DNA from: Solirubrobacterales bacterium
GTDB lineage: Bacteria; Actinomycetota; Thermoleophilia; Solirubrobacterales; JACPNS01
DNA length: 64,000 nt
NCBI GenBank assembly: GCA_051306435.1
Contig: JBPPNF010000052.1
Location: 4,906-68,905 of the forward strand
Direction: 5' to 3'
Shown here: one piece after another, positions 1 through 64,000 of the stretch
Position numbering within the stretch: position 1 is the stretch's first letter
How the letters are laid out: each line of letters begins with the position of its first letter
Translations under genes and position numbers: made by a program
Notes under the pieces: model-generated
Database searches by the model: none
Seen by the model: the letters and a program-made list of their open reading frames with translations, nothing else
Told to the model about the DNA's origin: nothing

Positions 1-265
1 GCGTGTGCCGCTTCTCCAAGGCGGCCTGTCCGCCCTCGCTCCCACGCAACACATTCGCCGAAGCCGTCCCGGCGAGCTTTATCCCCTGCCCCCCGAGCGC
101 CTTGCCCACACGCGCAGCGCGGCCAAAGCGGCTCTTGGAAATCGCGCGGTCATCCTTGTCGGCCACGAGGCCAGCCTAGACGCCCCGCTTTCCAGCAAGG
201 CCTTTACAAAACCAAACTCCACCCACGCCGAAGAGACGACTCCACCCGCTAAAATCCGCCACCGC

Positions 266-928
266 ATGTCAGACGACCGCCAAACAATCGAACTTTCCGC
301 GCGCGAATCCTTTGGTTCCCGCGATGGCCGCCGCCTCCGTAAGACCGGGAACATCCCCGGAATCCTCTACGGCCGCGGCCGCGACCCGCAAGCATTCAGC
401 GTCAACGAGCACGACCTTCGCGCAACCTTGAAGGCCGGCCACGCCCTGTTTGACGCCCAGCTCGGCGGCGACTCGGTTCCGGTGATCGTCAAGGACCAGC
501 AGCACCACCCCGTGCGCGGCGACTTCACCCACATCGATCTTCTCGAAGTGGACCTCAAGCAGTCCATCGAATCGCTCGTCCAGGTCGAACTCACAGGCGT
601 CGAAGACGCCCCGGGAGTCGTCCAGGGCGGTGTGCTCGACCAGGTCACGCGCGAACTCAACGTCGAGGCGCTGCCGACCGACATTCCGGACTCGATCGTG
701 ATCGACGTCTCCCACCTTGAGCTGAACGAGACCTACATGCTCTCGCAGGTCACGACGATCCCGTCAGAGCTCACGGTTCTCGACGACGCAGAGGAGACCG
801 TCATCGCGACCGTCACCCCGCCGTCCAAGGCCGAGGCACCCGAGACCGTCGAAGAAGAGACCGAAGTTGTCGGCGAAGGCGAAGCTGCCGTCGAAGGCGA
901 CGACGACTCCGAGTCTTCAGACGAGTAG
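266..928 (+). CDS. rplY: 50S ribosomal protein L25/general stress protein Ctc
   Basis: RRLRKTGNIPGILYG, QHHPVRGDFTHIDL, GGVLDQ, ALPTDIPD motifs and acidic tail; upstream of pth; start moved to ATG 266. Confidence 0.95.
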   Translation: MSDDRQTIELSARESFGSRDGRRLRKTGNIPGILYGRGRDPQAFSVNEHDLRATLKAGHALFDAQLGGDSVPVIVKDQQHHPVRGDFTHIDLLEVDLKQSIESLVQVELTGVEDAPGVVQGGVLDQVTRELNVEALPTDIPDSIVIDVSHLELNETYMLSQVTTIPSELTVLDDAEETVIATVTPPSKAEAPETVEEETEVVGEGEAAVEGDDDSESSDE

Positions 929-958
929 TCCGTCAAGGCTCTCCGTAGCCTTGTTCAT

Positions 959-1534
959 ATGAGCATCTTCAAGCGCGGCGGCAAGCCCGCCCCGGTTGAC
1001 TGGCTGATCGTCGGGCTGGGAAACCCCGGCAAACGCTACGCCCGCACCCGTCACAACATCGGTGAGATGGCAGCCGAGCGCCTGATCGAGCAGCTCGACC
1101 TGGGCAAGCCGAAATCGCGCTATCGCGGTGCGTTCGTGGACGGCCGGCTCGGGCCCGGTGGCCCGCGCGTCGCCGTGCTCGTCCCGGAGACCTTCATGAA
1201 TGAGAGCGGCCAGTCAGTCGGCCCGGCCCGCGGCGAGCTTCGCGTCGAGCCGGATCATGTGCTCGTGATCCACGACGAGATCGACTTCGCCTTCGGCAGG
1301 ATCGAGAGCAAGCTCGGTGGCGGACACGGCGGCCACAACGGTCTCCGGTCGATCAAGAACGGACTTGGAACCGCTGACTTTCGCCGCGTGCGCGTGGGCG
1401 TCGGCCGCCCCGATTCGACCGATCCAGAGATCGTCTCGTCGTGGGTTCTGGGAAAGTTCGACGAACCGAGGGGCGAAGTCGACGCGCTGGTCGACGACGC
1501 CGTTCGCGAAACACTGCGCCAGATCGGCGTCTAG
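959..1534 (+). CDS. pth: Peptidyl-tRNA hydrolase
   Basis: LIVGLGNPG, TRHNIG, TFMNESG, HDEID, GGHNGLRS motifs. Confidence 0.97.
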   Translation: MSIFKRGGKPAPVDWLIVGLGNPGKRYARTRHNIGEMAAERLIEQLDLGKPKSRYRGAFVDGRLGPGGPRVAVLVPETFMNESGQSVGPARGELRVEPDHVLVIHDEIDFAFGRIESKLGGGHGGHNGLRSIKNGLGTADFRRVRVGVGRPDSTDPEIVSSWVLGKFDEPRGEVDALVDDAVRETLRQIGV

Positions 1535-1697
1535 AGGTCATGGCCAAAACCTCGGGAGCGTTCTGCTGAGTCTGAAACCAAGCAGGTCGTGGCGGGCGAC
1601 CGCAGCAATAGCGGCGCTATTGCGAGGATCGCACTCCGCGAGATGCGCAGCGTTTCAGGCCAGCAGAATACCGCGGGGTTTTGGCCATGACCTCTAG
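1531..1697. mobile_element. MITE-like element copy 1 (167 bp including flanking CTAG)
   Basis: Terminal IR CTAGAGGTCATGGCCAAAACC...GGTTTTGGCCATGACCTCTAG; near-identical copy at 21576-21742; no transposase. Confidence 0.85.
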
Positions 1698-2020
1698 AAC
1701 AGCGTCTCGGACTGCGTGGGCCGTTCTGGGCGTGAACGCGCAGGACGCCCGGGAGCGGTGGCCTTGGCCATGCTGCGACGTCGCTCAAGGCGAATCCCGC
1801 CGTAAGCGCGCTTGTCAGTGAGCGAGAGCTGGCTCTCTGGAGGGGCAAGCATCACGCGCTGTTTGCGTGCTTCGGCGCGCACAGCCGCCTCCGAGCGACG
1901 CAGCTTCTTGGCGATCTTTTCGGCCGGAACCTGATGCTCCGCCATGAGTTCCAGACGCATTCTGTCTGCGCCGGTCCAAGCACGCCCCGTACGGGCCTGT
2001 TGTCTGGTGACTTTTCTCAT
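1694..2020 (-). CDS. Small basic protein with Myb/GcrA-like HTH
   Basis: WTxxDxxxL...IAKKLRRSEAAVR pattern; -10-like TAGATT 7 nt before ATG 2020. Confidence 0.6.
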   Translation of the reverse strand: MRKVTRQQARTGRAWTGADRMRLELMAEHQVPAEKIAKKLRRSEAAVRAEARKQRVMLAPPESQLSLTDKRAYGGIRLERRRSMAKATAPGRPARSRPERPTQSETLF

Positions 2021-2046
2021 ACTCACCAATCTATGGTTCGGGCCGG

Positions 2047-2062
2047 ACGAACATATGTTCGT
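2047..2062. promoter_or_regulatory. LexA (SOS/Cheo) box
   Basis: Perfect palindrome ACGAACATATGTTCGT matching Gram-positive CGAAC-N4-GTTCG, between the small HTH gene and mfd. Confidence 0.8.
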
Positions 2063-2183
2063 GTTTGGCCGTCGTCGGTCTCTGGCGTTCTCCTGCCCGA
2101 CCGCTCACTTATGTAAACACCATTTTGGGCTTTTTGTTGCTGCGATTCTGTGAACGTTTCACCGCATAGAGTCTCGGCCTCAA

Positions 2184-5100
2184 GTGAGCGAGCTAGCTCT
2201 GCCAGTACGACAAGTCGAAGACGACGAGCTGTTCAACGCGCTCGGCGGCGCTTCTGCACGGGTTTTCGTCTCCCAGGCATTCACGCCGTTCACGCTCGCA
2301 GTCGCGGCGCAGCGCTTCGCTCCCGGCCGCACCACGCTGATCGTCGCGGCAGACGACACCGCCGCCCGCGACCTTGCCGCGGATCTCTCGGCCTACCTTC
2401 CCGGCAGATCCGTGCGCTCGTATCCCGCGCGCGGAGTGATGTACGAATCGCATCTCGAGCCGCCACCGCACCTCGTCGGACTGCGCATCGCAGCGCTCGA
2501 CTCGCTGACCGCCGAGGACTCTGACGCGATCGTCGTGGTCAGTGCCGGCGCACTGGCCGAGAGAGTTCCCGACCCCGCGCTCAGGCCGCACGGGTTCAAG
2601 CTGGAGCGCGGAGGCGTCGCCGAACTCGACGAGCTGGCACGAGACCTTGTGGCCAGCGGCTACGAAAGGGTCGACCGCGTCGAGGACCGCGGCCAGTTCG
2701 CAGCACGCGGCGACATCCTCGACGTGTTTCCCGCGACCGGCGACAACGCCGTGCGGATCGAGTTCTTCGACATCGAGATTGAGTCGCTGCGCCGCTTCTC
2801 GACATTCACGCAGCGTTCACTCGAGGACGTCGAGTTCGTCGAGATCGAACCGGCGACCGAGCTCGCCGCTGAGTACCGCAAGGACGCGACGCAGGCACTC
2901 GCAGACCAGGAAGAAGGCGACGACTCCCACCCCGCGGACATCGCCGAGTTGCTTCCGATCGACCGCTTCCACGCCCTGCTCGATCTTGCGCCGGACGACG
3001 CCTGGCTTGCCGTCGCCGCCCGTGAGGATGTCGAGTCGGCGCTGACAGAGCTCGGTTCGGATGTCGAGGCGACCTATCAGGACCCGACCGGCCACGGCCT
3101 CTACGTGCCGCCGGAGGAGCTGCTCGCGCAGATCGACCAGGGAGCGGATCTGACGATCAGCAATCTCGTCGCCGAGCCCGGCGGCGCCGAGCTGCGCGCA
3201 GAGCACCCGGGGAGCATGGCGCGCAGCTTCGATGCCGCCGAGATCGAGCTTGAGAAGCTCCAGCGCAGCGGTTACCGCACGATCATCGCCTGGAGCCGCA
3301 AGTCCGAGCTTGAGCGCGCGCAGTACAACCTCGCCCGCGTCAAACCTCGAACGCTTGAAGAGTCAGACAACCAACGCGAATGGACCGGCGTCTTTTTTGC
3401 CCGGCAGACGCTGCGCGAGGGCTTCGTCTCGCCGGCGCTGAAGCTCGCCGTGATCCCCGACCGGTTGCTGCTGAGGGCGGCCGGACGAAGCGCAGCGAAG
3501 ACGAGCGCGCGCGGCCGGATCGCCGGCTTCGCCGATCTGGCGGTCGGTGACATCGTCGTCCACGAGGACCACGGGATCGCAAAGTTCGACGGCTTCGAGA
3601 CCAAGGCCGTCGCCGGCATCACGCGCGACTACCTCACGCTGCTCTACCGCGGCGGCGACAAGGTCTTTCTGCCGGCCGATCAGCTGCACAAGATCAGCCG
3701 CTACTTCGGCGCGGCCGGGCCCGACGGCGTCAACCTCAGCAAGCTCGGCGGCAAGTCATGGGAGAACCTCAAGACCCGAGCCCGCAAGGCGGCGCACGAG
3801 CTCGCAGGCGAGTTGATCAACCTCTACGCCGCGCGCCGGCGCGCGATCGGCTTCGCGTTCAGCCCGGACAACGAGATGCAGCGCCAGTTCGAGGATGCCT
3901 TTCCCTACCAGGAGACGCGCGATCAGCTCGATGCGATCGAGCGCGTCAAGGAGGGCATGGAATCCCCGCAGCCGATGGACATTCTGATCTGCGGCGACGT
4001 CGGCTTCGGCAAGACCGAAGTCGCGCTTCGCGCGGCGTTCAAGGCCGTCCAGGACAGCAAGCAGGTGATGCTGCTCGCGCCGACCACGATCCTCACCCAG
4101 CAGCACTTCGGAACCTTCAGCGAACGCATGCGCGATTTCCCGATCACCGTCGACTTCGTCAGCCGCTTCCGCAGCAGGGCCGAACAGAAGGAGTCACTGA
4201 AGAAGTTCGAGGAGGGCGCGGTCGACATCATGATCGGCACGCACCGGTTGCTCTCGGCCGACGTGAGGCCGAAGGACCTCGGCCTGATCGTCGTCGACGA
4301 GGAGCAGCGTTTCGGAGTCAAGCAGAAGGAGCTCCTGCGCCAGCTGCGCATGCAGACCGATGTCATCAGCCTCTCCGCCACGCCGATCCCGCGCACGCTG
4401 CAGATGTCGATGGCGGGCATGCGCGAGATCGCGGTGATCGCAACGCCACCCGAGGGCCGCCGCCCGGTACGCACGCATGTCGGCGAGTGGGACGAGGAGG
4501 TCGTCAAGCAGGCGCTCCAGCGCGAACACGATCGTGGCGGGCAGTCGCTGTACATGCACGACCTGGTGGGAACGATCGACGAGACGGCCGACCGAATCCG
4601 CGCGCTGATGCCCGAGCTACGGGTGAACGTCGTGCACGGTCAACTCGACGAGCACACGCTCGAAGAGCGGATGATGGGTTTCATCCGCGGCGAGTACGAG
4701 TGCCTGGTCTGCACAACGATCGTCGAATCGGGCCTCGACATCCCCTCGGCCAACACCTTGATCGTCGAGCGGGCCGACAAGCTGGGCCTGTCGCAGGCGT
4801 ACCAGATCCGCGGCCGCGTCGGCCGCGGTCGCGAGCGCGCGTTCGCCTACTTCCTCTACCCGGGCGCGGCGGCGCTCACCCAGGTCGCCGGCAGCCGGCT
4901 CTCGACCCTGGCCGACCACACTGAGCTCGGCAGCGGATTCAAAGTGGCGATGCGCGACCTCGAGATCCGCGGAGCCGGCAACCTGCTCGGCGAGGAGCAG
5001 TCGGGCCACATCGCCGCGGTCGGATTCGATCTGTACGTGTCGATGATCGATGCGGCGGTCGCAGAACTGGAAGGCAAGGGCGACGCGGAGTCGCTCCAGC

Positions 5101-5549
5101 CGGTCAGGCTCGACGTCTCGGTCGATGCCTACGTGCCCAGCGAGTACGTCATGTACGAACAGGCGAAGATCGAGCTCCACCGCAGAGTCGCCGGCGCACG
5201 CGAGCTGGCGGACGTCGGATCGCTGCGCGAAGAGCTGAAGGATCGCTTCGGCCCGGTCCCCGATCCACTGGAAAGACTGCTTCAACTTCAGGAGGCAAGG
5301 CTCAAGTTTGGTCGCTGCGGGGCCCGGACAGTGGGCTTCACATCCGGTCGACTGGTGGTTACGCCGATCGACCTCGATGCAGGTCAGGTGGCACAGGTTC
5401 GCGAAGATCACCCCACGGCCATCTACGATCGTGGCCAGCGCAGCATTGCGTTGCGTGTGGATGGGGAGCCGGAGGAGCAGTTCTCTGCTCTGTCGGGGTT
5501 GGCGGATTCTTTGGTAGGAGCCATCGGGTCTGTACCCGAACCGGTGTAG
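2184..5549 (+). CDS. mfd: Transcription-repair coupling factor
   Basis: UvrB-homology region, CarD/RID (VVHEDHGI), GDVGFGKT, DEEQRFG, SATPIPRT, QIRGRVGR, DLEIRGAGNLLG. Confidence 0.98.
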   Translation: MSELALPVRQVEDDELFNALGGASARVFVSQAFTPFTLAVAAQRFAPGRTTLIVAADDTAARDLAADLSAYLPGRSVRSYPARGVMYESHLEPPPHLVGLRIAALDSLTAEDSDAIVVVSAGALAERVPDPALRPHGFKLERGGVAELDELARDLVASGYERVDRVEDRGQFAARGDILDVFPATGDNAVRIEFFDIEIESLRRFSTFTQRSLEDVEFVEIEPATELAAEYRKDATQALADQEEGDDSHPADIAELLPIDRFHALLDLAPDDAWLAVAAREDVESALTELGSDVEATYQDPTGHGLYVPPEELLAQIDQGADLTISNLVAEPGGAELRAEHPGSMARSFDAAEIELEKLQRSGYRTIIAWSRKSELERAQYNLARVKPRTLEESDNQREWTGVFFARQTLREGFVSPALKLAVIPDRLLLRAAGRSAAKTSARGRIAGFADLAVGDIVVHEDHGIAKFDGFETKAVAGITRDYLTLLYRGGDKVFLPADQLHKISRYFGAAGPDGVNLSKLGGKSWENLKTRARKAAHELAGELINLYAARRRAIGFAFSPDNEMQRQFEDAFPYQETRDQLDAIERVKEGMESPQPMDILICGDVGFGKTEVALRAAFKAVQDSKQVMLLAPTTILTQQHFGTFSERMRDFPITVDFVSRFRSRAEQKESLKKFEEGAVDIMIGTHRLLSADVRPKDLGLIVVDEEQRFGVKQKELLRQLRMQTDVISLSATPIPRTLQMSMAGMREIAVIATPPEGRRPVRTHVGEWDEEVVKQALQREHDRGGQSLYMHDLVGTIDETADRIRALMPELRVNVVHGQLDEHTLEERMMGFIRGEYECLVCTTIVESGLDIPSANTLIVERADKLGLSQAYQIRGRVGRGRERAFAYFLYPGAAALTQVAGSRLSTLADHTELGSGFKVAMRDLEIRGAGNLLGEEQSGHIAAVGFDLYVSMIDAAVAELEGKGDAESLQPVRLDVSVDAYVPSEYVMYEQAKIELHRRVAGARELADVGSLREELKDRFGPVPDPLERLLQLQEARLKFGRCGARTVGFTSGRLVVTPIDLDAGQVAQVREDHPTAIYDRGQRSIALRVDGEPEEQFSALSGLADSLVGAIGSVPEPV

Positions 5550-5682
5550 AAAAATCACTGTTCGGGGTCCGTTAAGCGTGTCTTATGCGCCGCAACATGC
5601 GAGTTTGCGGGCGGTTCCACTTGATATGTTCCCACCGCTTTTGACCTGAAAACTAGAGCGAAAAACAAACGAGCATCGAGCT

Positions 5683-6798
5683 GTGAAAAACATCACTTCG
5701 AACAAATATTTCATTCCCGGTTTTGCCGTCGTCGTCTTTCTGTTGGTGGCGCTTGTCCTCGTCGTGTTCCGTGGCGGAGTCCCGGACGACGCGGTCGCTT
5801 CCGTTGACGGCAACGCGATCCCGATCACTGAGTTCAACAAGACCTTGAAGGTCAACTCGGCCCAGAGTGGCGGCGTGGTCCCGGACCCGCCGGACTACAC
5901 CAAGTGCATCGCGAACAAGAAGAAGACCACTCCCAAGCTCAGCGACTCTGCCCTGAAGAAGCAGTGTGAGAACGACTGGACCACCTCCAAGGACACAATC
6001 ATGACTTCGCTGATCCAGCAGGAGTGGTTCCAGCTCGAGGCGGAGGACCGCGGCATCGAGATCAGCGACGCCGAGGTCAAGGCCCGTTTCGCACAGCTCA
6101 AGCAGCAGTCCTTCCCGAAGGCCGCTGACTACCAGAAGTTCCTCAAGCAGTACAACCAGACCGAGGCTGACCTGCTCAAGCTCGTCAGGGTGAGCATGAT
6201 CCAGGAGAAGGTCCAGGCGGAGGTCACCGCGATCCCGACGCCCAGCACCGGACAGGTCGAGGACGAGTACAACAAGAACAAGAAGAAGTACGCCACGCCC
6301 GCATCACGTGACATCAACCTCGTGTTCAACGCCAGCAAGGCCAAGGCTGACGCCGCGAAGTCAGCACTCGAGGACGGAGACAGCTGGAGCGCAGTCGCCA
6401 AGGAGTACTCCGAGGACAGCGTCAGCAAGTCAAACGGCGGAAAGTTCCCGGGCGTGACCAAGGGTCAGTTCCCGAAGGCACTCGACGAAGCCGTCTTCAG
6501 CGCCGACAAGGGCAAGATCGTCGGCCCGATCAAGACGCAGTACGGCTACTACCTCTTCGAGGTCACCAAGGCCACGTCCGCGTCGCAACAGACGCTGGCA
6601 AAGGCCGCGCCGCAGATCAAGTCGACCCTCCAGCAGGAGGCCCAGCAGAAGGCTCAGACCAGCTTCCAGACTGAGTTCACCGACAAGTGGCGCAAGAAGA
6701 CCAAGTGCGCCGATGACTTCAAGGTCGCTGCCGTCTGTGGCAACGCACCGGAGCCGAAGGAAGGCTCAACCGCCGAAGCCGGAGCAGCAGCCCAGTAA
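5683..6798 (+). CDS. PrsA/SurA-like peptidyl-prolyl isomerase foldase
   Basis: N-terminal TM helix, SurA_N-like region, parvulin motifs AKEYSED and GPIKTQYGYY; follows mfd. Confidence 0.85.
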   Translation: MKNITSNKYFIPGFAVVVFLLVALVLVVFRGGVPDDAVASVDGNAIPITEFNKTLKVNSAQSGGVVPDPPDYTKCIANKKKTTPKLSDSALKKQCENDWTTSKDTIMTSLIQQEWFQLEAEDRGIEISDAEVKARFAQLKQQSFPKAADYQKFLKQYNQTEADLLKLVRVSMIQEKVQAEVTAIPTPSTGQVEDEYNKNKKKYATPASRDINLVFNASKAKADAAKSALEDGDSWSAVAKEYSEDSVSKSNGGKFPGVTKGQFPKALDEAVFSADKGKIVGPIKTQYGYYLFEVTKATSASQQTLAKAAPQIKSTLQQEAQQKAQTSFQTEFTDKWRKKTKCADDFKVAAVCGNAPEPKEGSTAEAGAAAQ

Positions 6799-6825
6799 GC
6801 ATTCCCGCCAGATTGATCCACGACT

Positions 6826-6853
6826 ACGCCCGGCCGTTGTGCCGGGCGTTTTT
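6826..6853 (+). terminator. Intrinsic terminator
   Basis: ACGCCCGGC-cgttgt-GCCGGGCGT followed by TTTT. Confidence 0.85.
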
Positions 6854-6872
6854 CGTTCTCCGGGCGATTTGA

Positions 6873-8213
<1,341 letters not shown>

Positions 8214-8260
8214 CTGCTCAAGGGGCAGGGGACGCGCCAATCCACGCGAAACCCGTCCCT

Positions 8261-8617
8261 ATGCCTTCGAAGGACTCAGGGAAGAGGTCGCGTGCTCCGC
8301 GTGAGCGGGTTCGCGTTGCGCACAAGAGCAAAGGGCGCCCGGTCTCCAAAGGCATCCGCTGGGACCGCCTCCCGGGCAACTGGCTCGTGGTCATCCTGCT
8401 CGTGATGGGCGCGCTCTACGTGCCGCCGCTGAAGGGCTACTACGAACAACGCAAAGCGACAAGCGCGGCGAAGTCAACCCTTCAGCAGGTAGGCAAAGAA
8501 AACCGCGCCCTCAAAGCAAGAGCCCGCTCGCTGAAGAAAGAATCAACCATCGAGCTCGAGGCCCGCAAACTTGGCATGGTCAACCCCGAAGAACGACCTT
8601 TCGTAATCCTCCGGTGA
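8261..8617 (+). CDS. Septum formation initiator (FtsB/DivIC family)
   Basis: TM helix, coiled coil, IELEARKLGMVNPEE; classic position after eno. Confidence 0.85.
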   Translation: MPSKDSGKRSRAPRERVRVAHKSKGRPVSKGIRWDRLPGNWLVVILLVMGALYVPPLKGYYEQRKATSAAKSTLQQVGKENRALKARARSLKKESTIELEARKLGMVNPEERPFVILR

Positions 8618-8634
8618 CCAACCCGGTCGGGTAC

Positions 8635-8698
8635 GGGTGTCAGATGACCTTGTCCCCGCAGACGTACTCAGTCGAGGAGACAAGGTCATCTGGAACCC
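8635..8698. repeat. Long intergenic inverted repeat between convergent genes
   Basis: CAGATGACCTTGTC (8641-8654) and GACAAGGTCATCTG (8679-8692) form a perfect 14-bp IR. Confidence 0.7.
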
Positions 8699-8701
8699 AA
8701 G

Positions 8702-9277
8702 TCATGCAGCGTTGGTGGCTGCCTCTTCCGACGAGTTCTCTTCGTCAGCGGATTCTTCGGAGTACCGATTGATCACGATCTGATCAGATGAGATCGTCAC
8801 GGAGATCGGACGGTGCCCCGCCCAGTGTTCGGCGTAGACCGGATCTTCAACGATCGCCGGATCGAGCCAGAGCCCGTAACCCTCTTCGCCGTGATCGAAG
8901 GTCGCTTCAAATGCCGGCCGGCGACGGCCTCGGCCGCCACGACGGCCACGACGACGGCGACGTCCGGGGGCAGCGCCCTCGTCGTCCTCGTCGGCGTTGG
9001 TCGCCTCTGCTTCGCGCTTCGCGAGAGCTGCTTCCAGCTCTGAGGCGATCAACGCGTCGTCTTCGGCTCGCAAGTCAAGTTCTTCTTCGATCCCGGGAGT
9101 TGAGTCTTGGGAATCGGCTGCAGCGGCACCGTCAGCATCGAGCGACTGCTCGCGCTTGAACGCGGCGATGTCTTCCGCCGTGGCGTCAAGCTGATGCGCG
9201 ATCCAGGCGTCTGTGCGGCCCTGTCGGACCCATACGCGAATCTGGTTGAGGTGTGGTCGTAGCTGTCTAGTTGCCAT
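8702..9277 (-). CDS. Hypothetical protein: HTH-like N-terminus, Arg/Gly-rich segment
   Basis: IRVWVRQGRTDAWIAHQL, acidic linker, RRRRRGRRGGRGRRR; -10-like TAAGGT before ATG 9277. Confidence 0.75.
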   Translation of the reverse strand: MATRQLRPHLNQIRVWVRQGRTDAWIAHQLDATAEDIAAFKREQSLDADGAAAADSQDSTPGIEEELDLRAEDDALIASELEAALAKREAEATNADEDDEGAAPGRRRRRGRRGGRGRRRPAFEATFDHGEEGYGLWLDPAIVEDPVYAEHWAGHRPISVTISSDQIVINRYSEESADEENSSEEAATNAA

Positions 9278-9490
9278 GTCGCTGACCTTATCAGCGGCTT
9301 TCACGCGGAAATCGGTGCATTTCTCGGCCCGAAGGTATAGACAATCTGGCCAGCTATCCAGTAAAGTGAACGCACTGCGGGAGCAGGACATCCCGCGCGT
9401 AGTGGTTTTTAGGTACCATCACTGCTCAGCCCCGAGCGGCGGGCCTGATGGGTCGCCGCTCGAACGACGCAAAGTGCTTGGAGGCGCTGC

Positions 9491-9736
9491 ATGCTCGTAC
9501 TCACCCGGAAATCGAATCAGAGCATCATGATCGCGGATGACGTTGAAATCTCCGTGCTCTCAATCGTGGGTGACAAGGTCCGCATCGGCATCGAAGCCCC
9601 GAAGAACATCCCGATCTTCCGCAAAGAGGTCTACCTGCAGATCCAGCGCGAACAGGCCGAGGAACACGCCGGCTCGCCGGACGCCACACCCGAAGCAGTG
9701 GACGCCGCCCTGGGCCAGATCGCCGACGGCGCCTAG
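9491..9736 (+). CDS. csrA: Carbon storage regulator CsrA
   Basis: MLVLTRK...SIMI...[19 protein letters not shown]; GGAGG RBS. Confidence 0.96.
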
Positions 9737-9752
9737 CTCCGCCTGCCCCGCT

Positions 9753-9899
9753 TTGCATGCCTCCGGCATGCAAGCCAAAGGTCCGCCGCAACGCCCCTTA
9801 TTCAAGCCGTTTTCATTGCTTGCCAGAGGCATGCAAGAAGAATGCCTTGGGAATCACCCGTTTACGATTGCCAGTCGGTTGCATGCCGGAGGCATGCAA
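9753..9899. repeat. REP/REPIN-like array type 1: three 21-bp palindromes, 63-bp period
   Basis: TTGCATGCC-nnn-GGCATGCAA units at 9753, 9816 (one mismatch) and 9879; same motif flanks the RAYT at 51-52 kb. Confidence 0.85.
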
Positions 9900-9917
9900 G
9901 GGCGTCGGGGGTTCGTT

Positions 9918-10157
9918 CTAGGCCATGATTGAGCTGAGGACTTGGAACATGCCCCAGCTCACAAGAACGACAGTGGCGACAAGCACGACCATGAGCGTGA
10001 CGAAGCGCCGGAACTGGTGCTGTTCGTGCTGCTCGATGTAGCGCTTCTGCGTGCGCTTGATCGCTTCGTGACGCACTTCATGGCGTTGTTTGCGGTCGGT
10101 GTGAGTGTGCTCGTGGAACGCACGCTCGAACTCGGCCACTGATTGCCGCATCTTCAT
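9918..10157 (-). CDS. Small hypothetical protein with C-terminal TM helix
   Basis: Charged helix plus hydrophobic C-terminus; -10-like TAGAGT upstream; start uncertain. Confidence 0.7.
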   Translation of the reverse strand: MKMRQSVAEFERAFHEHTHTDRKQRHEVRHEAIKRTQKRYIEQHEQHQFRRFVTLMVVLVATVVLVSWGMFQVLSSIMA

Positions 10158-10170
10158 AACGCCATTCACT

Positions 10171-10704
10171 CTAGCGATCACAGGCCCGCCAAAGGCCTTT
10201 CCTAGTGCGGATTGCTACACGCTCCAGATCGGCAAATTGCTCGGCCTTTGAGGTGTTGGGCTCAATCTCCAGCGTTCGCGCGAAGCCCCGCCTGAGCAGC
10301 TCGGCATTGACGAACGTCTCGCCGATGTAGACGAACGCCAGGGATCGACCGAACCTGTCCTCTGTCTCGCGATCGGGCACCAGCCGCACCGTGCGACCGT
10401 TGACCAGCGACTTGTTGAAGGCACTGGCGTCTTTGCCGAAGCACTCGACCGGGCTGTCGGGCTTGACCGACTCGGGCGTGTCGACGCCGATGTACCGGAC
10501 GCGTTCGGTGCGGCCGCCAGCGCCGCGCACGAGGATCGTGTCGCCGTCGACGACTCGGAGCACGGTTGCCGTTCGAGCTCCGGCCGGCGGCGGCGCGGAG
10601 GATTGCCCGGACGGTGCCGGCGAATCACCGTCGATGAGGAAATTCGCCAGCACCACCAGAGCGGCGAATGCGACAACCCAGGCCGCCGCATGCGCGCGGG
10701 ACAT
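10171..10704 (-). CDS. Thermonuclease (SNase-like), membrane-anchored or secreted
   Basis: RVVDGDT, VRYIGVDTPE, DRFGRSLAFVY, VNAELLRRG, KGLW. Confidence 0.93.
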   Translation of the reverse strand: MSRAHAAAWVVAFAALVVLANFLIDGDSPAPSGQSSAPPPAGARTATVLRVVDGDTILVRGAGGRTERVRYIGVDTPESVKPDSPVECFGKDASAFNKSLVNGRTVRLVPDRETEDRFGRSLAFVYIGETFVNAELLRRGFARTLEIEPNTSKAEQFADLERVAIRTRKGLWRACDR

Positions 10705-10710
10705 CGGGAA

Positions 10711-11628
10711 CTACGGCGTGCGGATGACGTTCTTGGTCAGCGTCTCGCTGATCGCAGAAACGATCTTCTTCGCCGCGGCAGGCTTGCGCTGCCAGATGTT
10801 GCGTCCGTAGATCACGCCTGAACCGCCGGCCTTCATGACCATTTTCGTCATGTCGAGGACTTCGGCGTCGGAGGCCTTCGAGCCACCCGAGAGCACGACG
10901 AGCGAACGACCGGCGCTCTCGACGCACTGGCGGATCGCTTCCTGCTGGTCGACCTTCATCTTGTTGTACGGCGCCGGGGAGTCGGCGTCTGAGTCGAGTC
11001 CGACCTTCGGCATGTTGATCTTGACGATGTCGGCGCCCATCTCCATGGCCATGCGCGACGCGTAGTCGATCGCGTAGAAGCTGTCCTGTCCGCCCTTGGC
11101 GGCGACGGCGCTACCGCGCGGGTAGGACCAGACAACCAGCGGAAGGCCGTACTTCTCGCAGTCGGCGCGAACTTCGCCGAGCTGCTTGAGGTCCTCGTCC
11201 TGACGGGGCGAGCCGACGTAAAGGGTGTAGCCGATGGCCGTGGCGCCGAGACGCACGCCGTCGAGCACGCTGGCGTTGACTGCGGAGAAAGCCTCGCCGC
11301 TGGGCGGAATGTCGGTCTTGCCGTTGACCTTCAGGAGCAGCGGCACCTGACCGGCCCAGTCGGGCCAGTACTTCGTGGCGAAACCGATCTGGCAGGCGAT
11401 GCCGCTGTAGTTGGACGCGGCCGCGAGCGCGAACTCGTAGTCGGGGTTCTTCGAGGCGGGGTTGGGGAAGAAGTCACGCGGGCCGTGCTCGATGCCCTGG
11501 TCGATCGGCAGGTACATGAGCGTGCCGTTTCCGGGACCGTGCGTGTAGAGCATGTTGTAGAGACGCGCCTTCTTGCCGGGCGAGACTACATCGAGCAATG
11601 ATTTCTGGGGCGATGACTGCTTGGCCAT
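10711..11628 (-). CDS. Class I fructose-bisphosphate aldolase (DhnA family)
   Basis: DQGIEHGP, WSYPRG, GADIVK Schiff-base Lys, LSGG, YGRNIWQ; start set to ATG 11628. Confidence 0.9.
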   Translation of the reverse strand: MAKQSSPQKSLLDVVSPGKKARLYNMLYTHGPGNGTLMYLPIDQGIEHGPRDFFPNPASKNPDYEFALAAASNYSGIACQIGFATKYWPDWAGQVPLLLKVNGKTDIPPSGEAFSAVNASVLDGVRLGATAIGYTLYVGSPRQDEDLKQLGEVRADCEKYGLPLVVWSYPRGSAVAAKGGQDSFYAIDYASRMAMEMGADIVKINMPKVGLDSDADSPAPYNKMKVDQQEAIRQCVESAGRSLVVLSGGSKASDAEVLDMTKMVMKAGGSGVIYGRNIWQRKPAAAKKIVSAISETLTKNVIRTP

Positions 11629-11740
11629 AGTGGGGTTGACTCCTGATCGATTCAGCCGCTTGGATGCGGGAAGCTTGAGGGCCAGAGCATAATCAAGCCG
11701 ACCAGGCCGGAGGGAGCGACCTGTACGCTGCAGCCCAGCC

Positions 11741-12538
11741 ATGCCCGAACGCGAATTCTTCGTCATCTGCAACAACTGCGGCAGCGAGGTCAGTCCCTAC
11801 GTGACCGAGTGCCCGTACTGCGGCACCCGCCTGCGCAAAAGCGCGCCGGACCTGAAGAAGCAGAAGAAGGCCGAAGAGAAGGAAGAGCGCAAGGCCGAGA
11901 AGCGGCGCGAGCGACTGCGGGCGCAGTATGAGGGCGGCTCAAGCAGCGGTGGCGGGGCCGCTCCGGGGGCTTGGCTTGAGCGCACGGGCAGACCGATAGC
12001 GACCGGCGCGCTGGTTGCGATCTCGATCGTCGCATCGATCCTCGCGGCAAGCAACATTCCCGACGTCAGCGACTGGATGCTGGCCAACCTGGTGTACCTC
12101 GGCAACTTCACGAGCACGCCGACCGTCCTGCTCACGGCGCCGTTCATTCATCTTTCGGCCGGCTACGCCTTCGTGTCCCTGTTCGGGTTTGCGGTGTTCG
12201 GCGCAGGCCTTGAGCGCCGGTTCGGTCCCGTGGCCGTGGTGCTGCTCTGGTTTGTCTGCGGGGCGGCCGGAATCGGCATGAAGGCGCTCGCCGACCCGGC
12301 GCATGCGGCGCTCGGCGCGATGGGCTGCGTCGCGGGAGCGATGTTCGCCTGGACGATCTACGTGGTCAACAAGGAAGACCTGCGTGACCACGACGCACTC
12401 GGCCTGGCCGCGATGGCCCTGGTCGTCTGTGCGCTGCCGATCGCCACCGATTCGGCGAGCGTCTGGGTACTGCTGGGCGGCGCACTCGCCGGTCTGATCA
12501 GCGGCTTCGTGCTGACGCGACTCTCACCGCGCGACTAG
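11741..12538 (+). CDS. Zn-ribbon plus rhomboid-like membrane protein, probably inactive
   Basis: CNNC...CPYC ribbon; LLTAPFIH, GLERRFG; GAMG where GxSG is expected. Confidence 0.75.
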   Translation: MPEREFFVICNNCGSEVSPYVTECPYCGTRLRKSAPDLKKQKKAEEKEERKAEKRRERLRAQYEGGSSSGGGAAPGAWLERTGRPIATGALVAISIVASILAASNIPDVSDWMLANLVYLGNFTSTPTVLLTAPFIHLSAGYAFVSLFGFAVFGAGLERRFGPVAVVLLWFVCGAAGIGMKALADPAHAALGAMGCVAGAMFAWTIYVVNKEDLRDHDALGLAAMALVVCALPIATDSASVWVLLGGALAGLISGFVLTRLSPRD

Positions 12539-12541
12539 AAG

Positions 12542-13060
12542 CTAGAAGTCGAACTTACGCGGCGGCGCTTCGTCGAACCAGAGCTTGTCGTGCTCTGGCG
12601 TTTCTTCGAAGAAGTCTGGCGTGGCCTCGAGCAGGTCGTCCTCGTCGACGGCTTCGGGCTCTTCGGCCGCCTGCGCTTCTTCCTCACCGAACTCGAACTC
12701 GATCGTGCCGGTGATCTCGCCGGACTTCGGCTCTTCGACGCTTGATGCGACGGCCGTTTCAGTGATCGGCTCTTGGGCGGGGGCGGGCTCTGGTTCGGGT
12801 TCCGGGGCCGGTGCCGGCGCTGGTGCTGGCTCTGGCGCAGGCTCTGGCTCTGGCTCTGGCTCTGGCGCAGGCTCAGCGGCAGCGGCAGGCGCTTCCTCGC
12901 GAATCGGAGGACTCAGGGCGTCTTCGAGCTCGTGTACGACCTCTTCGGGATCGGCGCCGTGCTCCTGTTTCAGGGCCAGGTGAGCCGCGATCGCGTCGGC
13001 GAGCGATCCGCCGGGAACGTCCGCGGAGTCGCCCTCGGGGGTTTCAATGTCATCTGCCAT
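12542..13060 (-). CDS. Acidic hypothetical protein with PE/AP low-complexity linker
   Basis: AIAAHLALKQEHG N-terminus, PEPEP/APAP repeats, LWFDEAPPRKFDF C-terminus. Confidence 0.75.
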   Translation of the reverse strand: MADDIETPEGDSADVPGGSLADAIAAHLALKQEHGADPEEVVHELEDALSPPIREEAPAAAAEPAPEPEPEPEPAPEPAPAPAPAPEPEPEPAPAQEPITETAVASSVEEPKSGEITGTIEFEFGEEEAQAAEEPEAVDEDDLLEATPDFFEETPEHDKLWFDEAPPRKFDF

Positions 13061-13128
13061 GCGGGCCATCTTACGGCGATCGCCGGAAGCTCTGCCCTGA
13101 TGACCGGATAAGCGGGGATGATTCCCAG

Positions 13129-13902
13129 ATGTCGCCGAAAACGTTTCTGCTCGTCCCGACCGCCCTGATTGCGGTCTCTGTATCGATTGAGGCGACGCTG
13201 CTTGCGGGCGTCGCCAGCATCGGCACCACGACCTACCACATGATGCACCTCGCGCTGATGGCGGTCCTGATCGTGGCGCAGTTCGGGGTTTACGCGTACG
13301 CGCGTGAACACGGCGGGCCGGCGCGGCTCGCGCTGCTGTTCGCGATCGGAGCGTCCTGCACCGGGATCGGCGATTTCGTCAACGGCGCAGCAAGCGGCAT
13401 CGAGCCGATCTCACACAAACTCTCGTGGGCGCTGCTTCTGTTCGGCACCGGCTACACGCTCTACACAGTCGCGCTCTGGCTGCACAACGAACCGATTCTC
13501 AGAGGCAGAGCGAGCAACTTCGCACGCTGGCGCTACCTGATCGCCCTACCGATCCTCGCCGTGAACGTCGCCGGCTGGCAGATGCAGGTGGGGCCGAACG
13601 TCGACGGACTCGACCTGCTCGCCTGGGGCTCGTTCATCTTCAACGCGACGATCTACGTCCTGCTGCCGACCTTTGCGATCTGGTTCTTCCACAGCTCCGG
13701 CTGGAGCGTCGGCGGACTGATCGTCCTGATCGGCGCGATCATGATCCAGTACTCCGACCTGATCCTCTTCGACTCGTGGCTCCGCGACGGCAACCCCGAC
13801 GTCCCACCGTTCGAGCTCTACGCAATCAACTGGATCGTCTACTTCAGCGGCCAAGCCCTGATCTCAATCTTCCCAGCGCTGGCAATCCAAGAACGGACCT
13901 GA
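13129..13902 (+). CDS. YhhN/lysoplasmalogenase-like membrane protein
   Basis: Multiple TM helices; GIGD, YSDLI, YFSGQALI motifs; start ATG 13129. Confidence 0.65.
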   Translation: MSPKTFLLVPTALIAVSVSIEATLLAGVASIGTTTYHMMHLALMAVLIVAQFGVYAYAREHGGPARLALLFAIGASCTGIGDFVNGAASGIEPISHKLSWALLLFGTGYTLYTVALWLHNEPILRGRASNFARWRYLIALPILAVNVAGWQMQVGPNVDGLDLLAWGSFIFNATIYVLLPTFAIWFFHSSGWSVGGLIVLIGAIMIQYSDLILFDSWLRDGNPDVPPFELYAINWIVYFSGQALISIFPALAIQERT

Positions 13903-13913
13903 ATCCTCGAACC

Positions 13914-14001
13914 ATCGGCTTAAGCGGCGCATGTTCAAACCACGAACTCGCCGAACGGCTCGCCTGTTCCAATTCTACGCGAGCAAGGATTCTCGATCAA
14001 G
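13914..14001 (+). repeat. att-like direct repeat copy 1 (left end of element A)
   Basis: 88-bp imperfect repeat of 16582-16669, containing GGCGCATGTTCAAACC. Confidence 0.75.
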
Positions 14002-14198
14002 TGGACCCAACGTCTGTCTCCGTGCCGCCGACGAGTCCCGTTGTGCGTCCGGCAGCGGTCCGGCGCGCTGTCAGTCAGGTACTTCTCGACTCGGATCGAC
14101 CGATGTGCGCCGCGAGCGACAGCTCATCGATAACACGAATTTCCAGAGGCCTGTATCGCGCCGGCTCAACCGAGGTGAATCGCGAACTCAGGCGTTAG
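13914..14198 (+). pseudogene. Internally deleted winged-helix ORF remnant
   Basis: RPAAVRRAVSQVLLDSDRPM...RISRGLY matches the 16582-16925 ORF with the middle missing. Confidence 0.6.
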
Positions 14199-15322
14199 TC
14201 GAACTGCCCGAGCCATTTCCGTTCGAACAGCACCTTGCCAAGATGGCCCACTCGCGTCGGCGGGAACAGACGCACTTGTGGGTCGGGCTCGGCGAAGAAG
14301 TCGCCCCTTGCAACGCCGGCCTTGCCACGTCCGATCTCGAGGAAGCATGATCCGTGACCCGCGAATCTGGCGCTGGTCTCGTGACCACGTGCGATGGCGA
14401 TCAAGTTGTCGGCAACGACGCGGGCTTGTTCGTTCGCGAAGACTCCTGCCTTCGGGAGCGGCTTTCCGTTGGCCAACGGAATAGCCGTCACGTCGCCGAT
14501 CGCGTGAACGTGATCCGCCGCGCGCAGGGTATGCCGGTCAACCGGAATCCAGCCGTTCGGCCCGGCCAGCTCCGAGTCGCGCACAAACGCCGGCGCTCGG
14601 TGTGGCGGTATCGCGATCAACAGGTCATATCGTTCCACGTCGTCCGCGAAGCGCAGCACCTGTGCGTTTTCATCGACTTCGCCAAGCGTCCGATCAGGGC
14701 GAAACGCGATGCCGCGTTTCTCCAGCATCGAGGCAACGCGATCACCCACTGCCGGTCCGGCCACCGGCATCGGTTGCGGTTCGACGGTGTGAACTCCCAC
14801 CTGCGATTCGACACCGCGCCTGCGCAAGTACGCCTCGATCAGAAACGCCGCTTCATACGGTGCAGCCGGGCATTTGTACGGCATCGACGGAACCACAATC
14901 TGAACGCGTCCGCCGTTGAAATTGCTCAGCGTTGCTCCTAAGTCCGCGGCTGCGTCCTTCGTGTAGAACGATGACGCATTTCCGAGTCCTGGCACGTCTG
15001 CAAAATTCAGCTCCGCACCAGGGGCCACGACCAGTTCGTCGTAGCTCACCGTTGAGCTGGTCGTCGTCACATTTTGCGCCCCAAGATCTATCCCCGTGAC
15101 ACATTCGCTCACCAGCTCGACGCCCCAGTTCGAGATCGAGTCGATCGGCCGCGAGACCTGTTCGACGTTCCGCGCGCCGTTCAGCAGCCAGAGAAACGAC
15201 GGTGCGAAGTCGTGGTTCACTGCCGGGTCGATCACGACGATGTGAATGTCCTTGGCACGTTCGGACAGTCGCTTGGCGCACGCCACGCCGCCGACTCCAG
15301 CACCGATCACGACCACCTTCAT
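14195..15322 (-). CDS. SQR/FCC-like FAD-dependent sulfide oxidoreductase
   Basis: VVVIGAGVGG, YKCPAAPYE, HAIGDV, PKAG, CFLE. Confidence 0.88.
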   Translation of the reverse strand: MKVVVIGAGVGGVACAKRLSERAKDIHIVVIDPAVNHDFAPSFLWLLNGARNVEQVSRPIDSISNWGVELVSECVTGIDLGAQNVTTTSSTVSYDELVVAPGAELNFADVPGLGNASSFYTKDAAADLGATLSNFNGGRVQIVVPSMPYKCPAAPYEAAFLIEAYLRRRGVESQVGVHTVEPQPMPVAGPAVGDRVASMLEKRGIAFRPDRTLGEVDENAQVLRFADDVERYDLLIAIPPHRAPAFVRDSELAGPNGWIPVDRHTLRAADHVHAIGDVTAIPLANGKPLPKAGVFANEQARVVADNLIAIARGHETSARFAGHGSCFLEIGRGKAGVARGDFFAEPDPQVRLFPPTRVGHLGKVLFERKWLGQFD

Positions 15323-16002
15323 GCTGACTTCTCCGATCGTTCGCCCGGTGCGATTTCGATCGGCCGTCCCTCGGCGACCCATTCTGCAAACCCGATGTCA
15401 AGCCGCTCGGTAGCAAGACCGAAACGCTTCATCGCGCGCACGGCGCTCGGCGCGAGCACGCAGTACGAGTCGCGGCAGTAAGCGACGACACTCGAATTTC
15501 GTGGCAGTTCTGAGATTCGGTCCGAGAGATCTTCGAGTGGCAGCGAGATCGCTCCGGGAATGTGCCCCGCCTCGAACTCGTCGCGGGGCCGAACGTCGAT
15601 CAACACGACCTCGTCGTCTCGCATCCGGGCGAACAGGCGGTCGCTGCCGATCTGTTCGAGGTCTTGTGTCTCAGTGAGAAAGTCGCGGACGAGACTCTGC
15701 GCCTCCAGGCTGCGCGCCTCGGCGAGTTGTCGCAGTGAGACCAGCGCCGAGAACACGGACTCGTCCGCCAGCCGGTAGTGGATTCGCTGTCCGTCGCGTC
15801 GCGTGTCGACCAGCCGGGCTTGCCGCAAGACCTTCAGTTGCGACGAAACCGTGGTCAGTGGTGCCGAAAGCCTGGTCCGGATTTCGTCGACGCTGCGCTC
15901 TCCTTGAACCAGCAACTCAAGAATGCGCACGCGCAACGGATTGGCGAATGCGTGCCCGAGCTTGGCGATTTCGGTGTCGAGATCGACCGACTGCATGACC
16001 AT
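15319..16002 (-). CDS. ArsR/SmtB regulator fused to rhodanese domain
   Basis: ANPLRVRILELL...VSSQLKVLRQARLV; DVRPRDEFEAGHIPGA, YCRDSYC. Confidence 0.92.
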   Translation of the reverse strand: MVMQSVDLDTEIAKLGHAFANPLRVRILELLVQGERSVDEIRTRLSAPLTTVSSQLKVLRQARLVDTRRDGQRIHYRLADESVFSALVSLRQLAEARSLEAQSLVRDFLTETQDLEQIGSDRLFARMRDDEVVLIDVRPRDEFEAGHIPGAISLPLEDLSDRISELPRNSSVVAYCRDSYCVLAPSAVRAMKRFGLATERLDIGFAEWVAEGRPIEIAPGERSEKSA

Positions 16003-16003
16003 C

Positions 16004-16360
16004 TCAGAACACCAAAACCTTGTCAGCCCAGAGCGACCACTCGGTGAGCCCATCGAGGTTCGACCGCGAAGCGCCTTCGACGAGCGGCACGTCGGCGAAG
16101 CCGCGGGCGTCCAGGCAGGTGCCGCAGACACCGACCTCAGCCCCTTTTCGCGTGATCGAGCCGACCATGCGCTCGATGTTGTAGTAGCCGTCGGGTGTCT
16201 GCTGGCCGGCGACTGCGCAACCGGCGGCGTCGCCGAACAAGAACATCCGAATCTCGACGCCGTCCTGCTTGATCAGCGAGCGCGCGAGCCGGAGGCCGTT
16301 GTATGAGCGTTCCGTCCCGTACGGCGGATCGTTGAGAATGACGAGGAAATGATTAGCCAT
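16004..16360 (-). CDS. DsrE/YchN family sulfur-relay protein
   Basis: DPPYGTERSYNGLRLA, FLFGDAAGCA, GQQTPDGYYN, CGTCLDARG. Confidence 0.92.
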   Translation of the reverse strand: MANHFLVILNDPPYGTERSYNGLRLARSLIKQDGVEIRMFLFGDAAGCAVAGQQTPDGYYNIERMVGSITRKGAEVGVCGTCLDARGFADVPLVEGASRSNLDGLTEWSLWADKVLVF

Positions 16361-16377
16361 GCGACCATAATACTATA

Positions 16378-16395
16378 TTACGAGAAACATCGTAA
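16378..16395. promoter_or_regulatory. Candidate ArsR operator
   Basis: TTACGA-N6-TCGTAA inverted repeat next to the AT-rich -10 of the dsrE promoter. Confidence 0.55.
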
Positions 16396-16526
16396 GATTA
16401 CCGAGACACACAACGACTCGCCCGCCCTGATGGGACCGTGTGGAGATACGTAGACGTCGAGATCCAGATCGAGATTCGCGGTGAGTACCGGCACGTCGCC
16501 GAGGGCGGATCTGGCTGATCACTGCC

Positions 16527-16551
16527 GGCGGTTTGAACTCTGCAAATTGGT
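16527..16551 (+). repeat. att-like arm (right end of element A)
   Basis: GGCGGTTTGAACTctgcaaattGGT resembles GGCGGTTTGAACTtcaacaaaatGGT abutting the tRNA at 18323-18348. Confidence 0.7.
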
Positions 16552-16581
16552 CGCGTGAAGAACCTCTGTAAATCCGCAGGA

Positions 16582-16669
16582 GTGGGCTTGACCGGCGCAT
16601 GTTCAAACCGACTTATGGCAGACCGCGTCGCCTGCTCTAATTCTACGCGAGTAAAGATTCTCGATCAAG
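16582..16669 (+). repeat. att-like direct repeat copy 2 (left end of element B)
   Basis: GTGGGCTTGACCGG-CGCAT-GTTCAAACC aligns to the tRNA antisense GTGGAGCTAGCCGG-ATTCGAACC. Confidence 0.75.
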
Positions 16670-16925
16670 CCCTCAATGCCGACGATGTGCAACCTCGGCT
16701 CATCGAAGTCGCACGACCGTTGGCAGTGCGAGAAGCCGTGAAACAGGTGCTGGAAGATTCCCAGCGCCCATTGCGTTACGTTGCGGTTGTCGAGCTTGTT
16801 AGCCGGAGGCTGGGCTGCAACGTCAGTCGATCAACGGTCAGGTCGGCACTCAGTGATCTCGCGGCGTCTCCGACATCTTCAGTGATTCGCAAGCAGCGTG
16901 GCCTTTACGAGACGCGGACTACCTT
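16582..16925 (+). CDS. Winged-helix-like ORF starting at the att site, 3' end at the IS fragment junction
   Basis: AVREAVKQVLEDSQRPLRYVAVVELV...VSRSTVRSALSDL...RKQRGLY. Confidence 0.55.
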
Positions 16926-17760
16926 TATCTCAGCGCCTTGCCGCCGTCGAGCACAAACAGCATGCCTTGCTGCGGGTCAAGCCCGCGATCGACGAGGTCG
17001 GTCAGCAACGCAGTGGAGACCGTCGCGTTCTCGGTTGATCCCTCCCACAAACCCAGTGGCAGCTTGACGCCTTCGGTTGTGACGCCCAGGGCGACCACGA
17101 CCGTGCGGCCTTTCAGGTCGAGTCCGTCGATCATCAATGCGGCCAGCCGCACGTCGCCAAGGTCGCGGCCCATCAGCTGCTTCATGGCGTCTCTCGTGCG
17201 GACGACAAACTCACGCGAGACGGCTGACTTGGACGTTGAGACGGCAGCTTCTTCGACTGCCTCGCCGACCGCCTCGCCGGCACCCTTGAAGCGGCGCGTT
17301 GAGATGCCCGCGAGCATCCGGTCAAGGATTCCTCGGCCGAGCGGGTCGCGACCTGCGAACTGCTCGTAGGTAGCAACTTGCGCCTCGCCGCCGCCCTTCC
17401 TGCGGATCCGAGGCCGGCGGATTCTCAGGCGCCTGGCACCGAGGGTCACCTGGCCGTTCTCGTGGCCATGGCGGTAAACCGTGCGCTGCGGATCGTGGGC
17501 TCCCTTGGGGCCGGCAAGCCGCGTGACCTCTTCGTCCATCAGCTCCTGCATGACGGCCATGCCGGTGAGGGCCAACTGGAGACGATCGGGCGCTTCGTTC
17601 GTCGCGCCGATCGGCGCGACGACAGCTTCGTTGTGTAGGTTCTGCATTGTTTGGTTCTCCTGTATTTTCGTTGTGGAAAATTGCCTCGTCACGCTCCCAA
17701 AAGGAGCGGACGGGGCTGGAGAACCGGCGGGTGAAGTTCTACGGAGAGTGGGGCAATCTC
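16925..17760 (-). mobile_element. Truncated IS256-family element (transposase fragment 16925-17647)
   Basis: YRHGH, RPRIR, LAGISTRR, SAVSR, LMIDG, VLDGGKAL then stop; catalytic E region missing; IR-like end near 17733-17760. Confidence 0.85.
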
Positions 17761-18409
17761 GCGGATCGAGCACCTCTTCGGCCGTGTCCAGCTTGAGCCA
17801 GCGATTCGCGAGCGGATCAAGGCAGCAGTCTTGGCCTACTTGGACGAGCGGGGCCAACACGCTGCGCCGCGACTTGCCAAGGCCGAAGCTGAACTGACGA
17901 AATTGAAGAACCAGGAGAAGAAGCTGCTCGACGCGCATTACGCGGATTCAATTTCCAAAGATTTGTTCGTCGAAGAGCAAGCGCGGATTCGCCGCGAACG
18001 CATCGCGGCCGACAAGCTGATCGAACGATTGAGCGCCGACGAGACGGTCGTGCAGGAAAAGGTGATGACGGCTCTGGCCATGACCGATCGAATTCAGACC
18101 GCGTACATCGCGGGAGACCCCAGCGCCAAGCGACTATTCAACCAGGCGTTCTTTAGATGGATTGCGATCGGCCACGAAGATGTCAGCGACTTCCAGGTCG
18201 CCGAGCCTTTCGATCAGTTCGTGGAACTGGTTGCGGTTGATGTGATCGAGGAGGAGTCTTTGGTTCAGACGAGCGCCGTGTCAGCACTCAAAAGCAAAAC
18301 CGCCGACCTCTTTTCAAAGGTCGGCGGTTTGAACTTCAACAAAATGGTGGAGCTAGCCGGATTCGAACCGGCGGCCTTTCGATTGCGAACCGAACGCTCT
18401 ACCAACTGA
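17761..18409 (+). pseudogene. C-terminal fragment of a large serine recombinase, reading antisense through the tRNA
   Basis: Coiled coil KKLLDAHYADSISKDLFVEEQARI, KRLFNQAFF, tail MVELAGFEP; catalytic N-terminus lost at the IS. Confidence 0.7.
18297..18330 (-). terminator. Terminator downstream of tRNA-Ala
   Basis: 13-bp stem AAACCGCCGACCT/AGGTCGGCGGTTT with T-rich tail on the minus strand. Confidence 0.8.
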
Positions 18410-18420
18410 GCTATAGCCCC
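18345..18420 (-). tRNA. tRNA-Ala(CGC)
   Basis: GGGGCTATAGCTCAGTTGGTAGAGC...TTCGCAA...GGTTCGAATCC...CTCCACCA; G3:U70 pair; encoded CCA. Confidence 0.97.
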
Positions 18421-18469
18421 GTGCCGTGAGAATGGTATCGGCGCAGCGATCGCGCGAGACAGCTCGCGG

Positions 18470-18997
18470 CTAGAGCGTCTCTCGCTCGCCGACGCGCAGC
18501 TGCTTGGGAGTCGTGAAGTTGGCGAGATCAACGGTGTCGGTGGCCAGCTCTGACCAGTCGCCGTCGAATTCGAACTCCGCAAGAGCGGCGGTGGGAAACT
18601 TTGCCGCCACGCGGGTGAGGCCTTCGCTCTCTCGGGCGATCTCGACAGAGAGGTCGTGAATCGAAGGGTTGTGCCCGACCAGCAGCACTGCCTTGCGCTT
18701 CTTCGGGACGCCGCGCAGCACATCGAGCAGGTCCTTCCTGGATGCCCGGTAGATCGCGTCCTCGAACTCAGTCTTTGCATCGCGGGGCAACGCGCGGGCG
18801 ACCGCCATGAGCGTCTCGCGCGCCCGGCGCGCCCCGGAGCAGTAGATGAAGTCCGGCTCGATCCCGCGATCGAGAATCAGCTCTGCGATCAGCTCGCAGT
18901 CGTTCCAGCCACGCTCGGTCAATCCACGCTCGTAGTCGAGCTGCCCGGCCAGCTCCCAGCTGGACTTCGCGTGGCGCAGAAGGTACAGATGCCTCAT
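18470..18997 (-). CDS. SixA-like histidine phosphatase
   Basis: LLRHAKSSW, CSGARRARET, LLVGHNP, FPTAALA. Confidence 0.92.
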   Translation of the reverse strand: MRHLYLLRHAKSSWELAGQLDYERGLTERGWNDCELIAELILDRGIEPDFIYCSGARRARETLMAVARALPRDAKTEFEDAIYRASRKDLLDVLRGVPKKRKAVLLVGHNPSIHDLSVEIARESEGLTRVAAKFPTAALAEFEFDGDWSELATDTVDLANFTTPKQLRVGERETL

Positions 18998-19004
18998 CAG
19001 CCGG

Positions 19005-19892
19005 CTATCGCTCGGGTCGCGTCGGCCCGACGTGGTCGAAGATTGCTGCGACGTCATCCTTGCCACGGCCTGCTTCGAGCGCCGCGTTGAAGTGGTCGTT
19101 CGTACCCTCGGCAAGCGGGAGCTGAAGGCCCGCCTCGCGCGCGGCGCCGACGATCAGGCGCGTGTCCTTGGTCCCGTGTTCAAGCGGAAAGTTCGGTTCG
19201 AACTCTCCGTCGAGCATCATCCTGCCCTTGACCTGCGCGTAGGCCGAACCGACGGGAGCGCCGTCGATCGCATCGAGAAACGCTTCGGGATCGAGGCTCA
19301 GCGCGGAGCAGAGATGCACGGCCTCGGCGATCATCGCCGTCTGGGTGAGCACCCAGTGGTTGGTCACGAGCTTCATGCGCGAGCCGTTGCCGGCCTCGCC
19401 GAGCCATACCGTCCTGGCGCCGACGGCGTCGAGCACCGGGGCGGCAAACTCAGCGGCGGCCTTGTCGCCGGAGGCGAGCATCACGAGCTGACCGGCCTCG
19501 GCGGGATTCTTGGTGCCCGATACCGGAACGTCCACAAATGCGACTCCGGCTTCGGCGGCCAGGGCGATCAACGCATCTGTTCCTTCGACCCCGATCGTCG
19601 CGCACTGCAGCCACGCCGCGCCCTCGGCGAGCCCGCCGAGCAGCGGCTCCATCACCTCGCGCGTGACCTGCGCGTCCGAAAGCACGCTGATCACCACATC
19701 GCGGTCACGCACGGCCGCAGCCGCATCTTCAAAAACTTCTGCGCCGTCTTCGGCCAGCGGCCTCGCCTTCTCGGGACTGCGATTCCAGACAGCGGTGCTG
19801 ATCCCCGCCTTGACGGTGTTGCGCGCCATCGCCGCACCGATGATGCCGGCGCCGAGGATCGCGACTGACGTTGCCCTGCGTTCTTCGCTCAT
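19005..19892 (-). CDS. NAD(P)-dependent beta-hydroxyacid dehydrogenase (3-hydroxyisobutyrate DH family)
   Basis: GAGIIGAAMA, WNRS, DVPVSGT, MKLVTN, KDTRL. Confidence 0.9.
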   Translation of the reverse strand: MSEERRATSVAILGAGIIGAAMARNTVKAGISTAVWNRSPEKARPLAEDGAEVFEDAAAAVRDRDVVISVLSDAQVTREVMEPLLGGLAEGAAWLQCATIGVEGTDALIALAAEAGVAFVDVPVSGTKNPAEAGQLVMLASGDKAAAEFAAPVLDAVGARTVWLGEAGNGSRMKLVTNHWVLTQTAMIAEAVHLCSALSLDPEAFLDAIDGAPVGSAYAQVKGRMMLDGEFEPNFPLEHGTKDTRLIVGAAREAGLQLPLAEGTNDHFNAALEAGRGKDDVAAIFDHVGPTRPER

Positions 19893-20090
19893 CGCGCCGA
19901 CGATATCGCCGACGCCGCGCGCGACGCTCACATGCTCAGAACCAGTTCCTCCAGGCGGTCGTAGGCCTCGGTCAGGCCGCCTTCACTGCCGGAGCCGACC
20001 GTTCACGGCCAGCCACGCGCCTGACGAGGTCGAGCGTCGGTGTTGATTCAACCGTTTGGTTGACTGATCCACGATCGGTATGTTCCGTGC

Positions 20091-20567
20091 ATGAGCACCT
20101 TTGAACAGGAAGTCGCGAGGAATCACGCGCGCGCGATGGAGATCGGTCGGCGGATGGCTGGGCCCGACGCGGTGGTCTCCCCGGCGATGATCACAACGCG
20201 CGGCGGACTGCTGCGCAAGCGCAAAAAGAACGGTACGGTCATCGCCGCACTCGCCTCTGGCGTACTCCGCCTACAGCCGGTTGAACCAGTCGAACTTGAC
20301 CTGGCAGGCGAGCTGATCGAACTCACTCCGGCGAGAATCGAGAGCGCCATGAGCAAGCCCATTGACATGCCCGCCACAGACGGTGAGCCACTCTGCTCGG
20401 GGTTGGTCGTGAAGGTCAACACGGTCGATGGGGCCAGTTTCGAGCTGAGCTTTCTTGACGGCTCGGGCGATCTCTTCCGCGACCACACGCCGGAGGCGCG
20501 CGCCGAGATCATCTCCGCCTTCGACGCCTTCGTCGCCTGGGCACCAGCCGTTGGCGAGTCTGTCTGA
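20091..20567 (+). CDS. Hypothetical protein (paralog of 21115-21579)
   Basis: Shared ALA..L..QPV, DG..FEL, TP..RA....DA.V.W; -10-like TATGTT 6 nt before ATG. Confidence 0.7.
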   Translation: MSTFEQEVARNHARAMEIGRRMAGPDAVVSPAMITTRGGLLRKRKKNGTVIAALASGVLRLQPVEPVELDLAGELIELTPARIESAMSKPIDMPATDGEPLCSGLVVKVNTVDGASFELSFLDGSGDLFRDHTPEARAEIISAFDAFVAWAPAVGESV

Positions 20568-20579
20568 GAGAATTGCCCA

Positions 20580-21077
20580 ATGGACTCCACTGAACTTAAA
20601 TCACTTCAGCGTCCGCTCAAGCAGAGCTACCGAGATGACGCCGCGAGTGCGCTCATCACGCTTGAAGCGAGCGGAAAAATCGATGACCAGAACCTGACGT
20701 GCTCGGTCGCAACCGGCAAGGCGATTGTTGAGGCCGGCCTGCACCCCGCGTCCGGCGGCTCGGGAACCTTTGCGTGCTCGGGCGACATGTTGTTGCAGGC
20801 GCTGGTCGCATGTGCCGGCGTGACGCTGCAGGCGGTTGCGACCAATCGCGGACTTGAGCTCGCTGGAGGTTCGGTCCGAGCAGAAGGCGACCTCGATTTT
20901 CGTGGGACCATGGGCGTCGATCCCGATGCGCCGGTGGGCTTTCGTGACATCCGGTTGAGCTTCGAGCTGGAGGGTGATCTCTCCGACGAGGAGATGTCAA
21001 CGCTGATCGCAACGACAGAGCGCTACTGCGTCGTGTTGCAGACATTGCTCTCACCACCGAAGATCGCGGTCGCTTGA
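20580..21077 (+). CDS. OsmC family protein
   Basis: CSGDMLLQALVACAG, EGDLDFRG, TERYCVV. Confidence 0.92.
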   Translation: MDSTELKSLQRPLKQSYRDDAASALITLEASGKIDDQNLTCSVATGKAIVEAGLHPASGGSGTFACSGDMLLQALVACAGVTLQAVATNRGLELAGGSVRAEGDLDFRGTMGVDPDAPVGFRDIRLSFELEGDLSDEEMSTLIATTERYCVVLQTLLSPPKIAVA

Positions 21078-21114
21078 ACGAGCGCAATTGGAGGGAGCCC
21101 CCTATACGATGTGA

Positions 21115-21579
21115 GTGATGGCCAGCAGTTGGAGAATCTCTGAGCGTCAGCGCCAACTCGAGGACATTGCGCTCGACGTCGCAGGCCTCGCCCCGGAGGC
21201 GACCTCGGTCGCCACGATCGCTGCAAAGCACGGACTGTTCGGCAGGAAGTCGGATGAGGAATTCGTGATGCTCGCGCTCGCCCCGCCGTTTCTGCACATT
21301 CAGCCGGTCGACGAGAAGACTCTCGCCATCACCGCTCCCCCGCTCACGCTCACAAAGGACGATCTGAGCCACGTCGCTGTGCACCCTCACATCGCGGAGA
21401 TCCGCGGCCGAGAAGAGCGAATCACCGTCGAAGTCGAGTTGCGGTTTCGGGACGGCAGACGCTTCGAACTGCTCGTCCCGAGCGGGGCGATCTATGGCGA
21501 CGAAGCGACGCCGTCGATACGCGCCAGGACGACAGCGATCTGCGACGCCATCGTCGACTGGTTGAAGTCTGCCGGCTAG
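21115..21579 (+). CDS. Hypothetical protein (paralog of 20091-20567)
   Basis: Motif similarity to the upstream paralog. Confidence 0.7.
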   Translation: MMASSWRISERQRQLEDIALDVAGLAPEATSVATIAAKHGLFGRKSDEEFVMLALAPPFLHIQPVDEKTLAITAPPLTLTKDDLSHVAVHPHIAEIRGREERITVEVELRFRDGRRFELLVPSGAIYGDEATPSIRARTTAICDAIVDWLKSAG

Positions 21580-21742
21580 AGGTCATGGCCAAAACCTCGG
21601 GAGGGTTCTGCTGAGTCTGAAACCAAGCAGGTCGTGGCGGGCGACCGCAGCAATAGCGGCGCTATTGCGAGGATCGCACTCCGCGAGATGCGCAGCGTTT
21701 CAGGCCAGCAGAATGCCGCGGGGTTTTGGCCATGACCTCTAG
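21576..21742. mobile_element. MITE-like element copy 2
   Basis: Same length as copy 1, two substitutions, CTAG at both ends. Confidence 0.85.
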
Positions 21743-23154
21743 CGCTTGTCGCGAATGATCACGCTGGCCCCGCGCTTGGGGATCATCGTGACGTTTCTGT
21801 GCTGCACATGCTCGGCCTCCGGGCGGTCCGGCTCGATCTCCAGGCGCGCCGCCATGCGCTCAAGCACCACGCGCATCTCGGCCATCGCGAGCGATGCGCC
21901 AAGACAACGACGCGTGCCGCCGCCGAAGGGAATCCACTCGTAGGTACCCGGCTTGTGGCCGACCCAGCGCTGGGGTTTGAACTCCCAGGGCTCGGGGTAG
22001 AGGTCTTCGCGGTGGTGCACCAGAAGGATGCTGATGGTGATCGGGGTGCCGGCCTCGACGCCGTACTCGCCGAGCTGCCACGGTGCCATCACGCGGCGTC
22101 CGACCATCGGGATCACCGGACGCGAGCGCATCGTCTCCTGGATCACGTATTCGATCTGGTCGGCCTTGTCGGCGCGATCGGTGCGGACGGCGTCGTAGAG
22201 CTCGTTGTAGGCGTCGGGGGAGCGCACGAGGCGCTCCCACGCCCAGGCCAGTGAGTTGGCGGTGGTCTCGTGGCCGGCGAGCAGCAAGGTGATCAGCTCG
22301 TCGCGCAGCTCGCGGTCGGTCATCGCCTCGCCGTCCTCGTCGCGGGCGCGCATCAGCATCGACATGATGTCCTTGCGCTCCTCGAGGTTCGGGTCCTTGC
22401 GGCGCTCGGCGATCACTTCGTAGACCGGTTTGTCGAGCTGGGCGAGGGCGTACTTCTGGATGCCGACCGCATCTTCACGGCCGACGTTGACGTACTCACT
22501 CACCTTCGCGATCGGCGTGGTTGAAAGCTCAGCCAGCTTGCGCGTGACTGCCGCGAGGCGGTACTCGGAGGTGCCCTTCTCCGGGCGGCCCACAACGCCG
22601 AAGATTCCCGACATGATCACGTCGAGCGTGACGTCCTGCATCTTCGGGGCGATCTCCATGACCTCGCCGACGGGCCAGTGGTCAATTGACTTGTCGATCG
22701 CATCCTCGATCATCGAGATGTACTGCGCGATCGAGTCGCCGTGAAAGGAAGGGAGCAGCAACTTGCGCTGCCGCAGGTGACGCGCGCCGCGCGCAGTGAG
22801 CACAGAGTCCTTGCCGACGATCGGTCGCAGCGGCGACTCGGTGGTGAGCGTCGGGGCGACGTCCGGCGATGCGGTGAAGAGCGATCTGGCGTGATCGGGG
22901 TGACCAGTGGTCACGGGGTGCCCGGGGATGATTCCGTGGAAGCGGAAGACCTCGCCGAAATCCTTTCGGCCCTTGAGCACGAACTCGGCCTGACGTTGGC
23001 CGAAGCGCAGAACCTGGTTCCAGCGCGGGAGATCGAACTCGGGCACGCGCTTGAGCGTGGCGAGTTCTGCTTCAGTGATCTGACCCGCTGGCGAAGCCGG
23101 GTAGGAGCCGATCAGCGGCTGCTCTGTCCTCGTGATTGTTTCTGGGGGAACCAT
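21739..23154 (-). CDS. Cytochrome P450
   Basis: AGHETT, ETMR (ExxR), PFGGGTRRCLG heme motif. Confidence 0.97.
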   Translation of the reverse strand: MVPPETITRTEQPLIGSYPASPAGQITEAELATLKRVPEFDLPRWNQVLRFGQRQAEFVLKGRKDFGEVFRFHGIIPGHPVTTGHPDHARSLFTASPDVAPTLTTESPLRPIVGKDSVLTARGARHLRQRKLLLPSFHGDSIAQYISMIEDAIDKSIDHWPVGEVMEIAPKMQDVTLDVIMSGIFGVVGRPEKGTSEYRLAAVTRKLAELSTTPIAKVSEYVNVGREDAVGIQKYALAQLDKPVYEVIAERRKDPNLEERKDIMSMLMRARDEDGEAMTDRELRDELITLLLAGHETTANSLAWAWERLVRSPDAYNELYDAVRTDRADKADQIEYVIQETMRSRPVIPMVGRRVMAPWQLGEYGVEAGTPITISILLVHHREDLYPEPWEFKPQRWVGHKPGTYEWIPFGGGTRRCLGASLAMAEMRVVLERMAARLEIEPDRPEAEHVQHRNVTMIPKRGASVIIRDKR

Positions 23155-23263
23155 GACGTCAAACAGTGTAACGGTTTGTCAGAGCGCCGCGTTCGCTATC
23201 TGCACGCCCGCCCAGACGCCCACCGCACTGCCCGCGATGACCGTGATCAGCCAGCCCCATGCG

Positions 23264-23983
23264 TTACCCATCGTTGCCTCCTGTCCGCTCGCCGGTCACC
23301 GGGTCGATGAAGTCGTTGGTCGGCTCGACCTTGCGCTCCGCAGCCTGCTCGGTCGTCGGCGGCTTGTTCATCGCGTTCGGGTCTGACTGCCCGTACATCG
23401 GGTCGCCGGGCATGCTGCGGACGAACTCGACGTTTGCTCGCACGACCGGGGTGTCGAAGACTGGTTTGGCCTCTTCGGGGTTGGCGCTGTCTTTGAAGTA
23501 GCTGCGCAAAGCCATCAGGCCGGGGATCAGTCCGCCGAGCGCCATCAGCCAGAAGACGACGCCGCTGATGATCCAGCCGGTTCCGCCGCCGGTGAGGCTT
23601 GGCGGCGGGTCGAGACCGAGATCGATGAAGTTGTAACCGAGCGCGCCGAAGAGCGCTGCCCAGAGCAGCAGCCCTACGCCCGAGAGCCTCACGCCGCCGT
23701 ACCAACCCGACGCGCCGACGAGAACTCCGGCGAAGATCAGACCGACGACAATCCCGCCCATCAGCAACGTGGTCTGCCCGGTTGAGCAGACCTGACCAGG
23801 ATTGATCTGGTACGGACCGCCAGAGGCGCAGGCACCGCCGCTGTTGATCATCAGATCGCGCATAGCCATGTAGACGGCAGTGAGGCACGCGGCGAAACCT
23901 ACGGCACCGACGAAGACGGCGGCGAGCGCCAACGGGCCACCGGCACCGCGCCCGCCGCCGCTTTCGTTCGAAGCGTCAGCCAT
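23264..23983 (-). CDS. Hypothetical membrane protein (about 4 TM, CASGGPY...C loop)
   Basis: Hydrophobic segments; start overlaps the upstream stop. Confidence 0.75.
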   Translation of the reverse strand: MADASNESGGGRGAGGPLALAAVFVGAVGFAACLTAVYMAMRDLMINSGGACASGGPYQINPGQVCSTGQTTLLMGGIVVGLIFAGVLVGASGWYGGVRLSGVGLLLWAALFGALGYNFIDLGLDPPPSLTGGGTGWIISGVVFWLMALGGLIPGLMALRSYFKDSANPEEAKPVFDTPVVRANVEFVRSMPGDPMYGQSDPNAMNKPPTTEQAAERKVEPTNDFIDPVTGERTGGNDG

Positions 23984-24390
23984 TACAGCCCGAGCGATGA
24001 AGCCCAGTCAATCCAGACGATGTTCGGATCCGCCTGGTCGACCTTGAGCTTGATCTGCTGGCCGGGCGCGGCCTTTGACAGGTAGGGCGTCTCGACGACC
24101 TGCGTGACCGACACCGGGTACGGCACGCCGCCCTCGGGGAAGACGGTCATGTCGATCTGCATCGTCGGCTGGAAGTTGACCATCGCGCCGGTCTGCATCG
24201 CGGCGGTGATCGAACCGGTCGCGTCTTTGCCGGACATCGAGAGATTGGCCGCCTGGGTCTGCGCGGCCATCATCGCGTTGGCCTCCTTCATCCTCTCCAT
24301 GCCGTCTGCCATCTGCTGCCCGGGATCCCAGTCCTTCTGGATCTCCTTGGACTGCTTCTGCAGGTCATTCATGCTTTTGAAGAAACCCAT
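23983..24390 (-). CDS. Hypothetical protein: amphipathic N-helix plus OB-fold-like C-terminus
   Basis: MGFFKSM...; TGAMVNFQP...VDQADPNIVWIDW. Confidence 0.75.
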   Translation of the reverse strand: MGFFKSMNDLQKQSKEIQKDWDPGQQMADGMERMKEANAMMAAQTQAANLSMSGKDATGSITAAMQTGAMVNFQPTMQIDMTVFPEGGVPYPVSVTQVVETPYLSKAAPGQQIKLKVDQADPNIVWIDWASSLGL

Positions 24391-24393
24391 ACG

Positions 24394-24813
24394 TCAGCCC
24401 GCCTGGTAGAGCGCGTTGAACTTCTGGCCGACGGCGGTGCCGCCCTGCATGCGCTGACCCCAACCGGCCATCGCTGCGTCCCAGTCCGCTGCGTCGATGC
24501 CTGCGGCGGCTGCGGCTGCGTGAGCCTGGGCCGGGTCTGCTGCGCCGGCGCCGAGGCCCTTACAGATTGAGGCGTACTGCTCGAGCGTGACGCCGTTGAT
24601 CGGCGAGAAGTCTGCGCCGTCCGCGGTCGCGCCGCCTGCAGCGGCTGCGGCGTTGGCGGCTGCCATCGCCTGCTGCTGCTGTTGCATCGCGGCTGCCTGC
24701 TGGGCTGCGCCCATCTCCTGCGCCTGCGCACCGAGCTGCTGTGCCTGGTTGATCATGTCGGGCGCCTGCTCGACCATGTTTTTCATGTCTTTCATCTGCT
24801 TGAACATGCCCAT
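24394..24813 (-). CDS. Hypothetical Gln/Ala/Met-rich protein
   Basis: MGMFKQM...; PINGVTLEQYA...W...GWGQRM; start ATG 24813. Confidence 0.75.
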   Translation of the reverse strand: MGMFKQMKDMKNMVEQAPDMINQAQQLGAQAQEMGAAQQAAAMQQQQQAMAAANAAAAAGGATADGADFSPINGVTLEQYASICKGLGAGAADPAQAHAAAAAAGIDAADWDAAMAGWGQRMQGGTAVGQKFNALYQAG

Positions 24814-25155
24814 GAGTGGATTCCTTTGGGTCAGTGGGTAAGTGGGTTCAGAGCATTCAATGTACAGGAAGTTGGTACGGCGGATTGGACAGAATTCGCA
24901 GAGGGTTGGCAAATAGAGGACGCCGCGCGGAGCAACGACTGAAACGACTGATCGTTGCTCCAAGCCGGGCATGTGGCCCCTGCGGAAGCCCGCTATGCAC
25001 TCGCTAGCTTCGCATAATCAGTATCCGCTCCAGTGGGGAAAGATCAGCTTGTCCGATTCACCGCGGGAAGATCATGGTGTCTGTGGCCGTGGGGTTCACG
25101 CCCACCTCCGATGAAGATTGTTTGACACGGGTGACCTACCCGCAGTCAACCGCTC

Positions 25156-26091
25156 CTACCCGTTCGGTGTGCCACTGCGCTCGCCGCGCGGATCGGGCAG
25201 CGGCGTGAGCACTCCGGCGAGGCGCTCGCGCAGGTGCTCGAAAGCCGGCGGAAGTGAGAGGTTCAGGCCCAGCTCTTCGAGCGGCTCGTCGGCCGTGAAC
25301 CCCGGCCCCATGGTCGCCAGCTCGAACAACACTCCCGAGGGCTCGCGGAAGTAGATCGACCTGAAGTAGAAGCGGTCGATCACCGGAGTCGCGTGGGTTC
25401 GGGCTGCGGCCATGTGCTTCTGCCAGCGGTCCTGATCCTCGATGTAGGTCGCGAAGGCGACGTGGTGGACGCAGCCTGCGCCCTGGATTCCCGCGCTGTC
25501 CGGCGCCTGGTCATGGACGTAGTAGGAGGAGCGCAGCTCGCCGCCGACGGTCCATTCGCCGGGCTCGCCCTGCTTGAAGCCCATCACCTCATCGAGCAAC
25601 GCGGCGCTGCGCTGCGGGTCATCGGCGTAGGCGCGCACGCCGTCGAATCCGAGCAGCGCATGCTCTGCCGGGATGTCGGGCGCGATCGCGCTGAGCGGCG
25701 GCTGGTCGCCGGTGTAGACGGTCAGCAGGTGGCGCAGGCCCTCGGGGTCACGGAACGTCAGACCGCCGTCCTCCCGGGCTGTCGTGAAGCCCTTTTTGGC
25801 GAGCCTCTGCTCCCAGAAGTCGAGCGTGGCGTCGCTGCCGACGCGCCAGCCGATCGTGTGCGCCATGCCGGCGCCGGCGCGGCCCCGGACCGCACCCGGG
25901 TACTCGAAGAAGGTCAGATCCATCCCCGGATCGCCGCGCTCGTCGCCGTAGAAGAGGTGGTAGACCGTCGGGTCATCCTGGTTGACGGTCTTCTTGACGA
26001 GCCGCAGACCGAGCGTGCCGACGTAGAACTCAACGTTCTTGCGCACATCGCCGGTGATGGCGGTGATGTGGTGGATCCCCTCGAGTTTCAT
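25156..26091 (-). CDS. VOC/glyoxalase family ring-cleaving dioxygenase (MhqO-like)
   Basis: GIHHITA, KTVNQDDP, HHVAF, DRFYFRSIYFREPSGVLFELAT. Confidence 0.93.
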   Translation of the reverse strand: MKLEGIHHITAITGDVRKNVEFYVGTLGLRLVKKTVNQDDPTVYHLFYGDERGDPGMDLTFFEYPGAVRGRAGAGMAHTIGWRVGSDATLDFWEQRLAKKGFTTAREDGGLTFRDPEGLRHLLTVYTGDQPPLSAIAPDIPAEHALLGFDGVRAYADDPQRSAALLDEVMGFKQGEPGEWTVGGELRSSYYVHDQAPDSAGIQGAGCVHHVAFATYIEDQDRWQKHMAAARTHATPVIDRFYFRSIYFREPSGVLFELATMGPGFTADEPLEELGLNLSLPPAFEHLRERLAGVLTPLPDPRGERSGTPNG

Positions 26092-26127
26092 GGGGCCAAG
26101 ATACGCGAAGCCTCGTAGGATCGCGTC

Positions 26128-27189
26128 ATGCCTGCATATGACGCCTTCAAAGATCTGCCGCTGAAGATTGAGTCCTCGGAGTTCGTCCGCCATGAGTTGG
26201 CGGTGTCAAGCGGTTTTGATCGCGTGACCACCGAGATCGTCATGCACGGCCTGGGCGAGACCGGTCGCGGTGAGGACGTCACCTACGACACGCTCGATCA
26301 CGACGTTCTGCAGAAGGACGCTGTCGTCGATCTGACTTTCGAGGGGACCTTCGATGAGTTCTCGCAGCAGCTGAAGACTTTGCCGCTCTGGGCCGCTCCG
26401 CCGGTGCGCGACGTGTCTGAGAACTACCGGACGTGGGGATTCGAGAGCGCCGCGCTGGATCTGGCGCTGCGCCAGAACGGGACCGACTTTGCTGCTGCGC
26501 TGGGCATCGAGCCGTCGCCGGTGCGGTTCATCCTGTCTCTGCGGCTGGGCGAGCCGCCGGAGATCTCGCGCGTGGAGAACTGGCTCGCGGTGGCGCCCTG
26601 GCTGGAGTTCAAGCTTGACGCCGAGAACTCGTGGCCCAGGGAGTTGTTCGAGCAGCTCGGCACGACCGGGCTGGTGCGGCAGGTCGACCTGAAGGGCTAC
26701 TACACCGACAGCCCGGTCGACAATCCGCCGACCGAGCGCATGTACCGCGACACGATCGAGTGTTTTCCGGACGCCTGGATCGAGGACGCGGCATTCACCG
26801 ATGACACGCGACCGCTGCTTGAAGCACCGGGCGTCGTTGAGCGCCTGACCTGGGATGCGCAGATGCACGGCCTGGCCGACATCGAGGCGCTCGAGTTTCC
26901 GCCGCGCGGGATGAACATCAAGCCGTCGCGCTTTGGCCCTTTGAGCGAGCTGTTGGCCGTGATCGAGTACTGCAGCGCGCGCGACATCGAGATGTACTCG
27001 GGCGGTCAGTTCGAGTTGTCGGTCGGCCGCGCGCACCTGCATGCGATCGCGAGCGTGTTCTTTCCGGACACGCCCAACGACGCGTCGCCGATCGATTACC
27101 ACGGGAACGACCCGGTCGAAGGCGCGCCCTCCTCGCCGCTGCCGGTCCCTCCGTCGGAGGAGCGCCGGGGGTTCAGTTGGCCACTGTGA
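26128..27189 (+). CDS. Enolase-superfamily protein (mandelate racemase/OSBS-like)
   Basis: ESAALDLAL, FKLD, WIED, NIKPSRFG. Confidence 0.75.
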   Translation: MPAYDAFKDLPLKIESSEFVRHELAVSSGFDRVTTEIVMHGLGETGRGEDVTYDTLDHDVLQKDAVVDLTFEGTFDEFSQQLKTLPLWAAPPVRDVSENYRTWGFESAALDLALRQNGTDFAAALGIEPSPVRFILSLRLGEPPEISRVENWLAVAPWLEFKLDAENSWPRELFEQLGTTGLVRQVDLKGYYTDSPVDNPPTERMYRDTIECFPDAWIEDAAFTDDTRPLLEAPGVVERLTWDAQMHGLADIEALEFPPRGMNIKPSRFGPLSELLAVIEYCSARDIEMYSGGQFELSVGRAHLHAIASVFFPDTPNDASPIDYHGNDPVEGAPSSPLPVPPSEERRGFSWPL

Positions 27190-27234
27190 GCGATCGCACC
27201 TTGAACTTCTGACGCGACGCTGTAGATTGAGCCG

Positions 27235-28089
27235 ATGGCACCCGGCTACGCAACCTTTCAGGGACACCGTCTCGCATACGAGACCTACGGCCGCGGCAGG
27301 CGCGCGGTGGTGCTGATCCACGGATTGATGATGAGCGCCCGCATGCAGGAGCCGCTGGCTCTGGCGCTCGCCGAAGACGGCAACATGACGATCACGATCG
27401 ATCTCGCCGGCCACGGAAAGTCCGACGGCCACCGCGATCACCTCTACAACTGGGACATCCCGCGCTACGCCGCGGCGATCGACTCGGTGCTGGAGGATCT
27501 TGAGATTTCCGAGGCCGTTGTGATCGGCACGTCGCTCGGCGCGAACATCGCGCTGCAGCTGGCCAACGACAACCCGTCGCGTGTGCGCGGTCTCGTCGCA
27601 GAGATGCCGGCGCTGGAGAACGCGATGATCGGCGGTCCGCTCTTCTTCACGCCGTTCGCTGCTCTGGCTGAGTGGGCTGAACCGGTTGCGCAGGTGATTT
27701 CCGGCACCGCCCGCTTGATTCCGGAGCGCCCGATGCCGTTCGGCGCGAACATCCTGCTTGACCTGGTCAAGCGCGATCCGAAGTCGACGGTCGACATCTT
27801 GAAGGGACTCTTCTACGGGCCGATCGCGCCGTCGCAGGATCAGCGCGCCGCCCTGGACGTGCCGACGCTTGTGATCGGGCATCGCCACGACCCGATCCAC
27901 CCGTACAACGACGCCAAGGATCTCGCGGCGTTGATGCCCGACGCGCGCCTGATCGATGCGAACTCGATCGCAGAGCTGCGTCTGACCCCGGCACGGATCA
28001 CCGGCGAAGTGATCGACTTCGTCGACGAGTGCTGGTCGCCAAAGGTCGTCGGAAAAAACGGCACATCGCGCAAGAAGCGTCGGGCGTAG
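27235..28089 (+). CDS. Alpha/beta hydrolase
   Basis: LIHGL, DLAGHGKS, GTSLG nucleophile elbow. Confidence 0.9.
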   Translation: MAPGYATFQGHRLAYETYGRGRRAVVLIHGLMMSARMQEPLALALAEDGNMTITIDLAGHGKSDGHRDHLYNWDIPRYAAAIDSVLEDLEISEAVVIGTSLGANIALQLANDNPSRVRGLVAEMPALENAMIGGPLFFTPFAALAEWAEPVAQVISGTARLIPERPMPFGANILLDLVKRDPKSTVDILKGLFYGPIAPSQDQRAALDVPTLVIGHRHDPIHPYNDAKDLAALMPDARLIDANSIAELRLTPARITGEVIDFVDECWSPKVVGKNGTSRKKRRA

Positions 28090-28106
28090 CCTCTTCCCGG
28101 GTGTTT

Positions 28107-28255
28107 TCGCTCACCTCTGGTGAGCGAGTGGGATCGGTCTTCGCGAGCGGCTTGGTTGTGCGGTTTTCTTCGCTCACCAGAGGTGAGCGGTCGAATTCCG
28201 CTTGAACAAGCGGCCCTTTGGGTACTCATCAACTTCGCTCACCAGACGTGAGCGA
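28107..28255. repeat. REP/REPIN-like array type 2: three 21-bp palindromes, 63- and 65-bp spacing
   Basis: TCGCTCACC-nnn-GGTGAGCGA units at 28107, 28170 and 28235 (last two imperfect), between convergent genes. Confidence 0.8.
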
Positions 28256-28270
28256 AGGATCGCGGTGGGG

Positions 28271-28852
28271 TTATTTCCAGCCGCCGGTTTCTCCGCGGTA
28301 CAAGTTGTCGCCGCTGAAGAGGAGTTTCACGGTCTTCAGGAGGATCTGGATGTCAAGTTTCGTGCTGCGGTGGTCGACGTACCAGACGTCCAGATCGATG
28401 CGCTCGCTCCAGGGGAGCGCGGCTCGGCCGTTGACCTGGGCCCAGCCGGTGATGCCGGGCTTGACTTCCAGGCGCCGCAGCTGATGTTCGTTGTACTTGT
28501 CGACCTGGGCGCGGACGGTCGGGCGGGGGCCGATGATGCTCATCTCGCCCTTCAGCACATTGATCAGATTGGGCAGTTCGTCGATTGAGAACCTGCGCAG
28601 CAGCGCGCCGGACTTCAGGATGCGCGAGTCGTTCTCGTCGACCGCCAGGCCGGCCCCTTTTGACTCAGCGTTCTTGACCATCGTGCGCAGCTTCATCAGC
28701 ATGAAGTCCTGATTGTCCTTGCCGACGCGCTGCTGGCGGAAGAACGGTGAGCCCGGCGATTCGATGACGATCCAGATCATCGCGCCGAACAGGAGCGGAC
28801 TGGTGACGAGCAGCGCCAGGGCAGAGACGAGGATGTCGAAGGCGCGGCGCAT
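28271..28852 (-). CDS. Priming sugar (phosphoglycosyl) transferase
   Basis: RAFDI, KLRTM, IDELPNLINVLKGEMSIIGPRP, KPGITGWAQVNGR. Confidence 0.95.
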   Translation of the reverse strand: MRRAFDILVSALALLVTSPLLFGAMIWIVIESPGSPFFRQQRVGKDNQDFMLMKLRTMVKNAESKGAGLAVDENDSRILKSGALLRRFSIDELPNLINVLKGEMSIIGPRPTVRAQVDKYNEHQLRRLEVKPGITGWAQVNGRAALPWSERIDLDVWYVDHRSTKLDIQILLKTVKLLFSGDNLYRGETGGWK

Positions 28853-28864
28853 CTTGGGCGGGAA

Positions 28865-30004
28865 TTATCGCGTGCCCTCGGGGGGAGTCCAGCCCTCATC
28901 AAGAATCTGCTCGGTGCCCTTCTTCAGGTAGTCGACCAGCCCGAGCGCGACCGACGCGGTTGTCAGCACGTAGTAGCGCGCGATCAGGAACGGCTTGAAC
29001 TTGATGATCGGGGCGATCAGGGCCGCGGCGAGCAGTGCGAGCTGGAGGATCAGCAGCACCAGGAAGAACGCGGAGTCCGGCGCGAGGATCGCGCTGGTGA
29101 TCAGCGCGCCGAGGTGCAGGAATGGAGCCTTGTACCTCAGCACCCGGTGCGAGAAGATCATCCAGGTGTAGGCGGGTCCGTAGCCCTTCGGCTTCAGCAT
29201 CCCGCCACCGAGGATGATCGGCCAGGCAAAGCTCATCATGCGGCGCTTGCGTTTGAACTCGCCGCTGATGTTCGGGACCATCACCTCTGACGCCCGGGCC
29301 GCCGACGCGTAGATCGCGCGGCCGCCGAATTTGACGATGCGGAACGGGAGCGTGAGGTCATGGCCGGTGACGGGCGCGATCGCCTTGTATGCGGCCGGGC
29401 CGACCGCGTAGATCGCGCCGTTTCCTGCGGTCACTGACTTCAGCGCCGACTCCCGCGCGCGCAGCCACATCTCGTAGCGCCAGTAGACGCCCTCCTGGTT
29501 GTCGCCGATCTCGTTGACGAAGTTGACGCGGCCGCAGACATATTCGACCCCCGGCTCGGCGAAGGCGTCGACCAAGCGCATCAAGGCATCCGGCTCCCAC
29601 ATCGTGTTGGCGTCGCTGAAGGCGAGCAGCTCGCCGCTCGCCTGCTCGACCGCTGCGTTCTGTGCGGCCATCTTGCCGCCGTGCGGGAGATCAAGCACGA
29701 GGTCTGCTCCGGCGGCGCGCGCGATCACCGACGTGTCGTCGGGCGAGCCGTCGCAGGCGACGATGATCTGCAGACGCTCGCGCGGGTAGTCGAGGGCGAG
29801 TGCGTTCTTGACCTTGGACTCGATCACTGTGGCCTCGGCGTAGGCGGCGATGATCAGCGTGACCGGCGGATATGCGCCGCCTGCGAGCTCCGGTGCCTGC
29901 GCAGCCGGTCGCGCGAAGATCCCCAGCAGCAGCGGGTAGCCGAACTGCGCGTAGATGAGCAGTCCCGCAGACAGCCAGAAGATGATCTCGAGGGCGGTGC
30001 GCAT
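28865..30004 (-). CDS. Glycosyltransferase family 2
   Basis: IIAAYAE, DGSPD, FSDAN, GAIYA, C-terminal TMs. Confidence 0.92.
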   Translation of the reverse strand: MRTALEIIFWLSAGLLIYAQFGYPLLLGIFARPAAQAPELAGGAYPPVTLIIAAYAEATVIESKVKNALALDYPRERLQIIVACDGSPDDTSVIARAAGADLVLDLPHGGKMAAQNAAVEQASGELLAFSDANTMWEPDALMRLVDAFAEPGVEYVCGRVNFVNEIGDNQEGVYWRYEMWLRARESALKSVTAGNGAIYAVGPAAYKAIAPVTGHDLTLPFRIVKFGGRAIYASAARASEVMVPNISGEFKRKRRMMSFAWPIILGGGMLKPKGYGPAYTWMIFSHRVLRYKAPFLHLGALITSAILAPDSAFFLVLLILQLALLAAALIAPIIKFKPFLIARYYVLTTASVALGLVDYLKKGTEQILDEGWTPPEGTR

Positions 30005-30025
30005 GAGCGCGGGGATTATCGCGGG

Positions 30026-31114
30026 TCAGGCGAGGCTGGCATAGAGATCGAGCGTGCGGCGGGCGATCGAGCTCCAGGCAAACTCACCCTCGGCCAGCGA
30101 AGCGGCGGCGGCCCCGAGCCGCTCGCGCGCCTGCGCGTCGCCGAGCAACTCGCTCAGACCCCGCGCGATCGCGGTCAGATCGTCCGGCGCGACAGCGAGG
30201 GCGGCGCCGTGATCATCGGCGATCTCGGTGAATCCCCCGACGCGCGTCAACAGCAGCGGTTTGCCGAACGCGAGCGCCGTGAAGAGCACGCCCGACTGAT
30301 CGATCTGACGATACGGCAGCGCGACCACATCGGCGCGCTCGAAGTATGCGCCGAGTTCGTCGTCGCCGATGAAGCGCTCGATCCAGCGCACGCGGTCGGC
30401 GATCCCGAGATCGCTCGCGAGTGTCTTCAGGACATCGGTGTCCATCCGCGCGGCGCCGGCGAGCCAGAGCTCGGCGTCGGGGTCTGCCGCGGCGAAGCCT
30501 TCGAGCATCAGGTCGATCCCCTTGTAGGGACGCATCAGGCCGAACTGCAGCACGACGGGCTTCTCGACCGCGGCGAACTCGGGCGGGAGCGGCTTCGGAT
30601 TCGGGACCCTGGTCAGGTGCTCGAAGACTCCGTGCGGGATCACATGGACTTTCGCGGCCTCCACATCAAGTGCCTCGATCAGAACATCGCGGCCGTGGCG
30701 GCTGTGCACGACGACCGCGTCCACAGAGTTGTAGGTCTTGCCGAGCGCGCCGAGCTGACCGGGGCGCGGCTCGCGCGGGATCACGTCGTGGGCGGTCAGC
30801 ACCGTCGGCCCGGGCGGCAGCAGGTGGCGATCGATCGCCTGGATCGGCAGCCACTGGAAGTGCGTCACGTCGGCCTTCGGAAGGCGCCGCAGGCGCAGCA
30901 TGTCCAGCGGGTGCTGGGCGAGCTTGACCGGCAGCGGTCCCCCGACGCGGTAGAAATGGTCGTTCAGCTTGTACCCGTCCGGCTCTGGGCGCGGGCCGTG
31001 GCGGAACGCCGAGGTGACGAGTTCCACGTCGGCCCCGGCGGCCGCGAGCGCCGCGCAGAGCGCGTGGTCATAGGGCGGCGTGTAGGCGGGCGGATCGGCG
31101 ACTCGGACGCGCAT
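30026..31114 (-). CDS. Glycosyltransferase family 4
   Basis: TAHD, VIPHG, FGLMRPYKG, LPYRQIDQSG. Confidence 0.92.
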   Translation of the reverse strand: MRVRVADPPAYTPPYDHALCAALAAAGADVELVTSAFRHGPRPEPDGYKLNDHFYRVGGPLPVKLAQHPLDMLRLRRLPKADVTHFQWLPIQAIDRHLLPPGPTVLTAHDVIPREPRPGQLGALGKTYNSVDAVVVHSRHGRDVLIEALDVEAAKVHVIPHGVFEHLTRVPNPKPLPPEFAAVEKPVVLQFGLMRPYKGIDLMLEGFAAADPDAELWLAGAARMDTDVLKTLASDLGIADRVRWIERFIGDDELGAYFERADVVALPYRQIDQSGVLFTALAFGKPLLLTRVGGFTEIADDHGAALAVAPDDLTAIARGLSELLGDAQARERLGAAAASLAEGEFAWSSIARRTLDLYASLA

Positions 31115-31160
31115 CGGGGGATTATCGCTTGGCGGGCGGGCGGCCGGTACGCTCGCGGCC

Positions 31161-32084
31161 GTGGATCTGTCGTACTGCATCGTCAACACCAACGGCGGCG
31201 AGCTGCTGAGGAAGTGCCTCGACGCAATCGAGCGGTGGACGCCGGAGGGCGTTTCCTACGAGACGCTGCTGCTTGACAACGCGTCTGACGACGGATCGCC
31301 CGAGCACGCCGCCGGGCGTGATCACGTGCGGCTGATCCAGTTGACTCGCCGGACCGGCAAGGCTGCGAACGATTCGCAGTTGTTGCGCGAGGCGCAGGGT
31401 GAGTTTGCGTTGCTGCTGAACGAGGATTCCGAGATCACTGAGGGCGCAGTCGGCGAATTGCTCGAGGCGCTTCACGCGGATCCCGATGCGGCCGCCGCAG
31501 GTGCGTTGCTGATGAACGGCGACGGGGTCGCTCAACCCTGCGCATGGAAGTTCACCACCGTCGGCACCGCCCTGGCCGGCGCGTTCTGGCTGCATCGCGT
31601 CTTCACGGTTCAGAGCGGTGGATCGCAGACGCGTCGCGTGGACTGGGCGCAGTCGGCAGCGCTGCTGCTGCGCACCGCGCGCGCCAATGCGATCGGGAAT
31701 CTCGATGAGGACTTCTTCGTCTACGGCGACGAGGTCGATCTGTGCAAGCGCCTTGCCAATGCCGGCGGACACACGCTCTACGTGCCCGGCGCGAGGGTCT
31801 TTCATCGTGAGGGCCTCTCCCACGGCGACTCGGCCAAGCGCCGCATCGTCGAGTTTCATCGCGGGCGCGATCTCTACATGAAGAAGCATCACGGCGTCGT
31901 GCCGGCTGCGCTCGTTCGCGTGCTCGTCGCGATCACCTACCTCGAGCGGGCGCTCGTCTCATTGATCGTGCGCAGGCACGAGCCCAAGCGCTTCCTCTGG
32001 CACGCGCGCGCGGCGATCCAGCCGTTCCGTGGCGAGGGCCTGCGCGAATCTGCGGCCGCATGGAACAAAGCGCGCGGCGTCTGA
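31161..32084 (+). CDS. Glycosyltransferase family 2 (WbbL-like)
   Basis: DNASDDGS, LLNED, DEDFFVYGDEVDLCKR. Confidence 0.92.
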   Translation: MDLSYCIVNTNGGELLRKCLDAIERWTPEGVSYETLLLDNASDDGSPEHAAGRDHVRLIQLTRRTGKAANDSQLLREAQGEFALLLNEDSEITEGAVGELLEALHADPDAAAAGALLMNGDGVAQPCAWKFTTVGTALAGAFWLHRVFTVQSGGSQTRRVDWAQSAALLLRTARANAIGNLDEDFFVYGDEVDLCKRLANAGGHTLYVPGARVFHREGLSHGDSAKRRIVEFHRGRDLYMKKHHGVVPAALVRVLVAITYLERALVSLIVRRHEPKRFLWHARAAIQPFRGEGLRESAAAWNKARGV

Positions 32085-32228
32085 ACGGCCGACGGTCCCT
32101 CGGCATCGCCTGGGCGATCGGCGGCCACATCTTCATCCCGGCCATGCTGATGCTGCTCGCGACCGGGAGCAGTCAGGCCGTCGTGAGTGACCTGCGCAGG
32201 CAGGCCACCTGACTGCTGAAGTCAGCGC

Positions 32229-35200
32229 CTACTTGAAGAACTTGCTGCCGGCCGGCGCAACGTAGTTGTACCGGTAGGCCGTGCCGTCCACGTTCGTGAT
32301 CTCGAACGTGAAAGTCACATTCTTCTTCTGGCACTTCTTCAGGGCAGCCTTGTACTTCTTCGCAGCCTTGTACTTCTTCCTGGTGACAGCAGCGCAGAAG
32401 GTCTTGTAGGACGGCAGCAGGGCGCTCATCTTGGTGTTTATCGAGAGGCTGCGGGCGTTTGCCGGGAAGGTCCTGGCGAACTTCAGGCCGTTGCTTCCGG
32501 AAACCCGGAAGTCCTTCGCGGTGAGCTTGGTCGAGCCAACCCTGCCGGTCAGGTTCTTCAAGTTCTTCTTGTAGGTCTTGGCCAGCTTCTTGTTCTTCGT
32601 CTTCTTCCACTTGATCAGCTTCTTGTTGATCTTCGTGCCCTTCGGGTACGTGACTCGGGCCGACTTGATCGCCTGGCAGTTGGCTGCCGTGGTCAGCGAC
32701 AGCGAGGTGCTGACCTTCTTGTTGCCCCTCTTCTTGGCACCCTTGGTCGAGACCCTGACGACCGGGTTGACACAGGTGTTGACGATTTTCTGGCAGAAGG
32801 CCGTGATGCCGGTGACCGGGCTGTTCTGGCTGACCGACTGTCCGGAGTGGCTGGAGAACGACGAGGCGGCCGAACCGCACTTGCCGTCAGAGCGCAGACC
32901 GAGGATGCCCTTCGGGCCACCCGTGAGGTTCATCGTCAGGTCGCTCCAGATCAGATCCGGCAGGTTCGTGAAGGCGCTCTGGATCTGGCTGGCTCCGCTC
33001 CCGGAGATGAAGCTGTTGGCGCCGCGGATCCGCATGTCGATCGGGGCCGGAATGTCCAACAGGAGGTCCGGCAACGACTGACCAGAGACGCTCTTGGCCA
33101 TGTAGACCGTTCCGGTCACCGGCGTGGTGAGCAGCGGCGTGTCGACCGAGACCGTTCCGATCTTCGAGCTTGCCGGGCAGGCACGCGCGTTGACGAGATC
33201 CACCGGGCAGGCGTCTGCGATTCCCGCGACGTTCACGGTCATGACCGACGGCAGGACCACGGTCGTCGACTTCAGCGTCGAGTCGCCGTTTTCGGTGTGC
33301 ATCTTGATCGTCCATGACGGTGCGATGCGGTCGTCACCGGCGCTGGTCGCCGCGAAGGCGATCGAGGGGCTGAACATGCGCGACGGGCAACCGGTTGCCT
33401 GGTAGCCGTCGCTGTCCGAAGCCGGCGCGCCGTTGTACGGCGTCAGCGTCGTCACGACGCTGAACGGCGAGCAGTCGGATGCGTTGTAGAGGAACGGCTT
33501 CTGCGTTGCCTGTGCGATACCCGGAAGCGAGATGTCCAAGTTCTGGATGTGCGTCGGGACGCCCTTGAACATCTTCGGCACGTCGACGAAGTTCGCGGTG
33601 ATCCCGTGGTCGGTCGGGCGGATCTGGATACGACCCTGGGTGATGTAGTCGCCGAGGTCGTACGGACCGGCCTTCGCGGGCACCTTGATCGACATGCCGG
33701 CGATGTCGCCGCCCACGCCCTCGGTCAGGTAGACCTTTCCGGGCATCGTCAGCGTCTGGCCGTACTGACCGATCTTGGCGATCACGTCGCCGACCTTGCT
33801 GATGTCGGTACAGGTACCAGCCGCTGCATTGGTCAGCGGGCAGAGCGGCACCGCAGCGGCGCTACCGAGGAAGCCGGCCGGGAGCTGCATGCTGACGTTC
33901 CTGATGTCTTCCTGCGCGTCACCACGCGAAATCGTGAACTCAGCGTTCGGGTGACCGCCGGACGTCAGCGGGCTGATGTCCGAGGTCGAGGTCGGCGTGA
34001 AGGTCTTCGCAACCGCCGCATCGATCGGAAGCGTCGAGCTGCGGATCACGTTGGCGGTGCCGGAGTGCGGCGTCATGTCGGCGGCGGCCTCGACCGTGCT
34101 GGCAGAACCGACGACGCCCTCCGGGTTGAGCAGCAGCGGGAAGTAGGTTGTCGTCGATGCGACAACCTTCTTGTAACCGGTCAGCTCGACGCGGAAGTCG
34201 GTGAACGGGATGTCCGGCAGGCCCGCGAAGCGGGTCGTGATCTCGCCGGTCGTCTCGTTGACGCGGGCGATTCCGCGGATCGTGATCAGGGTCTTGCCCG
34301 AGAGCTGGATAGTCAACTTGTAGCGGTCTGATCCGTCGCTTGCCGTACCCGGAGTCTCCAGGTAGACCGCGCCCCAGAGGGAGTGCGAGCCTGGGCCGTC
34401 CGGGCTGGTCTGGTCCTTCGGCAGCAGCGACGTGTCGATCCAGGCCGTACCGACGCGCGAGGCCTCCGGGCAGGTCTGGGAGTCGAGCTGCGCCGCCGAG
34501 CAGGCTGCGAGGCCGTTGGCGGCCGGCGCTGAGAGGCGGAAGCCCGGAAGTGCGAGCTCGAGTTCCTTCAGCGTCGCCTGCGTGGCGAGGCTCTCGTCCT
34601 GGTGGATCAGCACGTGCAGGCCCGTCGGGTGCTCGGCGCCGTGGCCGACTTCCGGCGCGACCGCCTGGTTCTCGATCGTCACCGTGTTGGCGTTGAGGTT
34701 GAGGTTCTCGCAGCCGGTGAACTTGTACTCCAGTTGTGAGTCCGCGTTCTTCGTCGTCGGGTTGCTGTCGTCCTTGTCGAAGACCGAGGTGACCACGGCG
34801 CGGATGTGCAGATAGTCGCCGCATGAGCGCGGGTTGCTCATGAAGATCTTCTCGTCGGGCGTGCCCTCGTTGGCCTTGCCGACAAGCGTGATCTGCATCT
34901 GGCTGATGCGCACCGGGATGCCTTCGAAGACCTGCGGCATGTCGCCGGTCTCCGCGAAGAGGCTGTAGTCGTTGCTGTCGAGGTTGACGTCGACCGGGAC
35001 GATCACCTTGCCGAAGGCGAACGGTCCGACGCTGACGTCAGCGATGAAGGTGAACTTGGCCGGGCGGTTGCTCGGCGCGACGGTGTTGTAGAGGCCACCG
35101 CTGATCTCGTAGGTGTCGGACGAGTCGCCGATCTTCAGCGTGACCGTGCCGATCTGGCTGCCCGGTTCAGTCGATCCGCAGTTGCCGGCATCGGCGTCTG

Positions 35201-38200
35201 CCTGGAGGCAGGTCGGCGCGGCGTCAGCGGAGCCGACAAGGCCCGGCGGCAGCAGGATCTTCACGCGCTTGATCGACTTGTCGGAGTTCGGACGGTTGAC
35301 CGTCATCGTGACCGGCTTGCTTGCGCCGGCGACGTACTCGGACTCTGCGCCGGTACCGATCTGGCTCGACAGATAGCCGGACTGGTCGGCGGACTCCGTC
35401 TGACTGCAGTTGGCGACAACGTCGGTCGTCGTGAAGTCAGTGTGTGCATTGATCGAGTCGGTCGGACGCGCCCACGGGGACATGTCTGCATTGATGCGGA
35501 ACGTGCCACAGGTGTTCGGGTTGGTGAGCAGTGCGTGCTCGCCAGCGCCGGTCGTCTTGAAGCTCAGCGTCAGGTTGCTGAACTGCAGGTCCGGCAGGTT
35601 GTCGAACGTGGCGATGACCTGGCCGTCGCCGGTGTTGACTGCTCCGGTGCCGCCGGTAGGGACGTCAGACGAGCCGTCAACGGTGACGCTGCCAGCCGTG
35701 TAGAGGTCGCCCGAGCCGGGCAGGTCCACGAAGAGACCGAGGCGGTAACGCGTTGAAGCCTGGTTGCCGACTGGCGGCAAGAGGTAGAGCGCGCCGGTCT
35801 GCGTGGTCGGCAGCAGCGGCGTGTCGAGCGCGACCTCGCCGAGCCTTGAGCTCGACGGGCAGCCTGATCCGCCGGCCTCCACCGTTGCATCGGCGCAGGT
35901 CATGCCGGCGCCGTAGTTGCCCACACCCGGGTTGATGCTCATGCCCTCGGGGAAGGCCGTGACGATCTTCTTGGTCGAGGACGAGTTGCCGCTGAACTGG
36001 AAGCCGAGGTCGAGTCCGACCGGCTTGCCGCGTTGCGTCGTGGACAGTGACGCGGTGATCGCCGGGTTGTACGGCGCGTTGGCGCAGTTCACGGTCGTGA
36101 AGTCGCCGCCGGGCGAGCCGACGGTGACCGCATTGCCGAGCGTCGAAACCATCGTCGCCGAAAGCGTGTGGCTGGTGCACTGCGACGGGTTGATCATGAA
36201 CGGCTTGTCGTCGGCGGTGTTGCCCGGCGTGCCCTGGTCGGCCATGCCGTCGAGCTGGATCTGCAGCTGGCGGACACGGACCGGGACACCCTCGTAGTAC
36301 CTCGGCAGCACGGTGTGCGCGTCGATCGAGAGGTCGCTCGCCTGGGCGCCGGTGACAATCTGAGTCGTGACCGGGAGGCTGAGCTTGCCGAGGTCGTACG
36401 GGCCGACAGTGACGGGAATGACGACCGCCAGGCGCGCAGGCTCGGACGCATCCGGGATCACGTTGTAGAGCGTGCCGTTCATCGTCAGGGTGTCCGTCCC
36501 GGCACCGATCTGCGTGGTGACCGTTCCGACGGCGCTGTCCGCGGCACACGTGCCGGCGATGGCGTCGGCCTGCGAGCAGCGGGGCGTCAGGACCGTGTTG
36601 GCCACGAGACCCGGCGGGAGGTGCAGGTCGAAGTCGCGGATCTGCTGCGTGTAGTCGCTGCGGCCCACTGTGATCGTGACTTCCGGGTTGGCCGCAGCAT
36701 CGAGCGTGCTGAAGCTCGCACCGAAGCTCGGGTTGAACGGTTCAGAGGCCTGCGATCCGCTGCCGCCGTAGACGGTGTTGAAGGTGCCGTCGGCCGTGAT
36801 CGTCGATCCGCCGGACTGCGGGGTGATCTCAGCGGACACCGTCTGCGTACCTTCGGTTTCGGCGTTGGTGAACAGCGCCTGCGGGCCGCCGTTGAAGGCG
36901 ATCTTCAGCTGGGTGAAGCCGAGGTCCGGAATCGACGGGAAGGTCGCGACGACGCGGCCGGTCGGGCTGCCGCCGTCGGTTGCTCCGAGCCCGCCGGCGA
37001 TGTCCGACGAGCCGTTCACCGCAGCGCTGCCGCGGACGATCAGTTTGGTGCCGGGCAGGTCCACGACCAGCGCCAGCTTGTAGCGGGTTGCGGCAGTGCT
37101 GCCCGGAGTCTCCAGGTAGACGTAGCCGGTCTTTGTTCCGGGCAGGAGCGGCGTGATCAGCTCGACGCTGCCGATACGGCTGCCGAGCGGACAGGCGTCG
37201 GCGTTGCTGTCGATCTGGCTCGTCGAGCAGGCGTCGAGGCCGCCGTTGGCGTTGGCCACTGCCGGGTTCAAGGTCATGCCCAGCGGCATCGTCGTGACGA
37301 CGCTGCCGACGTTCGGGTTGCTGGCCGACGAGTCGATCTGCAGCGTCATGCCCGTCGGGACGGCCGTGGTGCCGGCCGTGCCGGAGATCGTCAGCGTCGG
37401 GTCCGGCGAGAAGTCAACCGGGCAACCCGTGACCGGGTAGTTCACGCTGCGCGCGGCGGTGCTGCCGGTCAGCGGCACGAGGTCTGCACGCAGCGGGTTG
37501 GTCGATCCGACGGCGTCACACTTGCTCGGGTTCTTGATGAAGCCCTTGTCGTCTGCGCCCGGGCCGTTGCCCTGATCGACGATGCCCTTCAGCGTTATCG
37601 ACATTTCGGCGAGGCGCACGTTGATGCCCTCGTACCTGGTCGGAATCAACGTCGTGGCGTCCACGCCGTAGTCACTGCTGCGCAGGCTCGTCGGGACCGG
37701 GATCGTCAGCTTGCCGAGGTCGTACGGACCAACCAGAACCGGGACGATCACAGCCATACGGGCCGGCTCGTCGGAGTTCGGAGTGACGTTGTGGATCGTG
37801 CCCGGCAGGTCCATCGTCTCGGCACCGGTTCCCAGCTTGGTGACGACGGATCCGACCTGGCTTGCGGCGGTGCAGGTCGCGGCTGCGGCCTGGGCCTGCG
37901 AGCAGGTGGTGTTGGTCGCCGTGGTGTCAGCGACGAGGCCGACCGGCAGCTTCAGGTTGAAGTTGCGCAGGTACTCGTTCTTGGCGCCGGCCGTGACCGC
38001 GAGGGTCAGGTCGGTGTTGGCGCCGCTGACCGTGCTGGCGGGCGTTGCGGTGAAGGTCGGGTTGAACGGCTTGCTCGCCGAGCAGCCCAGCGTATTGCTG
38101 AGGCTGAACGTGGAGTTGACGAGCGCGTCCGCCCCACCGGAGCTCGGCGTGATCGTCGAGTTGGTGGTCTGCGTGCCGCAGGTGTCGGGGTTGGTCAGCA

Positions 38201-41200
38201 GGGCGCGGTTGCCGGTGTTGAAGTTGATCACCATCTGCGTGAACTGCAGGTCGGGGATCGTGTCGAAGTCCGTCGTGATGCGGCCGGTGCCGGTGTCGGT
38301 GGCGCCAAGGCCTGCCGTGATGTCCGATGAGCCGTTGACCAGCACCTTGCCGCGCAGGATCATGTCCGTGCCCGGGAGGTGGACGACGATCGCCAGCTTG
38401 TAGCGCGTGGCGCCCGTTGCGCCCGGGTCCTCGAGGTAGACGCTTCCGGTCTGGGCTGCGCCCAGCAGCGGAGTGTTCAGCGTGACCGTGCCCTGGTTGG
38501 AGCTGGCCGGGCAGCCTGAGCCACCGGCGTTGATCAGCGCCGTCGAGCACGTCGCGAGTCCGTTGCCGGCGTTCGCGTTGATCGACATGTCATCCGGCAG
38601 CGCCAGCTGGAAGCGGCTGATCGTGGAGTTCTGCGGGTCGGATCCGATCGTCACGCCGAGACCCGTCGGGACGGTCGTGTCGCTCGGGGTGCTCGTGACA
38701 TCGACGGTCGGCGCGGCCGTGAAGTTGCGCGGGCAGCCCGTCGTGGTGAAGCTTGAGGTGCGTGTCGCCGCAGAGCCGGTGTCAGAGATCATGTCGGCCG
38801 TGACCGTGTTGTTCTGGCACCTGCTCGGAACGCTGACGAACGGCTTGCCGGTCGACGGCGCGATTCCCATCAGCGAGACGTCGAGCTTCCTGATGCGGAC
38901 GGCGATGCCCTCGTAACGGCGTGGGATCGTGGTCGTCGTGCTGACCGAAAGGTCGGGGTTCAGCTGTGTGCCGATCGGGATCATCAGCTTGCCGAGGTTG
39001 TACGGACCAACCTGGACGTCGGTGATCGCGGCCAGGCGCGCGGGCTCCGAGGCGTTCGGCGTGACGTTGTAGATCTGTCCGGCGAGCTCGAGGTTGTTGG
39101 CGTCTGCGGTGCCGTTTCCGATGAAGGCGTCGAAGACACCGACGAGGTTGTCGCTCGAGCAGTTTCCTGCGGCGGCGTCTGCCTGCGAGCAGTGCGTGGT
39201 GGCCGTGGTGGCGGCGACCAGACCGACCGGCAGGTCGAGGTTCAGCTCGCGCAGGTAGCGCTGGTTCAGGGCGTTGGTGCCGTTCGGACGGTCAACGTGG
39301 AAGTTGAGATCCGGGTGACCGCTGGCTGCGGTGGAGCTGCTTCCGTCGACGCTGACGCTGAAGTTCGGGCTGAACGAGTCGCTGCAACCGGCCGGCGTCG
39401 TCGTGTACGCGGCCGTCGGAGCGGCGTTCGTGCCGCCGGAGCTCGGCGTCATCGTTGTCGTGAACGTGTTGGACGAGCAGGTCTGCGGGTTGACCAACAT
39501 CGGGTTCGCGGAGCTGAACGCCATGTTCAGGTCAGTGAATCCGAGGTCCGGGATCGTGTCGAAGTCGGCGATGATCTGGCCGGTGCCCGAGTCGACCGCT
39601 CCGGTGCCACCGGTCGGAATCGTGGAGGAACCGTCGATCGAGACCTTGCCGTGGACGACGAGCTTGGCGCCCGGCAGGTCGACGACCATTGCGATCTTGT
39701 AACGCGTGCTCGCCGTGTTGCCCGGAGTCTCGAGGTAGACCTTGCCGGTGTAGGACGTGGTCGGGTCGAGCAGCTGGGTCTTCAGGCTGACGCTGCCGAT
39801 CTGCGAGCTGGCCGGGCAGGTCGATCCGCCGGCGTCGATCGAGACGCTCGAGCATGCGGTCAGGTTGTTGGCAAAGCCCGGGTTGATCTCCATGCCCAGC
39901 GGCATCGCCACCTGGACGCGGCCGATCGTCGGGTTGTTCGCCGCTGACGTGATCTGGAAGGCGAGGTTGACGGGGGCGGTGCGGGTGAACGTGTCCGGCG
40001 TGACCGCGAAGGCCGGCGACGTCGCGAAGTTGGTCGGGCAGCCGGTGACGTTGATCGCCGACGTCAGCGTCGAGCTGTTGCTCGTGTCAGAGATCATCGT
40101 GGCTTCGATGTTGCTGGAGCCACACTTGCTCGGGGCGACCATGAAGCGGTTGCCGTTGGGCATGCCCTGGATCGCCATCTGCATGGCGCGAACGCGGACG
40201 GCGATTCCTTCGAAGCGGCTCGGCAGTGATGCGCTGGCCGTGACGGTGAGGTCGGAGTTCAGTGTGGTCGGGACCGGGACGCTCAGCTTGCCGAGGTCGA
40301 ACGGTCCGACCATGACCGGCACGACCGCCTGCAGGCGGGCGGGCTGGTCGGCGTTCGGAATCACGTTGTAGATCGAGCCGGTGACGGTGTAGTCCTCGGC
40401 AACGGTGTCGCTGGATCCGAGGGTCGTGGTGACCGTTCCGACGAGGTTGCCGGCGGCGCAGTTGCCCGCGTCGGCGTTGGCCTGGCTGCAGCGCGGTACG
40501 CCCGTCGTGTTGGCGACGAGACCGACCGGCAGCTTGATGTCGAAGCTCTTGAGCTCCTGCATGCCCAGCGGGTTGCCGACGTTGAGCGTCAGGTTCGGGT
40601 TGGACGCCGAGGTGCTCGGTGCGAGCGCGGCGCTGAAGGTCGGGTTGAAACCGGTGACCGCCGTGGTGCCGCCCGAGGTCGTGAAGGTCGCGTTCGCGGT
40701 GCGCGTGGTCGCGACCGAGTTCGGCGTCAGCGTGCCGTTCACCGTGAAGGTGGCGGCGGTCTTCGGGTTCACGAACAGCATGTTCGCGCTGTTGAAGGCG
40801 ATCTGCAACGCCGTGAAGCCGAGGTCCGGGATGCCCGGGAAGTCCGCGGTGATCTGACCGGTCGCCGTGCCGGAGGGGTCGGTCGATCCGAGTCCACCGC
40901 CGGCGATCGTCGTCGAGCCGTTGACGAGCGTGCCGCCGTGGATGACCAGGTCCCTGCCCGGCAGGTGGATGACCAGCGCGAGCTTGTAGCGCGTGGCTGC
41001 GGTTGTGCCCGGCGTCTCGAGGTAGATCTCACCAGTCTGCGTGCCGGGCAGCAGCGGCGTCGTGAGCGTGACCGCCGCAAGGTTCGAACTGGTCAGCTTG
41101 CACGGGTTGCTGCTGGATGCGTCGGTGTCGATCGTCGAGCAGGCGACGAGGCCGTTGCCGACGGCGGGGTTCAGTTCCATGCCGGCCGGAAACGCGATCT

Positions 41201-44200
41201 GAACGCGGCCTGTCGTGGCGCTGCCCGTCGGGACGTTGACGCCCAGGGTCAGGGCTGTCGGATTGCCGGCAGCGGTCGGGCTGACCGATGCGCTGAGCGT
41301 CGGGTCGTAGGCCGGGACGCTCGAGGAGCATCCGGTGGTCGTGAAGCTGGAGCTGTTGTTGGCGCCCGAAGAGTCGACGCTGTTGTCCCCGGCGGTGAAG
41401 TCGGCGCTGATCGTGTTGCTCTGGCACTTGCTCGGGTTGGTCATGTAGTCGTTGCCGTTGACCGTGCCGTTCAGGGTCATGGCGAGCGTGCGCAGGCGCA
41501 CTGCGATGCCCTCATAGCGCTGCGGCAGCGTCACCGCGGCGTCAATTCCGTAGTCGGCACGGATGCTCGACGTGACCGGGATCGTCAGGTTGCCGAGGTC
41601 GAACGGACCGACGACAACCGGCACGATCGCCGCGAAGCGGACGGGCTCGTCGGCGTTGGGCGTGACCTGGAAGATCTTGCCGCCGGCGAGCGAGTAGGTC
41701 GCGGTGCCGGATCCGAAGCTCGTGTTGAAGGTTCCGACCTGTGAGCCTGCGGCGGTCGTCTCGCATGATCCCGCCACGGCACTTGCCTGCGAGCAGTTGC
41801 TGGCGACGGCCGTCGTGTTGGCGACGAGGCCGGTCGGCAGGTGGATCGCCATTGACTTCAGCGTCTTGTGCTTGTCGCTGCGAGAGACGTTCAGCGTGAG
41901 GTTCGGGTGGCCGGCCGGCGTGGGGTTGCTGACCGAAGCCGTGAACGACGGATCGAACGGGAACGTTCCGCAGCCGCTCAGCGGGTAGGACGGCGAGCTG
42001 CTGCTGGTCGCACCTGTGTCGGAGTTCGGCGTGAAGGTCGCGCCGAAGCTGTTCGCGCAGGTCTCGGGGTTCACGACCAACGCGTTCGGGCCGCTGTTGA
42101 AGGCCATCGAGAGGCTGGTGAAGCCGAGGTCCGGGATGTTGTCGAAGTCGGCACTGATCTGGCCGGTGCCCGAATCGACCGCGCCGGTGCCGGCGGTCGG
42201 GATCGTGGTCGAGCCGTTGATGCTGATTGCGCCACGCAGGATCAGCTTCTGACCCGGCAGGTCGATGACCATCGCGACCCGGTAGCGCGTGGTTGAAGTG
42301 GTGCCCGGCGACTCGAGGTAGAGCTTGCCGGTGGGGTTTGTGTTCAGCAGCGGCGTGACCATCGTGATGTTCGCGAGCTGCGAGCTTCCGGCGCAGCCTG
42401 CACCGCCGGCGTTGATCGTCGCCGTGGCGCACGCGGTCAGTCCAGTACCGAACGCCGGGTTGATCTCCATGCCGCTCGGGAACGTGATCTGCACCCGCTT
42501 CATCGTCGGGTTGGTTGCCGCCGAGTTGATCGTGAAGGTCAGGCCCGCGGGATCTGCCGGGACGGACGACGACGTTGCGACAGCAAGAGTCGGCGCGGTG
42601 CCAAAGCCTGCGCATCCACCGGTCGTGAAGTTGAAGGAGCTGGCGACGGTCGCCGGTGAGGCACCGTCAGAGACCATCGACGCGGTGACCGCGTTGCTCT
42701 GGCACTTGCTCGGGTTGATCATGAAGGGGTTGCCGTTGGCGGTGCTGGCCAGCTGCAGCTGCAACGAACGGATGTGCACGGCGATGCCCTCGTAGCGCGT
42801 CGGCAGCTGGGCGGTGGCGTCGACGCCAAGGTCTGTGCGCAGCGTGGTCGAGATCGGGATGCTGAGCTTTCCGAGGTCGAACGGTCCGACGACCACAGGC
42901 AGAACTACAGCAAATCGCGCGGGCTCGGCCGCGTTGGCCTGGACGTTGTACATCGATCCGCCGAGCGGGAAGGTTGATGCGCCAGATCCGATCGTGGTCG
43001 AAACCGATCCGATGATCTGGTTGGCGGCGCAGTTGCCGGCCGCAGCGGTCGCCTGTGAGCAGAGCGTGGTCGCGCTGGTCGCAGCGACAAGGCCGGTCGG
43101 CAGGCCGACGGTGATGTTGCGCAGGTCGCGGTTGTTGTCCGGGCGGACGAAGTTCAGCGTCAAGTTCGGGTTGCCCGCCGAAGTCGTCGGCGAGACGTTG
43201 CCGTTGAAGGTCGGAGCGAATGCCAGCGGGTCGCTGCAGTTGGTGTCGGGGGTGTAGCCGTCGGTCACGGTGCGCGCTGCGCCTGTGCCGTTCGGTGTCC
43301 ACAGCGCGCTGAAGGTCGAGAGCGTGCAGCTCTGAGGGTTGACGAACAGTGCCTGACCGCCGCTGTTGAAGGCGACGCGCATGTTCGTGAAGCCGAGATC
43401 CGGGATGCCCGGGAAGTCGGCGACGATCTGTCCGGTGCCCGAATCGACCGCGCCGGTTCCGCCGGTCGGGATCGTGCTCGAGCCGTTGACGGTGATCGCG
43501 CCGTGCAGGATCAGATCCTTGCTCGGCAGCTTGACGACGATCGCGGCCTTGTAGCGGGTGGTGCCCGTGGTGCCCGGCTGCTCGAGATAGACGGCGCCGG
43601 TCTGCGGCGCTGAGAGCAGCGGCGTGGTCAGGGTGACCGTGCCCAGGCGCGAGCCATTGCCGTCGCAGGTCGTCTGACCCGGGGTCGTGGCGAGGTTTGC
43701 GGCGCTGCAGTAGTTCAGGCCTGTGCCGACGGCCGGGTTCAGTTCGAATCCGGTCGGGAAGGTCAGTCTGATCGCCTTGGTCGTCGGGTTCATGAGCGTG
43801 CTGCCCAGGTCGAACGTGAGCCCGACCGGCTGCCCGGCCTCGGTTGTCGACGGAGTGACGGCGAGCGTCGGATCGGTCGCGTACGGACGGTTGCAGCCGG
43901 TGAAGGTTGCTGGCGTGGTGCGCGCGACGGTCACCGGCTCCGGCGAGATGATGTCGGCACCGATCGATCCGGCGAGGCACTCGCTCGGGTTGATCATGAA
44001 CGGCTGGCCGCTGACAGTTCCGTTGAGGGTCAGGTTGATCGAGCGCACACGCACGTCAACGCCCTCGTACCTGGTCGGCAGCTGCGAGAAGGTGTCGACA
44101 CCGTAGGCGCGGGTCGGGTCGGCGACGCCGTCGTTGAGCGCCGTCGAGATGTCAACCGGCAGGTTGCCGAGGTTGAACGGTCCGACGAGTACCGGGATCA

Positions 44201-47200
44201 GCGCGGCGAGGTGCGCCGGCTCGTTCGCGCCCGGTACGACGTTGTAGACGGTGCCGCTCAGCGAGAACTGCTCGGCGTTCGCGCCGATACCGGTTGTGAT
44301 CGATCCGACGGCGCTGCTCGGCGTGGTCGTGCCACAGGTGCCGGCCGCAGCGTCGGCCTGTGAACAGCGGACGACGGCCGTGGTGTTGGCGACAAGGCCG
44401 ACCGGCAACTTCACGTTGAGGTTGCGGATCGTGTTGACCGTACTGCCGCCGTTGTTGACGGCGATGTTGAGGTTCGGGTTGGCACCCGCGACATAGCTGC
44501 TGAGTGTGCCCGAGAATGTCGGGGCGAAGCTCGTGGTGACGCACGGGCTGTTGGTGTCGAAGTTCGAGTTGTTGGTCGTGGCGCTGCTCGGGTTGTTGTA
44601 CGGGTACATCTGCGCCGCGATCGTGTTCGTCGCCGAGCATGTCGTAGGCGTGACCAGCATCGCCTTGCTGCCGGTGGCGAGGTTCACGGTCAGGTTGTTG
44701 AACGAGAGGTCCGGGAGGTTGTCGAAGTCGGCGGTGACCACTCCGGTTCCGGAGTCGACGCTGCCGGTCGCACCGGCCGGGACGGTCGTGTCACCGTTGA
44801 CGCGGACCTTGCCGCGGATCACCAGGCTCTGGCCCGGGAGCGCGATGATCATCGCCAGGCGGAAGCGGGTATCCGGGGATCCGCCGACGTCAGGTGACTC
44901 GAGATAGACGCTTCCGGTAAAGGTTCCCGAGATCAGCGGCGTCGTCATCGACACCGTTCCGACGACCTGCTTGCCGGCCGCTGAGCATGCGTCAGCTCCG
45001 CCTGCGCTGCTGTTGATCGTGGCGGTCGGGCAGGTGAAGCCGGCGGGGTAGTTGCCGACGGCCGGGTTGACCGACATGCCCGCCGGGAAGGTCAGCCTGA
45101 GCTGCTTCAACGTGGCGTTGCCGCTCGAGTTGCTGACGGTGACGTCCAGTCCGACGGGCGACTGCGTTGCCGGTGTCGCCGGGTTGGTCGCGACGGTCGT
45201 GGTCGGCGGCGTTGCGCCGAAGCCGCCGGCGCAGGCGCCGACGGTGAAGTTCTGAGTGCCGGTCGCGGTGCTGGCGAGGTGCGAGGTCATCGTCGCGGTC
45301 GTGGTCTTGCTCGCGCCGCAGTTGCTCGGGTTGGTCATGAAGTTCGCTCCGTTGCCCGGGGCGACGCCGTTGATCAGGACCTGCAGGCTGCGGTAGCGAA
45401 TCTTCACGCCCTCATATCGAGCCGGCAGCGTGACGTTCGCGTTCAGGCCGTACGGGTCCGCGTCGGTTGCAGGTCGCATCGAGAGGGGGACCGGGAGCGA
45501 CAACGAACCGAGGTTGAACGGTCCCAGCACGACCGGGACGATCGCCGTGAACTTGGCGAGCGCGCCGGGCGCGACGGTGTTGTAGAGGTTTCCGGAAAGG
45601 CTCGCGAGACCCGCGCTCGGGGAAGCGACGAGCGCGGAACCGACCGTGGTCACGACCGACCCGATACGCGTGTTCGCCGGGCAGGCAGCTGCGTCGGCCT
45701 GGACCTGTGTACAGGTCGGAACCGCCGCCGGGGCTCCCGTCAGACCAGACGGCAGCGCGAACTGGACAGATCTCAGCTGCTGGCTCTTCTCCGGACGGTT
45801 CACCGTGAGCGTGAGATCCGGGTGCGCGTTCGGCGCGGTGGTCGAAAGTGTCTGGGCGAAGGTCGGGGCCCACGGGTCGGTTCCGGTGGATCCGACTGTG
45901 CCGTTGTAGTTGGTCAGGTAGCTGGCGCTGGAGTTCACCGGGCTGGTCGAGCTCGTCGAGTACGGCAGGAAGCTGGCGTTGAAGGTCTGGGTGCCGATCG
46001 TGTCACTGTTGACGAACATCGCCGTCGGGCTGTTGAAGGCCATCAGCAGCGACGACCACGGGACGTCTGGGAGGTTGTCAAAGACCGCCGTGAGTTGGCC
46101 CGTGCCGGAGTCGATCGCGCCGGTGCTGCCGCTGACTCCGCCTGTCGTGGAGCCGTTCAGACCGACCGAACCGCGAACGATGATCCGTCCACCGGGCAGG
46201 CTCAGGTACATCGCGAGGCGGTAACGCGTGGCCGGTGTGGAGCCGGGAGCCTCGAGGTAGACCTGACCCGCGATGGTGGTCGGCAGAAGCGGCGTCGTCA
46301 CCGTGACGTCGGCGATCTTCGTGGCGGCGCCGGTGCAGTTGTTGGTCGCGTTGGTGATGTCTGTGTCGATCGTCGCCGTCGGACACGCAGTCACGGCGGA
46401 TGCAAAACCGGGGTTGATCTCGAGGCCTGCGGGCATCGTGACCGTCGCGCGCCGGATAGTCGACTGCTGCGTGGTCGCGGCGGTCTGGTTCTGGCTCAAG
46501 TTGATGTTCAGGCCGGTGGGCTGCGCGGTGGCGAGCGTCGTCGGCGTGACCGCGAGCGTCGGCGAGAACGGCTGCGGCACCGCCGCGCAGTTGAGGCTCT
46601 GGTCGGTGTCGCTCAGCACGACGGTCGACGTCGAGCCGGTGCCCGGCAGGGCTGGACCGGAGAGGTCGCCGTTGGAGGTCAGGCTGGCCTCGAAGGCAAG
46701 CGGCGAGGCGCAGGTGTTCGAGGGATTCTGCAGGAACGGAGCCGTGCCAGCCATCCCGTTCAGCGTCAGCGAGATGCTGCGGTAGCCGATCGGGATGCCG
46801 TTGATCGACTGCGTCAGGTCGGTCGTCGCAACAAGCCGGAAGGTCGAAGCGTTGTCAAGTCGCAGGATCGCATAGCTGATCACGTAGCCGAAGTCGAACG
46901 GTCCGACGACGGCCGGCGTGACGATTGCGAGCTTGGCGGTCTGCGTCGAGTTGTCGGTTGCGACGTTGTAGATCGTGCTGGTCGGCATGACCAGTGTTCC
47001 CGGACCGAGGCCGACGGTGACCGCAGCCGATCCGAGCGCGTTCGCCGGACCACAGGTGCCGAGGCTCGTCTGCGTCAGGCCCGAGCAGATCGGGACCGCG
47101 TTCGCCGATCCGGCGAAGCCGTAGGGCAGCTTGAAGAGCAGCGACTTGAGGTTGTCGGTGCGGTCGGCGCGCGTGACGTTCAGCGTCATGTCCGGGTGCT

Positions 47201-48887
47201 GCCCGGCGTTGACGTTGCTGAGGTTCGCGCTGAAGGTCGGAGCGAAGGCGTCGAACGAGCAGCTGCCGTTGGTGCCGGAGGTGACGCTGAGCGCCTTGTT
47301 CGAAGTCAGGGCGGTCTGGTTGGTCCACGGCGTGAGCGTGACCGAGGCGTCGTAGGCACCACAGACCTGCGGGTTGACGAGCAACTGCTGGTCGTCATTC
47401 GGGTTCGACACCGGGTTGCTCACCGGGGCGCCGAGGTTGTCGAAGCCGACGCCGGTTGACGCGGTGTTGAGGTCGAGCGTGAAGGTGCTGTAGTTGAACT
47501 GCGGCAGTCCCGCGCCCCACGGCGTGACGTTCTGAATCGAGACGGTGACCTGGCCGTTGGCGGGGTTGGTTGTGGCGCGACCCTCGAACTTGACGGCAAG
47601 TCCTGAGCGTGCGGCGTAGAAATAGAGGCGGTAGATTCCGGCGGCTTCGTCGCCGGGCTGCGAGTCCCCGAGATACAGCTTTCCGATCAGATCGCCGGTC
47701 ATTTCCGGCGCTGCGACCGCAACTGTTCCGACATCACTCCCTGCGGGACAGGTCGGGGGGGCGTCGGTGATGCGGAATGTTCCGGTCGGGGCCACCGGCC
47801 TGCGGAACTGGTCCTCGGTGCAACCGGCGCTGCCGAGGCGACCACCGACGGCGGAGTTGATCTTCATGCCGACAGGAAGCGTCATGTCGAGCTGCTTCGT
47901 GTAGGCCGGCTGGTTGACGTTCGTCGTCACCACGGGATTGGTGAGCACCACGCGCAGTCCGACCGGTCTCCCGGCCTGGGTGTTGCTCTGGGTCACTGTG
48001 AAGTTTGATGCGTATGCCGCCATGCCGGTGCAATTCGGCGTCACGCTGGACGATGAGACCTTGAAGTCAGGCGCGGCCGCGATCTCGGAGGCCGGCTTGA
48101 GGTCGACGTCGACGTTGCCGTTCGAGTTGTAGGCGCGGGTGAAGACCCTTGATGTCCAAGCGTCACAGCGGGTGGGGTTGGTCAGGAAGGGCTTCGTGCT
48201 CGGCGCGGGGGCCATGCCGTAGATCGTCTGCGTCAGCGAGACCATACGGATGTCGCCGCCGAGGATCGGGTCAGTGCGCGTAACGTCGTCGATGATGTCA
48301 ATGCGAAGGCCCTGATCATCGGGGCGCAACGTGATCTTCGCTGTGAGGTCGATGTTGACCGTCAGTCCAAGCAGACACCAGGGCGCGTTGCCCTGGAGGT
48401 GGATGCCGAGGTAGGCCGGAACTTCCGGGTTTGCGCTCGGTCGGTTCCGCAGGAGAAACAGGCCGTTGCCGCCGGAGTTGAGGCTGATGTTTCCGCAAAT
48501 CGACAGCGAAGAAGATGCGACCGCCGAGAGGTTGCCGATCTTGCTGGAAGCAGGACAACCGGCGTACGACGGACTTCCGCTTCCAGCCGTCACACCGGTG
48601 TAGTCGACCGTGCAGCGGTTCGCGGCCGCGACGGCATTCGGGTCGCCGATCTCGCCGGCGGGCAGGTCGATGACCAGGCGCTGCGGGTCGTCGTTGTTGG
48701 GCGTGGTGAAGGAGATCGCCTGGTTGATGTTTGAGTGCGCGCCCGGGACGTTTGAGGTGGGGTATGTCGCGTTCAGCGACGTAGAGACGTCAGCGTTGGC
48801 TGTATTCGCGAACAGCGCAACCGAAAAAAGACACGCCGCGACCAGGGCAGTCAGCGTGAGAAGAGAGATTCGCGACGTCCTCGACAC
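32229..48887 (-). CDS. Giant secreted repeat protein (about 5550 aa, 12 units of about 440 aa, Lys-rich C-terminus)
   Basis: Uninterrupted ORF; signal peptide ending ANTANA; recurring GxVYLExPG and GP(F/Y)(D/N)LG modules every ~1.3 kb; start GTG 48887 inferred. Confidence 0.9.
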   Translation of the reverse strand: MSRTSRISLLTLTALVAACLFSVALFANTANADVSTSLNATYPTSNVPGAHSNINQAISFTTPNNDDPQRLVIDLPAGEIGDPNAVAAANRCTVDYTGVTAGSGSPSYAGCPASSKIGNLSAVASSSLSICGNISLNSGGNGLFLLRNRPSANPEVPAYLGIHLQGNAPWCLLGLTVNIDLTAKITLRPDDQGLRIDIIDDVTRTDPILGGDIRMVSLTQTIYGMAPAPSTKPFLTNPTRCDAWTSRVFTRAYNSNGNVDVDLKPASEIAAAPDFKVSSSSVTPNCTGMAAYASNFTVTQSNTQAGRPVGLRVVLTNPVVTTNVNQPAYTKQLDMTLPVGMKINSAVGGRLGSAGCTEDQFRRPVAPTGTFRITDAPPTCPAGSDVGTVAVAAPEMTGDLIGKLYLGDSQPGDEAAGIYRLYFYAARSGLAVKFEGRATTNPANGQVTVSIQNVTPWGAGLPQFNYSTFTLDLNTASTGVGFDNLGAPVSNPVSNPNDDQQLLVNPQVCGAYDASVTLTPWTNQTALTSNKALSVTSGTNGSCSFDAFAPTFSANLSNVNAGQHPDMTLNVTRADRTDNLKSLLFKLPYGFAGSANAVPICSGLTQTSLGTCGPANALGSAAVTVGLGPGTLVMPTSTIYNVATDNSTQTAKLAIVTPAVVGPFDFGYVISYAILRLDNASTFRLVATTDLTQSINGIPIGYRSISLTLNGMAGTAPFLQNPSNTCASPLAFEASLTSNGDLSGPALPGTGSTSTVVLSDTDQSLNCAAVPQPFSPTLAVTPTTLATAQPTGLNINLSQNQTAATTQQSTIRRATVTMPAGLEINPGFASAVTACPTATIDTDITNATNNCTGAATKIADVTVTTPLLPTTIAGQVYLEAPGSTPATRYRLAMYLSLPGGRIIVRGSVGLNGSTTGGVSGSTGAIDSGTGQLTAVFDNLPDVPWSSLLMAFNSPTAMFVNSDTIGTQTFNASFLPYSTSSTSPVNSSASYLTNYNGTVGSTGTDPWAPTFAQTLSTTAPNAHPDLTLTVNRPEKSQQLRSVQFALPSGLTGAPAAVPTCTQVQADAAACPANTRIGSVVTTVGSALVASPSAGLASLSGNLYNTVAPGALAKFTAIVPVVLGPFNLGSLSLPVPLSMRPATDADPYGLNANVTLPARYEGVKIRYRSLQVLINGVAPGNGANFMTNPSNCGASKTTTATMTSHLASTATGTQNFTVGACAGGFGATPPTTTVATNPATPATQSPVGLDVTVSNSSGNATLKQLRLTFPAGMSVNPAVGNYPAGFTCPTATINSSAGGADACSAAGKQVVGTVSMTTPLISGTFTGSVYLESPDVGGSPDTRFRLAMIIALPGQSLVIRGKVRVNGDTTVPAGATGSVDSGTGVVTADFDNLPDLSFNNLTVNLATGSKAMLVTPTTCSATNTIAAQMYPYNNPSSATTNNSNFDTNSPCVTTSFAPTFSGTLSSYVAGANPNLNIAVNNGGSTVNTIRNLNVKLPVGLVANTTAVVRCSQADAAAGTCGTTTPSSAVGSITTGIGANAEQFSLSGTVYNVVPGANEPAHLAALIPVLVGPFNLGNLPVDISTALNDGVADPTRAYGVDTFSQLPTRYEGVDVRVRSINLTLNGTVSGQPFMINPSECLAGSIGADIISPEPVTVARTTPATFTGCNRPYATDPTLAVTPSTTEAGQPVGLTFDLGSTLMNPTTKAIRLTFPTGFELNPAVGTGLNYCSAANLATTPGQTTCDGNGSRLGTVTLTTPLLSAPQTGAVYLEQPGTTGTTRYKAAIVVKLPSKDLILHGAITVNGSSTIPTGGTGAVDSGTGQIVADFPGIPDLGFTNMRVAFNSGGQALFVNPQSCTLSTFSALWTPNGTGAARTVTDGYTPDTNCSDPLAFAPTFNGNVSPTTSAGNPNLTLNFVRPDNNRDLRNITVGLPTGLVAATSATTLCSQATAAAGNCAANQIIGSVSTTIGSGASTFPLGGSMYNVQANAAEPARFAVVLPVVVGPFDLGKLSIPISTTLRTDLGVDATAQLPTRYEGIAVHIRSLQLQLASTANGNPFMINPSKCQSNAVTASMVSDGASPATVASSFNFTTGGCAGFGTAPTLAVATSSSVPADPAGLTFTINSAATNPTMKRVQITFPSGMEINPAFGTGLTACATATINAGGAGCAGSSQLANITMVTPLLNTNPTGKLYLESPGTTSTTRYRVAMVIDLPGQKLILRGAISINGSTTIPTAGTGAVDSGTGQISADFDNIPDLGFTSLSMAFNSGPNALVVNPETCANSFGATFTPNSDTGATSSSSPSYPLSGCGTFPFDPSFTASVSNPTPAGHPNLTLNVSRSDKHKTLKSMAIHLPTGLVANTTAVASNCSQASAVAGSCETTAAGSQVGTFNTSFGSGTATYSLAGGKIFQVTPNADEPVRFAAIVPVVVGPFDLGNLTIPVTSSIRADYGIDAAVTLPQRYEGIAVRLRTLAMTLNGTVNGNDYMTNPSKCQSNTISADFTAGDNSVDSSGANNSSSFTTTGCSSSVPAYDPTLSASVSPTAAGNPTALTLGVNVPTGSATTGRVQIAFPAGMELNPAVGNGLVACSTIDTDASSSNPCKLTSSNLAAVTLTTPLLPGTQTGEIYLETPGTTAATRYKLALVIHLPGRDLVIHGGTLVNGSTTIAGGGLGSTDPSGTATGQITADFPGIPDLGFTALQIAFNSANMLFVNPKTAATFTVNGTLTPNSVATTRTANATFTTSGGTTAVTGFNPTFSAALAPSTSASNPNLTLNVGNPLGMQELKSFDIKLPVGLVANTTGVPRCSQANADAGNCAAGNLVGTVTTTLGSSDTVAEDYTVTGSIYNVIPNADQPARLQAVVPVMVGPFDLGKLSVPVPTTLNSDLTVTASASLPSRFEGIAVRVRAMQMAIQGMPNGNRFMVAPSKCGSSNIEATMISDTSNSSTLTSAINVTGCPTNFATSPAFAVTPDTFTRTAPVNLAFQITSAANNPTIGRVQVAMPLGMEINPGFANNLTACSSVSIDAGGSTCPASSQIGSVSLKTQLLDPTTSYTGKVYLETPGNTASTRYKIAMVVDLPGAKLVVHGKVSIDGSSTIPTGGTGAVDSGTGQIIADFDTIPDLGFTDLNMAFSSANPMLVNPQTCSSNTFTTTMTPSSGGTNAAPTAAYTTTPAGCSDSFSPNFSVSVDGSSSTAASGHPDLNFHVDRPNGTNALNQRYLRELNLDLPVGLVAATTATTHCSQADAAAGNCSSDNLVGVFDAFIGNGTADANNLELAGQIYNVTPNASEPARLAAITDVQVGPYNLGKLMIPIGTQLNPDLSVSTTTTIPRRYEGIAVRIRKLDVSLMGIAPSTGKPFVSVPSRCQNNTVTADMISDTGSAATRTSSFTTTGCPRNFTAAPTVDVTSTPSDTTVPTGLGVTIGSDPQNSTISRFQLALPDDMSINANAGNGLATCSTALINAGGSGCPASSNQGTVTLNTPLLGAAQTGSVYLEDPGATGATRYKLAIVVHLPGTDMILRGKVLVNGSSDITAGLGATDTGTGRITTDFDTIPDLQFTQMVINFNTGNRALLTNPDTCGTQTTNSTITPSSGGADALVNSTFSLSNTLGCSASKPFNPTFTATPASTVSGANTDLTLAVTAGAKNEYLRNFNLKLPVGLVADTTATNTTCSQAQAAAATCTAASQVGSVVTKLGTGAETMDLPGTIHNVTPNSDEPARMAVIVPVLVGPYDLGKLTIPVPTSLRSSDYGVDATTLIPTRYEGINVRLAEMSITLKGIVDQGNGPGADDKGFIKNPSKCDAVGSTNPLRADLVPLTGSTAARSVNYPVTGCPVDFSPDPTLTISGTAGTTAVPTGMTLQIDSSASNPNVGSVVTTMPLGMTLNPAVANANGGLDACSTSQIDSNADACPLGSRIGSVELITPLLPGTKTGYVYLETPGSTAATRYKLALVVDLPGTKLIVRGSAAVNGSSDIAGGLGATDGGSPTGRVVATFPSIPDLGFTQLKIAFNGGPQALFTNAETEGTQTVSAEITPQSGGSTITADGTFNTVYGGSGSQASEPFNPSFGASFSTLDAAANPEVTITVGRSDYTQQIRDFDLHLPPGLVANTVLTPRCSQADAIAGTCAADSAVGTVTTQIGAGTDTLTMNGTLYNVIPDASEPARLAVVIPVTVGPYDLGKLSLPVTTQIVTGAQASDLSIDAHTVLPRYYEGVPVRVRQLQIQLDGMADQGTPGNTADDKPFMINPSQCTSHTLSATMVSTLGNAVTVGSPGGDFTTVNCANAPYNPAITASLSTTQRGKPVGLDLGFQFSGNSSSTKKIVTAFPEGMSINPGVGNYGAGMTCADATVEAGGSGCPSSSRLGEVALDTPLLPTTQTGALYLLPPVGNQASTRYRLGLFVDLPGSGDLYTAGSVTVDGSSDVPTGGTGAVNTGDGQVIATFDNLPDLQFSNLTLSFKTTGAGEHALLTNPNTCGTFRINADMSPWARPTDSINAHTDFTTTDVVANCSQTESADQSGYLSSQIGTGAESEYVAGASKPVTMTVNRPNSDKSIKRVKILLPPGLVGSADAAPTCLQADADAGNCGSTEPGSQIGTVTLKIGDSSDTYEISGGLYNTVAPSNRPAKFTFIADVSVGPFAFGKVIVPVDVNLDSNDYSLFAETGDMPQVFEGIPVRISQMQITLVGKANEGTPDEKIFMSNPRSCGDYLHIRAVVTSVFDKDDSNPTTKNADSQLEYKFTGCENLNLNANTVTIENQAVAPEVGHGAEHPTGLHVLIHQDESLATQATLKELELALPGFRLSAPAANGLAACSAAQLDSQTCPEASRVGTAWIDTSLLPKDQTSPDGPGSHSLWGAVYLETPGTASDGSDRYKLTIQLSGKTLITIRGIARVNETTGEITTRFAGLPDIPFTDFRVELTGYKKVVASTTTYFPLLLNPEGVVGSASTVEAAADMTPHSGTANVIRSSTLPIDAAVAKTFTPTSTSDISPLTSGGHPNAEFTISRGDAQEDIRNVSMQLPAGFLGSAAAVPLCPLTNAAAGTCTDISKVGDVIAKIGQYGQTLTMPGKVYLTEGVGGDIAGMSIKVPAKAGPYDLGDYITQGRIQIRPTDHGITANFVDVPKMFKGVPTHIQNLDISLPGIAQATQKPFLYNASDCSPFSVVTTLTPYNGAPASDSDGYQATGCPSRMFSPSIAFAATSAGDDRIAPSWTIKMHTENGDSTLKSTTVVLPSVMTVNVAGIADACPVDLVNARACPASSKIGTVSVDTPLLTTPVTGTVYMAKSVSGQSLPDLLLDIPAPIDMRIRGANSFISGSGASQIQSAFTNLPDLIWSDLTMNLTGGPKGILGLRSDGKCGSAASSFSSHSGQSVSQNSPVTGITAFCQKIVNTCVNPVVRVSTKGAKKRGNKKVSTSLSLTTAANCQAIKSARVTYPKGTKINKKLIKWKKTKNKKLAKTYKKNLKNLTGRVGSTKLTAKDFRVSGSNGLKFARTFPANARSLSINTKMSALLPSYKTFCAAVTRKKYKAAKKYKAALKKCQKKNVTFTFEITNVDGTAYRYNYVAPAGSKFFK

Positions 48888-49204
48888 GTTCTCATAAACA
48901 TCTGCCTCAGCTGATCGATTCGGTTGAACCGTCTCAAGACAGCCCTGGGAGCCACTCTGGCTCCGTGCACGCTCGCACATTCCCTGCATCCCCTTGTATT
49001 TATCCTCGTAATCCCCGGTCCGTCAGGCGGACCCATCCGCCACTAACCTGGCGGCAATCTGTACAGCAGCCTTTTGTCGGCAAATCGGCCCTGACCCTTG
49101 AGTAAGAAACGATCTGGTACGCGGCATAAACCCCGCGCAAGAGCGTCGATTCGGTGTCTGCTGCGGCCCCCCGCCCTGGTGGCCGAATGTTCTACTCGAG
49201 CGAC

Positions 49205-50275
49205 CTAGAGTAGCTTCTGGATCAGATCGCGCAACTCCGCGCCGGATCTGCGATCGCGATCAAGCACCGTGAAGCGGCCGGGACGTGTTACCGGAGAGTA
49301 CGAAACGATCTCCGAAAGACGCGCCGCGCCAAGCCCGAACCCTGTGAGTGCGCCCTTCATACCTACGGCAGCGATGATTTCGCGCACGGCTTCAACGTCA
49401 CCCCCCTGGAGCTGCGTCGCGACGAGTGAGCCGAAGGCAACCTGCTCGCCGTGCGTGGCGGTGCCGGGTTCGAGTCGGTCGAGCGCGTGGCTGATCAGGT
49501 GCTCTGACCCCGAACAGGGGCGCGACGAGCCGGCGATCTCCATCGCAAGGCCGCTGATCACGAGTCCGTCAAGCAGCCGACGAGCGAGTTCGATCGTGAG
49601 CTCGCCCTTGCCGAGCGGCGTGAGGTCAAGGCCTTCGATCAGCAGCAGCGCGCAGCTGGAGAGCAGCGCGGCGAAGTCATCGACCTCTTCTTCACCTGCG
49701 TCGGCCGCGATCCGCCAGTCGATCAGCGCGCTGCGATTGCCCAGCAGATCCCCCACTCCGGCCCGCGCAAAGCCGATCGGCGCCGCGGCGACGGTCTCGA
49801 GATCGGCGATCACCGCGACCGGAAGCGCGGAGCGTTCGCTCACCACTTCGCCGCCGACATCTGCGATCACGGAGATCGGCGAGGCGATGCCGTCGGCCGA
49901 GAGCTGGGTCGGGACGATCACCACGGGCAGGTCGGTCAGCAGCGCCGCAGACTTGGCGACGTCGATCGGGCGACCGCCACCGACCGCGATCAGCGCATCG
50001 TGATCGCGCGCCGCGACGGCAGCGATTCGCTGAACCTCGCTGCGGGTGTTGTCGCTGACGAGCTCGCGGGCCGCGCCGTTGATCTTCAGGTCGTCGCAGA
50101 CCGCCGCCGACTGAGAAGTACCCGAGACCATCAAAGGCGACCCCGAGTCGATCGCGTTCAGCACCTCCGCCAGTTCCGCAGCCAGGGCGTCGCTTCCCTC
50201 AACGCTGCGCAGGAACCGCGGCAGCTCGATCTGGCGCTTCGACGTGATCGCCGCGACCAGCTTCTCGTCAGCCAC
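49205..50275 (-). CDS. Glycerol-1-phosphate dehydrogenase-like protein (EgsA/AraM family)
   Basis: GGGRPIDVAK, PTQLSADGIASP, GSSRPCSGSEHLISHALD, HGEQVA. Confidence 0.88.
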   Translation of the reverse strand: MADEKLVAAITSKRQIELPRFLRSVEGSDALAAELAEVLNAIDSGSPLMVSGTSQSAAVCDDLKINGAARELVSDNTRSEVQRIAAVAARDHDALIAVGGGRPIDVAKSAALLTDLPVVIVPTQLSADGIASPISVIADVGGEVVSERSALPVAVIADLETVAAAPIGFARAGVGDLLGNRSALIDWRIAADAGEEEVDDFAALLSSCALLLIEGLDLTPLGKGELTIELARRLLDGLVISGLAMEIAGSSRPCSGSEHLISHALDRLEPGTATHGEQVAFGSLVATQLQGGDVEAVREIIAAVGMKGALTGFGLGAARLSEIVSYSPVTRPGRFTVLDRDRRSGAELRDLIQKLL

Positions 50276-50993
50276 TGACGGCCGCCTTGCCGTCGATCGC
50301 GGGAGCGATCACCTTGCGCGCGCGGGCGAGGTCGTCGTGGTCATCGATTTCGACCCACTTCGTACCGCCGATGCGCTCAAGGCGCACGCGGCGTTCTTTG
50401 GCGAGCGCTTCGATCGCGTCCTCGTAGTAGACCTGCACGTTCCCGGCGGCGATGAACTCGTCGAGGATCTCGGCCATGCGTGGGCCGTCGGCCGGGTCGA
50501 TGCGGGTGAGTCCGATGTACTCGCCGACTGAGCTGTCGAACGGCAGTGATTTGTGCAGGCGGTCGAGGCGGCCGTCGACTTCGGTGGCCTTCATCGACTC
50601 CCGGTCAACTGCGAGTTCGTCGTCGACGAGGATTGCGGTGCCCTCTGCTGCTGCAAGCCGCCGCGCAAGTTCGGGTTCGAAGAGCAGGTCGCAGTTGACG
50701 ATCACGCAGCCGCCCCGCACGATCTCGCGCGCCTGCCACAGCGAAGTGACGTTGTTCTCGGTGTCCCAGCGGTCGTTGAAAAGCTGCTCGACGTCGTGGT
50801 CATCGAATGCGGCGGCCTGGTGACCGGTGAGCACCACGATGCGATCAAACCCTGCATCGCGCAGATACTCGAAGGAACGCTCCGCAAGCGGGCGCCCGCC
50901 GACCTCGACGAACGCTTTGGGAATGTCGGCGGTCACGTCGCCGAGCCGCGACCCGCGACCGGCCGCAAGATAAATCACAGGAAGTTCCGCCAT
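50268..50993 (-). CDS. LicC/IPCT-like cytidylyltransferase
   Basis: LAAGRGSRL, PK, NCDL, GEYIG, YYED, WVEIDDHDD. Confidence 0.88.
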   Translation of the reverse strand: MAELPVIYLAAGRGSRLGDVTADIPKAFVEVGGRPLAERSFEYLRDAGFDRIVVLTGHQAAAFDDHDVEQLFNDRWDTENNVTSLWQAREIVRGGCVIVNCDLLFEPELARRLAAAEGTAILVDDELAVDRESMKATEVDGRLDRLHKSLPFDSSVGEYIGLTRIDPADGPRMAEILDEFIAAGNVQVYYEDAIEALAKERRVRLERIGGTKWVEIDDHDDLARARKVIAPAIDGKAAVSG

Positions 50994-51041
50994 CGCCGAC
51001 ACGGTACCCACCATCTCCCCAAACACCACCCCCAACCCGCC

Positions 51042-51148
51042 TCGCATGCTCCCGGCATGCAACGGAAGTTCGTTCAAATCCACCCCATGTCCAAGCGGTT
51101 TCTCTTGCATGCCTCAGGCATGCAGCGTTGCATGGCAGAGGCATGCAG
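51042..51148. repeat. Type 1 palindromes downstream of the RAYT
   Basis: Units at 51042, 51105 (63-bp spacing) and 51128. Confidence 0.85.
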
Positions 51149-51171
51149 CAACAACTCGCCGCACGGCGAGA

Positions 51172-51819
51172 TCAGATCGGTCTGTACGGATGCCGTCGAG
51201 GATCGATCCCCCATTCGATCAGCTTCCGTCGCACAATCGAAGGACCGCGTCGATTCATGAACTCGCGATAGTTGTCCATTCCTCCAAAAATGTTCAACGA
51301 AGTCGAGGGGTCAAACCACGTGTACTCCAGGTTCCCGACCAGCGCCTGATAGCTGGCGAAAGGCGTCTCAAACTGCGTGATCGGATTGTTGAGCTCGATA
51401 TACGCGATCATGTCGCGGATCTGCGTCGGATCGGCAAACTCTTGAAATGGGTTGGCGGCGAACTCTGAAAACACTTGCCCGCGCCATCCAGTCTCGCGGT
51501 TGAAGGAGCGCGCCTGCGCGGCGAGCACGCGCGACATGAGTTTTGTGATGCCGTCCGCAGTTTTCTGATGGGCAAGATTGTGCAGGTGGTTGTCCATCAC
51601 ATTGAACGCGATCACCTCAACTTCGTTGAACAGTTTCGTGTGTGTGCGTCCCCAATCGTCCCAGGTCTCGCGGGGACTGAGGTGGTTTTCGAAGCGACGA
51701 AGCAACTCTCGCTTCTGCGCGTCGCTGGCGAAGGGTTTGAGGTTTCCGATCGCACGCGAGGTGAGGTGGTACCCGGAGTTTGCAGTGAACGTTGAAATGT
51801 TCGGAGCGATAACGCCCAT
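51172..51819 (-). CDS. REP-associated tyrosine (HUH/Y1) transposase, RAYT-like
   Basis: YHLTSR, AFNVMDNHLH (HUH), FNRETGWRGQVF, YIELNNP catalytic Tyr, ASY. Confidence 0.85.
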   Translation of the reverse strand: MGVIAPNISTFTANSGYHLTSRAIGNLKPFASDAQKRELLRRFENHLSPRETWDDWGRTHTKLFNEVEVIAFNVMDNHLHNLAHQKTADGITKLMSRVLAAQARSFNRETGWRGQVFSEFAANPFQEFADPTQIRDMIAYIELNNPITQFETPFASYQALVGNLEYTWFDPSTSLNIFGGMDNYREFMNRRGPSIVRRKLIEWGIDPRRHPYRPI

Positions 51820-51936
51820 GGGAGTCGTGCTTCTTTCTGATCTCTGTTGATCTGGCCGTCACCCGTCATCGCGGCCCCTTAACTCCTTAAGGGTTTGAGC
51901 GGAGCACGTTTACCCCCCTACAACGGAATTTCTTTC

Positions 51937-52020
51937 TTGCATGCCTGAGGCATGCACAGGAAATCGCTTGAAACAAGGGTGTTACCGATCGCAGTTTCAT
52001 TGCATGCCTGAGGCATGCAA
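51937..52020. repeat. Type 1 palindromes upstream of the RAYT
   Basis: TTGCATGCCTGAGGCATGCA at 51937 and 52000 (63-bp spacing), inverted relative to the left-flank pair. Confidence 0.85.
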
Positions 52021-52046
52021 ACGGTGGGTTTGTAGGGTGGGCGGCG

Positions 52047-52949
52047 ATGGTTGGGGAGAATTCCAGGAAGAAATTGCCGCCGTTGCCGGAACTGATCGCG
52101 ATTTGTGGCGGTGAGGGCACGGGTCGGCCCGGCGAGCCGCGCGACCTGCGGCGCCTGTACGCGCGCGGCGTGCGCAAGCTCTCGATCCGGATCACGCGTG
52201 TGCTGCTGCCGACCGGCATCAGCGCCAATCAGACGACGGTCGTCGGCATCCTGATCGGCCTCATCGGCGCGGCGCTACTGGCGGACAACTACTTCTGGGC
52301 ACAGATCACCGCCATTCTGTTGCTGCAGCTCTCGTTCGTGCTGGACTTCTGCGACGGCGAGATCGCGCGCTTCGAGCGTGTCATCGAGGGCAAGAGCTCC
52401 GGCGCCGGTGGCGCGTACCTGGACTGGGTCGGGCACTACTACATCCCCGCGCTGATGACCGGCGCGCTCGGCTGGGCGATCTTTCACGAGACCGGCGACT
52501 GGTGGTGGCTTGCGGCGGCGTTGATCGTGATCCTGTCGCTCGTGCGGGTTCCCTACAGCGCGCGCGACCACATCATGTGGGGCGTCTACCGCGACAAGCC
52601 GGAGCTGCGCGACTCCGAGCCGATGGTCCGCGCGGCGATGGCGCGGATGGGCGGCGACCCGGAGGCTCTGAACCTCGAGGCCTCCGGCACCGAAACGATG
52701 GCCGGCGGATCGGGTCGCGGCTGGCTCTGGAGCCGCTACACGAACTTCGGTCAGCTGATCGTCTTCCCCGGCTACATCAATCTTGTGGCGGCGGCGTCGA
52801 TCATCGACATGCTGCTCTCCTGGGGCGACCGTTCGGTGGAATCGATCTGGGCGCGAGGGAGCCTGCTGGCGCTACTCGGGGCCGTGCACTTCCTGCACCA
52901 GATCCGGGCGATCGCCCAGGGATTTCGAGTCACGCGCGCGCTTGAGTAG
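52047..52949 (+). CDS. CDP-alcohol phosphotransferase
   Basis: ISANQTT, DFCDGEIAR...GAYLD motif. Confidence 0.9.
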   Translation: MVGENSRKKLPPLPELIAICGGEGTGRPGEPRDLRRLYARGVRKLSIRITRVLLPTGISANQTTVVGILIGLIGAALLADNYFWAQITAILLLQLSFVLDFCDGEIARFERVIEGKSSGAGGAYLDWVGHYYIPALMTGALGWAIFHETGDWWWLAAALIVILSLVRVPYSARDHIMWGVYRDKPELRDSEPMVRAAMARMGGDPEALNLEASGTETMAGGSGRGWLWSRYTNFGQLIVFPGYINLVAAASIIDMLLSWGDRSVESIWARGSLLALLGAVHFLHQIRAIAQGFRVTRALE

Positions 52950-54407
52950 CGCGCGGACGTCCCTGATCTGAGCAAGCTCAGCGCGGCTGAAGAAGCCGGT
53001 GACCAGCAGCACGACGGGATAGAGCACCCACCAGAGGATGCGCTCGACAACCGCTGCCGTGCCCACGGGATCCAGCACGTTGTCACCGACCACGGCGACG
53101 AGCGCCGCCGCCGCGATGATCTGAGCAAGTCGACGCCACTCCAGCACCAGGCCGAGCGTCTGACGCGCGCGGATGTACATCAGCCCGAGCAACACCAGAT
53201 ACGCACCGACCAGCGCAATACCGGCACCGACGATTTCGTGATCCGGGATCAGCAGCAGACCGAGGACGACATTGGCGACGAGTCCGGCAAAGGCGACCGG
53301 GAAGAGCGAGCCGGTCTTCCCCATGCGTGCGACGGCCGAGACCAGCACGAGATACGCGCCGTAGAACACGACACCGGTCGCCACATAAGGCACGGCGCGG
53401 TCTGCGGCGTGGAAGGCCGGCTGCGACGTGAGCAGGCGCACCAGCGGTCCGGCCAGCAGCGTCAGCGCGGTGACGATCCCGGCGGTGATCAGCAGGTAAT
53501 AGGTGAGCACACGGCCGTAGACAACCTTGGCCTCGGCGTCCGATTTGATCGAGTAGGCCAGCGGCGGCCAGGCGAGCTGGAAGGCGCGGACGAAGATCGT
53601 CACGCCCTGCGAGAGCTTGTAGGCGATCGAATAGAGACCGGCGGCGGCGAGGCCGGCCGTCCGCGAGGCGGGAATGTTCACGAGCAGAATGCGGTCGACC
53701 CAGTTGAGCGCGTAGAGCGAGATCTCTCCCGGCACGGTGGGCAGGCCGAAGCGCAGCATCGGCCCCGCCAGCGGCAGGCCGGGGCCCGGGACGCGGCGCG
53801 CAATGAAGTGCAGGACCATCAACCCGGTCACGACGATGATCGTGCCGATCGCGTTTCCGAGCACGAGGCCCTTAGCCTCCATGTCCTTGCCGATCACGAA
53901 CCACAGCGACAGCGGCACGGTGATCAAGACATTCGTCATGCTCGCGAGCGCGTACGAACCGGCCTTTTCCTCCACGCGGAAGAGCGCCATGAGCAGCTCA
54001 TAGAAGGTCGCGAACCAGAACCATACGATCGCGATCTTCACGAGCGTGTCGGCACCGGGCGCGTCGCGCAGCAGCAGCGAGGCGAGCGGCCCGGCGAGCG
54101 CGAAGCAGATCAACACGCCCACGGTCGTGGTGATCGTCAGCCCCCAGAAACCGGTGCGCACGACCTGGCGCGGGTCGTACTTGTCGTTCAGGAAGTAGAA
54201 GCGCAGCAGCGCCTCGATCGCGCCGAGCCGAAAGAGGATCGAAAGCACGATCACCGTGGTGGCGATGATCTCGACCTGTCCGAACTCCGACGGCGAGATG
54301 TACTTCGTGTAGATCGGCAGCGTGAAGAGCGCGATCAGCTTGGCCAGCACGCTTGAAGCGGTGTAGGCAGTGCCGGTTCGGGCGAGGCGCTTCAGGTAGC
54401 CGATCAC
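52872..54407 (-). CDS. Wzx-like polysaccharide flippase
   Basis: LPIYTKYISPSEFG, LRFGLP, DRILL, GLYSIAYK; many TMs. Confidence 0.9.
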   Translation of the reverse strand: MIGYLKRLARTGTAYTASSVLAKLIALFTLPIYTKYISPSEFGQVEIIATTVIVLSILFRLGAIEALLRFYFLNDKYDPRQVVRTGFWGLTITTTVGVLICFALAGPLASLLLRDAPGADTLVKIAIVWFWFATFYELLMALFRVEEKAGSYALASMTNVLITVPLSLWFVIGKDMEAKGLVLGNAIGTIIVVTGLMVLHFIARRVPGPGLPLAGPMLRFGLPTVPGEISLYALNWVDRILLVNIPASRTAGLAAAGLYSIAYKLSQGVTIFVRAFQLAWPPLAYSIKSDAEAKVVYGRVLTYYLLITAGIVTALTLLAGPLVRLLTSQPAFHAADRAVPYVATGVVFYGAYLVLVSAVARMGKTGSLFPVAFAGLVANVVLGLLLIPDHEIVGAGIALVGAYLVLLGLMYIRARQTLGLVLEWRRLAQIIAAAALVAVVGDNVLDPVGTAAVVERILWWVLYPVVLLVTGFFSRAELAQIRDVRALLKRARDSKSLGDRPDLVQEVHGPE

Positions 54408-55951
54408 GCGGGTTCGGCGTCCGGCCGCGACTCTTCGGTTGCCCCGTTGCGCGGAATCGCCGCGAGCGAGACCGCCGCGCCGAGCAGCGCCCAGGTCAGC
54501 GGATCCTCAAGCAGCGCCGCATACGCGAGTGAATGCACAAAGATCGCCGTGAATGCCGCGGCCACCGCCACGCGCGCCACCAGACCGGGCCGGCCGCGCG
54601 GGCCGTCATCCTTGCCGACGCGCCGGAAAACGGCGCCGAAGCCGGCGACCAGCAGCGCGATGAACGCGGCCAGCCCGACGATGCCCTGCTCAGCCGCGAC
54701 CGTCAGCGGCGATGTGTGCGACTTGGTCGTGCTCGCAGGTCCGTAGATCGTGCGCTTGGCGAGTTTGTTGGCCCGGTAGGACTCGGAGAAGTCGCCCGAG
54801 CCGTGGCCGAAGAACGGCTTCTGTCCCCACAGCGAAAGGCCGCCGGTCACCAGATCGAAGCGGCCGCTCGTTGACTTCTCGGCGCTCTTGCCGTCGGTCA
54901 GATCAACCCCTGTGATCGACGGGAACGCAAACGCGAAGATCAGCCCGGCCAGCAGCGCCACCCCGGTCACGATCAGGACCGACTTCGCCTTCCAGCGCAG
55001 CGCGGCCAGAACGATCAGCCCTGCCAGCAACGCCGCGAAGCTCGACTGCGAGAGCGAGAGCACCAGGCCGGCCCAGAGGATCGCGAGCAGCAGCGCGGCG
55101 CCGAGCACGCGTCGCGTCTTGCCCGTGTAGAGCATCAACGCCGTGACGACGAGCATCACGATCGCGAGGAAGCGCCCGTAGATGTTCGGATCGAAGAAGA
55201 GCGACTGCACGCGGAAGTACGGATCGAAGTCCGAAGGTTGCGAGCCGCCGATCGTCACCAGATAGCGGCCCTGCGCGAACTCGATGAAGCCGGCGAACAC
55301 GAGCACCAGCGCAACTGTCACCAACGTGACCGCGCAGACGCGCAGCAGCTGCGCGTCCCACTTCTGCGCCGCAGCCAGGCCGTAGAGCAACACGAAAGGC
55401 GCGTAGAAGAAGCAGAAGTTCTGCGTCGCGACTGAAATGTCGCCGGCGTAGACGCTCTGCACTGCATAGAGCGCGAGGAAAACGACGATCGTCACGTCGA
55501 GCAGCTTCGGTCCGCGCGGATTGTCGACTGCGCGGCCGCGCCAGTAGCTCCAGGCACGCGCGACGACGGCGCCACCGATCGTCAGGTACAGCGGCAGCAG
55601 CAGCTTCACGGACTCGCCGCCGATGTCGATCGGCACGCGGAAGGCCAGGGTTGCCAGCGCGGCAGGAATCACGGCGCGCGGGTAGCGCACGAAGATCGCG
55701 GCAGCGGCGGCAAGCGCGATCGCCCCGGCGACCAGTCCGGCCACGATCAGCGGCGCCGAAATCTGCGGCAGGCTCGACTGCTCGTCGCCGACCACGGAGC
55801 CGGCGAGCACCAGCGGGGCCATCGCAAGCACGAGCACCGCGCTGATCCAGCGCAGGCGCTCGCTCGACGCCAGCAGCCAGCCGGCGATCAGCGCGGCGAG
55901 CAGGGCCAGGCCGAAGCTCTGCAGAGCATTTGCGACGGCGAGCTGCGTCAT
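54404..55951 (-). CDS. O-antigen ligase/Wzy-like polymerase
   Basis: RVQSLFFDPN, LSLSQS, SGR, GHGSG, SHTS...AEQGIVG. Confidence 0.88.
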   Translation of the reverse strand: MTQLAVANALQSFGLALLAALIAGWLLASSERLRWISAVLVLAMAPLVLAGSVVGDEQSSLPQISAPLIVAGLVAGAIALAAAAAIFVRYPRAVIPAALATLAFRVPIDIGGESVKLLLPLYLTIGGAVVARAWSYWRGRAVDNPRGPKLLDVTIVVFLALYAVQSVYAGDISVATQNFCFFYAPFVLLYGLAAAQKWDAQLLRVCAVTLVTVALVLVFAGFIEFAQGRYLVTIGGSQPSDFDPYFRVQSLFFDPNIYGRFLAIVMLVVTALMLYTGKTRRVLGAALLLAILWAGLVLSLSQSSFAALLAGLIVLAALRWKAKSVLIVTGVALLAGLIFAFAFPSITGVDLTDGKSAEKSTSGRFDLVTGGLSLWGQKPFFGHGSGDFSESYRANKLAKRTIYGPASTTKSHTSPLTVAAEQGIVGLAAFIALLVAGFGAVFRRVGKDDGPRGRPGLVARVAVAAAFTAIFVHSLAYAALLEDPLTWALLGAAVSLAAIPRNGATEESRPDAEPA

Positions 55952-57834
55952 CGCGTCAGCACCTCAAGGATCGCGGCCGTCGAGTAGGCGACGTTCGGCT
56001 GCGCCGGGTTGTCAAGTTCGGCGAACCATCCGCGCACTCCGACCCGGATCACCGTGCCTTTGCCGAGTTTGTAGCCGATCAGAGCCGGGGCGCCTGCCTC
56101 TCGACCGGCAGCGGTGAGGATCTCGGCGCCGCGAGCCTGCTGCTTGGACTGCTCGAACGTGGTGAAGAGACCGGTCGGGCCACGCAGCAGTCCGAGCTCG
56201 TCCTCGAAGGCGATCACCGGTGCCGGTGCCTCGGTGACGTTCTCGACGGTCTCGCCGAAGATGTCGCGCTGGCGGTGGTCCGAGGGACCGGACAGCTGGG
56301 TCGTGCCCAGTGCGACCGTGCGACGGAAGGCGTCCTGCGAGAAGAATGCGACCTTGCCTCCGCGCTGCACGAACGCGCGCAGCACGACGCCGAGCTCAGC
56401 GGTGATCCAGCGTTCGTCGCCGGTGAAAAGGATCGCCTCGTGATTCCTCAGCGCGGCGGCCGGGTTGGCAGCGAGCGCGGCGTCGGTGGTCGTCTGCGCG
56501 TCAAGCTCTGCCTGCGACCTCGCCAGGTATTCGGCGAGCGCTCCCTCGTTCAGGTCGAAGCCGGGCGTGCCGGCCTGAAGCGCAAGAAAGCGGTCAAGCG
56601 GCACGCGGAGCTGTTTGCCCGGCGGGAGCTGCTGGAAGGGATCGGCGAAGCCGTCGCCCGTGACGTCGACGGGGTTGGTCGCCTGCCAGGCGATCGAAGG
56701 CTGCACGATCAGCAACTTCCGGTTGCGCCCTGCGGTGATTGGCACCGGCGTGCGGGCGATGCCGCGATCGCCCCGCACAGGCCTGCGCGCCGCGATCCGC
56801 AGCGTGTAGAGGCCGCCACTCGTGCGCGGGACGTTCACGCGTAGCGTCGCGCCACGCGCGCGGCCACTGGCGAGGGTGGAGCCACCGGCCTGCGTGAGCC
56901 GGTACGAATAGCCGCCGCTCGGCGGGTTCACGCGGAAGCTCGCCCGCGTGCCGATCACGACGGGCCTGAACGGCGGCGCGATCTGCACGCCGGTGAGCGT
57001 CACGCCCGCCAGTCCGCGCGTCGTCCCCGCACGCGGCGGCAGTTCGGTGCTGCTTGTTCCGACGTTGCTCGCCGCGTCACAGGCTCGCGCGACGATCACG
57101 TAGCTGCCGACCGGTGCCGGCCGGGCGCGGCCGGTCGTCTCCACTCCGACGCACTGCTCGCGCCAGCCCTGGAAGCTGCCGATCGTCTGATCCCACGTGC
57201 CGGAGTTCTTGCCCTGTGAGCTGACGAACGATGCGACGGGCTTTGCGCCGGTGCGCTGGCCGCGCACGCGATAGACGAGGAACTCGGCGCGCTTTGCAGT
57301 GCCGACACCGGAGTAGGTCGCCGTGACGGGCTTGCGCCCCCGCAGAATCGAGACGGTGTGCCCGCCGACAACGTTTGCGGTCAGCTCAGGCGGTACGGAA
57401 TCGACGACAAAGAACTGGTCCGGCACGAATGTGCGACCGCTGTTTCTGAGCGTGATGCGCACGCGGTAGGCGCCGTCGGCGACGGCCGCGCCACGGTTCT
57501 TGTTGCCCGAAGCGTCGACGAATCCGCGATAGCGCCCGTTCCAGTAGAACGTGTGCGGACCGGCCGAGAGTCGTTCGTCGTCGGCGAGCGCGCGGACTGC
57601 CCGCCCGGTGCGGTCGACGACCTCGACCGTGACGACGTCGGCTTCCTTTGTTCTGAAGCGCACGCGGCCCTTGTCGTCGACCCCGTCGGCGTTGGGCGAG
57701 ATGTACCGCTTGATGCTCACCGAGTAGACGAGCGGGTCGGTGTTCTTCAGCCGCTGGGCGACGAAGAACGCGAAGAACGTGGCGAGCACGAGCAGGCCGA
57801 ATACAACTCGCGAGATCTGCGTGGCGCGGGTCAC
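55948..57834 (-). CDS. Membrane-anchored protein: FlgD-Ig-like plus N,N-dimethylformamidase-beta-like domain
   Basis: ISPNADG, WNGR...DGAYRVRI, WQATNP; family assignment from memory of motifs. Confidence 0.6.
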   Translation of the reverse strand: MTRATQISRVVFGLLVLATFFAFFVAQRLKNTDPLVYSVSIKRYISPNADGVDDKGRVRFRTKEADVVTVEVVDRTGRAVRALADDERLSAGPHTFYWNGRYRGFVDASGNKNRGAAVADGAYRVRITLRNSGRTFVPDQFFVVDSVPPELTANVVGGHTVSILRGRKPVTATYSGVGTAKRAEFLVYRVRGQRTGAKPVASFVSSQGKNSGTWDQTIGSFQGWREQCVGVETTGRARPAPVGSYVIVARACDAASNVGTSSTELPPRAGTTRGLAGVTLTGVQIAPPFRPVVIGTRASFRVNPPSGGYSYRLTQAGGSTLASGRARGATLRVNVPRTSGGLYTLRIAARRPVRGDRGIARTPVPITAGRNRKLLIVQPSIAWQATNPVDVTGDGFADPFQQLPPGKQLRVPLDRFLALQAGTPGFDLNEGALAEYLARSQAELDAQTTTDAALAANPAAALRNHEAILFTGDERWITAELGVVLRAFVQRGGKVAFFSQDAFRRTVALGTTQLSGPSDHRQRDIFGETVENVTEAPAPVIAFEDELGLLRGPTGLFTTFEQSKQQARGAEILTAAGREAGAPALIGYKLGKGTVIRVGVRGWFAELDNPAQPNVAYSTAAILEVLTR

Positions 57835-57844
57835 GCCGGGCGGA

Positions 57845-59104
57845 TTACTGATCGAAGTCCGCGCCGAGCACAACGATCACCGGCACAGATCCACCGGCCG
57901 CGAGCACATCGTCGTTTGCCGGCTTGATGTCGGTGACTGCCAGTTCCTTGGCCACCTCGGTCGCCTCCTGCTTGCTCCCTGAGGCGTAATACACGATGCT
58001 CGTCGGGTGGACGGTGCCGTCGTTGAGGTTGCCGGTGGTGGTGTCGGTGAAGCCAGCCTTGTTCAGTCCCGTTGCTGCGGTCGCGGCGATGCCGGCGGTG
58101 TCGGTTCCGTTCAGCACGGCAACGGTGACTGCTGCGCGATTGATCCGCGGGTCGCGGTTGGTCGCGGTGTTCTGTGTCTCCTGGGCGGCCGAGCCGCTGG
58201 TCTGCTTGCCCGTGTCTGCGGCGTCGTCACCCCCGAGCAGCTGCGTTCCGATCAGGATCACGGCAAATACTGCGACGAGCACTCCGGCGACGGCGAAGGG
58301 CACCCGGCTGCGCTGTTCGGCCGGCGGATCGATCGCCTCGAAGTGGCCGGAGCCGGTGGCGCCGGTCGAGAGGTAGTAGTCGGGGATCGGCGGCGTGGTC
58401 GGACCGCGCACGGCTGTGAACTCGGATGTGTCCAGCGGCGGCAGCGGCGGCAGCGGAGCGGCCGCGCGCGCGGCGGCAGGCGTGGAGGGTGTGAGCAGGT
58501 TCTGCTCGGACTCGGACGGGACCCGAGGCGGAGCGTCGCCTTCGGGCGGGGCCGGGTGGACGATCGTGTCACCGGCGCCTGCGCTGGCGGCGGCCACTTC
58601 GTAGGGCGCGTGCTCGGCGCTGCCTTCGACCGCCTCTTCCTCGGCCGGCTGATCTTCGCCGGCCTCGGGAGCCGCGGCCACGGCCTCGGCCTCCTCGCCG
58701 AACTCCTGAGCGACGACGTCATGCGCCTGAGTCTCCTGCGAGTCGGTCTGCACGAGCGGCGCCTCTGCGACCTCTGCCACTTCCGGCGTGGCCGCGTCGG
58801 CGGCGACGAGCGGCGCGGCGGAGATGTCGACTCCGGCGTCCTGCGCAATTCCGGCGGCTGCTGCTGCCTCGGACTGGCGCAGCGCCATCGATTCATAGGC
58901 CTGCGCAATCGCCTGCGAAGCGATCTGCTGGGCGCGGAGTTCGATCTCACCGGCGCGCTCGGGCTCGCGGCCGGCCCACTCGCGCAACCTGCGTACGTCG
59001 CGCGCCTGCGAGAAGTAGAGCATCGAGAGCACTGCAAGGCCGATGATTCCGGCAAAGCCGGCAATCGCGCCGAAGTTCAGAAGTATGTCTTTGAGTTCGC
59101 CCAA
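57845..59104 (-). CDS. LytR C-terminal domain membrane protein
   Basis: VAVLNGTDTAGIAA...VYY...VIVVLGAD; TM helices at both ends of a disordered linker. Confidence 0.85.
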   Translation of the reverse strand: MGELKDILLNFGAIAGFAGIIGLAVLSMLYFSQARDVRRLREWAGREPERAGEIELRAQQIASQAIAQAYESMALRQSEAAAAAGIAQDAGVDISAAPLVAADAATPEVAEVAEAPLVQTDSQETQAHDVVAQEFGEEAEAVAAAPEAGEDQPAEEEAVEGSAEHAPYEVAAASAGAGDTIVHPAPPEGDAPPRVPSESEQNLLTPSTPAAARAAAPLPPLPPLDTSEFTAVRGPTTPPIPDYYLSTGATGSGHFEAIDPPAEQRSRVPFAVAGVLVAVFAVILIGTQLLGGDDAADTGKQTSGSAAQETQNTATNRDPRINRAAVTVAVLNGTDTAGIAATAATGLNKAGFTDTTTGNLNDGTVHPTSIVYYASGSKQEATEVAKELAVTDIKPANDDVLAAGGSVPVIVVLGADFDQ

Positions 59105-59158
59105 ATCAATTCAGCGCTGCCGCGCATCAGGCGCGGGGCAGCGGGAGATGCCTGGAGT

Positions 59159-61072
59159 CTAGGACTCGGGTAACGCGGATTCGGTGGTCAGTCCGGCCGC
59201 GGCCTGAACGAGATCCGCCAGCGCCTGCGGCTTTCCGACAACCATCAGGCGTTCTACCTCATCAAAGATTTCCTCGACGCGTGCCGGGTCCATCGTTTCG
59301 CGCTCAGCGCGGACGATCTTCTCCGCGGCCGTCGCCTGCGGGGTCTCGTCCGGGTTGTACAGATCCTCGTGCAGCTTCTCGCCCGGAGAAGGCGCCGTCA
59401 CGACGATCGGGATGTCGACATCCGGCTCAAGACCGGCAAGCGAAATCATGTTGCGCGCGAGGTCGATGATCTTGACCGGCTCGCCCATCTCCAGCACGAA
59501 GACCTCGCCGCCGTGGCCGAGGTCGCCGGCGCGGATGATCAACTGCACGGCCTCGGGGATCGTCATGAAGTAGCGGGTCATCTCCGGGTGGGTGACCGTG
59601 ACGGGACCGCCGCCGGCGATCTGACGGCGGAAGATCGGCACGACAGATCCCGAGGAACCGAGCACGTTTCCGAATCGCACCGAGCAGTAGGTCGTTCCCT
59701 CGTGGCGCGACTGCGCCGATTCGATCGCCCACTCGGCCAGCGCCTTGGAGGCACCCATCGTGGTCTTGGGCTTCACTGCCTTGTCGGTGCTGACCAGCAC
59801 GAAGCGGCGCACGCCTGCCTGCCCGGCGAGCTCGGCGACCGAGCGCGTGGCGATCGCGTTGTTGCGGATCGCCTCGACGGGGTTTTCCTGCATCAGCTGC
59901 ACGTGCTTGTAGGCGGCGGCGTGAAAGACGATCTCGGGCGTGAACTGCTCGAAGATCTGCTGCATGCGCGGGACGTCTTTGCAGTCTCCCAGCACTGCCT
60001 CCACGCTCCCGAAGTGACGATCGTCCTCGAGCTCGCGGCGGATGTTGAAGAGGTTGTCCTCAGCGTGGTCAACGAGGATGATCTTGCGCGGGCGCACCCG
60101 GGCGATCTGGCGGCAGAGCTCGGAGCCGATCGAGCCGCCGGCGCCGGTGACCATCACGACTTCGCCGGCGAGGTAGGCACCCATGCGGTCGAGCTGCATG
60201 ATGATCGGGTCGCGGCCGAGGATGTCTTCGACCTGGACTTCACGCAGCTGCTTGACAAGATTGACATCGCCGCGCAGCAGTTCGAAGACGGTCGGCAGCG
60301 TACGGACCGGGATGTCACGCTCGCGGCAGGCCGAAACGACGTTCTCCCTCAGCGAACCCGGTGCGGACGGGATCGCGATGATCACCTCGTCGGGCTCGGC
60401 CTCCTCGAGAATCTGCGGCAGCTGCTTGGTGCGACCGAGCACCTTCAGGCCGACCATGCGCGCACCGGCCTTGCGCGGGTCGTCGTCGATGAAGCCGATC
60501 GGTGTCTCACCGAGTTCGGGGTTGCGCAACATCTCGCGCGCGACCATCTGGCCGCCGTCGCCGGCTCCGACGATCAGAATCTCACGGCCGCTCGGAAGCT
60601 TGTATCCGCGCATCGGCTTCTCGACAACACTGCGCACGAGAAAGCGTGAGCCGCCGATCAGCAGCAGGGTGAGCAGGAAGTCGAATGCCGCGACCGACCG
60701 CGGCAGGGCGATGCCGTTCGGCTGGACCAGGAAGACGCCGCCGACAAGCAGCAGGCTTCCGAGCACGACGGCCTGGACCAGGCGCCGGAAGTCGTGCGAG
60801 TCGGTGTAACGCCACCACTTCGAGTAGCTGCCGAAGATCGCGAAGATCAAGACTTTGCCGACGACCGCAAATGGCAGCACGGTCCAGAAGAGATCCTCGT
60901 AGCGCGGTGGGATTCCGTCAACGCCAAAGCGCGCCGGGATCGAGCTGTTGAAGACCAGCCAGAACGCCCCGAAGAAGGCAAGCGAAACGAGCGTCGCGTC
61001 GGTGAGGAGCTGCTGCGCGCGGTGCAGCAGCACCGAACGCCGCATCCTGCGGGTCAGTCGGGCTCCGGGCAT
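59159..61072 (-). CDS. UDP-sugar 4,6-dehydratase (PglF/CapD/WbpM-like)
   Basis: TGAGGSIGSE, HAAAYKHV, STDKAV, RFGNVLGSSGSV, RYFMTIPEA. Confidence 0.95.
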   Translation of the reverse strand: MPGARLTRRMRRSVLLHRAQQLLTDATLVSLAFFGAFWLVFNSSIPARFGVDGIPPRYEDLFWTVLPFAVVGKVLIFAIFGSYSKWWRYTDSHDFRRLVQAVVLGSLLLVGGVFLVQPNGIALPRSVAAFDFLLTLLLIGGSRFLVRSVVEKPMRGYKLPSGREILIVGAGDGGQMVAREMLRNPELGETPIGFIDDDPRKAGARMVGLKVLGRTKQLPQILEEAEPDEVIIAIPSAPGSLRENVVSACRERDIPVRTLPTVFELLRGDVNLVKQLREVQVEDILGRDPIIMQLDRMGAYLAGEVVMVTGAGGSIGSELCRQIARVRPRKIILVDHAEDNLFNIRRELEDDRHFGSVEAVLGDCKDVPRMQQIFEQFTPEIVFHAAAYKHVQLMQENPVEAIRNNAIATRSVAELAGQAGVRRFVLVSTDKAVKPKTTMGASKALAEWAIESAQSRHEGTTYCSVRFGNVLGSSGSVVPIFRRQIAGGGPVTVTHPEMTRYFMTIPEAVQLIIRAGDLGHGGEVFVLEMGEPVKIIDLARNMISLAGLEPDVDIPIVVTAPSPGEKLHEDLYNPDETPQATAAEKIVRAERETMDPARVEEIFDEVERLMVVGKPQALADLVQAAAGLTTESALPES

Positions 61073-61120
61073 GGGAATGAGTCTACGGGGGGTCGGTCGG
61101 GATTTCCCGGCGGTGCACCC

Positions 61121-62134
61121 TCAGGTGCGCCGGGCAGCGCCCAGGGCAAGCTCCGCGAGAAATCGCGGATCGCGGCGGATCCGGTCGCTGCCCGGCGCCC
61201 CGCGCTTGACGATCTCCAGGCCGTCGAGGTTCTCGAGTCTGTTCAGCCGGCGGTCGGCGAGGAGTTCCTCGTCAACTGCTCCGAGCCGACCGGCGAAGGT
61301 CGTCCACACCGGCGTGCCAAGTGCGACGGCTTCGCGATTCATCGTGCCCCCGGCCCCGATCACCGCGTCAACCAACGCAACCAACGACGGCCCGTCGATT
61401 GCGCCCTCGGGAATCACTATGTTCGAGTGCGCGGCCTTCACGAGTTCATCGCGCTGCTCTGGCGTGCGCGGCAGCGCCACGACCTGGACGGTCTCATCTG
61501 CCGCCAGCAGCTCGATCAACCGCGGGAAGAGGTCGTTCTCAAGGCGGTGGTACAGCGACACATCCGGTGGTGTACGCAGCAGCACGAGCTTCTTGGATCG
61601 ATCAAGTCCGAGCTCGTCGAGCACCGACTCGTCCGGCTCAAAATCGCTCAGGTAATACTCCTCTTTCAGTCCCGGGTAGCCGAAGATCTTGCCCTTCGCG
61701 CCGTAGGAATAGAGTCGCTCCTCGGGGATCACGTCCGGCACGATCGTCCGCCTCGTGAAGCGGCAGTTGATCGCGTGCTGAAGCTTCGCCCATTCGTAGT
61801 CGAACATCGTCACGGCCGGGATGCCGCGCAGCTTGGCCGCGACGGTTATGTCGTTCGAGCCGTGCCCGATCGCAAGATCAAACTTCTTGCCGCGCGACCA
61901 GCGCAGCAGCGCGCCCGATCTGGAGAACAGTCCGACGGCCTTGCTCGCCGCATGTCCGCCACGGTGGTGGCCGATCGCAGTGTGCGGCATCTCGTAGCGC
62001 TCGAGCAGTGCGAGCGTCTGGGCGAAATCGCGCGCAGTCACCTCGACCTCATGGCCGTCGGCGCGCAGAACATCGATCACAGGTCGCAGCACGAGAACGT
62101 GCGGCGAGTTGGTCAGGTCAACCCAGACCTTCAT
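61121..62134 (-). CDS. DUF354 family protein (GT-B-like)
   Basis: WVDLTNSPHV, TARD, GLKEEYYL, GGTMNREAVALGTP. Confidence 0.85.
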   Translation of the reverse strand: MKVWVDLTNSPHVLVLRPVIDVLRADGHEVEVTARDFAQTLALLERYEMPHTAIGHHRGGHAASKAVGLFSRSGALLRWSRGKKFDLAIGHGSNDITVAAKLRGIPAVTMFDYEWAKLQHAINCRFTRRTIVPDVIPEERLYSYGAKGKIFGYPGLKEEYYLSDFEPDESVLDELGLDRSKKLVLLRTPPDVSLYHRLENDLFPRLIELLAADETVQVVALPRTPEQRDELVKAAHSNIVIPEGAIDGPSLVALVDAVIGAGGTMNREAVALGTPVWTTFAGRLGAVDEELLADRRLNRLENLDGLEIVKRGAPGSDRIRRDPRFLAELALGAARRT

Positions 62135-63220
62135 CTACCCGCGCACTGATGCCAGCGCTGCGATGACTGCCTGCACCTGCTCCTCACGCAGCGACGGGCT
62201 CATCGGCAGCGCGAGGTTGCGCGCGGCGGCGCGGTCGGTCGCCGGCAGATCGACCGACTGCTCGGTCGCCGGCTGGCGGTGGATCGGCGTGCGGTAGTAC
62301 CCGCGCGCCTCGACGGCGTGGTCGGAGAGCGCCGCGGCGAGGCTGTCAGGGTCGTCGTGCTGGACGACGTAAAGATGGTGAACGGGGATCGAGCCCTCGG
62401 GAACATGTTGCGGTACCGCGAACTCGGCTACGCCGGCGCTGGCATACGCGGCTGCGGCGTCCTGGCGACCCGCGTTCCAGCTGTCGATGTGCGGCAGCAA
62501 CACGCGCAGGAGCGCGGCCTGGATCGCGTCGAGCCGCGAGTTGTATCCGACGAGCGTGTGCAGCTGCTTGTTGGTCGTCCCGTGGTGGCGGAGCAGTCGG
62601 GCGGTCTCTTCGATCTGCGGGTCGCTGGTCGTGATGATCCCGGCGTCGCCGAAGGCGCCGAGGTTCTTCGACGGGAAGAAGCTGAAGGTCGCGACATCGC
62701 CGAGTGAGCCGGCGCGGGCGCCGTGCAGCGTGGCACCGACTGCCTGCGCAGCGTCCTCGACGATCTTGAAGTCGTGCTTGTCGGCCAGCAGGCGAAGCTG
62801 ATCGACCGGCGCGGGCAGCCCGAAGAGGTGCACGGCGACCACCGCCCTGGTGTTCGGCGTCAGCGCGGCGGCGACGGTTTCGGCGGTGACGTTCATCGTC
62901 GCGGGATCAACGTCGCAGTAGACGACGTTGGCGCCGATCGTCAGCGCCGCCTCGGCGCTGGCATAGAAGGTGAAGGACGGGACGACGACATCGTCGCCGG
63001 CCTCAACGCCGGCCGCAAGCAGTGCGATGCTCAACGCATCGGTGCCGTTGGCGACTCCGACCGCGTGTTCGGTACCGACGTAGTCGGCGAACTCGCGCTC
63101 GAACTCGGTGACCTCGGGGCCGAGGATGAAGCGTCCGCTGTCGAGCACGCGCTTGATCGCGTCGTCGAGCTGCGGTCGCAGCGGCTGCAGCTGGGTGCTG
63201 GTGTCGAAAAGCGGGATCAT
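62135..63220 (-). CDS. DegT/DnrJ/EryC1/StrS sugar aminotransferase
   Basis: FILGPEV, NGTDAL, EDAAQA, SFFPSKNLG, GYNSRLD. Confidence 0.96.
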   Translation of the reverse strand: MIPLFDTSTQLQPLRPQLDDAIKRVLDSGRFILGPEVTEFEREFADYVGTEHAVGVANGTDALSIALLAAGVEAGDDVVVPSFTFYASAEAALTIGANVVYCDVDPATMNVTAETVAAALTPNTRAVVAVHLFGLPAPVDQLRLLADKHDFKIVEDAAQAVGATLHGARAGSLGDVATFSFFPSKNLGAFGDAGIITTSDPQIEETARLLRHHGTTNKQLHTLVGYNSRLDAIQAALLRVLLPHIDSWNAGRQDAAAAYASAGVAEFAVPQHVPEGSIPVHHLYVVQHDDPDSLAAALSDHAVEARGYYRTPIHRQPATEQSVDLPATDRAAARNLALPMSPSLREEQVQAVIAALASVRG

Positions 63221-63876
63221 TCGGTGGGCTTCGTCTCGCGGTTCTTGTACAGGTACCAACCGATCCAGGCCAGCACCACTATCACCGCCACGACCACAAG
63301 CTTCTGGAAGGCACCGACATACTTCTCGACCTCGTCCCAGCGCGAACCGAGCTGGTATCCGGCCACGACCAGCGCAGTGTTCCAGATCAGGCTGCCCGCC
63401 GCGGTGTAGACCAGAAACAGCGAGAACTTCATGCGCTCGACCCCGGCGGGAATCGAGATGAGACTGCGGAAGATCGGGATCATGCGCCCGAAGAAGACGG
63501 TCTTGGTCTGGTGCTTGACGTACCAGTTCTCTGTTCGGTCGAGGTCGGTGATCTTCATCAACGGCATCTTCATGATGATCGCCCGGACGCGGTCGCGCCC
63601 GATCGCGTAGCCGATCCAATAGAGGACGGTCGCGCCGATCAGCGACCCGATCGTCGCCCAGAAGATCGCGCCCACCAATGTCATGTTCGCGTCTTCCTGG
63701 CCCGCGGTGAAGCCGGCGAGCGGAAGGATCAGCTCGCTCGGGATCGGCGGGAAGAGGTTCTCGGCGGCGACGGCGACGGCAACCCCGGGGCCGCCGATGC
63801 TCTCCATCAGGTCCACCAGCTTGCCGGCGATTCCGCCTATCTCGTCGCCCGTGGTGGTCAGAAACGGGAGGATCAT
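63217..63876 (-). CDS. DedA family protein
   Basis: ENLFPPIPSELILPLAG, FFGRMIPIFRSLISIPAG. Confidence 0.93.
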   Translation of the reverse strand: MILPFLTTTGDEIGGIAGKLVDLMESIGGPGVAVAVAAENLFPPIPSELILPLAGFTAGQEDANMTLVGAIFWATIGSLIGATVLYWIGYAIGRDRVRAIIMKMPLMKITDLDRTENWYVKHQTKTVFFGRMIPIFRSLISIPAGVERMKFSLFLVYTAAGSLIWNTALVVAGYQLGSRWDEVEKYVGAFQKLVVVAVIVVLAWIGWYLYKNRETKPTE

Positions 63877-63925
63877 GGCTGCGGCGCAGGTTAGCCGACC
63901 CCCTGCTGGCCGTAACCTCCCATGC

Positions 63926-64000
63926 GTGAGCGACACCGACCCACGTTTAGGCCTCGGCGAGGCACTGGCCTACGGACTTCTTCAAGGGCCGACTGAACTG
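63926..64000 (+). CDS. uppP: Undecaprenyl-diphosphatase (BacA/UppP), 5' fragment
   Basis: EALAYGLLQGPTEL matches the BacA QGxTE motif; cut by the window edge. Confidence 0.7.
   Translation, partial: MSDTDPRLGLGEALAYGLLQGPTEL

Follow-up and report, generated by a model that had tools for sequence, protein, structure and literature searches.

The window analysed here, a stretch of DNA of 64 kb, carries inverted copies of a 9-nt arm beside a tRNA-Ala gene, raising the question of what kind of element these arms delimit. We consider it probable, at roughly 0.7, that the locus comprises a tandem pair of decayed integrative elements from a single family, driven by a large serine recombinase (LSR), that inserts at tRNA 3' ends and whose recombinase gene is split on integration. 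This reading draws directly on sequence anatomy, conservation across the family, continuity of reading frames and naturally fused proteins.

The window contains five matches to the arm sequence GTTCAAACC where 0.27 would be expected, and at least five matches occurred in 0 of 100 shuffles. One copy lies within a P450 gene (21974), whilst the other four bound two tandem units, designated A and B (Table 1), with exact plus-strand copies at both left ends and the exact inverse at both right ends, as the initial annotation had described. Its tandem arrangement and unit sizes of ~2.6 kb and ~1.8 kb were likewise borne out; the left-end coordinates it gave, 13914 and 16582, are not starts of the 9-mer yet fall within 2 nt of the mapped ends. 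The left arms form part of an 85-nt direct repeat (13917-14001 and 16585-16669; 80 % identical), beyond which lies a homologous open frame with 39 % amino acid identity (window-internal E values of 7e-14 and 1e-12). The right arms can be aligned along 27 nt (CGGCGG to TGGT), at a score reached in 0 of 2000 shuffles. Units A and B have no att junction in common, being separated by a spacer that is best read as putative surviving native trailer of tRNA-Ala; it carries AGT directly before the core, as do the native trailers of relatives L037, L038 and L040.

Table 1. Features of the two units and the adjoining tRNA gene, in window positions
Feature	Position	Strand	Details
Unit A	13916-16553		2638 bp
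Unit A attL	13907..13941	+	Chromosomal flank with T as its last base; core CG 13916-13917; 15-nt spacer 13918-13932; 9-mer GTTCAAACC 13933-13941
Unit A winged-helix (WH) open-frame relic	13917..14198	+	HMM E 4.6e-11
Unit A cargo: FAD-dependent sulfide:quinone-reductase-like oxidoreductase	14195..15322	-	Pyr_redox_2 6e-24; FCSD_central 1.2e-8
Unit A cargo: ArsR-type HTH-rhodanese fusion	15319..16002	-	HTH_5 1.9e-8; Rhodanese 1.1e-15
Unit A cargo: DsrE/DsrF-like protein	16004..16360	-	DsrE 1.3e-20
Unit A attR-type right arm, last LSR-gene relic	16526..16553	+	9-mer GGTTTGAAC 16530-16538; 13-nt spacer; TGGT 16548-16551; core CG 16552-16553
Inter-unit spacer	16554..16583		30 nt
Unit B	16584-18350		1767 bp; right end within tRNA-Ala(CGC)
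Unit B attL	16584..16609	+	Core GG 16584-16585; 15-nt spacer 16586-16600; 9-mer GTTCAAACC 16601-16609
Unit B WH open frame	16582..16929	+	E 1.7e-23
IS256/Mutator-family transposase gene fragment in unit B	16925..17647	-	240 aa
Unit B LSR, C-terminal ~200 codons	17735..18350	+	77 % identical to P0001 residues 367-582
Hairpin with T-rich tail, on the tRNA strand	18297..18330	-	15 pairs; within the LSR tail coding region
Unit B attR	18326..18369	+	9-mer GGTTTGAAC 18326-18334; 14-nt spacer; core GG 18349-18350 (tRNA positions 72-71); then, on the tRNA side, 10-nt spacer and T-loop 9-mer ATTCGAACC 18361-18369
tRNA-Ala, anticodon CGC	18345..18420	-	

The recombinase that these units once carried was identified from unit B, where the fragment at 17735-18340 retrieved proteins of ~580 aa that combine Resolvase, Recombinase and Zn_ribbon_recom domains (P0001, 75 % identity; P0002, 72 %), a domain content that was confirmed separately for P0001. 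In the window fragment the catalytic, recombinase and zinc-ribbon domains are gone, and the domain search returned no Pfam domain for it. As the window holds a fragment and its full-length homologues have all three domains, the unit is a remnant of an LSR-element member. The integrated frame extends through the antisense of the tRNA to 18409, and in 8/8 aligned homologues the C-terminus is likewise translated tRNA antisense strand (..MVE.xG.EP..).

A genome scan gave 323 relatives, and 80 of their loci were fetched. The LSR adjoins the 3' terminus of a tRNA gene in 64 of these and that of a tmRNA gene in three (L056, L039 and L041), 67 in all; a minus-strand tRNA was called at the LSR 3' end in 65, including L056, which is really a tmRNA. 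A 9-mer of the type GGTTnnnnn ends exactly 10 nt ahead of the TGG of the encoded CCA in 57 of the 65, and four further loci have the same spacing with a tRNA call that begins 1 nt further in. The proposal that the arms are LSR attachment-site arms mimicking the tRNA T-arm is supported. The right-arm consensus GGTTCGAA(C/T) agrees with the T-arm consensus GGTTCGA(G/A)(T/C) in 51 loci plus the window, and the right-arm 9-mer is an inverted copy of the tRNA T-loop. The codon after GGT differs in meaning (S, L, Y or W), so the constraint acts on DNA. No co-variation was detected between the P-arm 9-mer and its cognate T-arm, the observed identity being reached in 2006 of 5000 permutations. These results indicate that this LSR clade targets tRNA and tmRNA 3' ends in Actinomycetota, chiefly Solirubrobacterales.

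Comparison of the element ends supported a short crossover site. The attL and attR of each mapped element have a T followed by 2 nt in common, the dinucleotide being GG at both ends of unit B, CG at both ends of unit A, CG in L037, GG in L026 and L021 and AC in L015. Three loci contain a second in-phase candidate core (L037, 1375; L015, 2270; L021, 7783), and in these the candidate with a T before it and a TCNAAC-type 9-mer 15 nt after it was chosen; the block shared by the element ends is 3-7 nt, and left ends were located in only 4 of the 65. Searching blindly for inverted arms performed at chance level, with two matches against 3.6 in spacing controls. The spacer between 9-mer and core is 14 nt on the LSR side (13 in unit A) and 15 nt on the opposite side. 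L037 has an inner dyad, CTTCAAG/CTTGAAG, centred on its core CG, and a natural contiguous arrangement of GGTTCGATT, 31 nt (14+2+15) and AATCGAACC is present at the LSR 3' end of L044. Outside the gene itself, the 3' part of the tRNA is not repeated in the window over more than 15 nt, the longest extra match being 15 nt and far away, and a 2-bp crossover fits this absence. At the element ends, imperfect inverted arms thus flank a 2-bp core shared by attL and attR, with no long direct repeat. Crossover would probably fall between positions 72 and 71 of the tRNA.

The element arms carry the 9-mer at half-site positions 16-24 (P) and 17-25 (P'), behind spacers of 14 and 15 nt, and the tRNA carries it at 12-20, behind a spacer of 10 nt. 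The two arms are thus offset by 4 and 5 nt, respectively, rather than both by 5. For the LI integrase, the zinc-ribbon-domain motif lies at positions 16-24 in attP and 11-19 in attB (PMC3783163). Because the shift seen here matches this 5-bp shift, the attP/attB geometry initially proposed is upheld, and the outer motif would sit ~5 bp nearer the core in attB than in attP, as expected of an LSR. The zinc-ribbon domain may be what binds the 9-mer.

When attP was reconstructed by joining the element ends, the LSR frame continued across it into the WH frame at the opposite end of the element, in phase in 5/5 mapped elements, although these are relatives and not independent trials. Since the LSR frame runs through attP into the WH domain, integration would split the recombinase gene, and these data suggest that insertion separates the gene from its own last domain. 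This split-gene result is new. The residues GL(S/T)GACSN of the WH frame are conserved as far as the core. A natural counterpart is P0152, which belongs to this LSR clade (E 3e-63 and 35 % identity against residues 220-567 of P0001) and whose sequence passes at ..MVG directly into the WH domain, and LSR-WH fusions were also found in other LSR lineages (P0047, locus L044; P0198, locus L002). A WH profile search returned 1289 clusters at E<=1e-3, of which 357 reached E<=1e-10. Among the best 150 matches, 56 carry the N-terminal motif and 31 of these begin M-x-motif, with x specified by a codon starting with G in all but one of the 31 (30), which is what a second codon starting with core base 2 would produce. 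Just one of the same 150 is an LSR-WH fusion of the same clade, which could derive from a tandem junction rather than from a free element.

The WH model (pLDDT 88.3) displayed three helices and a wing following a long helix; its best PDB match was the Rok DNA-binding domain at E 1.4e-3, with no match at E<=0.001. The L044 WH domain scored below cut-off for both WH_Rok (PF23159; 20.6 bits, cut-off 27.6) and HARE-HTH (PF05066; 19.9 bits, cut-off 25.9), P0199 bears a precomputed PF05066, and the WH copies of the window matched neither family in the Pfam search.

Both window units are visibly degraded. The WH relic of unit A covers profile positions 2-63 and 91-108 only, 28 fold residues having been deleted, and is open as far as the core but has no start codon. 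That of unit B has a GTG codon across the junction and an ATG at 16615, and its 3' end enters the transposase fragment, which spans profile positions 31-235 of 379 and is 60 % identical to L067 9121-9759. A73 and CCA, the last four nucleotides of tRNA-Ala(CGC), come from unit B, as does its terminator, for which the hairpin encoded in the LSR tail is the putative intrinsic-terminator-like site. A trace of the LSR 3' end in unit A ('ADL...GGLN') had been reported from the sequence; its last 27 nt were statistically supported, whilst the upstream 'ADL' amounts to 6/9 bases matched by eye. Each unit retains relics of its own LSR gene: unit A has the 3' end, unit B the 200 C-terminal codons, and both have a WH open frame at the left end. 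Units A and B are therefore decayed autonomous elements, not the integrase-less cassettes of an integron-like array of minimal LSR-mobilised cargo that had been envisaged, and are probably incapable of moving by themselves. They might conceivably be mobilised in trans, although the window gives no sign of it.

We propose the following model, which is inferred as regards where the strands cross over, the sequence in which events took place, whether anything is active and what the WH domain might do. An LSR dimer would read the tRNA T-loop, a GGTTCGAAT-type 9-mer, as the outer half-site motif of attB, and would also read both attP arms, inverted copies of that 9-mer lying 4-5 bp further out. Strands would be exchanged at the 2-bp core, tRNA positions 72-71, after which A73, CCA and the terminator of the tRNA would be supplied by the element. 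In the free circular form, the LSR frame would run through attP into the ~110-residue WH domain at the other element end; on integration, the LSR would lose this domain and acquire ~19 codons of tRNA antisense, whilst the WH frame would stay at attL, often after an ATG or GTG created at the junction. Unit B would have entered tRNA-Ala through core GG, later to be gutted by an IS256-family insertion and deletion. Unit A would have entered the tRNA trailer 30 nt away, with core CG at both ends, and retained a three-gene sulfide/persulfide operon while losing its LSR gene save the last ~27 nt. Unit A is located in a secondary site. A T-loop-like motif is absent at the expected place in its target and its proximity to unit B is unexplained; CG being palindromic, the core would not set its orientation.

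Other explanations were weighed against the same evidence. An integron-like platform at tRNA-Ala, accreting minimal integrase-less cassettes whose LSR arms are acted on in trans by an LSR elsewhere, could draw on the retention of both arms by both units, on the coherent three-gene cargo of unit A and on L044, where an LSR element is followed by a ~60-nt shell of P' arm plus P arm, a tandem junction of this family at another site. We regard it as improbable, given the LSR-gene and WH-frame relics in both units, the interior of B, which is an IS fragment and not cargo, the 30 nt between units with different cores and no common junction, and the lack of an intact LSR anywhere in the 64-kb window. 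The ten ORFs of 13129-19931 contain no tyrosine recombinase domain, with no attI or attC-like sites among them, and the unit ends are LSR arms.

A classical tRNA island, in which a tyrosine integrase or LSR crosses over within the tRNA (anticodon or T loop) so that the tRNA 3' half travels with the element and the 9-mers are incidental, is very improbable: the window has no displaced tRNA 3' copy, and tRNA identity at the mapped left ends spans the same 3-7 nt. Some relatives do resemble such an island. Behind the LSR element of L038 and L040 come, in this order, a tRNA 3' fragment of 56 or 42 nt, a ~0.9-kb toxin-antitoxin cassette and a full tRNA, and behind the LSR of L029, L032, L062 and L067 a tRNA 3' fragment only; the L038 and L040 fragments, however, are explained by later, more 5' insertion of another island, those cassettes being without GGTT arms. 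The least probable alternative is duplication in place with divergence, or a MITE-like non-autonomous transposon with terminal inverted repeats. It would accommodate the 85-nt direct repeats, the inverted 9-mers at both unit ends and the IS256-family fragment within B, but the arms are 80-100 % identical against 39 % for the WH frames, which fits selection on the arms and not recent duplication. Cores agree within a unit and differ between units, the right-arm-to-tRNA distance is fixed in 57 of 65 unrelated loci, and no target-site duplication was seen in the window sequence.

This tRNA-targeting LSR family can be compared with several known systems. Phage-type LSRs (Listeria LI/A118, phiC31, Bxb1) share the Resolvase, Recombinase and Zn-ribbon architecture of the window homologues, short att sites with a 2-bp core and a 9-bp outer motif that occupies positions 16-24 in attP but lies ~5 bp closer to the core in attB (PMC3783163). 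Such LSRs recombine only attP with attB and need a directionality factor for excision; no such factor was identified for the window family. The window family differs in targeting the acceptor/T-arm end of many tRNA genes and tmRNA, with the universal T-loop as attB motif, and in having attP inside its own recombinase frame and an extra C-terminal WH domain. Searches of 50,697 phage records (best match 24-29 % identity) and of PLSDB plasmids turned up no close relative. Prochlorococcus tycheposons (bioRxiv 10.1101/2020.12.28.424599) form tandem stacks at tRNA genes in which newer units push older ones outward and decayed remnants persist, with an LSR in 27/937. Their units are flanked by ~40-nt partial tRNA copies, whereas those of the window have LSR-type arms and no tRNA duplication, and the second unit lies outside any regenerated site; no partial tRNA-Ala copy occurs in the window, and relatives L038 and L040 have partial tRNAs beside other cassettes. 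Likeness to integrons goes no further than a single locus with cargo units side by side: the window is without IntI tyrosine recombinase, attI, Pc promoter and attC, and each unit once had its own recombinase. In mycobacteriophage integration-dependent immunity, attP lies inside a gene and integration alters the C-terminus of its product, the split gene being the repressor and the integrase a tyrosine enzyme; the attP-in-gene logic is alike, but the window family would split a serine recombinase gene and not a repressor. A parallel in gene structure is provided by the SSV-type 'suicidal' archaeal tyrosine integrases, in which attP lies within the integrase ORF and integration, often in a tRNA gene, splits the gene (PMC7253208). 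As judged from in-silico joining and database ORFs, the window family would likewise have attP inside the integrase frame. Its homologues are serine, not tyrosine, recombinases, and whereas the SSV-type split destroys the enzyme, that of the window family would cost the enzyme only an accessory C-terminal domain that follows the coiled-coil region.

The open frame starting at 17735 in unit B, the copy next to tRNA-Ala(CGC), corresponds on sequence similarity to the last ~200 residues of a large serine recombinase (LSR) of ~580 aa. It displayed 75 and 72 % identity to database proteins P0001 and P0002, both of which carry Resolvase, Recombinase and Zn_ribbon_recom domains (rechecked for P0001), and tblastn gave 77 % identity to P0001 residues 367-582. 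No further LSR gene was found in the 64-kb window, and the phage and plasmid collections contained no close relative. All eight aligned homologues terminated in the translated antisense strand of a tRNA, indicating that the 3' end of the gene in this clade regularly lies against a tRNA. A genome scan with the LSR alignment returned 323 relatives, of which the best 80 loci, mostly from Solirubrobacterales MAGs, were fetched. A minus-strand tRNA was called at the LSR end in 65 of these; once L056 was reassigned to tmRNA, the corrected targets comprised 64 tRNA and 3 tmRNA genes (67/80 fetched loci). The 3' end of tmRNA, with tag peptide ADSHEYALAA, was adjoined in L039 (~11667), L041 (~11628) and L056 (~11619), and at least a dozen tRNA species were used by the clade.

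In the arm at the LSR end, a GGTT-type 9-mer ended exactly 10 nt before the CCA-encoding TGG in 57 of these 65 loci, with the same spacing in 4 more. Across 51 loci plus the window, the consensus was GGTTCGAA(C/T) for the arm and GGTTCGA(G/A)(T/C) for the T-arm; these 51 loci had passed two filters (TGG start, GGTT at -19) so that GGTT itself is fixed by the filtering, and ~57/65 carried it in the unfiltered table. The agreement of the two consensus sequences indicates that the arm is an inverted copy of the T-loop, which bears out the T-arm mimicry proposed in the initial annotation. No co-variation was found between the 9-mer of the P arm (the LSR-side arm of attP) and its cognate T-arm.

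Within the window, GTTCAAACC was confirmed at the left ends of both units and its inverse at the right ends. Five exact copies were observed against 0.27 expected, a count reached in 0/100 shuffles; the fifth is inside a P450 gene. The left copies fall within an 85-nt direct repeat (80 % identical) that continues into a homologous open frame (39 % amino acid identity, E values 7e-14 and 1e-12), whilst the right copies fall within a homologous 27-nt block with TGGT at its end, scored as well by none of 2000 shuffles. The tRNA was the sole match in a whole-window Rfam scan, and just upstream of the arm a 15-pair hairpin scored as a terminator on the tRNA strand. Where they are best conserved, the two left-end repeats also contain a promoter-like site (TTGATC-17 nt-TAGAAT) directed outward over the att core; the unit B copy would transcribe in the direction of the unit A DsrE operon, and in a free element the site would transcribe over attP into the terminator hairpin. 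Elsewhere, a 25-nt inverted repeat (96 % complementary, no Rfam match) flanks 119 nt between two convergent genes and could represent either a regulatory palindrome or a short insertion of MITE type, and three tandem 30-nt units in an acidic Pro/Glu/Ala-rich protein gene represent coding low-complexity sequence.

Coordinates of features in the window
Feature	Position	Strand	Remark
Acidic Pro/Glu/Ala-rich protein gene	12542-13069	-	
Three tandem 30-nt units	12768-12857		within the preceding gene
Left-end direct repeat, unit A	13917-14001		
GTTCAAACC, unit A left end	13933	+	
Promoter-like site, unit A	13972-14000	-	
SQR-like flavoprotein, unit A	14195-15322	-	operon member
ArsR-rhodanese fusion, unit A	15319-16002	-	operon member
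DsrE-like protein, unit A	16004-16360	-	operon member
GTTCAAACC, unit A right end	16530	-	
Left-end direct repeat, unit B	16585-16669		
GTTCAAACC, unit B left end	16601	+	
Promoter-like site, unit B	16640-16668	-	
IS256/Mutator-family transposase fragment, unit B	16925-17647	-	240 aa
Open frame, unit B	from 17735		no Pfam match
Terminator-like hairpin	18330-18297		
GTTCAAACC, unit B right end	18326	-	
tRNA-Ala(CGC)	18345-18420	-	
Inverted repeat	21575-21599 / 21719-21743		
GTTCAAACC, fifth copy	21974		

A profile of the left-end frame gave same-strand matches upstream of the LSR gene in L037, L026, L015 and L021, which sets the elements at lengths of approximately 10.2, 9.6, 9.4 and 3.6 kb, respectively. 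In these four loci and both window units, both ends had in common a T and the dinucleotide after it; three loci offered a second in-phase candidate, and the T-preceded core with a TCNAAC-type 9-mer after it was picked, a choice that was not blind. The resulting core dinucleotides were CG (L037), GG (L026), AC (L015), GG (L021), GG (unit B) and CG (unit A). By position, the T would correspond to discriminator A73 and the core bases to tRNA positions 72-71. The crossover position is supported by two independent observations, namely an inner inverted repeat centred on the CG core of L037 and a naturally occurring site with both arms contiguous, GGTTCGATT-31 nt-AATCGAACC (14+2+15), where an LSR gene ends in L044. 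The window contains no displaced tRNA 3' half, which argues against a crossover deep within the tRNA. A scan for contiguous P-core-P' sites (P' being the opposite arm) returned eight rows, representing four sites counted on both strands, and only that of L044 was at an LSR end. Two other searches were uninformative: left ends sought blind in 65 loci with the inverse of the 24-nt right arm gave best scores of 12-17/24 with equal runners-up, which is noise, and the pattern core-N14-inverse 9-mer (at most one mismatch) gave 2 matches versus 3.6 in spacing controls.

The distance from 9-mer to core was 14 nt on the LSR side (13 in unit A) and 15 nt on the other, compared with 10 nt from the T-loop 9-mer. 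The motif thus occupies half-site positions 16-24 (P), 17-25 (P') and 12-20 (tRNA). For LI integrase, the zinc-ribbon-domain motif has been placed at positions 16-24 (attP) and 11-19 (attB) (PMC3783163). These positions are comparable, so the earlier geometric argument, that the motif sits farther out in attP than in attB, is sound, with a shift of 4 nt in one arm and 5 nt in the other relative to the tRNA.

Joining the two ends across the core suggested that the recombinase gene extends over attP. In the chosen register, the unit B LSR frame passes in phase into its left-end frame, as was the case in all five elements considered (unit B, L037, L026, L015 and L021). The left-end frame of unit A has no start codon and is open to the core, sharing GL(S/T)GACSN with unit B up to that point. 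An uninterrupted version was identified in P0152, which belongs to the same LSR clade (356 residues aligned with P0001 at 35 % identity, E value 3e-63) and runs directly into the left-end, winged-helix (WH) domain at ..MVG; P0047 (L044) and P0198 (L002) are LSR-WH fusions from other LSR lineages. The L002 example (3-1889) lies upstream, by 8 kb, of an LSR of the clade that is associated with tRNA-Glu, and may represent either a genuine gene fusion or a tandem junction. The WH family comprised 1289 clusters at E≤1e-3 (357 of them at E≤1e-10), most being proteins of 110-180 aa; among longer proteins of a word-indexed database the profile had one match in 8000 scored candidates, which was of no use for a count of fusions. 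The N-terminal motif was present in 56 of the top 150 WH matches, 31 of which start M-x-motif; the x codon begins with G in 30 of these 31, as expected from a junction codon N-T-core1 followed by core2. The predicted fold (pLDDT 88.3) combines a long helix with a winged helix. Its best PDB match was the Rok DNA-binding domain (E value 1.4e-3, none at E≤0.001), and Pfam HARE-HTH and WH_Rok scored under their cut-offs. The same domain also occurs outside recombinase contexts, with ten tandem copies in P0054 (1034 aa). We infer that the WH domain would be carried by the recombinase in the free element and removed on integration.

Both units in the window are decayed. Unit B occupies the canonical site, with AGT preceding the core in its left flank as in the native trailers of L037, L038 and L040. 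An IS256-family insertion and a deletion probably cost its LSR the N-terminal two thirds, and the unit any cargo. The layout recurs in L067, where the transposase (9121-9759) is 60 % identical. In these two unrelated loci an IS256-family transposase gene immediately precedes a 5'-truncated LSR gene, and the truncation points differ. In unit A, the last ~27 nt of the LSR gene remain and 28 residues of the WH frame are deleted. This unit is 30 nt farther out than unit B, with CG at each end, and no T-loop-like motif was found at the expected distance in its target. Similarity was at chance level between the 30-nt A/B spacer and the tRNA (612/2000 shuffles as good), the unit A left flank and the spacer (805/2000), and the unit A left flank and the tRNA (595/2000). 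GC content was 62 % in unit A and 60.6 % in unit B versus 65.2 % for the window. The sulfur genes of unit A were absent from all 80 fetched loci, and in a synteny search for an empty site the window flank proteins produced a single weak match (L016), none of the loci being informative. As regards the window, the outcome is a modest one: it contains two dead elements, and a sulfide/persulfide-handling operon came in with one of them.

The pair had been read as an integron-like array of integrase-less cassettes. This reading did not hold up: no platform integrase was seen among the ten ORFs of 13129-19931, the units do not share a junction, and neither was built without an integrase, both being wrecks of autonomous elements. 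Tandem stacking was found in the family, in L044, L038 and L040. In L044, where the fetched sequence gave no tRNA call, the stretch 11621-11700 contains a complete P-core-P' site and, 8 nt beyond it, another P arm with its core. The P' and P arms make up an empty att-bounded shell of ~60 nt after the LSR element. L038 (11570-12566) and L040 (11990-13018) each comprise an LSR element, a tRNA 3' fragment (56 nt of tRNA-Pro and 42 nt of tRNA-Lys, respectively), a ~0.9-kb cassette and a full tRNA without encoded CCA. Their toxin-antitoxin cassettes encode PIN plus a small ORF (L038) and a Phd antitoxin with PIN (L040). Neither cassette has an integrase or GGTT arms, and they look like later insertions of another island type in the same tRNA. 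In L029, L032, L062 and L067 only a tRNA 3' fragment followed the LSR end, and a complete tRNA was not called in the vicinity; such loci may represent rearrangements, or tandem arrays extending past the fetched flank.

We propose a model in which LSRs of a large, uncharacterised clade in soil Actinomycetota would use the universal tRNA T-loop as the zinc-ribbon motif of attB and cross over at acceptor positions 72-71, with the recombinase gene built across attP. Integration would swap the C-terminal WH DNA-binding domain for a tRNA-antisense tail, and the detached domain, at the opposite end of the element, would acquire a start codon created by the junction. The full-length enzyme would integrate, whilst the truncated enzyme, with or without free WH, would behave differently, being either locked in or excision-primed. 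Splitting of the gene would then act as a built-in switch. We put the probability of this reading at about 0.4, and hence regard it as tentative. If true, the switch would explain the pile-up of remnants such as A and B at tRNA genes. Serine integrases are valued as tools because of their short sites and freedom from host factors, and tRNA genes are regarded as tyrosine-integrase territory. A clade of hundreds that reads the T-loop and cuts the acceptor end would offer natural integrases with related, predictable targets in every genome, and the WH domain, should it affect direction, would represent a new way to encode directionality.

A literature search, weak evidence given that few subscription journals were covered, returned no serine integrase with an attP-spanning gene or HARE-HTH domain. 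One source describes attB sites only as typically falling within tRNA or tmRNA genes (PMC12884075), and the tandem stacking observed in the family is shared with tycheposons (bioRxiv 10.1101/2020.12.28.424599). The SSV-type archaeal integrases likewise split their own gene (PMC7253208); those are tyrosine enzymes, whereas the enzymes of the present clade are serine recombinases for which the split is inferred.

Follow-up and report, generated by a model that had tools for sequence, protein, structure and literature searches.

Results

An integrase remnant reads into a tRNA gene

The window, a 64-kb stretch of DNA, contains a single tRNA gene according to ARAGORN: tRNA-Ala(CGC), on the minus strand at 18345–18420 (Rfam tRNA, 73.5 bits), whose 3′ end at 18345 abuts the remains of an element. 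The adjacent gene is what remains of a large serine recombinase (LSR; 17762–18346, plus strand), its C-terminal third, which corresponds to approximately residues 367–577 of P0001, a 582-aa protein and the closest intact relative, and ends without its own stop codon. Its stop-to-stop frame (17735–18409, plus strand) reads ...KTADLFSKVGGLNFNKM-V-ELAGFEPAAFRLRTERSTN* or, in a longer reading, ...KSKTADLFSKVGGLNFNKM-V-ELAGFEPAAFRLRTERSTN, and the last 20–21 residues, VELAGFEPAAFRLRTERSTN followed by a stop (18347–18409, plus strand), are read from the tRNA antisense. This agrees with the original prediction, which had an LSR remnant running through the tRNA antisense strand into a tail of about 20 aa.

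The remnant is 75–77% identical to P0001 over residues 367–582, and because it aligns only there, the N-terminal two thirds of the protein, including the catalytic domain, are gone. Pfam finds nothing in the remnant, and the Resolvase domain (PF00239) is absent from the window LSR; P0001 carries PF07508, PF00239 and PF13408, which lie mostly upstream of the break in the window copy. Within the 3′ end of the LSR coding sequence, a terminator scan finds what we call the P arm (18297–18334, minus strand), a hairpin with a 15-bp stem followed by a U-run that reads on the minus strand from 18330 to 18297 as an intrinsic terminator for the tRNA. Its RNA fold has an energy of −31 kcal/mol (z −6.76), and the half-site motif GGTTTGAAC, at 18326–18334 on the plus strand, overlaps it. 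At 18347–18350, where the similarity to LSR relatives stops and the tRNA starts, the discriminator and first acceptor-stem bases spell GTGG, which we take as the attR core and putative crossover region.

A winged-helix ORF begins at the opposite end

The same GTGG occurs at 16582–16585 (attL core), and on it starts an ORF of approximately 120 aa that encodes a winged helix of the HARE-HTH type (wHTH; 16582–16944, plus strand), at the att site as predicted. GTG 16582 is in frame within 16555–17067, which reads V-GLTGACSN...; the frame continues to 17067 because the last few codons of the wHTH were lost at an insertion sequence (IS) breakpoint near 16930. A Pfam search of this ORF returned nothing above threshold, the only hit being GntR at 0.027.

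Directly after the core lies the P′ half-site, GCTTGACCGGCGCATGTTCAAACC (16586–16609, plus strand), found by direct reading; an equivalent block is kept at all 21 left ends described below. In the window it resembles the T-arm side of the tRNA (GCTTGACCGG...TTCAAACC vs AGCTAGCCGG..TTCGAACC), and its GTTCAAACC is an inverted repeat of the P-arm motif GGTTTGAAC. This would be the set expected for the four half-sites of serine-integrase att sites. To the left, 16523–16581 (plus strand) holds a P-arm-like copy, CGGCGGTTTGAACTCTGCAAATTGG (16523–16548), and then a 31-nt spacer whose frame does not match that of the wHTH ORF and which is interrupted by a stop (TAA, 16569); we regard this segment as the scar of an older element. 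When the conserved 85-nt block at 16585 was considered as a tRNA-like or other RNA, Rfam (E ≤ 1) returned only the real tRNA, ARAGORN found one tRNA, and the substitutions were codon-like, so we rejected this reading. The wHTH N-terminus, ACSNSTRVKILDQ, was also considered as a second HTH; the family alignment and the structural model show a long helix there.

A further wHTH copy with a P′ site lies at 13914–14198 (plus strand). It is 56% identical to the 16582 copy over residues 1–64, and in a DNA alignment the differences between the two, judged by eye, are codon-like, 5 of them synonymous and the rest conservative. The same alignment shows their left flanks to be similar over approximately 35 nt. 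The expectation that the whole arrangement is repeated at 13914 was borne out for the wHTH and its P′ site; however, this copy has ATC for a start codon, has lost its C-terminal half, and has neither an LSR nor a tRNA beside it. These features mark it as an older scar in decay rather than another functioning arrangement. The rest of this 2.3-Mb genome (56 contigs) adds nothing to this inventory of one LSR piece and two wHTH copies.

The window copy is a fossil

Between the wHTH ORF and the LSR remnant lies a fragment of an IS256/Mutator-family IS (16925–17761, minus strand) with a truncated transposase, which replaces the element interior. The transposase matches PF00872 (E 1.2e-17) at profile positions 20–235 of 379, a fragment rather than the full Transposase_mut domain. 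Its terminal part, 17643–17761, also occurs on a second contig with different flanks (four public runs), which places the outer end of the IS at 17761, and several copies are present in the same-genus genome G149. An IS256-family insertion accompanied by a deletion removed the interior of the element together with the LSR's catalytic two thirds, and with these gone nothing in the window can move. On this evidence 16582–18350 is the shrunken remnant of an integrative, probably conjugative, element and the window copy is dead, as had been surmised from its missing N-terminus. It is valuable for the family to which it leads.

We also looked in G149 for an empty site: the sulfur-gene block is present there in another context, with no tRNA adjoining, so that it yielded no native attB.

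LSR relatives enter tRNA genes in one phase

We read the ends of 16 LSR homologues, and 15 of them (P0001–P0005 and 10 further) carry tRNA-antisense tails, for example ...MVELAGFEP.., ..MVEPDGIEP.. and ..LVGRTGLEP..; the sole exception, P0009, is truncated. In precomputed Pfam assignments for Resolvase, Recombinase and Zn-ribbon domains, the intact relatives P0001–P0008 carry PF00239, and P0001 has all three. We extracted 15 junctions between LSR and tRNA from same-class genomes; none of them has a stop before the core, and all 15 enter the tRNA in a single phase with the consensus V-x-x-x-G-[FLIV]-E-P, although they span eight tRNA species (Ala-ggc, Ala-cgc, Val-cac, Val-gac, Glu-ttc, Ser-cga, Arg-tcg and Lys-ttt). 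In its final 50 nt the LSR gene has a fixed layout of hairpin, GGTTYGAAY, 10 nt and TGG, with the distance of 10 nt from motif to TGG kept in most of the 15 junctions. A hairpin with a different stem sequence stands at the equivalent place in 10 of 14 relatives.

LSRs of this kind were found in 78 of the 401 genomes of the class and the wHTH, searched with a 4-sequence profile, in 31 of 401, often in several copies. The family thus appears widespread in Actinomycetota-type metagenome bins, so intact test cases exist. A contig search with P0001 gave three loci, of which the one relevant locus was a Solirubrobacterales bin. In five genomes with related LSRs, a 60-sequence profile detected no wHTH, so the domain switch proposed below may not extend to the whole LSR clade. 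For only two of these five, G354 and G091, were tRNA junctions shown; in the search for their left ends, the P-arm pattern matched only attR, and scanning 60 kb and 35 kb for the motif together with an ORF turned up no convincing candidate.

The wHTH is a conserved family that begins at the junction

When we searched 1.84 billion representative proteins with the 4-sequence wHTH profile, we obtained 1331 clusters with E ≤ 1e-3, of which 371 reached E ≤ 1e-10. HARE-HTH (PF05066) matches 20 of 60 family members at E ≤ 0.1, with a best value of 1.3e-6, and WH_Rok matches 5 of 60. An AlphaFold (AF2) model of the relative L004, built from the 60-sequence alignment, has a pLDDT of 88.8 and shows a long helix (residues 10–31) ahead of a winged helix made of a three-helix bundle (41–55, 63–74 and 80–91) and a beta-hairpin wing (strands at 98–108). 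The best Foldseek matches to this model are the DNA-binding domains of Rok, Fur/Zur and Z-alpha proteins, all at E > 1e-3. The size of the family and its predicted fold show the wHTH to be a genuine, conserved domain.

At 21 distinct left ends, similarity begins at xTGG in matching phase (18 with TGG, 2 with GCGG and 1 decayed). The junction codon is ATG at 10 sites, GTG at 5, TTG at 3, GCG at 2, and ATC in the decayed copy at 13914. A block of approximately 25 nt after the junction codon is kept even at synonymous sites, e.g. TGGAACTAAACGGGGCACTTTCGAACCC in genomes of different families, and downstream of this block identity among the wHTH proteins falls to about 30%. Across the 21 left ends, no conserved sequence, including a ribosome-binding site, was found upstream of the junction codon. 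An independent conserved start for the wHTH, one of the findings that would have spoken against the original prediction, was therefore not seen apart from the junction codon itself. The genome G021 illustrates the pattern: its three wHTH copies are alike from TGG on and unrelated upstream, which places the junction at that TGG. Together with the 15 LSR junctions, these 21 left ends show that the phase is conserved among homologs, the check proposed at the outset.

At least 9 of the 21 left ends, including the window (16523–16548), have a P-arm-like copy 0 to ~70 nt upstream, in or out of frame. One type of spacer is similar in L037, L061, P0071 and P0101. We read these copies as probable scars left by elements that had occupied the same tRNA before, a reading that the spacers leave incomplete.

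A probable crossover at the 3′ extremity of the tRNA

The tRNAs of this genome bear on the position of the crossover. An encoded CCA follows the discriminator in only 3 of its 51 tRNAs (3′ ends read by eye). Two of the three tRNA-Ala genes encode CCA, the one at 18345–18420 and an Ala-tgc on another contig (C12), and directly behind both lies LSR-tail/P-arm flank; the third, Ala-ggc, has neither an encoded CCA nor an LSR tail. At Ala-tgc the flank is an LSR-tail scar of approximately 70 nt, and its hairpin carries compensatory changes relative to the copy at 18345–18420. This scar adjoins a rubredoxin-like gene (named by eye). Because CCA is rare among the tRNAs of this genome and is tied to the LSR tail at the Ala genes, the CCA of tRNA-Ala(CGC) was most likely supplied by the element, which in turn would put the exchange at T-GG, the discriminator and first acceptor bases.

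If the core were instead the TGG at the level of the CCA, the joint would shift by one codon and still be in frame. Our preference for GTGG rests on the absence of an encoded CCA from most of this genome's tRNA genes. In silico, then, a crossover at T-GG, at the very 3′ terminus of the tRNA, is supported, which is the GTGG named in the original prediction. No displaced tRNA 3′ fragment was found as a direct repeat at the far end, GTGG alone being held in common; the left end is a tRNA-like half-site and not the tRNA fragment of a classical tRNA-gene genomic island.

GTG 18347 is in frame in the LSR, GTG 16582 is in frame in the wHTH ORF, and a G follows both. The two had been described as sharing a codon register, which is correct in the sense that each is an in-frame codon; their absolute frames differ (1765 = 1 mod 3), which is irrelevant for the joint. 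Since GTGG is present at both sites with each GTG in frame, joining them would give an open LSR-wHTH frame, ...NFNKM-V-GLTGACSN..., with approximately 115 further codons without a stop.

Both ends are found on other elements

An intact element is found on contig C11 of genome G075, where an LSR reads into tRNA-Arg and a wHTH ORF in the expected orientation lies 30.7 kb away on the same contig. The interior encodes an XRE regulator, a DNA methylase, a Replic_Relax protein and a type IV (T4) coupling protein, and because of these genes the element looks conjugative or mobilizable. At its left end an older copy of the tail directly precedes the core, with GLNKETLV-GLSGGLSNH in frame. In G327 the two ends (L021 and L004) are on different contigs and rebuild the open frame ...THM(V)-ELNGALSNP...; its left flank has a minus-strand hairpin and U-run that fit a native tRNA terminator. 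Contig C5 of G356 has an intact LSR at tRNA-Ala with three wHTH copies upstream in the same orientation, and contig C6 of G152 has a small remnant resembling the window copy. The genomes compared are mostly metagenome bins, and none of the conclusions draws on the unpublished genome G344. As judged from this recurrence in other genomes, the two-ended arrangement is more than chance.

Searches for a full-length fusion or circle

We searched for the fused form in several ways. Matches were found neither by tblastn of the wHTH against plasmids and phages nor in IMG/VR, where we looked for a fusion or circle. A pattern scan of metagenomes gave nine loci, none with an LSR upstream, and a word-based search for longer proteins gave two matches with unrelated extensions and no LSR. 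Among the best 150 of the 1331 profile hits there was no protein that looks like a single-domain fusion of ~700 aa, and the Atlas held clusters of ~110-aa proteins only. Contigs that carry this DNA in four public runs of one study contained no excision joint or empty site.

What did appear were decayed ORFs that join the LSR C-terminus to the wHTH with no spacer (P0066/P0199, P0183, P0088/P0200 and P0187). The clusters of fused fragments are decayed remnants, one of them with an IS110 N-terminus. L007, a 643-aa frame, and L038, with 369 open codons upstream, were examined as fusions and proved to be spurious frames, one over another gene and one in GC-rich antisense sequence. Because no full-length fusion or circle was found in the databases searched, the LSR-wHTH fusion is one that we infer. 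For the continuous LSR-wHTH gene predicted on the circle, the frame is thus open at the window, G327 and G075 joints, but a circle or fusion ORF was not found.

Discussion

Integration would split the integrase from its wHTH

We consider it probable that an LSR element inserted at the tRNA's 3′ end through an attP crossover lying within the integrase frame, so that integration split the LSR from the wHTH. The target would be the extreme 3′ end of tRNA-Ala(CGC), and the attP crossover, T-GG, would fall inside the LSR-wHTH reading frame. On the circle, the gene would run from the LSR through ...GGLNFNKM-V-GLTGACSN... into the long helix and the HARE-HTH winged helix, giving approximately 120 extra residues. 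Upon integration the LSR would remain tRNA-proximal and gain the tail of ~20 residues from the tRNA antisense, and the wHTH part would be stranded at the other end, preceded by whichever base happens to stand in the host flank; excision would rejoin the two in frame. The last 50 nt of the LSR gene would double as an att half-site and, on the opposite strand, as a new CCA and terminator for the tRNA. The anatomy, the junction positions, the conserved phase and the absence, throughout the family, of a stop ahead of the core are read directly from the DNA. That the fusion protein is made, and that gain or loss of the wHTH alters integrase behavior (integration competence, directionality or autoregulation), would be a further step. 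It may also be that the phase is frozen by att-site geometry and not by selection on the fusion protein.

It is tempting to speculate that the state of the element sets the integrase isoform: the circle would make an LSR-HARE-HTH protein that integrates, integration would strip the domain, and the junk-tailed LSR would be unable to re-integrate or would be silent. We offer this only tentatively and think it less likely than not to be correct. If it is true, directionality would be written into gene topology, replacing or adding to a separate directionality factor, and the same 50 nt would be integrase tail, att half-site and replacement tRNA terminator at once.

A different account, which we judge unlikely though worth taking seriously, is that the wHTH is simply a gene of its own at the element edge, a regulator translated from the junction ATG, GTG or TTG when integrated, with the frame a by-product of att spacing and the fusion on the circle incidental. 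Gene callers see most of the best 150 of the 1331 profile hits as stand-alone ORFs of 108–125 aa that start at profile position 1, and in the window AGGAG (16578–16582) stands 5 nt ahead of an in-frame TTG at 16588. Independent translation is possible because 18 of the 21 junction codons are ATG, GTG or TTG, yet a start-capable codon is expected at three quarters of sites by chance and two sites have GCG. Moreover, the sequence upstream of the junction comes from the host or from scars and bears no relation from one copy to the next, which leaves no conserved promoter or ribosome-binding site, and since the LSR never stops before the core (15/15 junctions), the fusion frame is unavoidable on the circle.

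We find improbable a crossover position more to the left, at the TGG following the P-arm-like copy (16546–16548), such that the LSR on the circle ends with its own stop (...GGLNSANWSREEPL*) and the wHTH is a downstream gene. Segment 16523–16581 does have such a layout, and P-arm-like copies with spacers recur, one spacer type in four cases (L037, L061, P0071 and P0101). However, the spacers vary in length (0, 9, 11, 12, 30–33, 65 and 70 nt), in and out of frame, the P-arm-like copy is missing at several left ends, and near-identical P′ sites within one genome share nothing upstream of TGG. A crossover at this position would still require a P-like host arm and explains nothing extra. Finally, although ORFs antisense to tRNAs are a common annotation artifact and the window ORF lacks a Pfam match above threshold, the notion of chance ORFs through tRNA-like DNA that encode no real winged-helix protein has next to nothing left to it given 371 representative clusters at E ≤ 1e-10, a confident fold, HARE-HTH matches down to 1.3e-6 and codon-like changes, 5 of them synonymous, between the two window copies.

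Comparison with known systems

Like canonical LSRs (phiC31, Bxb1, A118/LI), the relatives described here have Resolvase, Recombinase and Zn-ribbon domains, and their att sites are likewise short, with inverted half-sites, a tiny core and no long direct repeat. Unlike those of canonical LSRs, their target is the 3′ end of tRNA genes. A second LSR comparison is TnpX of Tn4451/Tn4453, for which the circular form alone makes the working expression state because the joint creates a promoter; in the family described here, by contrast, the joint would complete a coding sequence. As of 2014, serine-family integrases were not known to target tRNA genes, according to the account in PMC4383910, and the accessible portion of the 2025 TIGER/Islander note gives no breakdown of targets by integrase family.

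The two precedents invoked in the original prediction are real, as far as their sources describe them. In Mx8 (intP/intX), attP lies inside the int coding sequence and integration creates a new 3′ end and a different C-terminus (PMC6070905); the LSR family shares both features in silico, with the crossover in the integrase ORF. Mx8 Int is a tyrosine recombinase, whereas the relatives here are serine recombinases, and unlike Mx8 the LSR would lose a whole folded DNA-binding domain and take its new tail from the tRNA antisense. Archaeal SSV1-type "suicidal" integrases have att within the integrase gene, and integration splits the gene between the element ends (PMC8371274), so that, as in the LSR family, gene pieces are left at both ends. 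In those tyrosine recombinases the split disrupts the enzyme; in the LSR family the catalytic and DNA-binding core would stay whole and only a C-terminal add-on be detached.

Our literature search found no paper pairing "large serine recombinase" with "HARE-HTH" and none describing this arrangement. It would extend attP-inside-int, known until now from tyrosine integrases. For putting large DNA into genomes, serine integrases are the principal tools, and control of direction is a central practical problem in their use. A family that loses a DNA-binding domain on integration and regains it on excision would, if true, be a new coupling of recombination state to enzyme form, and tRNA 3′ ends would join the known targets of serine integrases.

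The integrase tail as a tRNA terminator

On the strand opposite the last codons of the large serine recombinase (LSR) remnant lies an intrinsic terminator for the tRNA (18297-18330, minus strand). An equivalent is found at the matching position in 10 of 14 related loci, and pairing within the hairpin is preserved among relatives despite differing stem sequences. The CCA encoded by the tRNA gene probably comes from this same opposite strand of the last LSR codons; the majority of tRNA genes in this genome do not encode CCA.

A scar of the LSR tail is also present at a second tRNA-Ala (tgc) of the same genome (contig C12, 39200-39338). Only about 70 nt of the tail remain there, consisting of the hairpin, the half-site and CCA, and the scar is immediately preceded by a putative rubredoxin-like gene, named by eye. 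At this locus the terminator has been retained and the rest of the element lost.

Probable remnants of earlier integrations, and a sulfur-gene block

Many left ends of the winged-helix (wHTH) ORF have a copy of the integrase tail on their 5′ side, at a distance of 0 to ~70 nt, both in the window (16523-16581) and at the left-end loci L004, L006, L036, L037, L059, L061 and L062. These upstream copies are apparently stacked scars from successive integrations. In genome G075, an old half-site piece from the integrase-tail side (P) directly adjoins an old piece from the wHTH side (P′), and this contact looks as if a complete element had dropped out from between its inverted half-sites.

The two wHTH copies of the window flank three sulfur-related genes (14195-16360, minus strand). 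One encodes a sulfide-dehydrogenase-like flavoprotein (Pyr_redox_2, FCSD_central), another an ArsR-rhodanese fusion, and another a DsrE protein. The block, which may be island cargo, also occurs in the same-genus genome G149, at 68% nucleotide identity and in a different context.

Related recombinases and repeated sequences

Genomes of family f10 (e.g., G054, G078 and G114) carry a sister LSR group, 36-40% identical, whose members stop near residue 520 of the intact LSR P0001 and have open frames of ~515-560 aa. A wHTH profile search found the domain in 0 of 24 f10 genomes. These LSRs may represent the unsplit ancestral layout.

Related winged-helix units also occur in tandem, 5-13 per protein, in P0048, P0056, P0124, P0142, P0164 and P0188 (592-2976 aa), all of which lack the integrase part.

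The end of the IS256/Mutator-family fragment (17643-17761, 119 nt) is a repeated sequence. A second contig bearing it, with 5 differences and other flanks, was present in all four runs of one public study, and G149 holds several copies.

Follow-up and report, generated by a model that had tools for sequence, protein, structure and literature searches.

A giant protein of paired beta-sandwich modules with a basic C-terminal domain, predicted to be secreted, encoded in a glycan locus of a Solirubrobacterales bacterium

Background

What is the product of a reading frame of ~16.7 kb that lies among the glycan genes of a Solirubrobacterales bacterium, and what might it do at the cell surface? The frame is found in a stretch of 64,000 nucleotides of contig JBPPNF010000052.1 (assembly GCA_051306435.1), the whole of which was analyzed and is called the window below; all coordinates are window positions. 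Thermoleophilia, the class to which this bacterium belongs, are abundant in soils and groundwater, and a literature search found nothing on their cell surface. An original prediction, made from the DNA alone, had placed a single long secreted repeat protein at 32229..48887, and one intact minus-strand reading frame indeed occupies that interval. We read its product as a half-megadalton protein of 24 large beta-sandwich domains followed by a very basic tail, with secretion predicted. The function that we tentatively prefer is that of a Sec-exported, disulfide-stabilized surface fiber, associated with the wall and held there by the polycationic tail; we regard this as quite possible, short of calling it probable.

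Results and Discussion

The giant gene, its start and its export signal

From its first ATG the intact reading frame spans 32229..48989 on the minus strand and encodes 5,586 aa. The GTG at 48887, the upper coordinate given in the original prediction, is in frame and corresponds to residue 35 in ATG numbering. DNA upstream of the giant gene was also considered in placing the start. A motif homologous to (V/M)(T/S)RTSRIALL lies at most six residues from the start in four of the six giant orthologues whose termini were inspected; the other two, P0002 and P0003, start farther upstream than the motif. Because of these orthologous N-termini the coding sequence is taken as 32229..48887, which is likely its true extent. 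The principal features of the gene are as follows.

32229..48887, minus strand: giant coding sequence, 5,552 aa plus stop, GTG start (open reading frame list and translation)
48792..48887, minus strand: predicted Sec-type signal peptide, aa 35-66 in ATG numbering, 32 aa (read from the sequence)
47247..48794, minus strand: unit 1, aa 66-581, a degenerate A+B pair with insertions at the N-terminal end
32793..47246, minus strand: units 2-12, each an A+B pair of ~215-aa modules, with boundaries at 45873, 44529, 43224, 41958, 40650, 39375, 38067, 36738, 35370, 34002 and 32793
32232..32792, minus strand: C-terminal basic domain, candidate wall anchor, aa 5400-5586, 187 aa

The ratio of non-synonymous to synonymous substitution rates (dN/dS) relative to the orthologue in locus L001 ranges from 0.13 to 0.47, in every unit and over the full length, and the gene is read as intact and under selection.

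The signal peptide that had been predicted is recognizable in a basic n-region, ~21 hydrophobic residues and a following A-N-A. A hydropathy scan of the whole protein found this to be the sole sustained hydrophobic stretch; apart from it, two single windows pass the threshold, at aa 2026 and 2452. A lipobox-like string, V-A-A-C, sits within the hydrophobic stretch of the signal peptide.

The N-terminus could thus be imagined to remain in the membrane, either as a lipoprotein at the V-A-A-C cysteine or as an uncleaved signal anchor, and the basic C-terminus would then be the distal binding tip. Such a reversed polarity draws on the [LV]-A-A-C string inside the hydrophobic stretch, present in five of six giant orthologue N-termini inspected, and on the length of that stretch. 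However, all six of these orthologues also keep an AxA-type site, 12-14 residues past the lipobox-like cysteine, and the two-unit relatives inspected retain AxA sites while the cysteine is missing. The residues after the lipobox-like cysteine are, moreover, hydrophobic, which is unusual for mature lipoproteins. We consider the reversed arrangement very improbable and return to the preferred reading, a fiber held by its C-terminal tail.

Twelve units of two homologous modules

We define a "unit" as one A module together with one B module. The 12 alternations of two modules in the original prediction were recovered as 12 units of 403-516 aa that can be aligned over their full length, with 24-49% identity to unit 6 and 22-53% identity among repeats. 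Motifs recur at the claimed period; the giant protein contains 12 copies of LPxG[LFM], 11 of GP[FY]xLG, 10 of [VIL]YL[EL], 12 of [IL]PD[LIV] and 10 of T[PQS]LL. The proposed period of ~1.3 kb is also apparent in the DNA, where repeat families of 60-85% identity are spaced by 1,263-1,389 nt or multiples of that distance. Tandem Repeats Finder does not see this period because its maximum period is 500 nt; it reported only an 18-nt repeat present twice within the tail (32344-32379). The first copy, described beforehand as degenerate, has 25% identity to unit 6 and the lowest identity of any unit to its L001 orthologous unit (0.65). Units 11 and 12 are likewise divergent.

The two modules had been said to resemble each other through an older duplication. 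An hhalign comparison of module A with module B gave a probability of 98.7% and an E value of 1.4e-16 over 197 columns. The modules are homologous, and the older internal duplication is therefore real. The body that they form is acidic (pI 4.83), with an abundance of Thr, Ser, Ala and Gly. N-x-S/T sequons number 81, whereas shuffled sequences contain 69 ± 7, no clear enrichment.

The giant protein contains 97 cysteines. In an alignment of 89 units, C55 and C65 are invariant and four further cysteine positions are at least 90% conserved. The conservation noted in the original prediction extends across the family: among 745 near-complete units from 298 proteins, the share of Cys is 99% or more at each of six profile positions (54, 64, 176, 204, 266 and 278) and 83% at a seventh. 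We infer three to four disulfides per unit because the cysteine positions are conserved. No conserved lysine suited to isopeptide bonds was found among the invariant or ≥ 90% columns, in the 12 units or in the 89 units.

The beta-rich character predicted for the protein is borne out by an AF2 model of unit 6 (pLDDT 92.3, pTM 0.88), which consists of two all-beta domains made almost entirely of strands. When the model was compared with the PDB by Foldseek, 95 matches were obtained at E ≤ 1e-3. Tandem beta-sandwiches of surface proteins lead the list, namely integrin alpha legs, a cohesin dyad, PrgB, AgI/II, Ace, Cnm and ClfA/B, the best bacterial matches being 3l8q, 8beg, 4ofq, 5dza, 2z1p, 8jl8, 2vr3 and 3asw. 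With TM scores of ~0.2 and 6-10% identity these are matches to generic tandem beta-sandwiches only, and no well-characterized adhesin domain emerged from them. ESM Atlas searches with unit and tail led only to unnamed Actinomycetota clusters; the nearest named families were CARDB (0.80) and DUF11 (0.83), both below lead level. Complex prediction with two copies of one unit gave scores of 0.01, 0.46 and 0.01 (mark 0.42), which speak neither for self-association nor against it.

A large family of Thermoleophilia

Searches of Pfam-A 2025 and NCBIfam 20.0 with both halves of the giant protein found no family at E ≤ 0.1, and the unit profile matched no PDB sequence at E ≤ 10, in keeping with the original view of the protein as uncharacterized. 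The same profile retrieved 6,481 cluster representatives (50% identity clusters). All relatives with a named taxon are Thermoleophilia, and all those with a product name are called "hypothetical" or carry a generic automatic label. The (A+B) family is large, belongs to one actinobacterial class of soil and water, and has no model in Pfam or NCBIfam.

Most relatives are ~1,000 aa long and carry two units in the same layout as the giant. Among the best 150 representatives, 114 fall between 800 and 1,150 aa; the N-terminus is hydrophobic in 102 of these. Pfam gave no match in 11 of 14 mostly shorter relatives (647-1,514 aa), nor in 8 of 10 giant relatives. A CusF label on two giant relatives was rejected, as it reflects a marginal internal Pfam match in which no stretch passes alone.

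Related loci were sought with a 6-unit alignment as query, which reaches close relatives only. The giant orthologues found carry 10, 14, 14 and at least 16 units. Units 1-3 of the window correspond to units 1-3 of L001, and window units 4-12 to L001 units 6-14. In a tree of 89 units, all 11 of the window units included cluster with units from other genomes, 10 of them at support values of 0.885 or higher. As judged from these correspondences, none of the 12 units is a copy that could be exchanged for another; every unit has an orthologue of its own, and the differences between related genomes are of entire internal units.

The glycan locus

The position inside a glycan cluster claimed for the gene was confirmed by glycan genes on both sides. 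Upstream of the giant gene are:

49205..50275, minus strand: glycerol-1-phosphate-dehydrogenase-like gene (Fe-ADH_2, Pfam), directly upstream of the giant gene
50268..51110, minus strand: NTP_transf_3 nucleotidyl(cytidylyl)transferase-like gene (Pfam/NCBIfam)
52047..52949, plus strand: CDP-alcohol phosphotransferase-like gene (NCBIfam only, E 1e-12, transferase half of NF041135)
52872-54407, minus strand: Wzx-type flippase (Pfam)
54404-55951, minus strand: Wzy_C-domain membrane protein (Pfam)
55948..63619, minus strand: five genes, for FlgD_ig/DMFA2_C, LytR_C, PglF/PseB-like 4,6-dehydratase, DUF354 and DegT/PseC-like aminotransferase (Pfam/NCBIfam)

The glycan genes on the downstream side together span 28271..32084 on mixed strands (Pfam/NCBIfam):

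31161-32084, plus strand: GT2, convergent with the giant gene
30026-31192, minus strand: GT4
28865-30004, minus strand: GT2
28271-28852, minus strand: initiating polyprenyl-phosphate sugar transferase

The Fe-ADH_2 gene scores 224 bits against NCBIfam NF002022, below the cut-off of 413, and the CDP-alcohol phosphotransferase-like gene has no Pfam match at 1e-3. The Wzy_C protein may act as polymerase, ligase or O-oligosaccharyltransferase. PDB sequence searches with the Wzy_C and FlgD_ig neighbors returned nothing informative. A weak HfsF-like match was also seen in the neighboring locus. The surrounding genes appear to make a glycan that bears glycerol phosphate.

Gene order around the giant recurs in its orthologues. 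Upstream DNA of 700 nt or more is present in six loci, and in five of these the glycerol-1-phosphate-dehydrogenase-like gene lies directly upstream (L003, L005, L009, L010 and L012), and a nucleotidyltransferase lies upstream of it in four (L003, L005, L010 and L012). The Wzy_C and Wzx pair is also found upstream of the giant in L003, and the convergent GT2 follows it in two of the five loci with downstream DNA (L006 and L008). This shared order may in part reflect ancestry, the genomes with giant orthologues being fairly close relatives. The two-unit paralogues of L015 sit in a non-glycan context, so the link with glycan genes is limited to the giant orthologue group; for the thousands of two-unit members, genomic context was seen in a few loci only. 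The neighboring enzymes may glycosylate the giant protein, a suggestion drawn from the conserved gene order only.

Such surroundings raise the prospect of an S-layer-like envelope glycoprotein, a self-assembled wall coat that might include the whole family with its ~1,000-aa two-unit forms and be O-glycosylated by the Wzy_C-type enzyme of the locus. Its appeal lies in the acidic body rich in Thr, Ser, Ala and Gly, in a very large family with one common layout, and in a gene placed within a locus for a flippase, a Wzy_C protein, an initiating transferase and glycosyltransferases whose upstream order recurs in relatives. There is also a precedent in the available portion of PMC2943079: the S-layer genes sgsE and sgtA of Geobacillus are found near slg clusters, and WsaB and WsfB are predicted O-oligosaccharyltransferases with Wzy_C. 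Compared with SgsE and SgtA, the giant protein likewise has an acidic body rich in hydroxy amino acids and a gene beside a glycan locus with a Wzy_C protein, but it is ~5 times larger, variable in repeat number, Cys-rich and devoid of SLH. The locus differs as well, with Wzx/Wzy-type genes where the slg clusters, in the same portion of PMC2943079, use an ABC transporter.

Several observations weigh against a lattice. The range of 10 to at least 16 units among orthologues fits an adjustable stalk better than a lattice subunit, N-x-S/T sequons are without clear enrichment, and Pfam at E ≤ 0.1 detects neither SLH, CWB2 and similar modules nor any other known S-layer anchor. To our knowledge, 97 cysteines would be atypical for an S-layer protein, and our literature search found no report of an S-layer in Thermoleophilia. 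We regard the S-layer interpretation as unlikely, and continue with the fiber associated with the wall through its tail.

The basic C-terminal domain

The 187-aa lysine-rich tail was overlooked in the original prediction. It has a pI of 10.7 (10.72), 20% Lys, 47 Lys and Arg residues against three Asp and Glu, and four conserved cysteines, and all 19 giants and relatives in the alignment retain it. A strongly positive C-terminal end is widespread in the family: in 226 relatives of 800-1,300 aa, the last 120 aa have a median net charge of +17, and the value is at least +10 in 84% of them. An AF2 model of the tail, built from an alignment of only six sequences, has an overall pLDDT of 62.5, with values of 72-90 only over the basic domain itself; with this low-confidence model Foldseek matched only generic pilin and MSCRAMM sandwiches. 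The last 60 aa of the giant protein are hydrophilic. The tail is a folded, conserved polycationic domain, and we propose it as a candidate new non-covalent wall anchor, the anchoring role being deduced from charge, position and conservation only.

Two other ideas about the tail were set aside. As a portable wall-binding module it would occur on unrelated proteins, and all 10 matches in a search among longer proteins were orthologue fragments. As a degenerate module it has a mere hint in its favor, an hhalign probability of 13.7% against B (31 columns, at the start of B) and 1% against A.

An extremely basic tail might equally serve away from the wall. In a released matrix or biofilm scaffold it would bind extracellular DNA, acidic exopolysaccharide or mineral while the stalk cross-links the matrix. 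A signal peptide in the absence of a covalent or membrane anchor would suit release, and the locus could as well make an exopolysaccharide, given its Wzx, Wzy_C, EPS-type initiating transferase and weak HfsF-like match. The tail, however, is a conserved folded domain with four conserved cysteines and no simple charged tract, and a conserved fold of this kind suggests a specific ligand. The LCP-associated LytR_C protein of the locus, too, points to a polymer that is linked to the wall, not free. We think release quite unlikely and keep to the wall-associated fiber.

Comparison with known surface proteins

Fibrillar adhesins are defined, in the available text of PMC8286594, by tandem stalk domains, one or more adhesive domains and attachment to the cell surface; the same text states that a known anchor is missing from almost half of fibrillar-adhesin-like proteins. 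The giant protein resembles the Gram-positive representatives (MSCRAMM, AgI/II and Rib-type) in its Sec signal, its very long monomeric chain of tandem beta-sandwiches, its divergent N-terminal end and a C-terminus fit for attachment. A tandem stalk is present in the form of 24 homologous beta-sandwich modules, presumably elongated. No adhesive domain was found in Pfam or NCBIfam at E ≤ 0.1, and the N-terminal unit is a divergent copy of the repeat; an adhesive surface of a novel type is conceivable. Pfam at E ≤ 0.1 and a motif and hydropathy scan revealed no known anchor either, whether a C-terminal LPXTG-type signal, an SLH, LysM, GW or choline-binding domain, or a transmembrane helix.

The original prediction had seen no RTX, LPXTG or SLH motif, and that holds. 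The protein has no GGxGxD string, no HemolysinCabind match in Pfam and an N-terminal Sec signal instead, while the sole LPxTG-like string, LPGTG, is internal (aa 781) and no sortase sorting signal stands at the C-terminus. Unlike fibrillar adhesins, the giant is built of a new family of ~215-aa domains in alternating A/B pairs, has conserved Cys pairs in place of isopeptide bonds, and lacks both LPXTG and a recognizable adhesive domain. Its repeats, also unlike theirs, are individually orthologous between genomes and not homogenized.

The preferred reading can now be stated step by step. A chain of 24 beta-sandwich domains in 12 A+B pairs would be exported by Sec, the basic domain last. Outside the cell, disulfides would stiffen the domains, in the role of the isopeptide bonds of Gram-positive pilins, and the domains would form a stalk whose length is estimated to be on the order of 100 nm. 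The acidic stalk (pI 4.8) would point outwards, and the basic C-terminal domain would hold non-covalently to an anionic glycopolymer of the wall, for which the glycerol-phosphate-bearing glycan of the locus is a plausible candidate. The N-terminal unit, divergent and faster-evolving, would be the distal end, where interactions take place. The stalk, too, may be glycosylated by the glycan locus. Some Gram-positive surface proteins, for example Lactobacillus S-layer proteins, bind teichoic acids through basic non-covalent wall-binding regions, and the giant shares with them a strongly basic terminus on an otherwise acidic surface protein.

A bolder version would make the giant the protein core of a proteoglycan-like envelope layer. 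The Wzy_C enzyme would add polymerized, glycerol-phosphate-decorated glycan to the Thr/Ser-rich stalk, and the family of (A+B)n proteins with basic tails would be the principal envelope protein system of Thermoleophilia, with a new class of polycationic anchor. We hold this version to be distinctly doubtful.

Giant tandem beta-sandwich surface proteins are already known, so no current concept is overturned. What the analysis exposes is a family of 6,481 representatives with a confident new double-sandwich unit, a family-wide Cys pattern and a shared basic C-terminal end. Its definition would add module A, module B and the basic tail to the known domain families, as two or three new ones, and would provide a candidate new non-covalent wall anchor. 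The giant itself would be a natural case of a very long stalk whose repeats differ from one another, are each conserved, and are stabilized by disulfides rather than isopeptides.

The best Foldseek match to the unit, 8t2v_A, is an integrin alpha leg (E 1e-6, probability 1.00, TMq 0.22). This likeness is one of fold class only, with 6-10% identity, no sequence relation and different domains of life; like the giant, the thigh, calf-1 and calf-2 domains are large beta-sandwiches in tandem, and in integrins they form a rigid leg.

The giant gene and its start codon

A single unbroken ORF on the minus strand, 32229..48989, encodes 5,586 aa from its first ATG; position 48887, where the original prediction ended the gene, is an in-frame GTG, residue 35 counted from that ATG. 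We consider 32229..48887 (5,552 aa) the likely CDS because four of six N-termini of giant orthologues start no more than 6 residues from the homologous (V/M)(T/S)RTSRIALL motif (two start farther upstream), and because about 320 nt of non-coding DNA separates the GTG from the preceding gene. The predicted signal peptide is present: a basic n-region is followed by about 21 hydrophobic residues and A-N-A, which, judged by eye, reads as a Gram-positive Sec signal. Outside this signal, only two windows, each isolated, passed the threshold of a hydropathy scan (aa 2026 and 2452). The body of the protein has a pI of 4.83, and Thr, Ala, Gly and Ser make up 42.8% of it. Over the giant gene (32001-48000) the plus strand has negative AT skew and positive GC skew throughout, 0.05 in the first 2-kb bin and then 0.10-0.16, with GC skew in the flanks of about 0.00-0.06. 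The skew probably reflects the Thr/Ala/Gly/Ser-rich coding strand, not a replication signal.

Repeat units, fold and disulfides

The recurring motifs and the period of about 1.3 kb in the original prediction were confirmed by motif counts (LPxG[LFM], 12; GP[FY]xLG, 11; [VIL]YL[EL], 10; [IL]PD[LIV], 12) and by 12 units of 403-516 aa that align over their full length. Identity to unit 6 is 24-49%, and the columns invariant among the 12 units include L40, P41, G43, C55 and C65. Repeat families at the DNA level are spaced by 1,263-1,389 nt or multiples, with identity of only 60-85%. The two modules of a unit, A and B, are homologous (hhalign probability 98.7%, E 1.4e-16, 197 columns), and the older internal duplication that had been suspected is therefore real.

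AlphaFold2 modelled unit 6 from 89 aligned units: the window supplied 11, and the other 78 were cut from related loci by coordinates. The model (mean pLDDT 92.3, pTM 0.88) agrees with the expected beta-rich architecture: unit 6 is predicted to form two large beta-sandwiches. Each module has about 11-13 strands, two short helical turns lie at the first Cys pair, and the A-B interface is placed with confidence. A Foldseek search of the PDB returned 95 matches at E<=1e-3, all to tandem beta-sandwich arrays, including integrin alpha legs (8t2v_A, E 1e-6), a cohesin dyad, PrgB Ig domains, AgI/II C-domains, Ace, Cnm and ClfA/B. Because all matches are of this kind, at TM-scores of about 0.2 and identities of 6-10%, the modelled fold class is shared with surface stalk proteins, and none of the solved structures is a close relative.

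The reported conservation of Cys positions holds across the family. Among 745 near-complete units from 298 stored family proteins, conservation is at least 99% at six positions and 83% at a seventh. The conserved residues form sequence-adjacent pairs (profile positions 54/64, 176/204 and 266/278), from which we infer disulfides within units. Pilin-type isopeptide bonds are unlikely, since no Lys is invariant in the 12-unit or 89-unit alignments.

The giant protein differs from MSCRAMMs and pilins because it has neither LPXTG nor isopeptide Lys; as predicted, a motif search found its sole LPxTG-like string to be internal (aa 781) and no GGxGxD repeats, which excludes an RTX adhesin. It would work like a Gram-positive fibrillar adhesin. 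Under the definition of that class in PMC8286594, it has the stalk only: no adhesive domain was recognised with Pfam-A or NCBIfam at E<=0.1, and no known anchor is present. What appears new is a stalk-domain family in which A and B modules alternate, predicted disulfides stand in for isopeptide bonds, and the repeats are old and not homogenised.

Evolution of the repeat array

Units 1-3 of the window correspond to units 1-3 of L001, its closest genomic relative, and units 4-12 to units 6-14 of both L001 and L006, another related locus. Identity between window units and matching L001 units is 64-88%; between units within the window it is only 22-53%. Judged by sequence, units are positionally orthologous between genomes. 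In an 89-unit tree all 11 window units included fall in clades with units of other genomes (support 0.63-1.0; at least 0.885 for 10 of 11), which makes the array an old one that has not been homogenised. A stalk whose length can be tuned would fit the differences in whole units between genomes.

Units per giant protein
L003: 10
Window: 12
L001: 14
L006: 14
L002: at least 16 (open-ended)

Relative to L001, dN/dS ranges from 0.13 to 0.37 across the units and is 0.47 for the C-terminal tail, and amino-acid identity is lowest in the N-terminal unit (0.65). These ratios indicate purifying selection along the whole length of the giant gene, which argues for an expressed and functional gene. In L004 (740-18115) the giant orthologue is broken into three ORFs that overlap and differ in frame, either as a pseudogene or through assembly errors within the long repeat.

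In two loci the giant gene and the Fe-ADH-like gene are separated by a two-unit family member, which lies immediately upstream of the giant gene: L009 (803-4009, plus strand, 1,069 aa) and L014 (289-3138, plus strand, 950 aa). The window has no second family copy of this kind. The L014 pair of ORFs overlaps, possibly through a frameshift or an assembly error.

Family distribution

The Pfam scan proposed in the original prediction left both protein halves without a Pfam-A match, and NCBIfam gave none either (E<=0.1), so the protein belongs to no curated family; the unit profile matched no PDB sequence at E<=10. Searched against 1.84 billion cluster representatives, this profile gave the following numbers of matches.

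Representatives matched by the unit profile
E<=1e-3: 6,481
E<=1e-10: 4,125
E<=1e-30: 2,166

Among the best 150 of the 6,481 representatives, 9 are longer than 3,000 aa and 114 measure 800-1,150 aa; of the latter, 102 have a hydrophobic N-terminus. Relatives of about 1,000 aa among the matches listed have two or three matched stretches each. Where names are given, they are "hypothetical protein" or generic automatic ones (uncharacterized membrane protein, uncharacterized repeat protein, one CusF label); where taxa are given, they are Thermoleophilaceae, Solirubrobacterales, Conexibacter and Baekduia, and in one case Actinobacteria only. Titles of the 15 related genomic loci recovered give Thermoleophilaceae, Solirubrobacterales or merely Actinomycetota/Actinomycetes, and for the nearest giants identity over two units is 82-85%. 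The window thus probably derives from a member of Thermoleophilia. ESM Atlas matches were to unnamed Actinomycetota clusters only. Additional domains are rare in the family: of 14 relatives that are mostly shorter (647-1,514 aa), 11 lack a Pfam match, as do 8 of 10 giants.

Literature searches combining Thermoleophilia with S-layer, or Solirubrobacterales with giant protein, found nothing, a term search of the text of a giant-gene preprint (10.1101/2023.11.21.568195) found no mention of Thermoleophilia or Solirubrobacter, and no published work on the family was found in the literature searched. The concept itself is not surprising; the family exposes a sizeable, real gap in the protein-family coverage of an understudied class.

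Genomic neighbourhood

The giant gene lies among genes for glycan synthesis.

Genes around the giant gene
Upstream, minus: glycerol-1-phosphate-dehydrogenase-like (Fe-ADH-like) gene; NCBIfam NF002022 at 224 bits, under the cut-off of 413
Upstream, minus: cytidylyltransferase-like NTP_transf_3 gene, spanning 49205-51110 with the dehydrogenase-like gene
52047-52949, plus (opposite to the giant gene): CDP-alcohol-phosphotransferase-like gene
Upstream, minus: Wzx gene
Upstream, minus: Wzy_C protein gene
55948-57873, minus: FlgD_ig protein gene (641 aa), FlgD-type Ig domain and DMFA2_C-like region
Upstream, minus: LytR_C protein gene
Upstream, minus: PglF/PseB-like dehydratase gene
Upstream, minus: DUF354 gene
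Upstream, minus: DegT/PseC-like aminotransferase gene
Downstream: convergent GT2, then GT4, GT2 and an initiating sugar-phosphate transferase

The sole PDB sequence match of the FlgD_ig protein is FlgD (7eh9_A, E 7.8e-6). The cytidylyltransferase-like and phosphotransferase-like genes match the two halves of a bifunctional inositol-phosphate cytidylyltransferase/phosphotransferase model in NCBIfam. From family names alone, the dehydrogenase, cytidylyltransferase and phosphotransferase suggest activation and transfer of glycerol phosphate, giving an anionic glycan; the product of the trio could be CDP-activated glycerol phosphate of sn-1 configuration, destined either for a glycan or for a solute.

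The arrangement is found again in related loci. Six of them include 700 nt or more of DNA upstream of the giant gene; in five (L003, L005, L009, L010 and L012; not L004) its immediate upstream neighbour is the dehydrogenase-like gene, and four of the six have the nucleotidyltransferase upstream. L003 has Wzy_C and Wzx there as well. The convergent GT2 follows the giant gene in two of five loci with downstream DNA (L006 and L008), and the other three have a response regulator, a YD-shell fragment and a transposase. The YD-shell (teneurin/Rhs-type) fragment, at 20377-21258 (plus strand) of L001, takes the place of the window's convergent GT2. The two-unit paralogues of L015 have unrelated genes as neighbours.

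A self-assembling, S-layer-like glycoprotein coat is an improbable reading of the giant protein. It draws on a parallel with slg loci, in which, according to PMC2943079, S-layer genes lie near glycan clusters and predicted O-oligosaccharyltransferases carry Wzy_C.

The left part of the window holds ordinary chromosomal genes (L25, Pth, Mfd, enolase, DivIC). A Mutator-family transposase ORF (16925-17938, minus strand) lies beside tRNA-Ala(CGC) at 18345-18420, the only tRNA within the 64-kb window, and an IS200-like Y1 transposase is weakly matched (E 2.9e-4) inside the glycan locus at 51172-51819.

A basic C-terminal tail

The last 187 aa, which the original prediction did not describe, form a conserved, lysine-rich domain with a pI of 10.72 and 47 K+R to 3 D+E. 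All 19 of the giants and relatives examined could be aligned over the last ~185 aa, where four Cys are conserved, and a tail HMM detected the tail in seven of the shorter family members. Basic C-termini are general in the family: in the last 120 aa of 226 stored family proteins (800-1,300 aa), median net charge is +17 and 84% reach at least +10. The family members inspected have neither a transmembrane helix nor a sortase signal at the C-terminus, and the tail is a candidate new basic anchor. An AF2 model from only six aligned sequences has strands and two Lys-rich helices (pLDDT 72-90 over the tail); the module before the tail was modelled poorly from the same number. Foldseek of the tail model gave only generic pilin, MSCRAMM and Als sandwiches, the tail resembles the beginning of module B only weakly (probability 13.7%), and a search for the tail on other proteins gave orthologue fragments only (10 of 10 matches).

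The reading we favour, tentatively, is a Sec-exported, disulfide-clamped stalk held to the wall by its tail. The protein would be exported by Sec and fold outside the cell into 24 disulfide-clamped sandwiches, strung into a stalk with a length of the order of 100 nm; the polycationic C-terminal domain would bind an anionic wall glycopolymer from the surrounding locus and so retain the protein, and the divergent N-terminal unit would be presented outwards. We think it likewise improbable that the tail instead binds DNA or exopolysaccharide in a released matrix scaffold. Very unlikely is an anchor at the N-terminus, by lipid or by the signal itself, which would reverse the polarity; in its favour is a lipobox-like V-A-A-C kept in five of six orthologue N-termini inspected.

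An exact 18-nt tandem duplication in the tail-coding region (32344-32379) repeats KKYKAA, and length differences among orthologues in the tail alignment fall exactly at this point.
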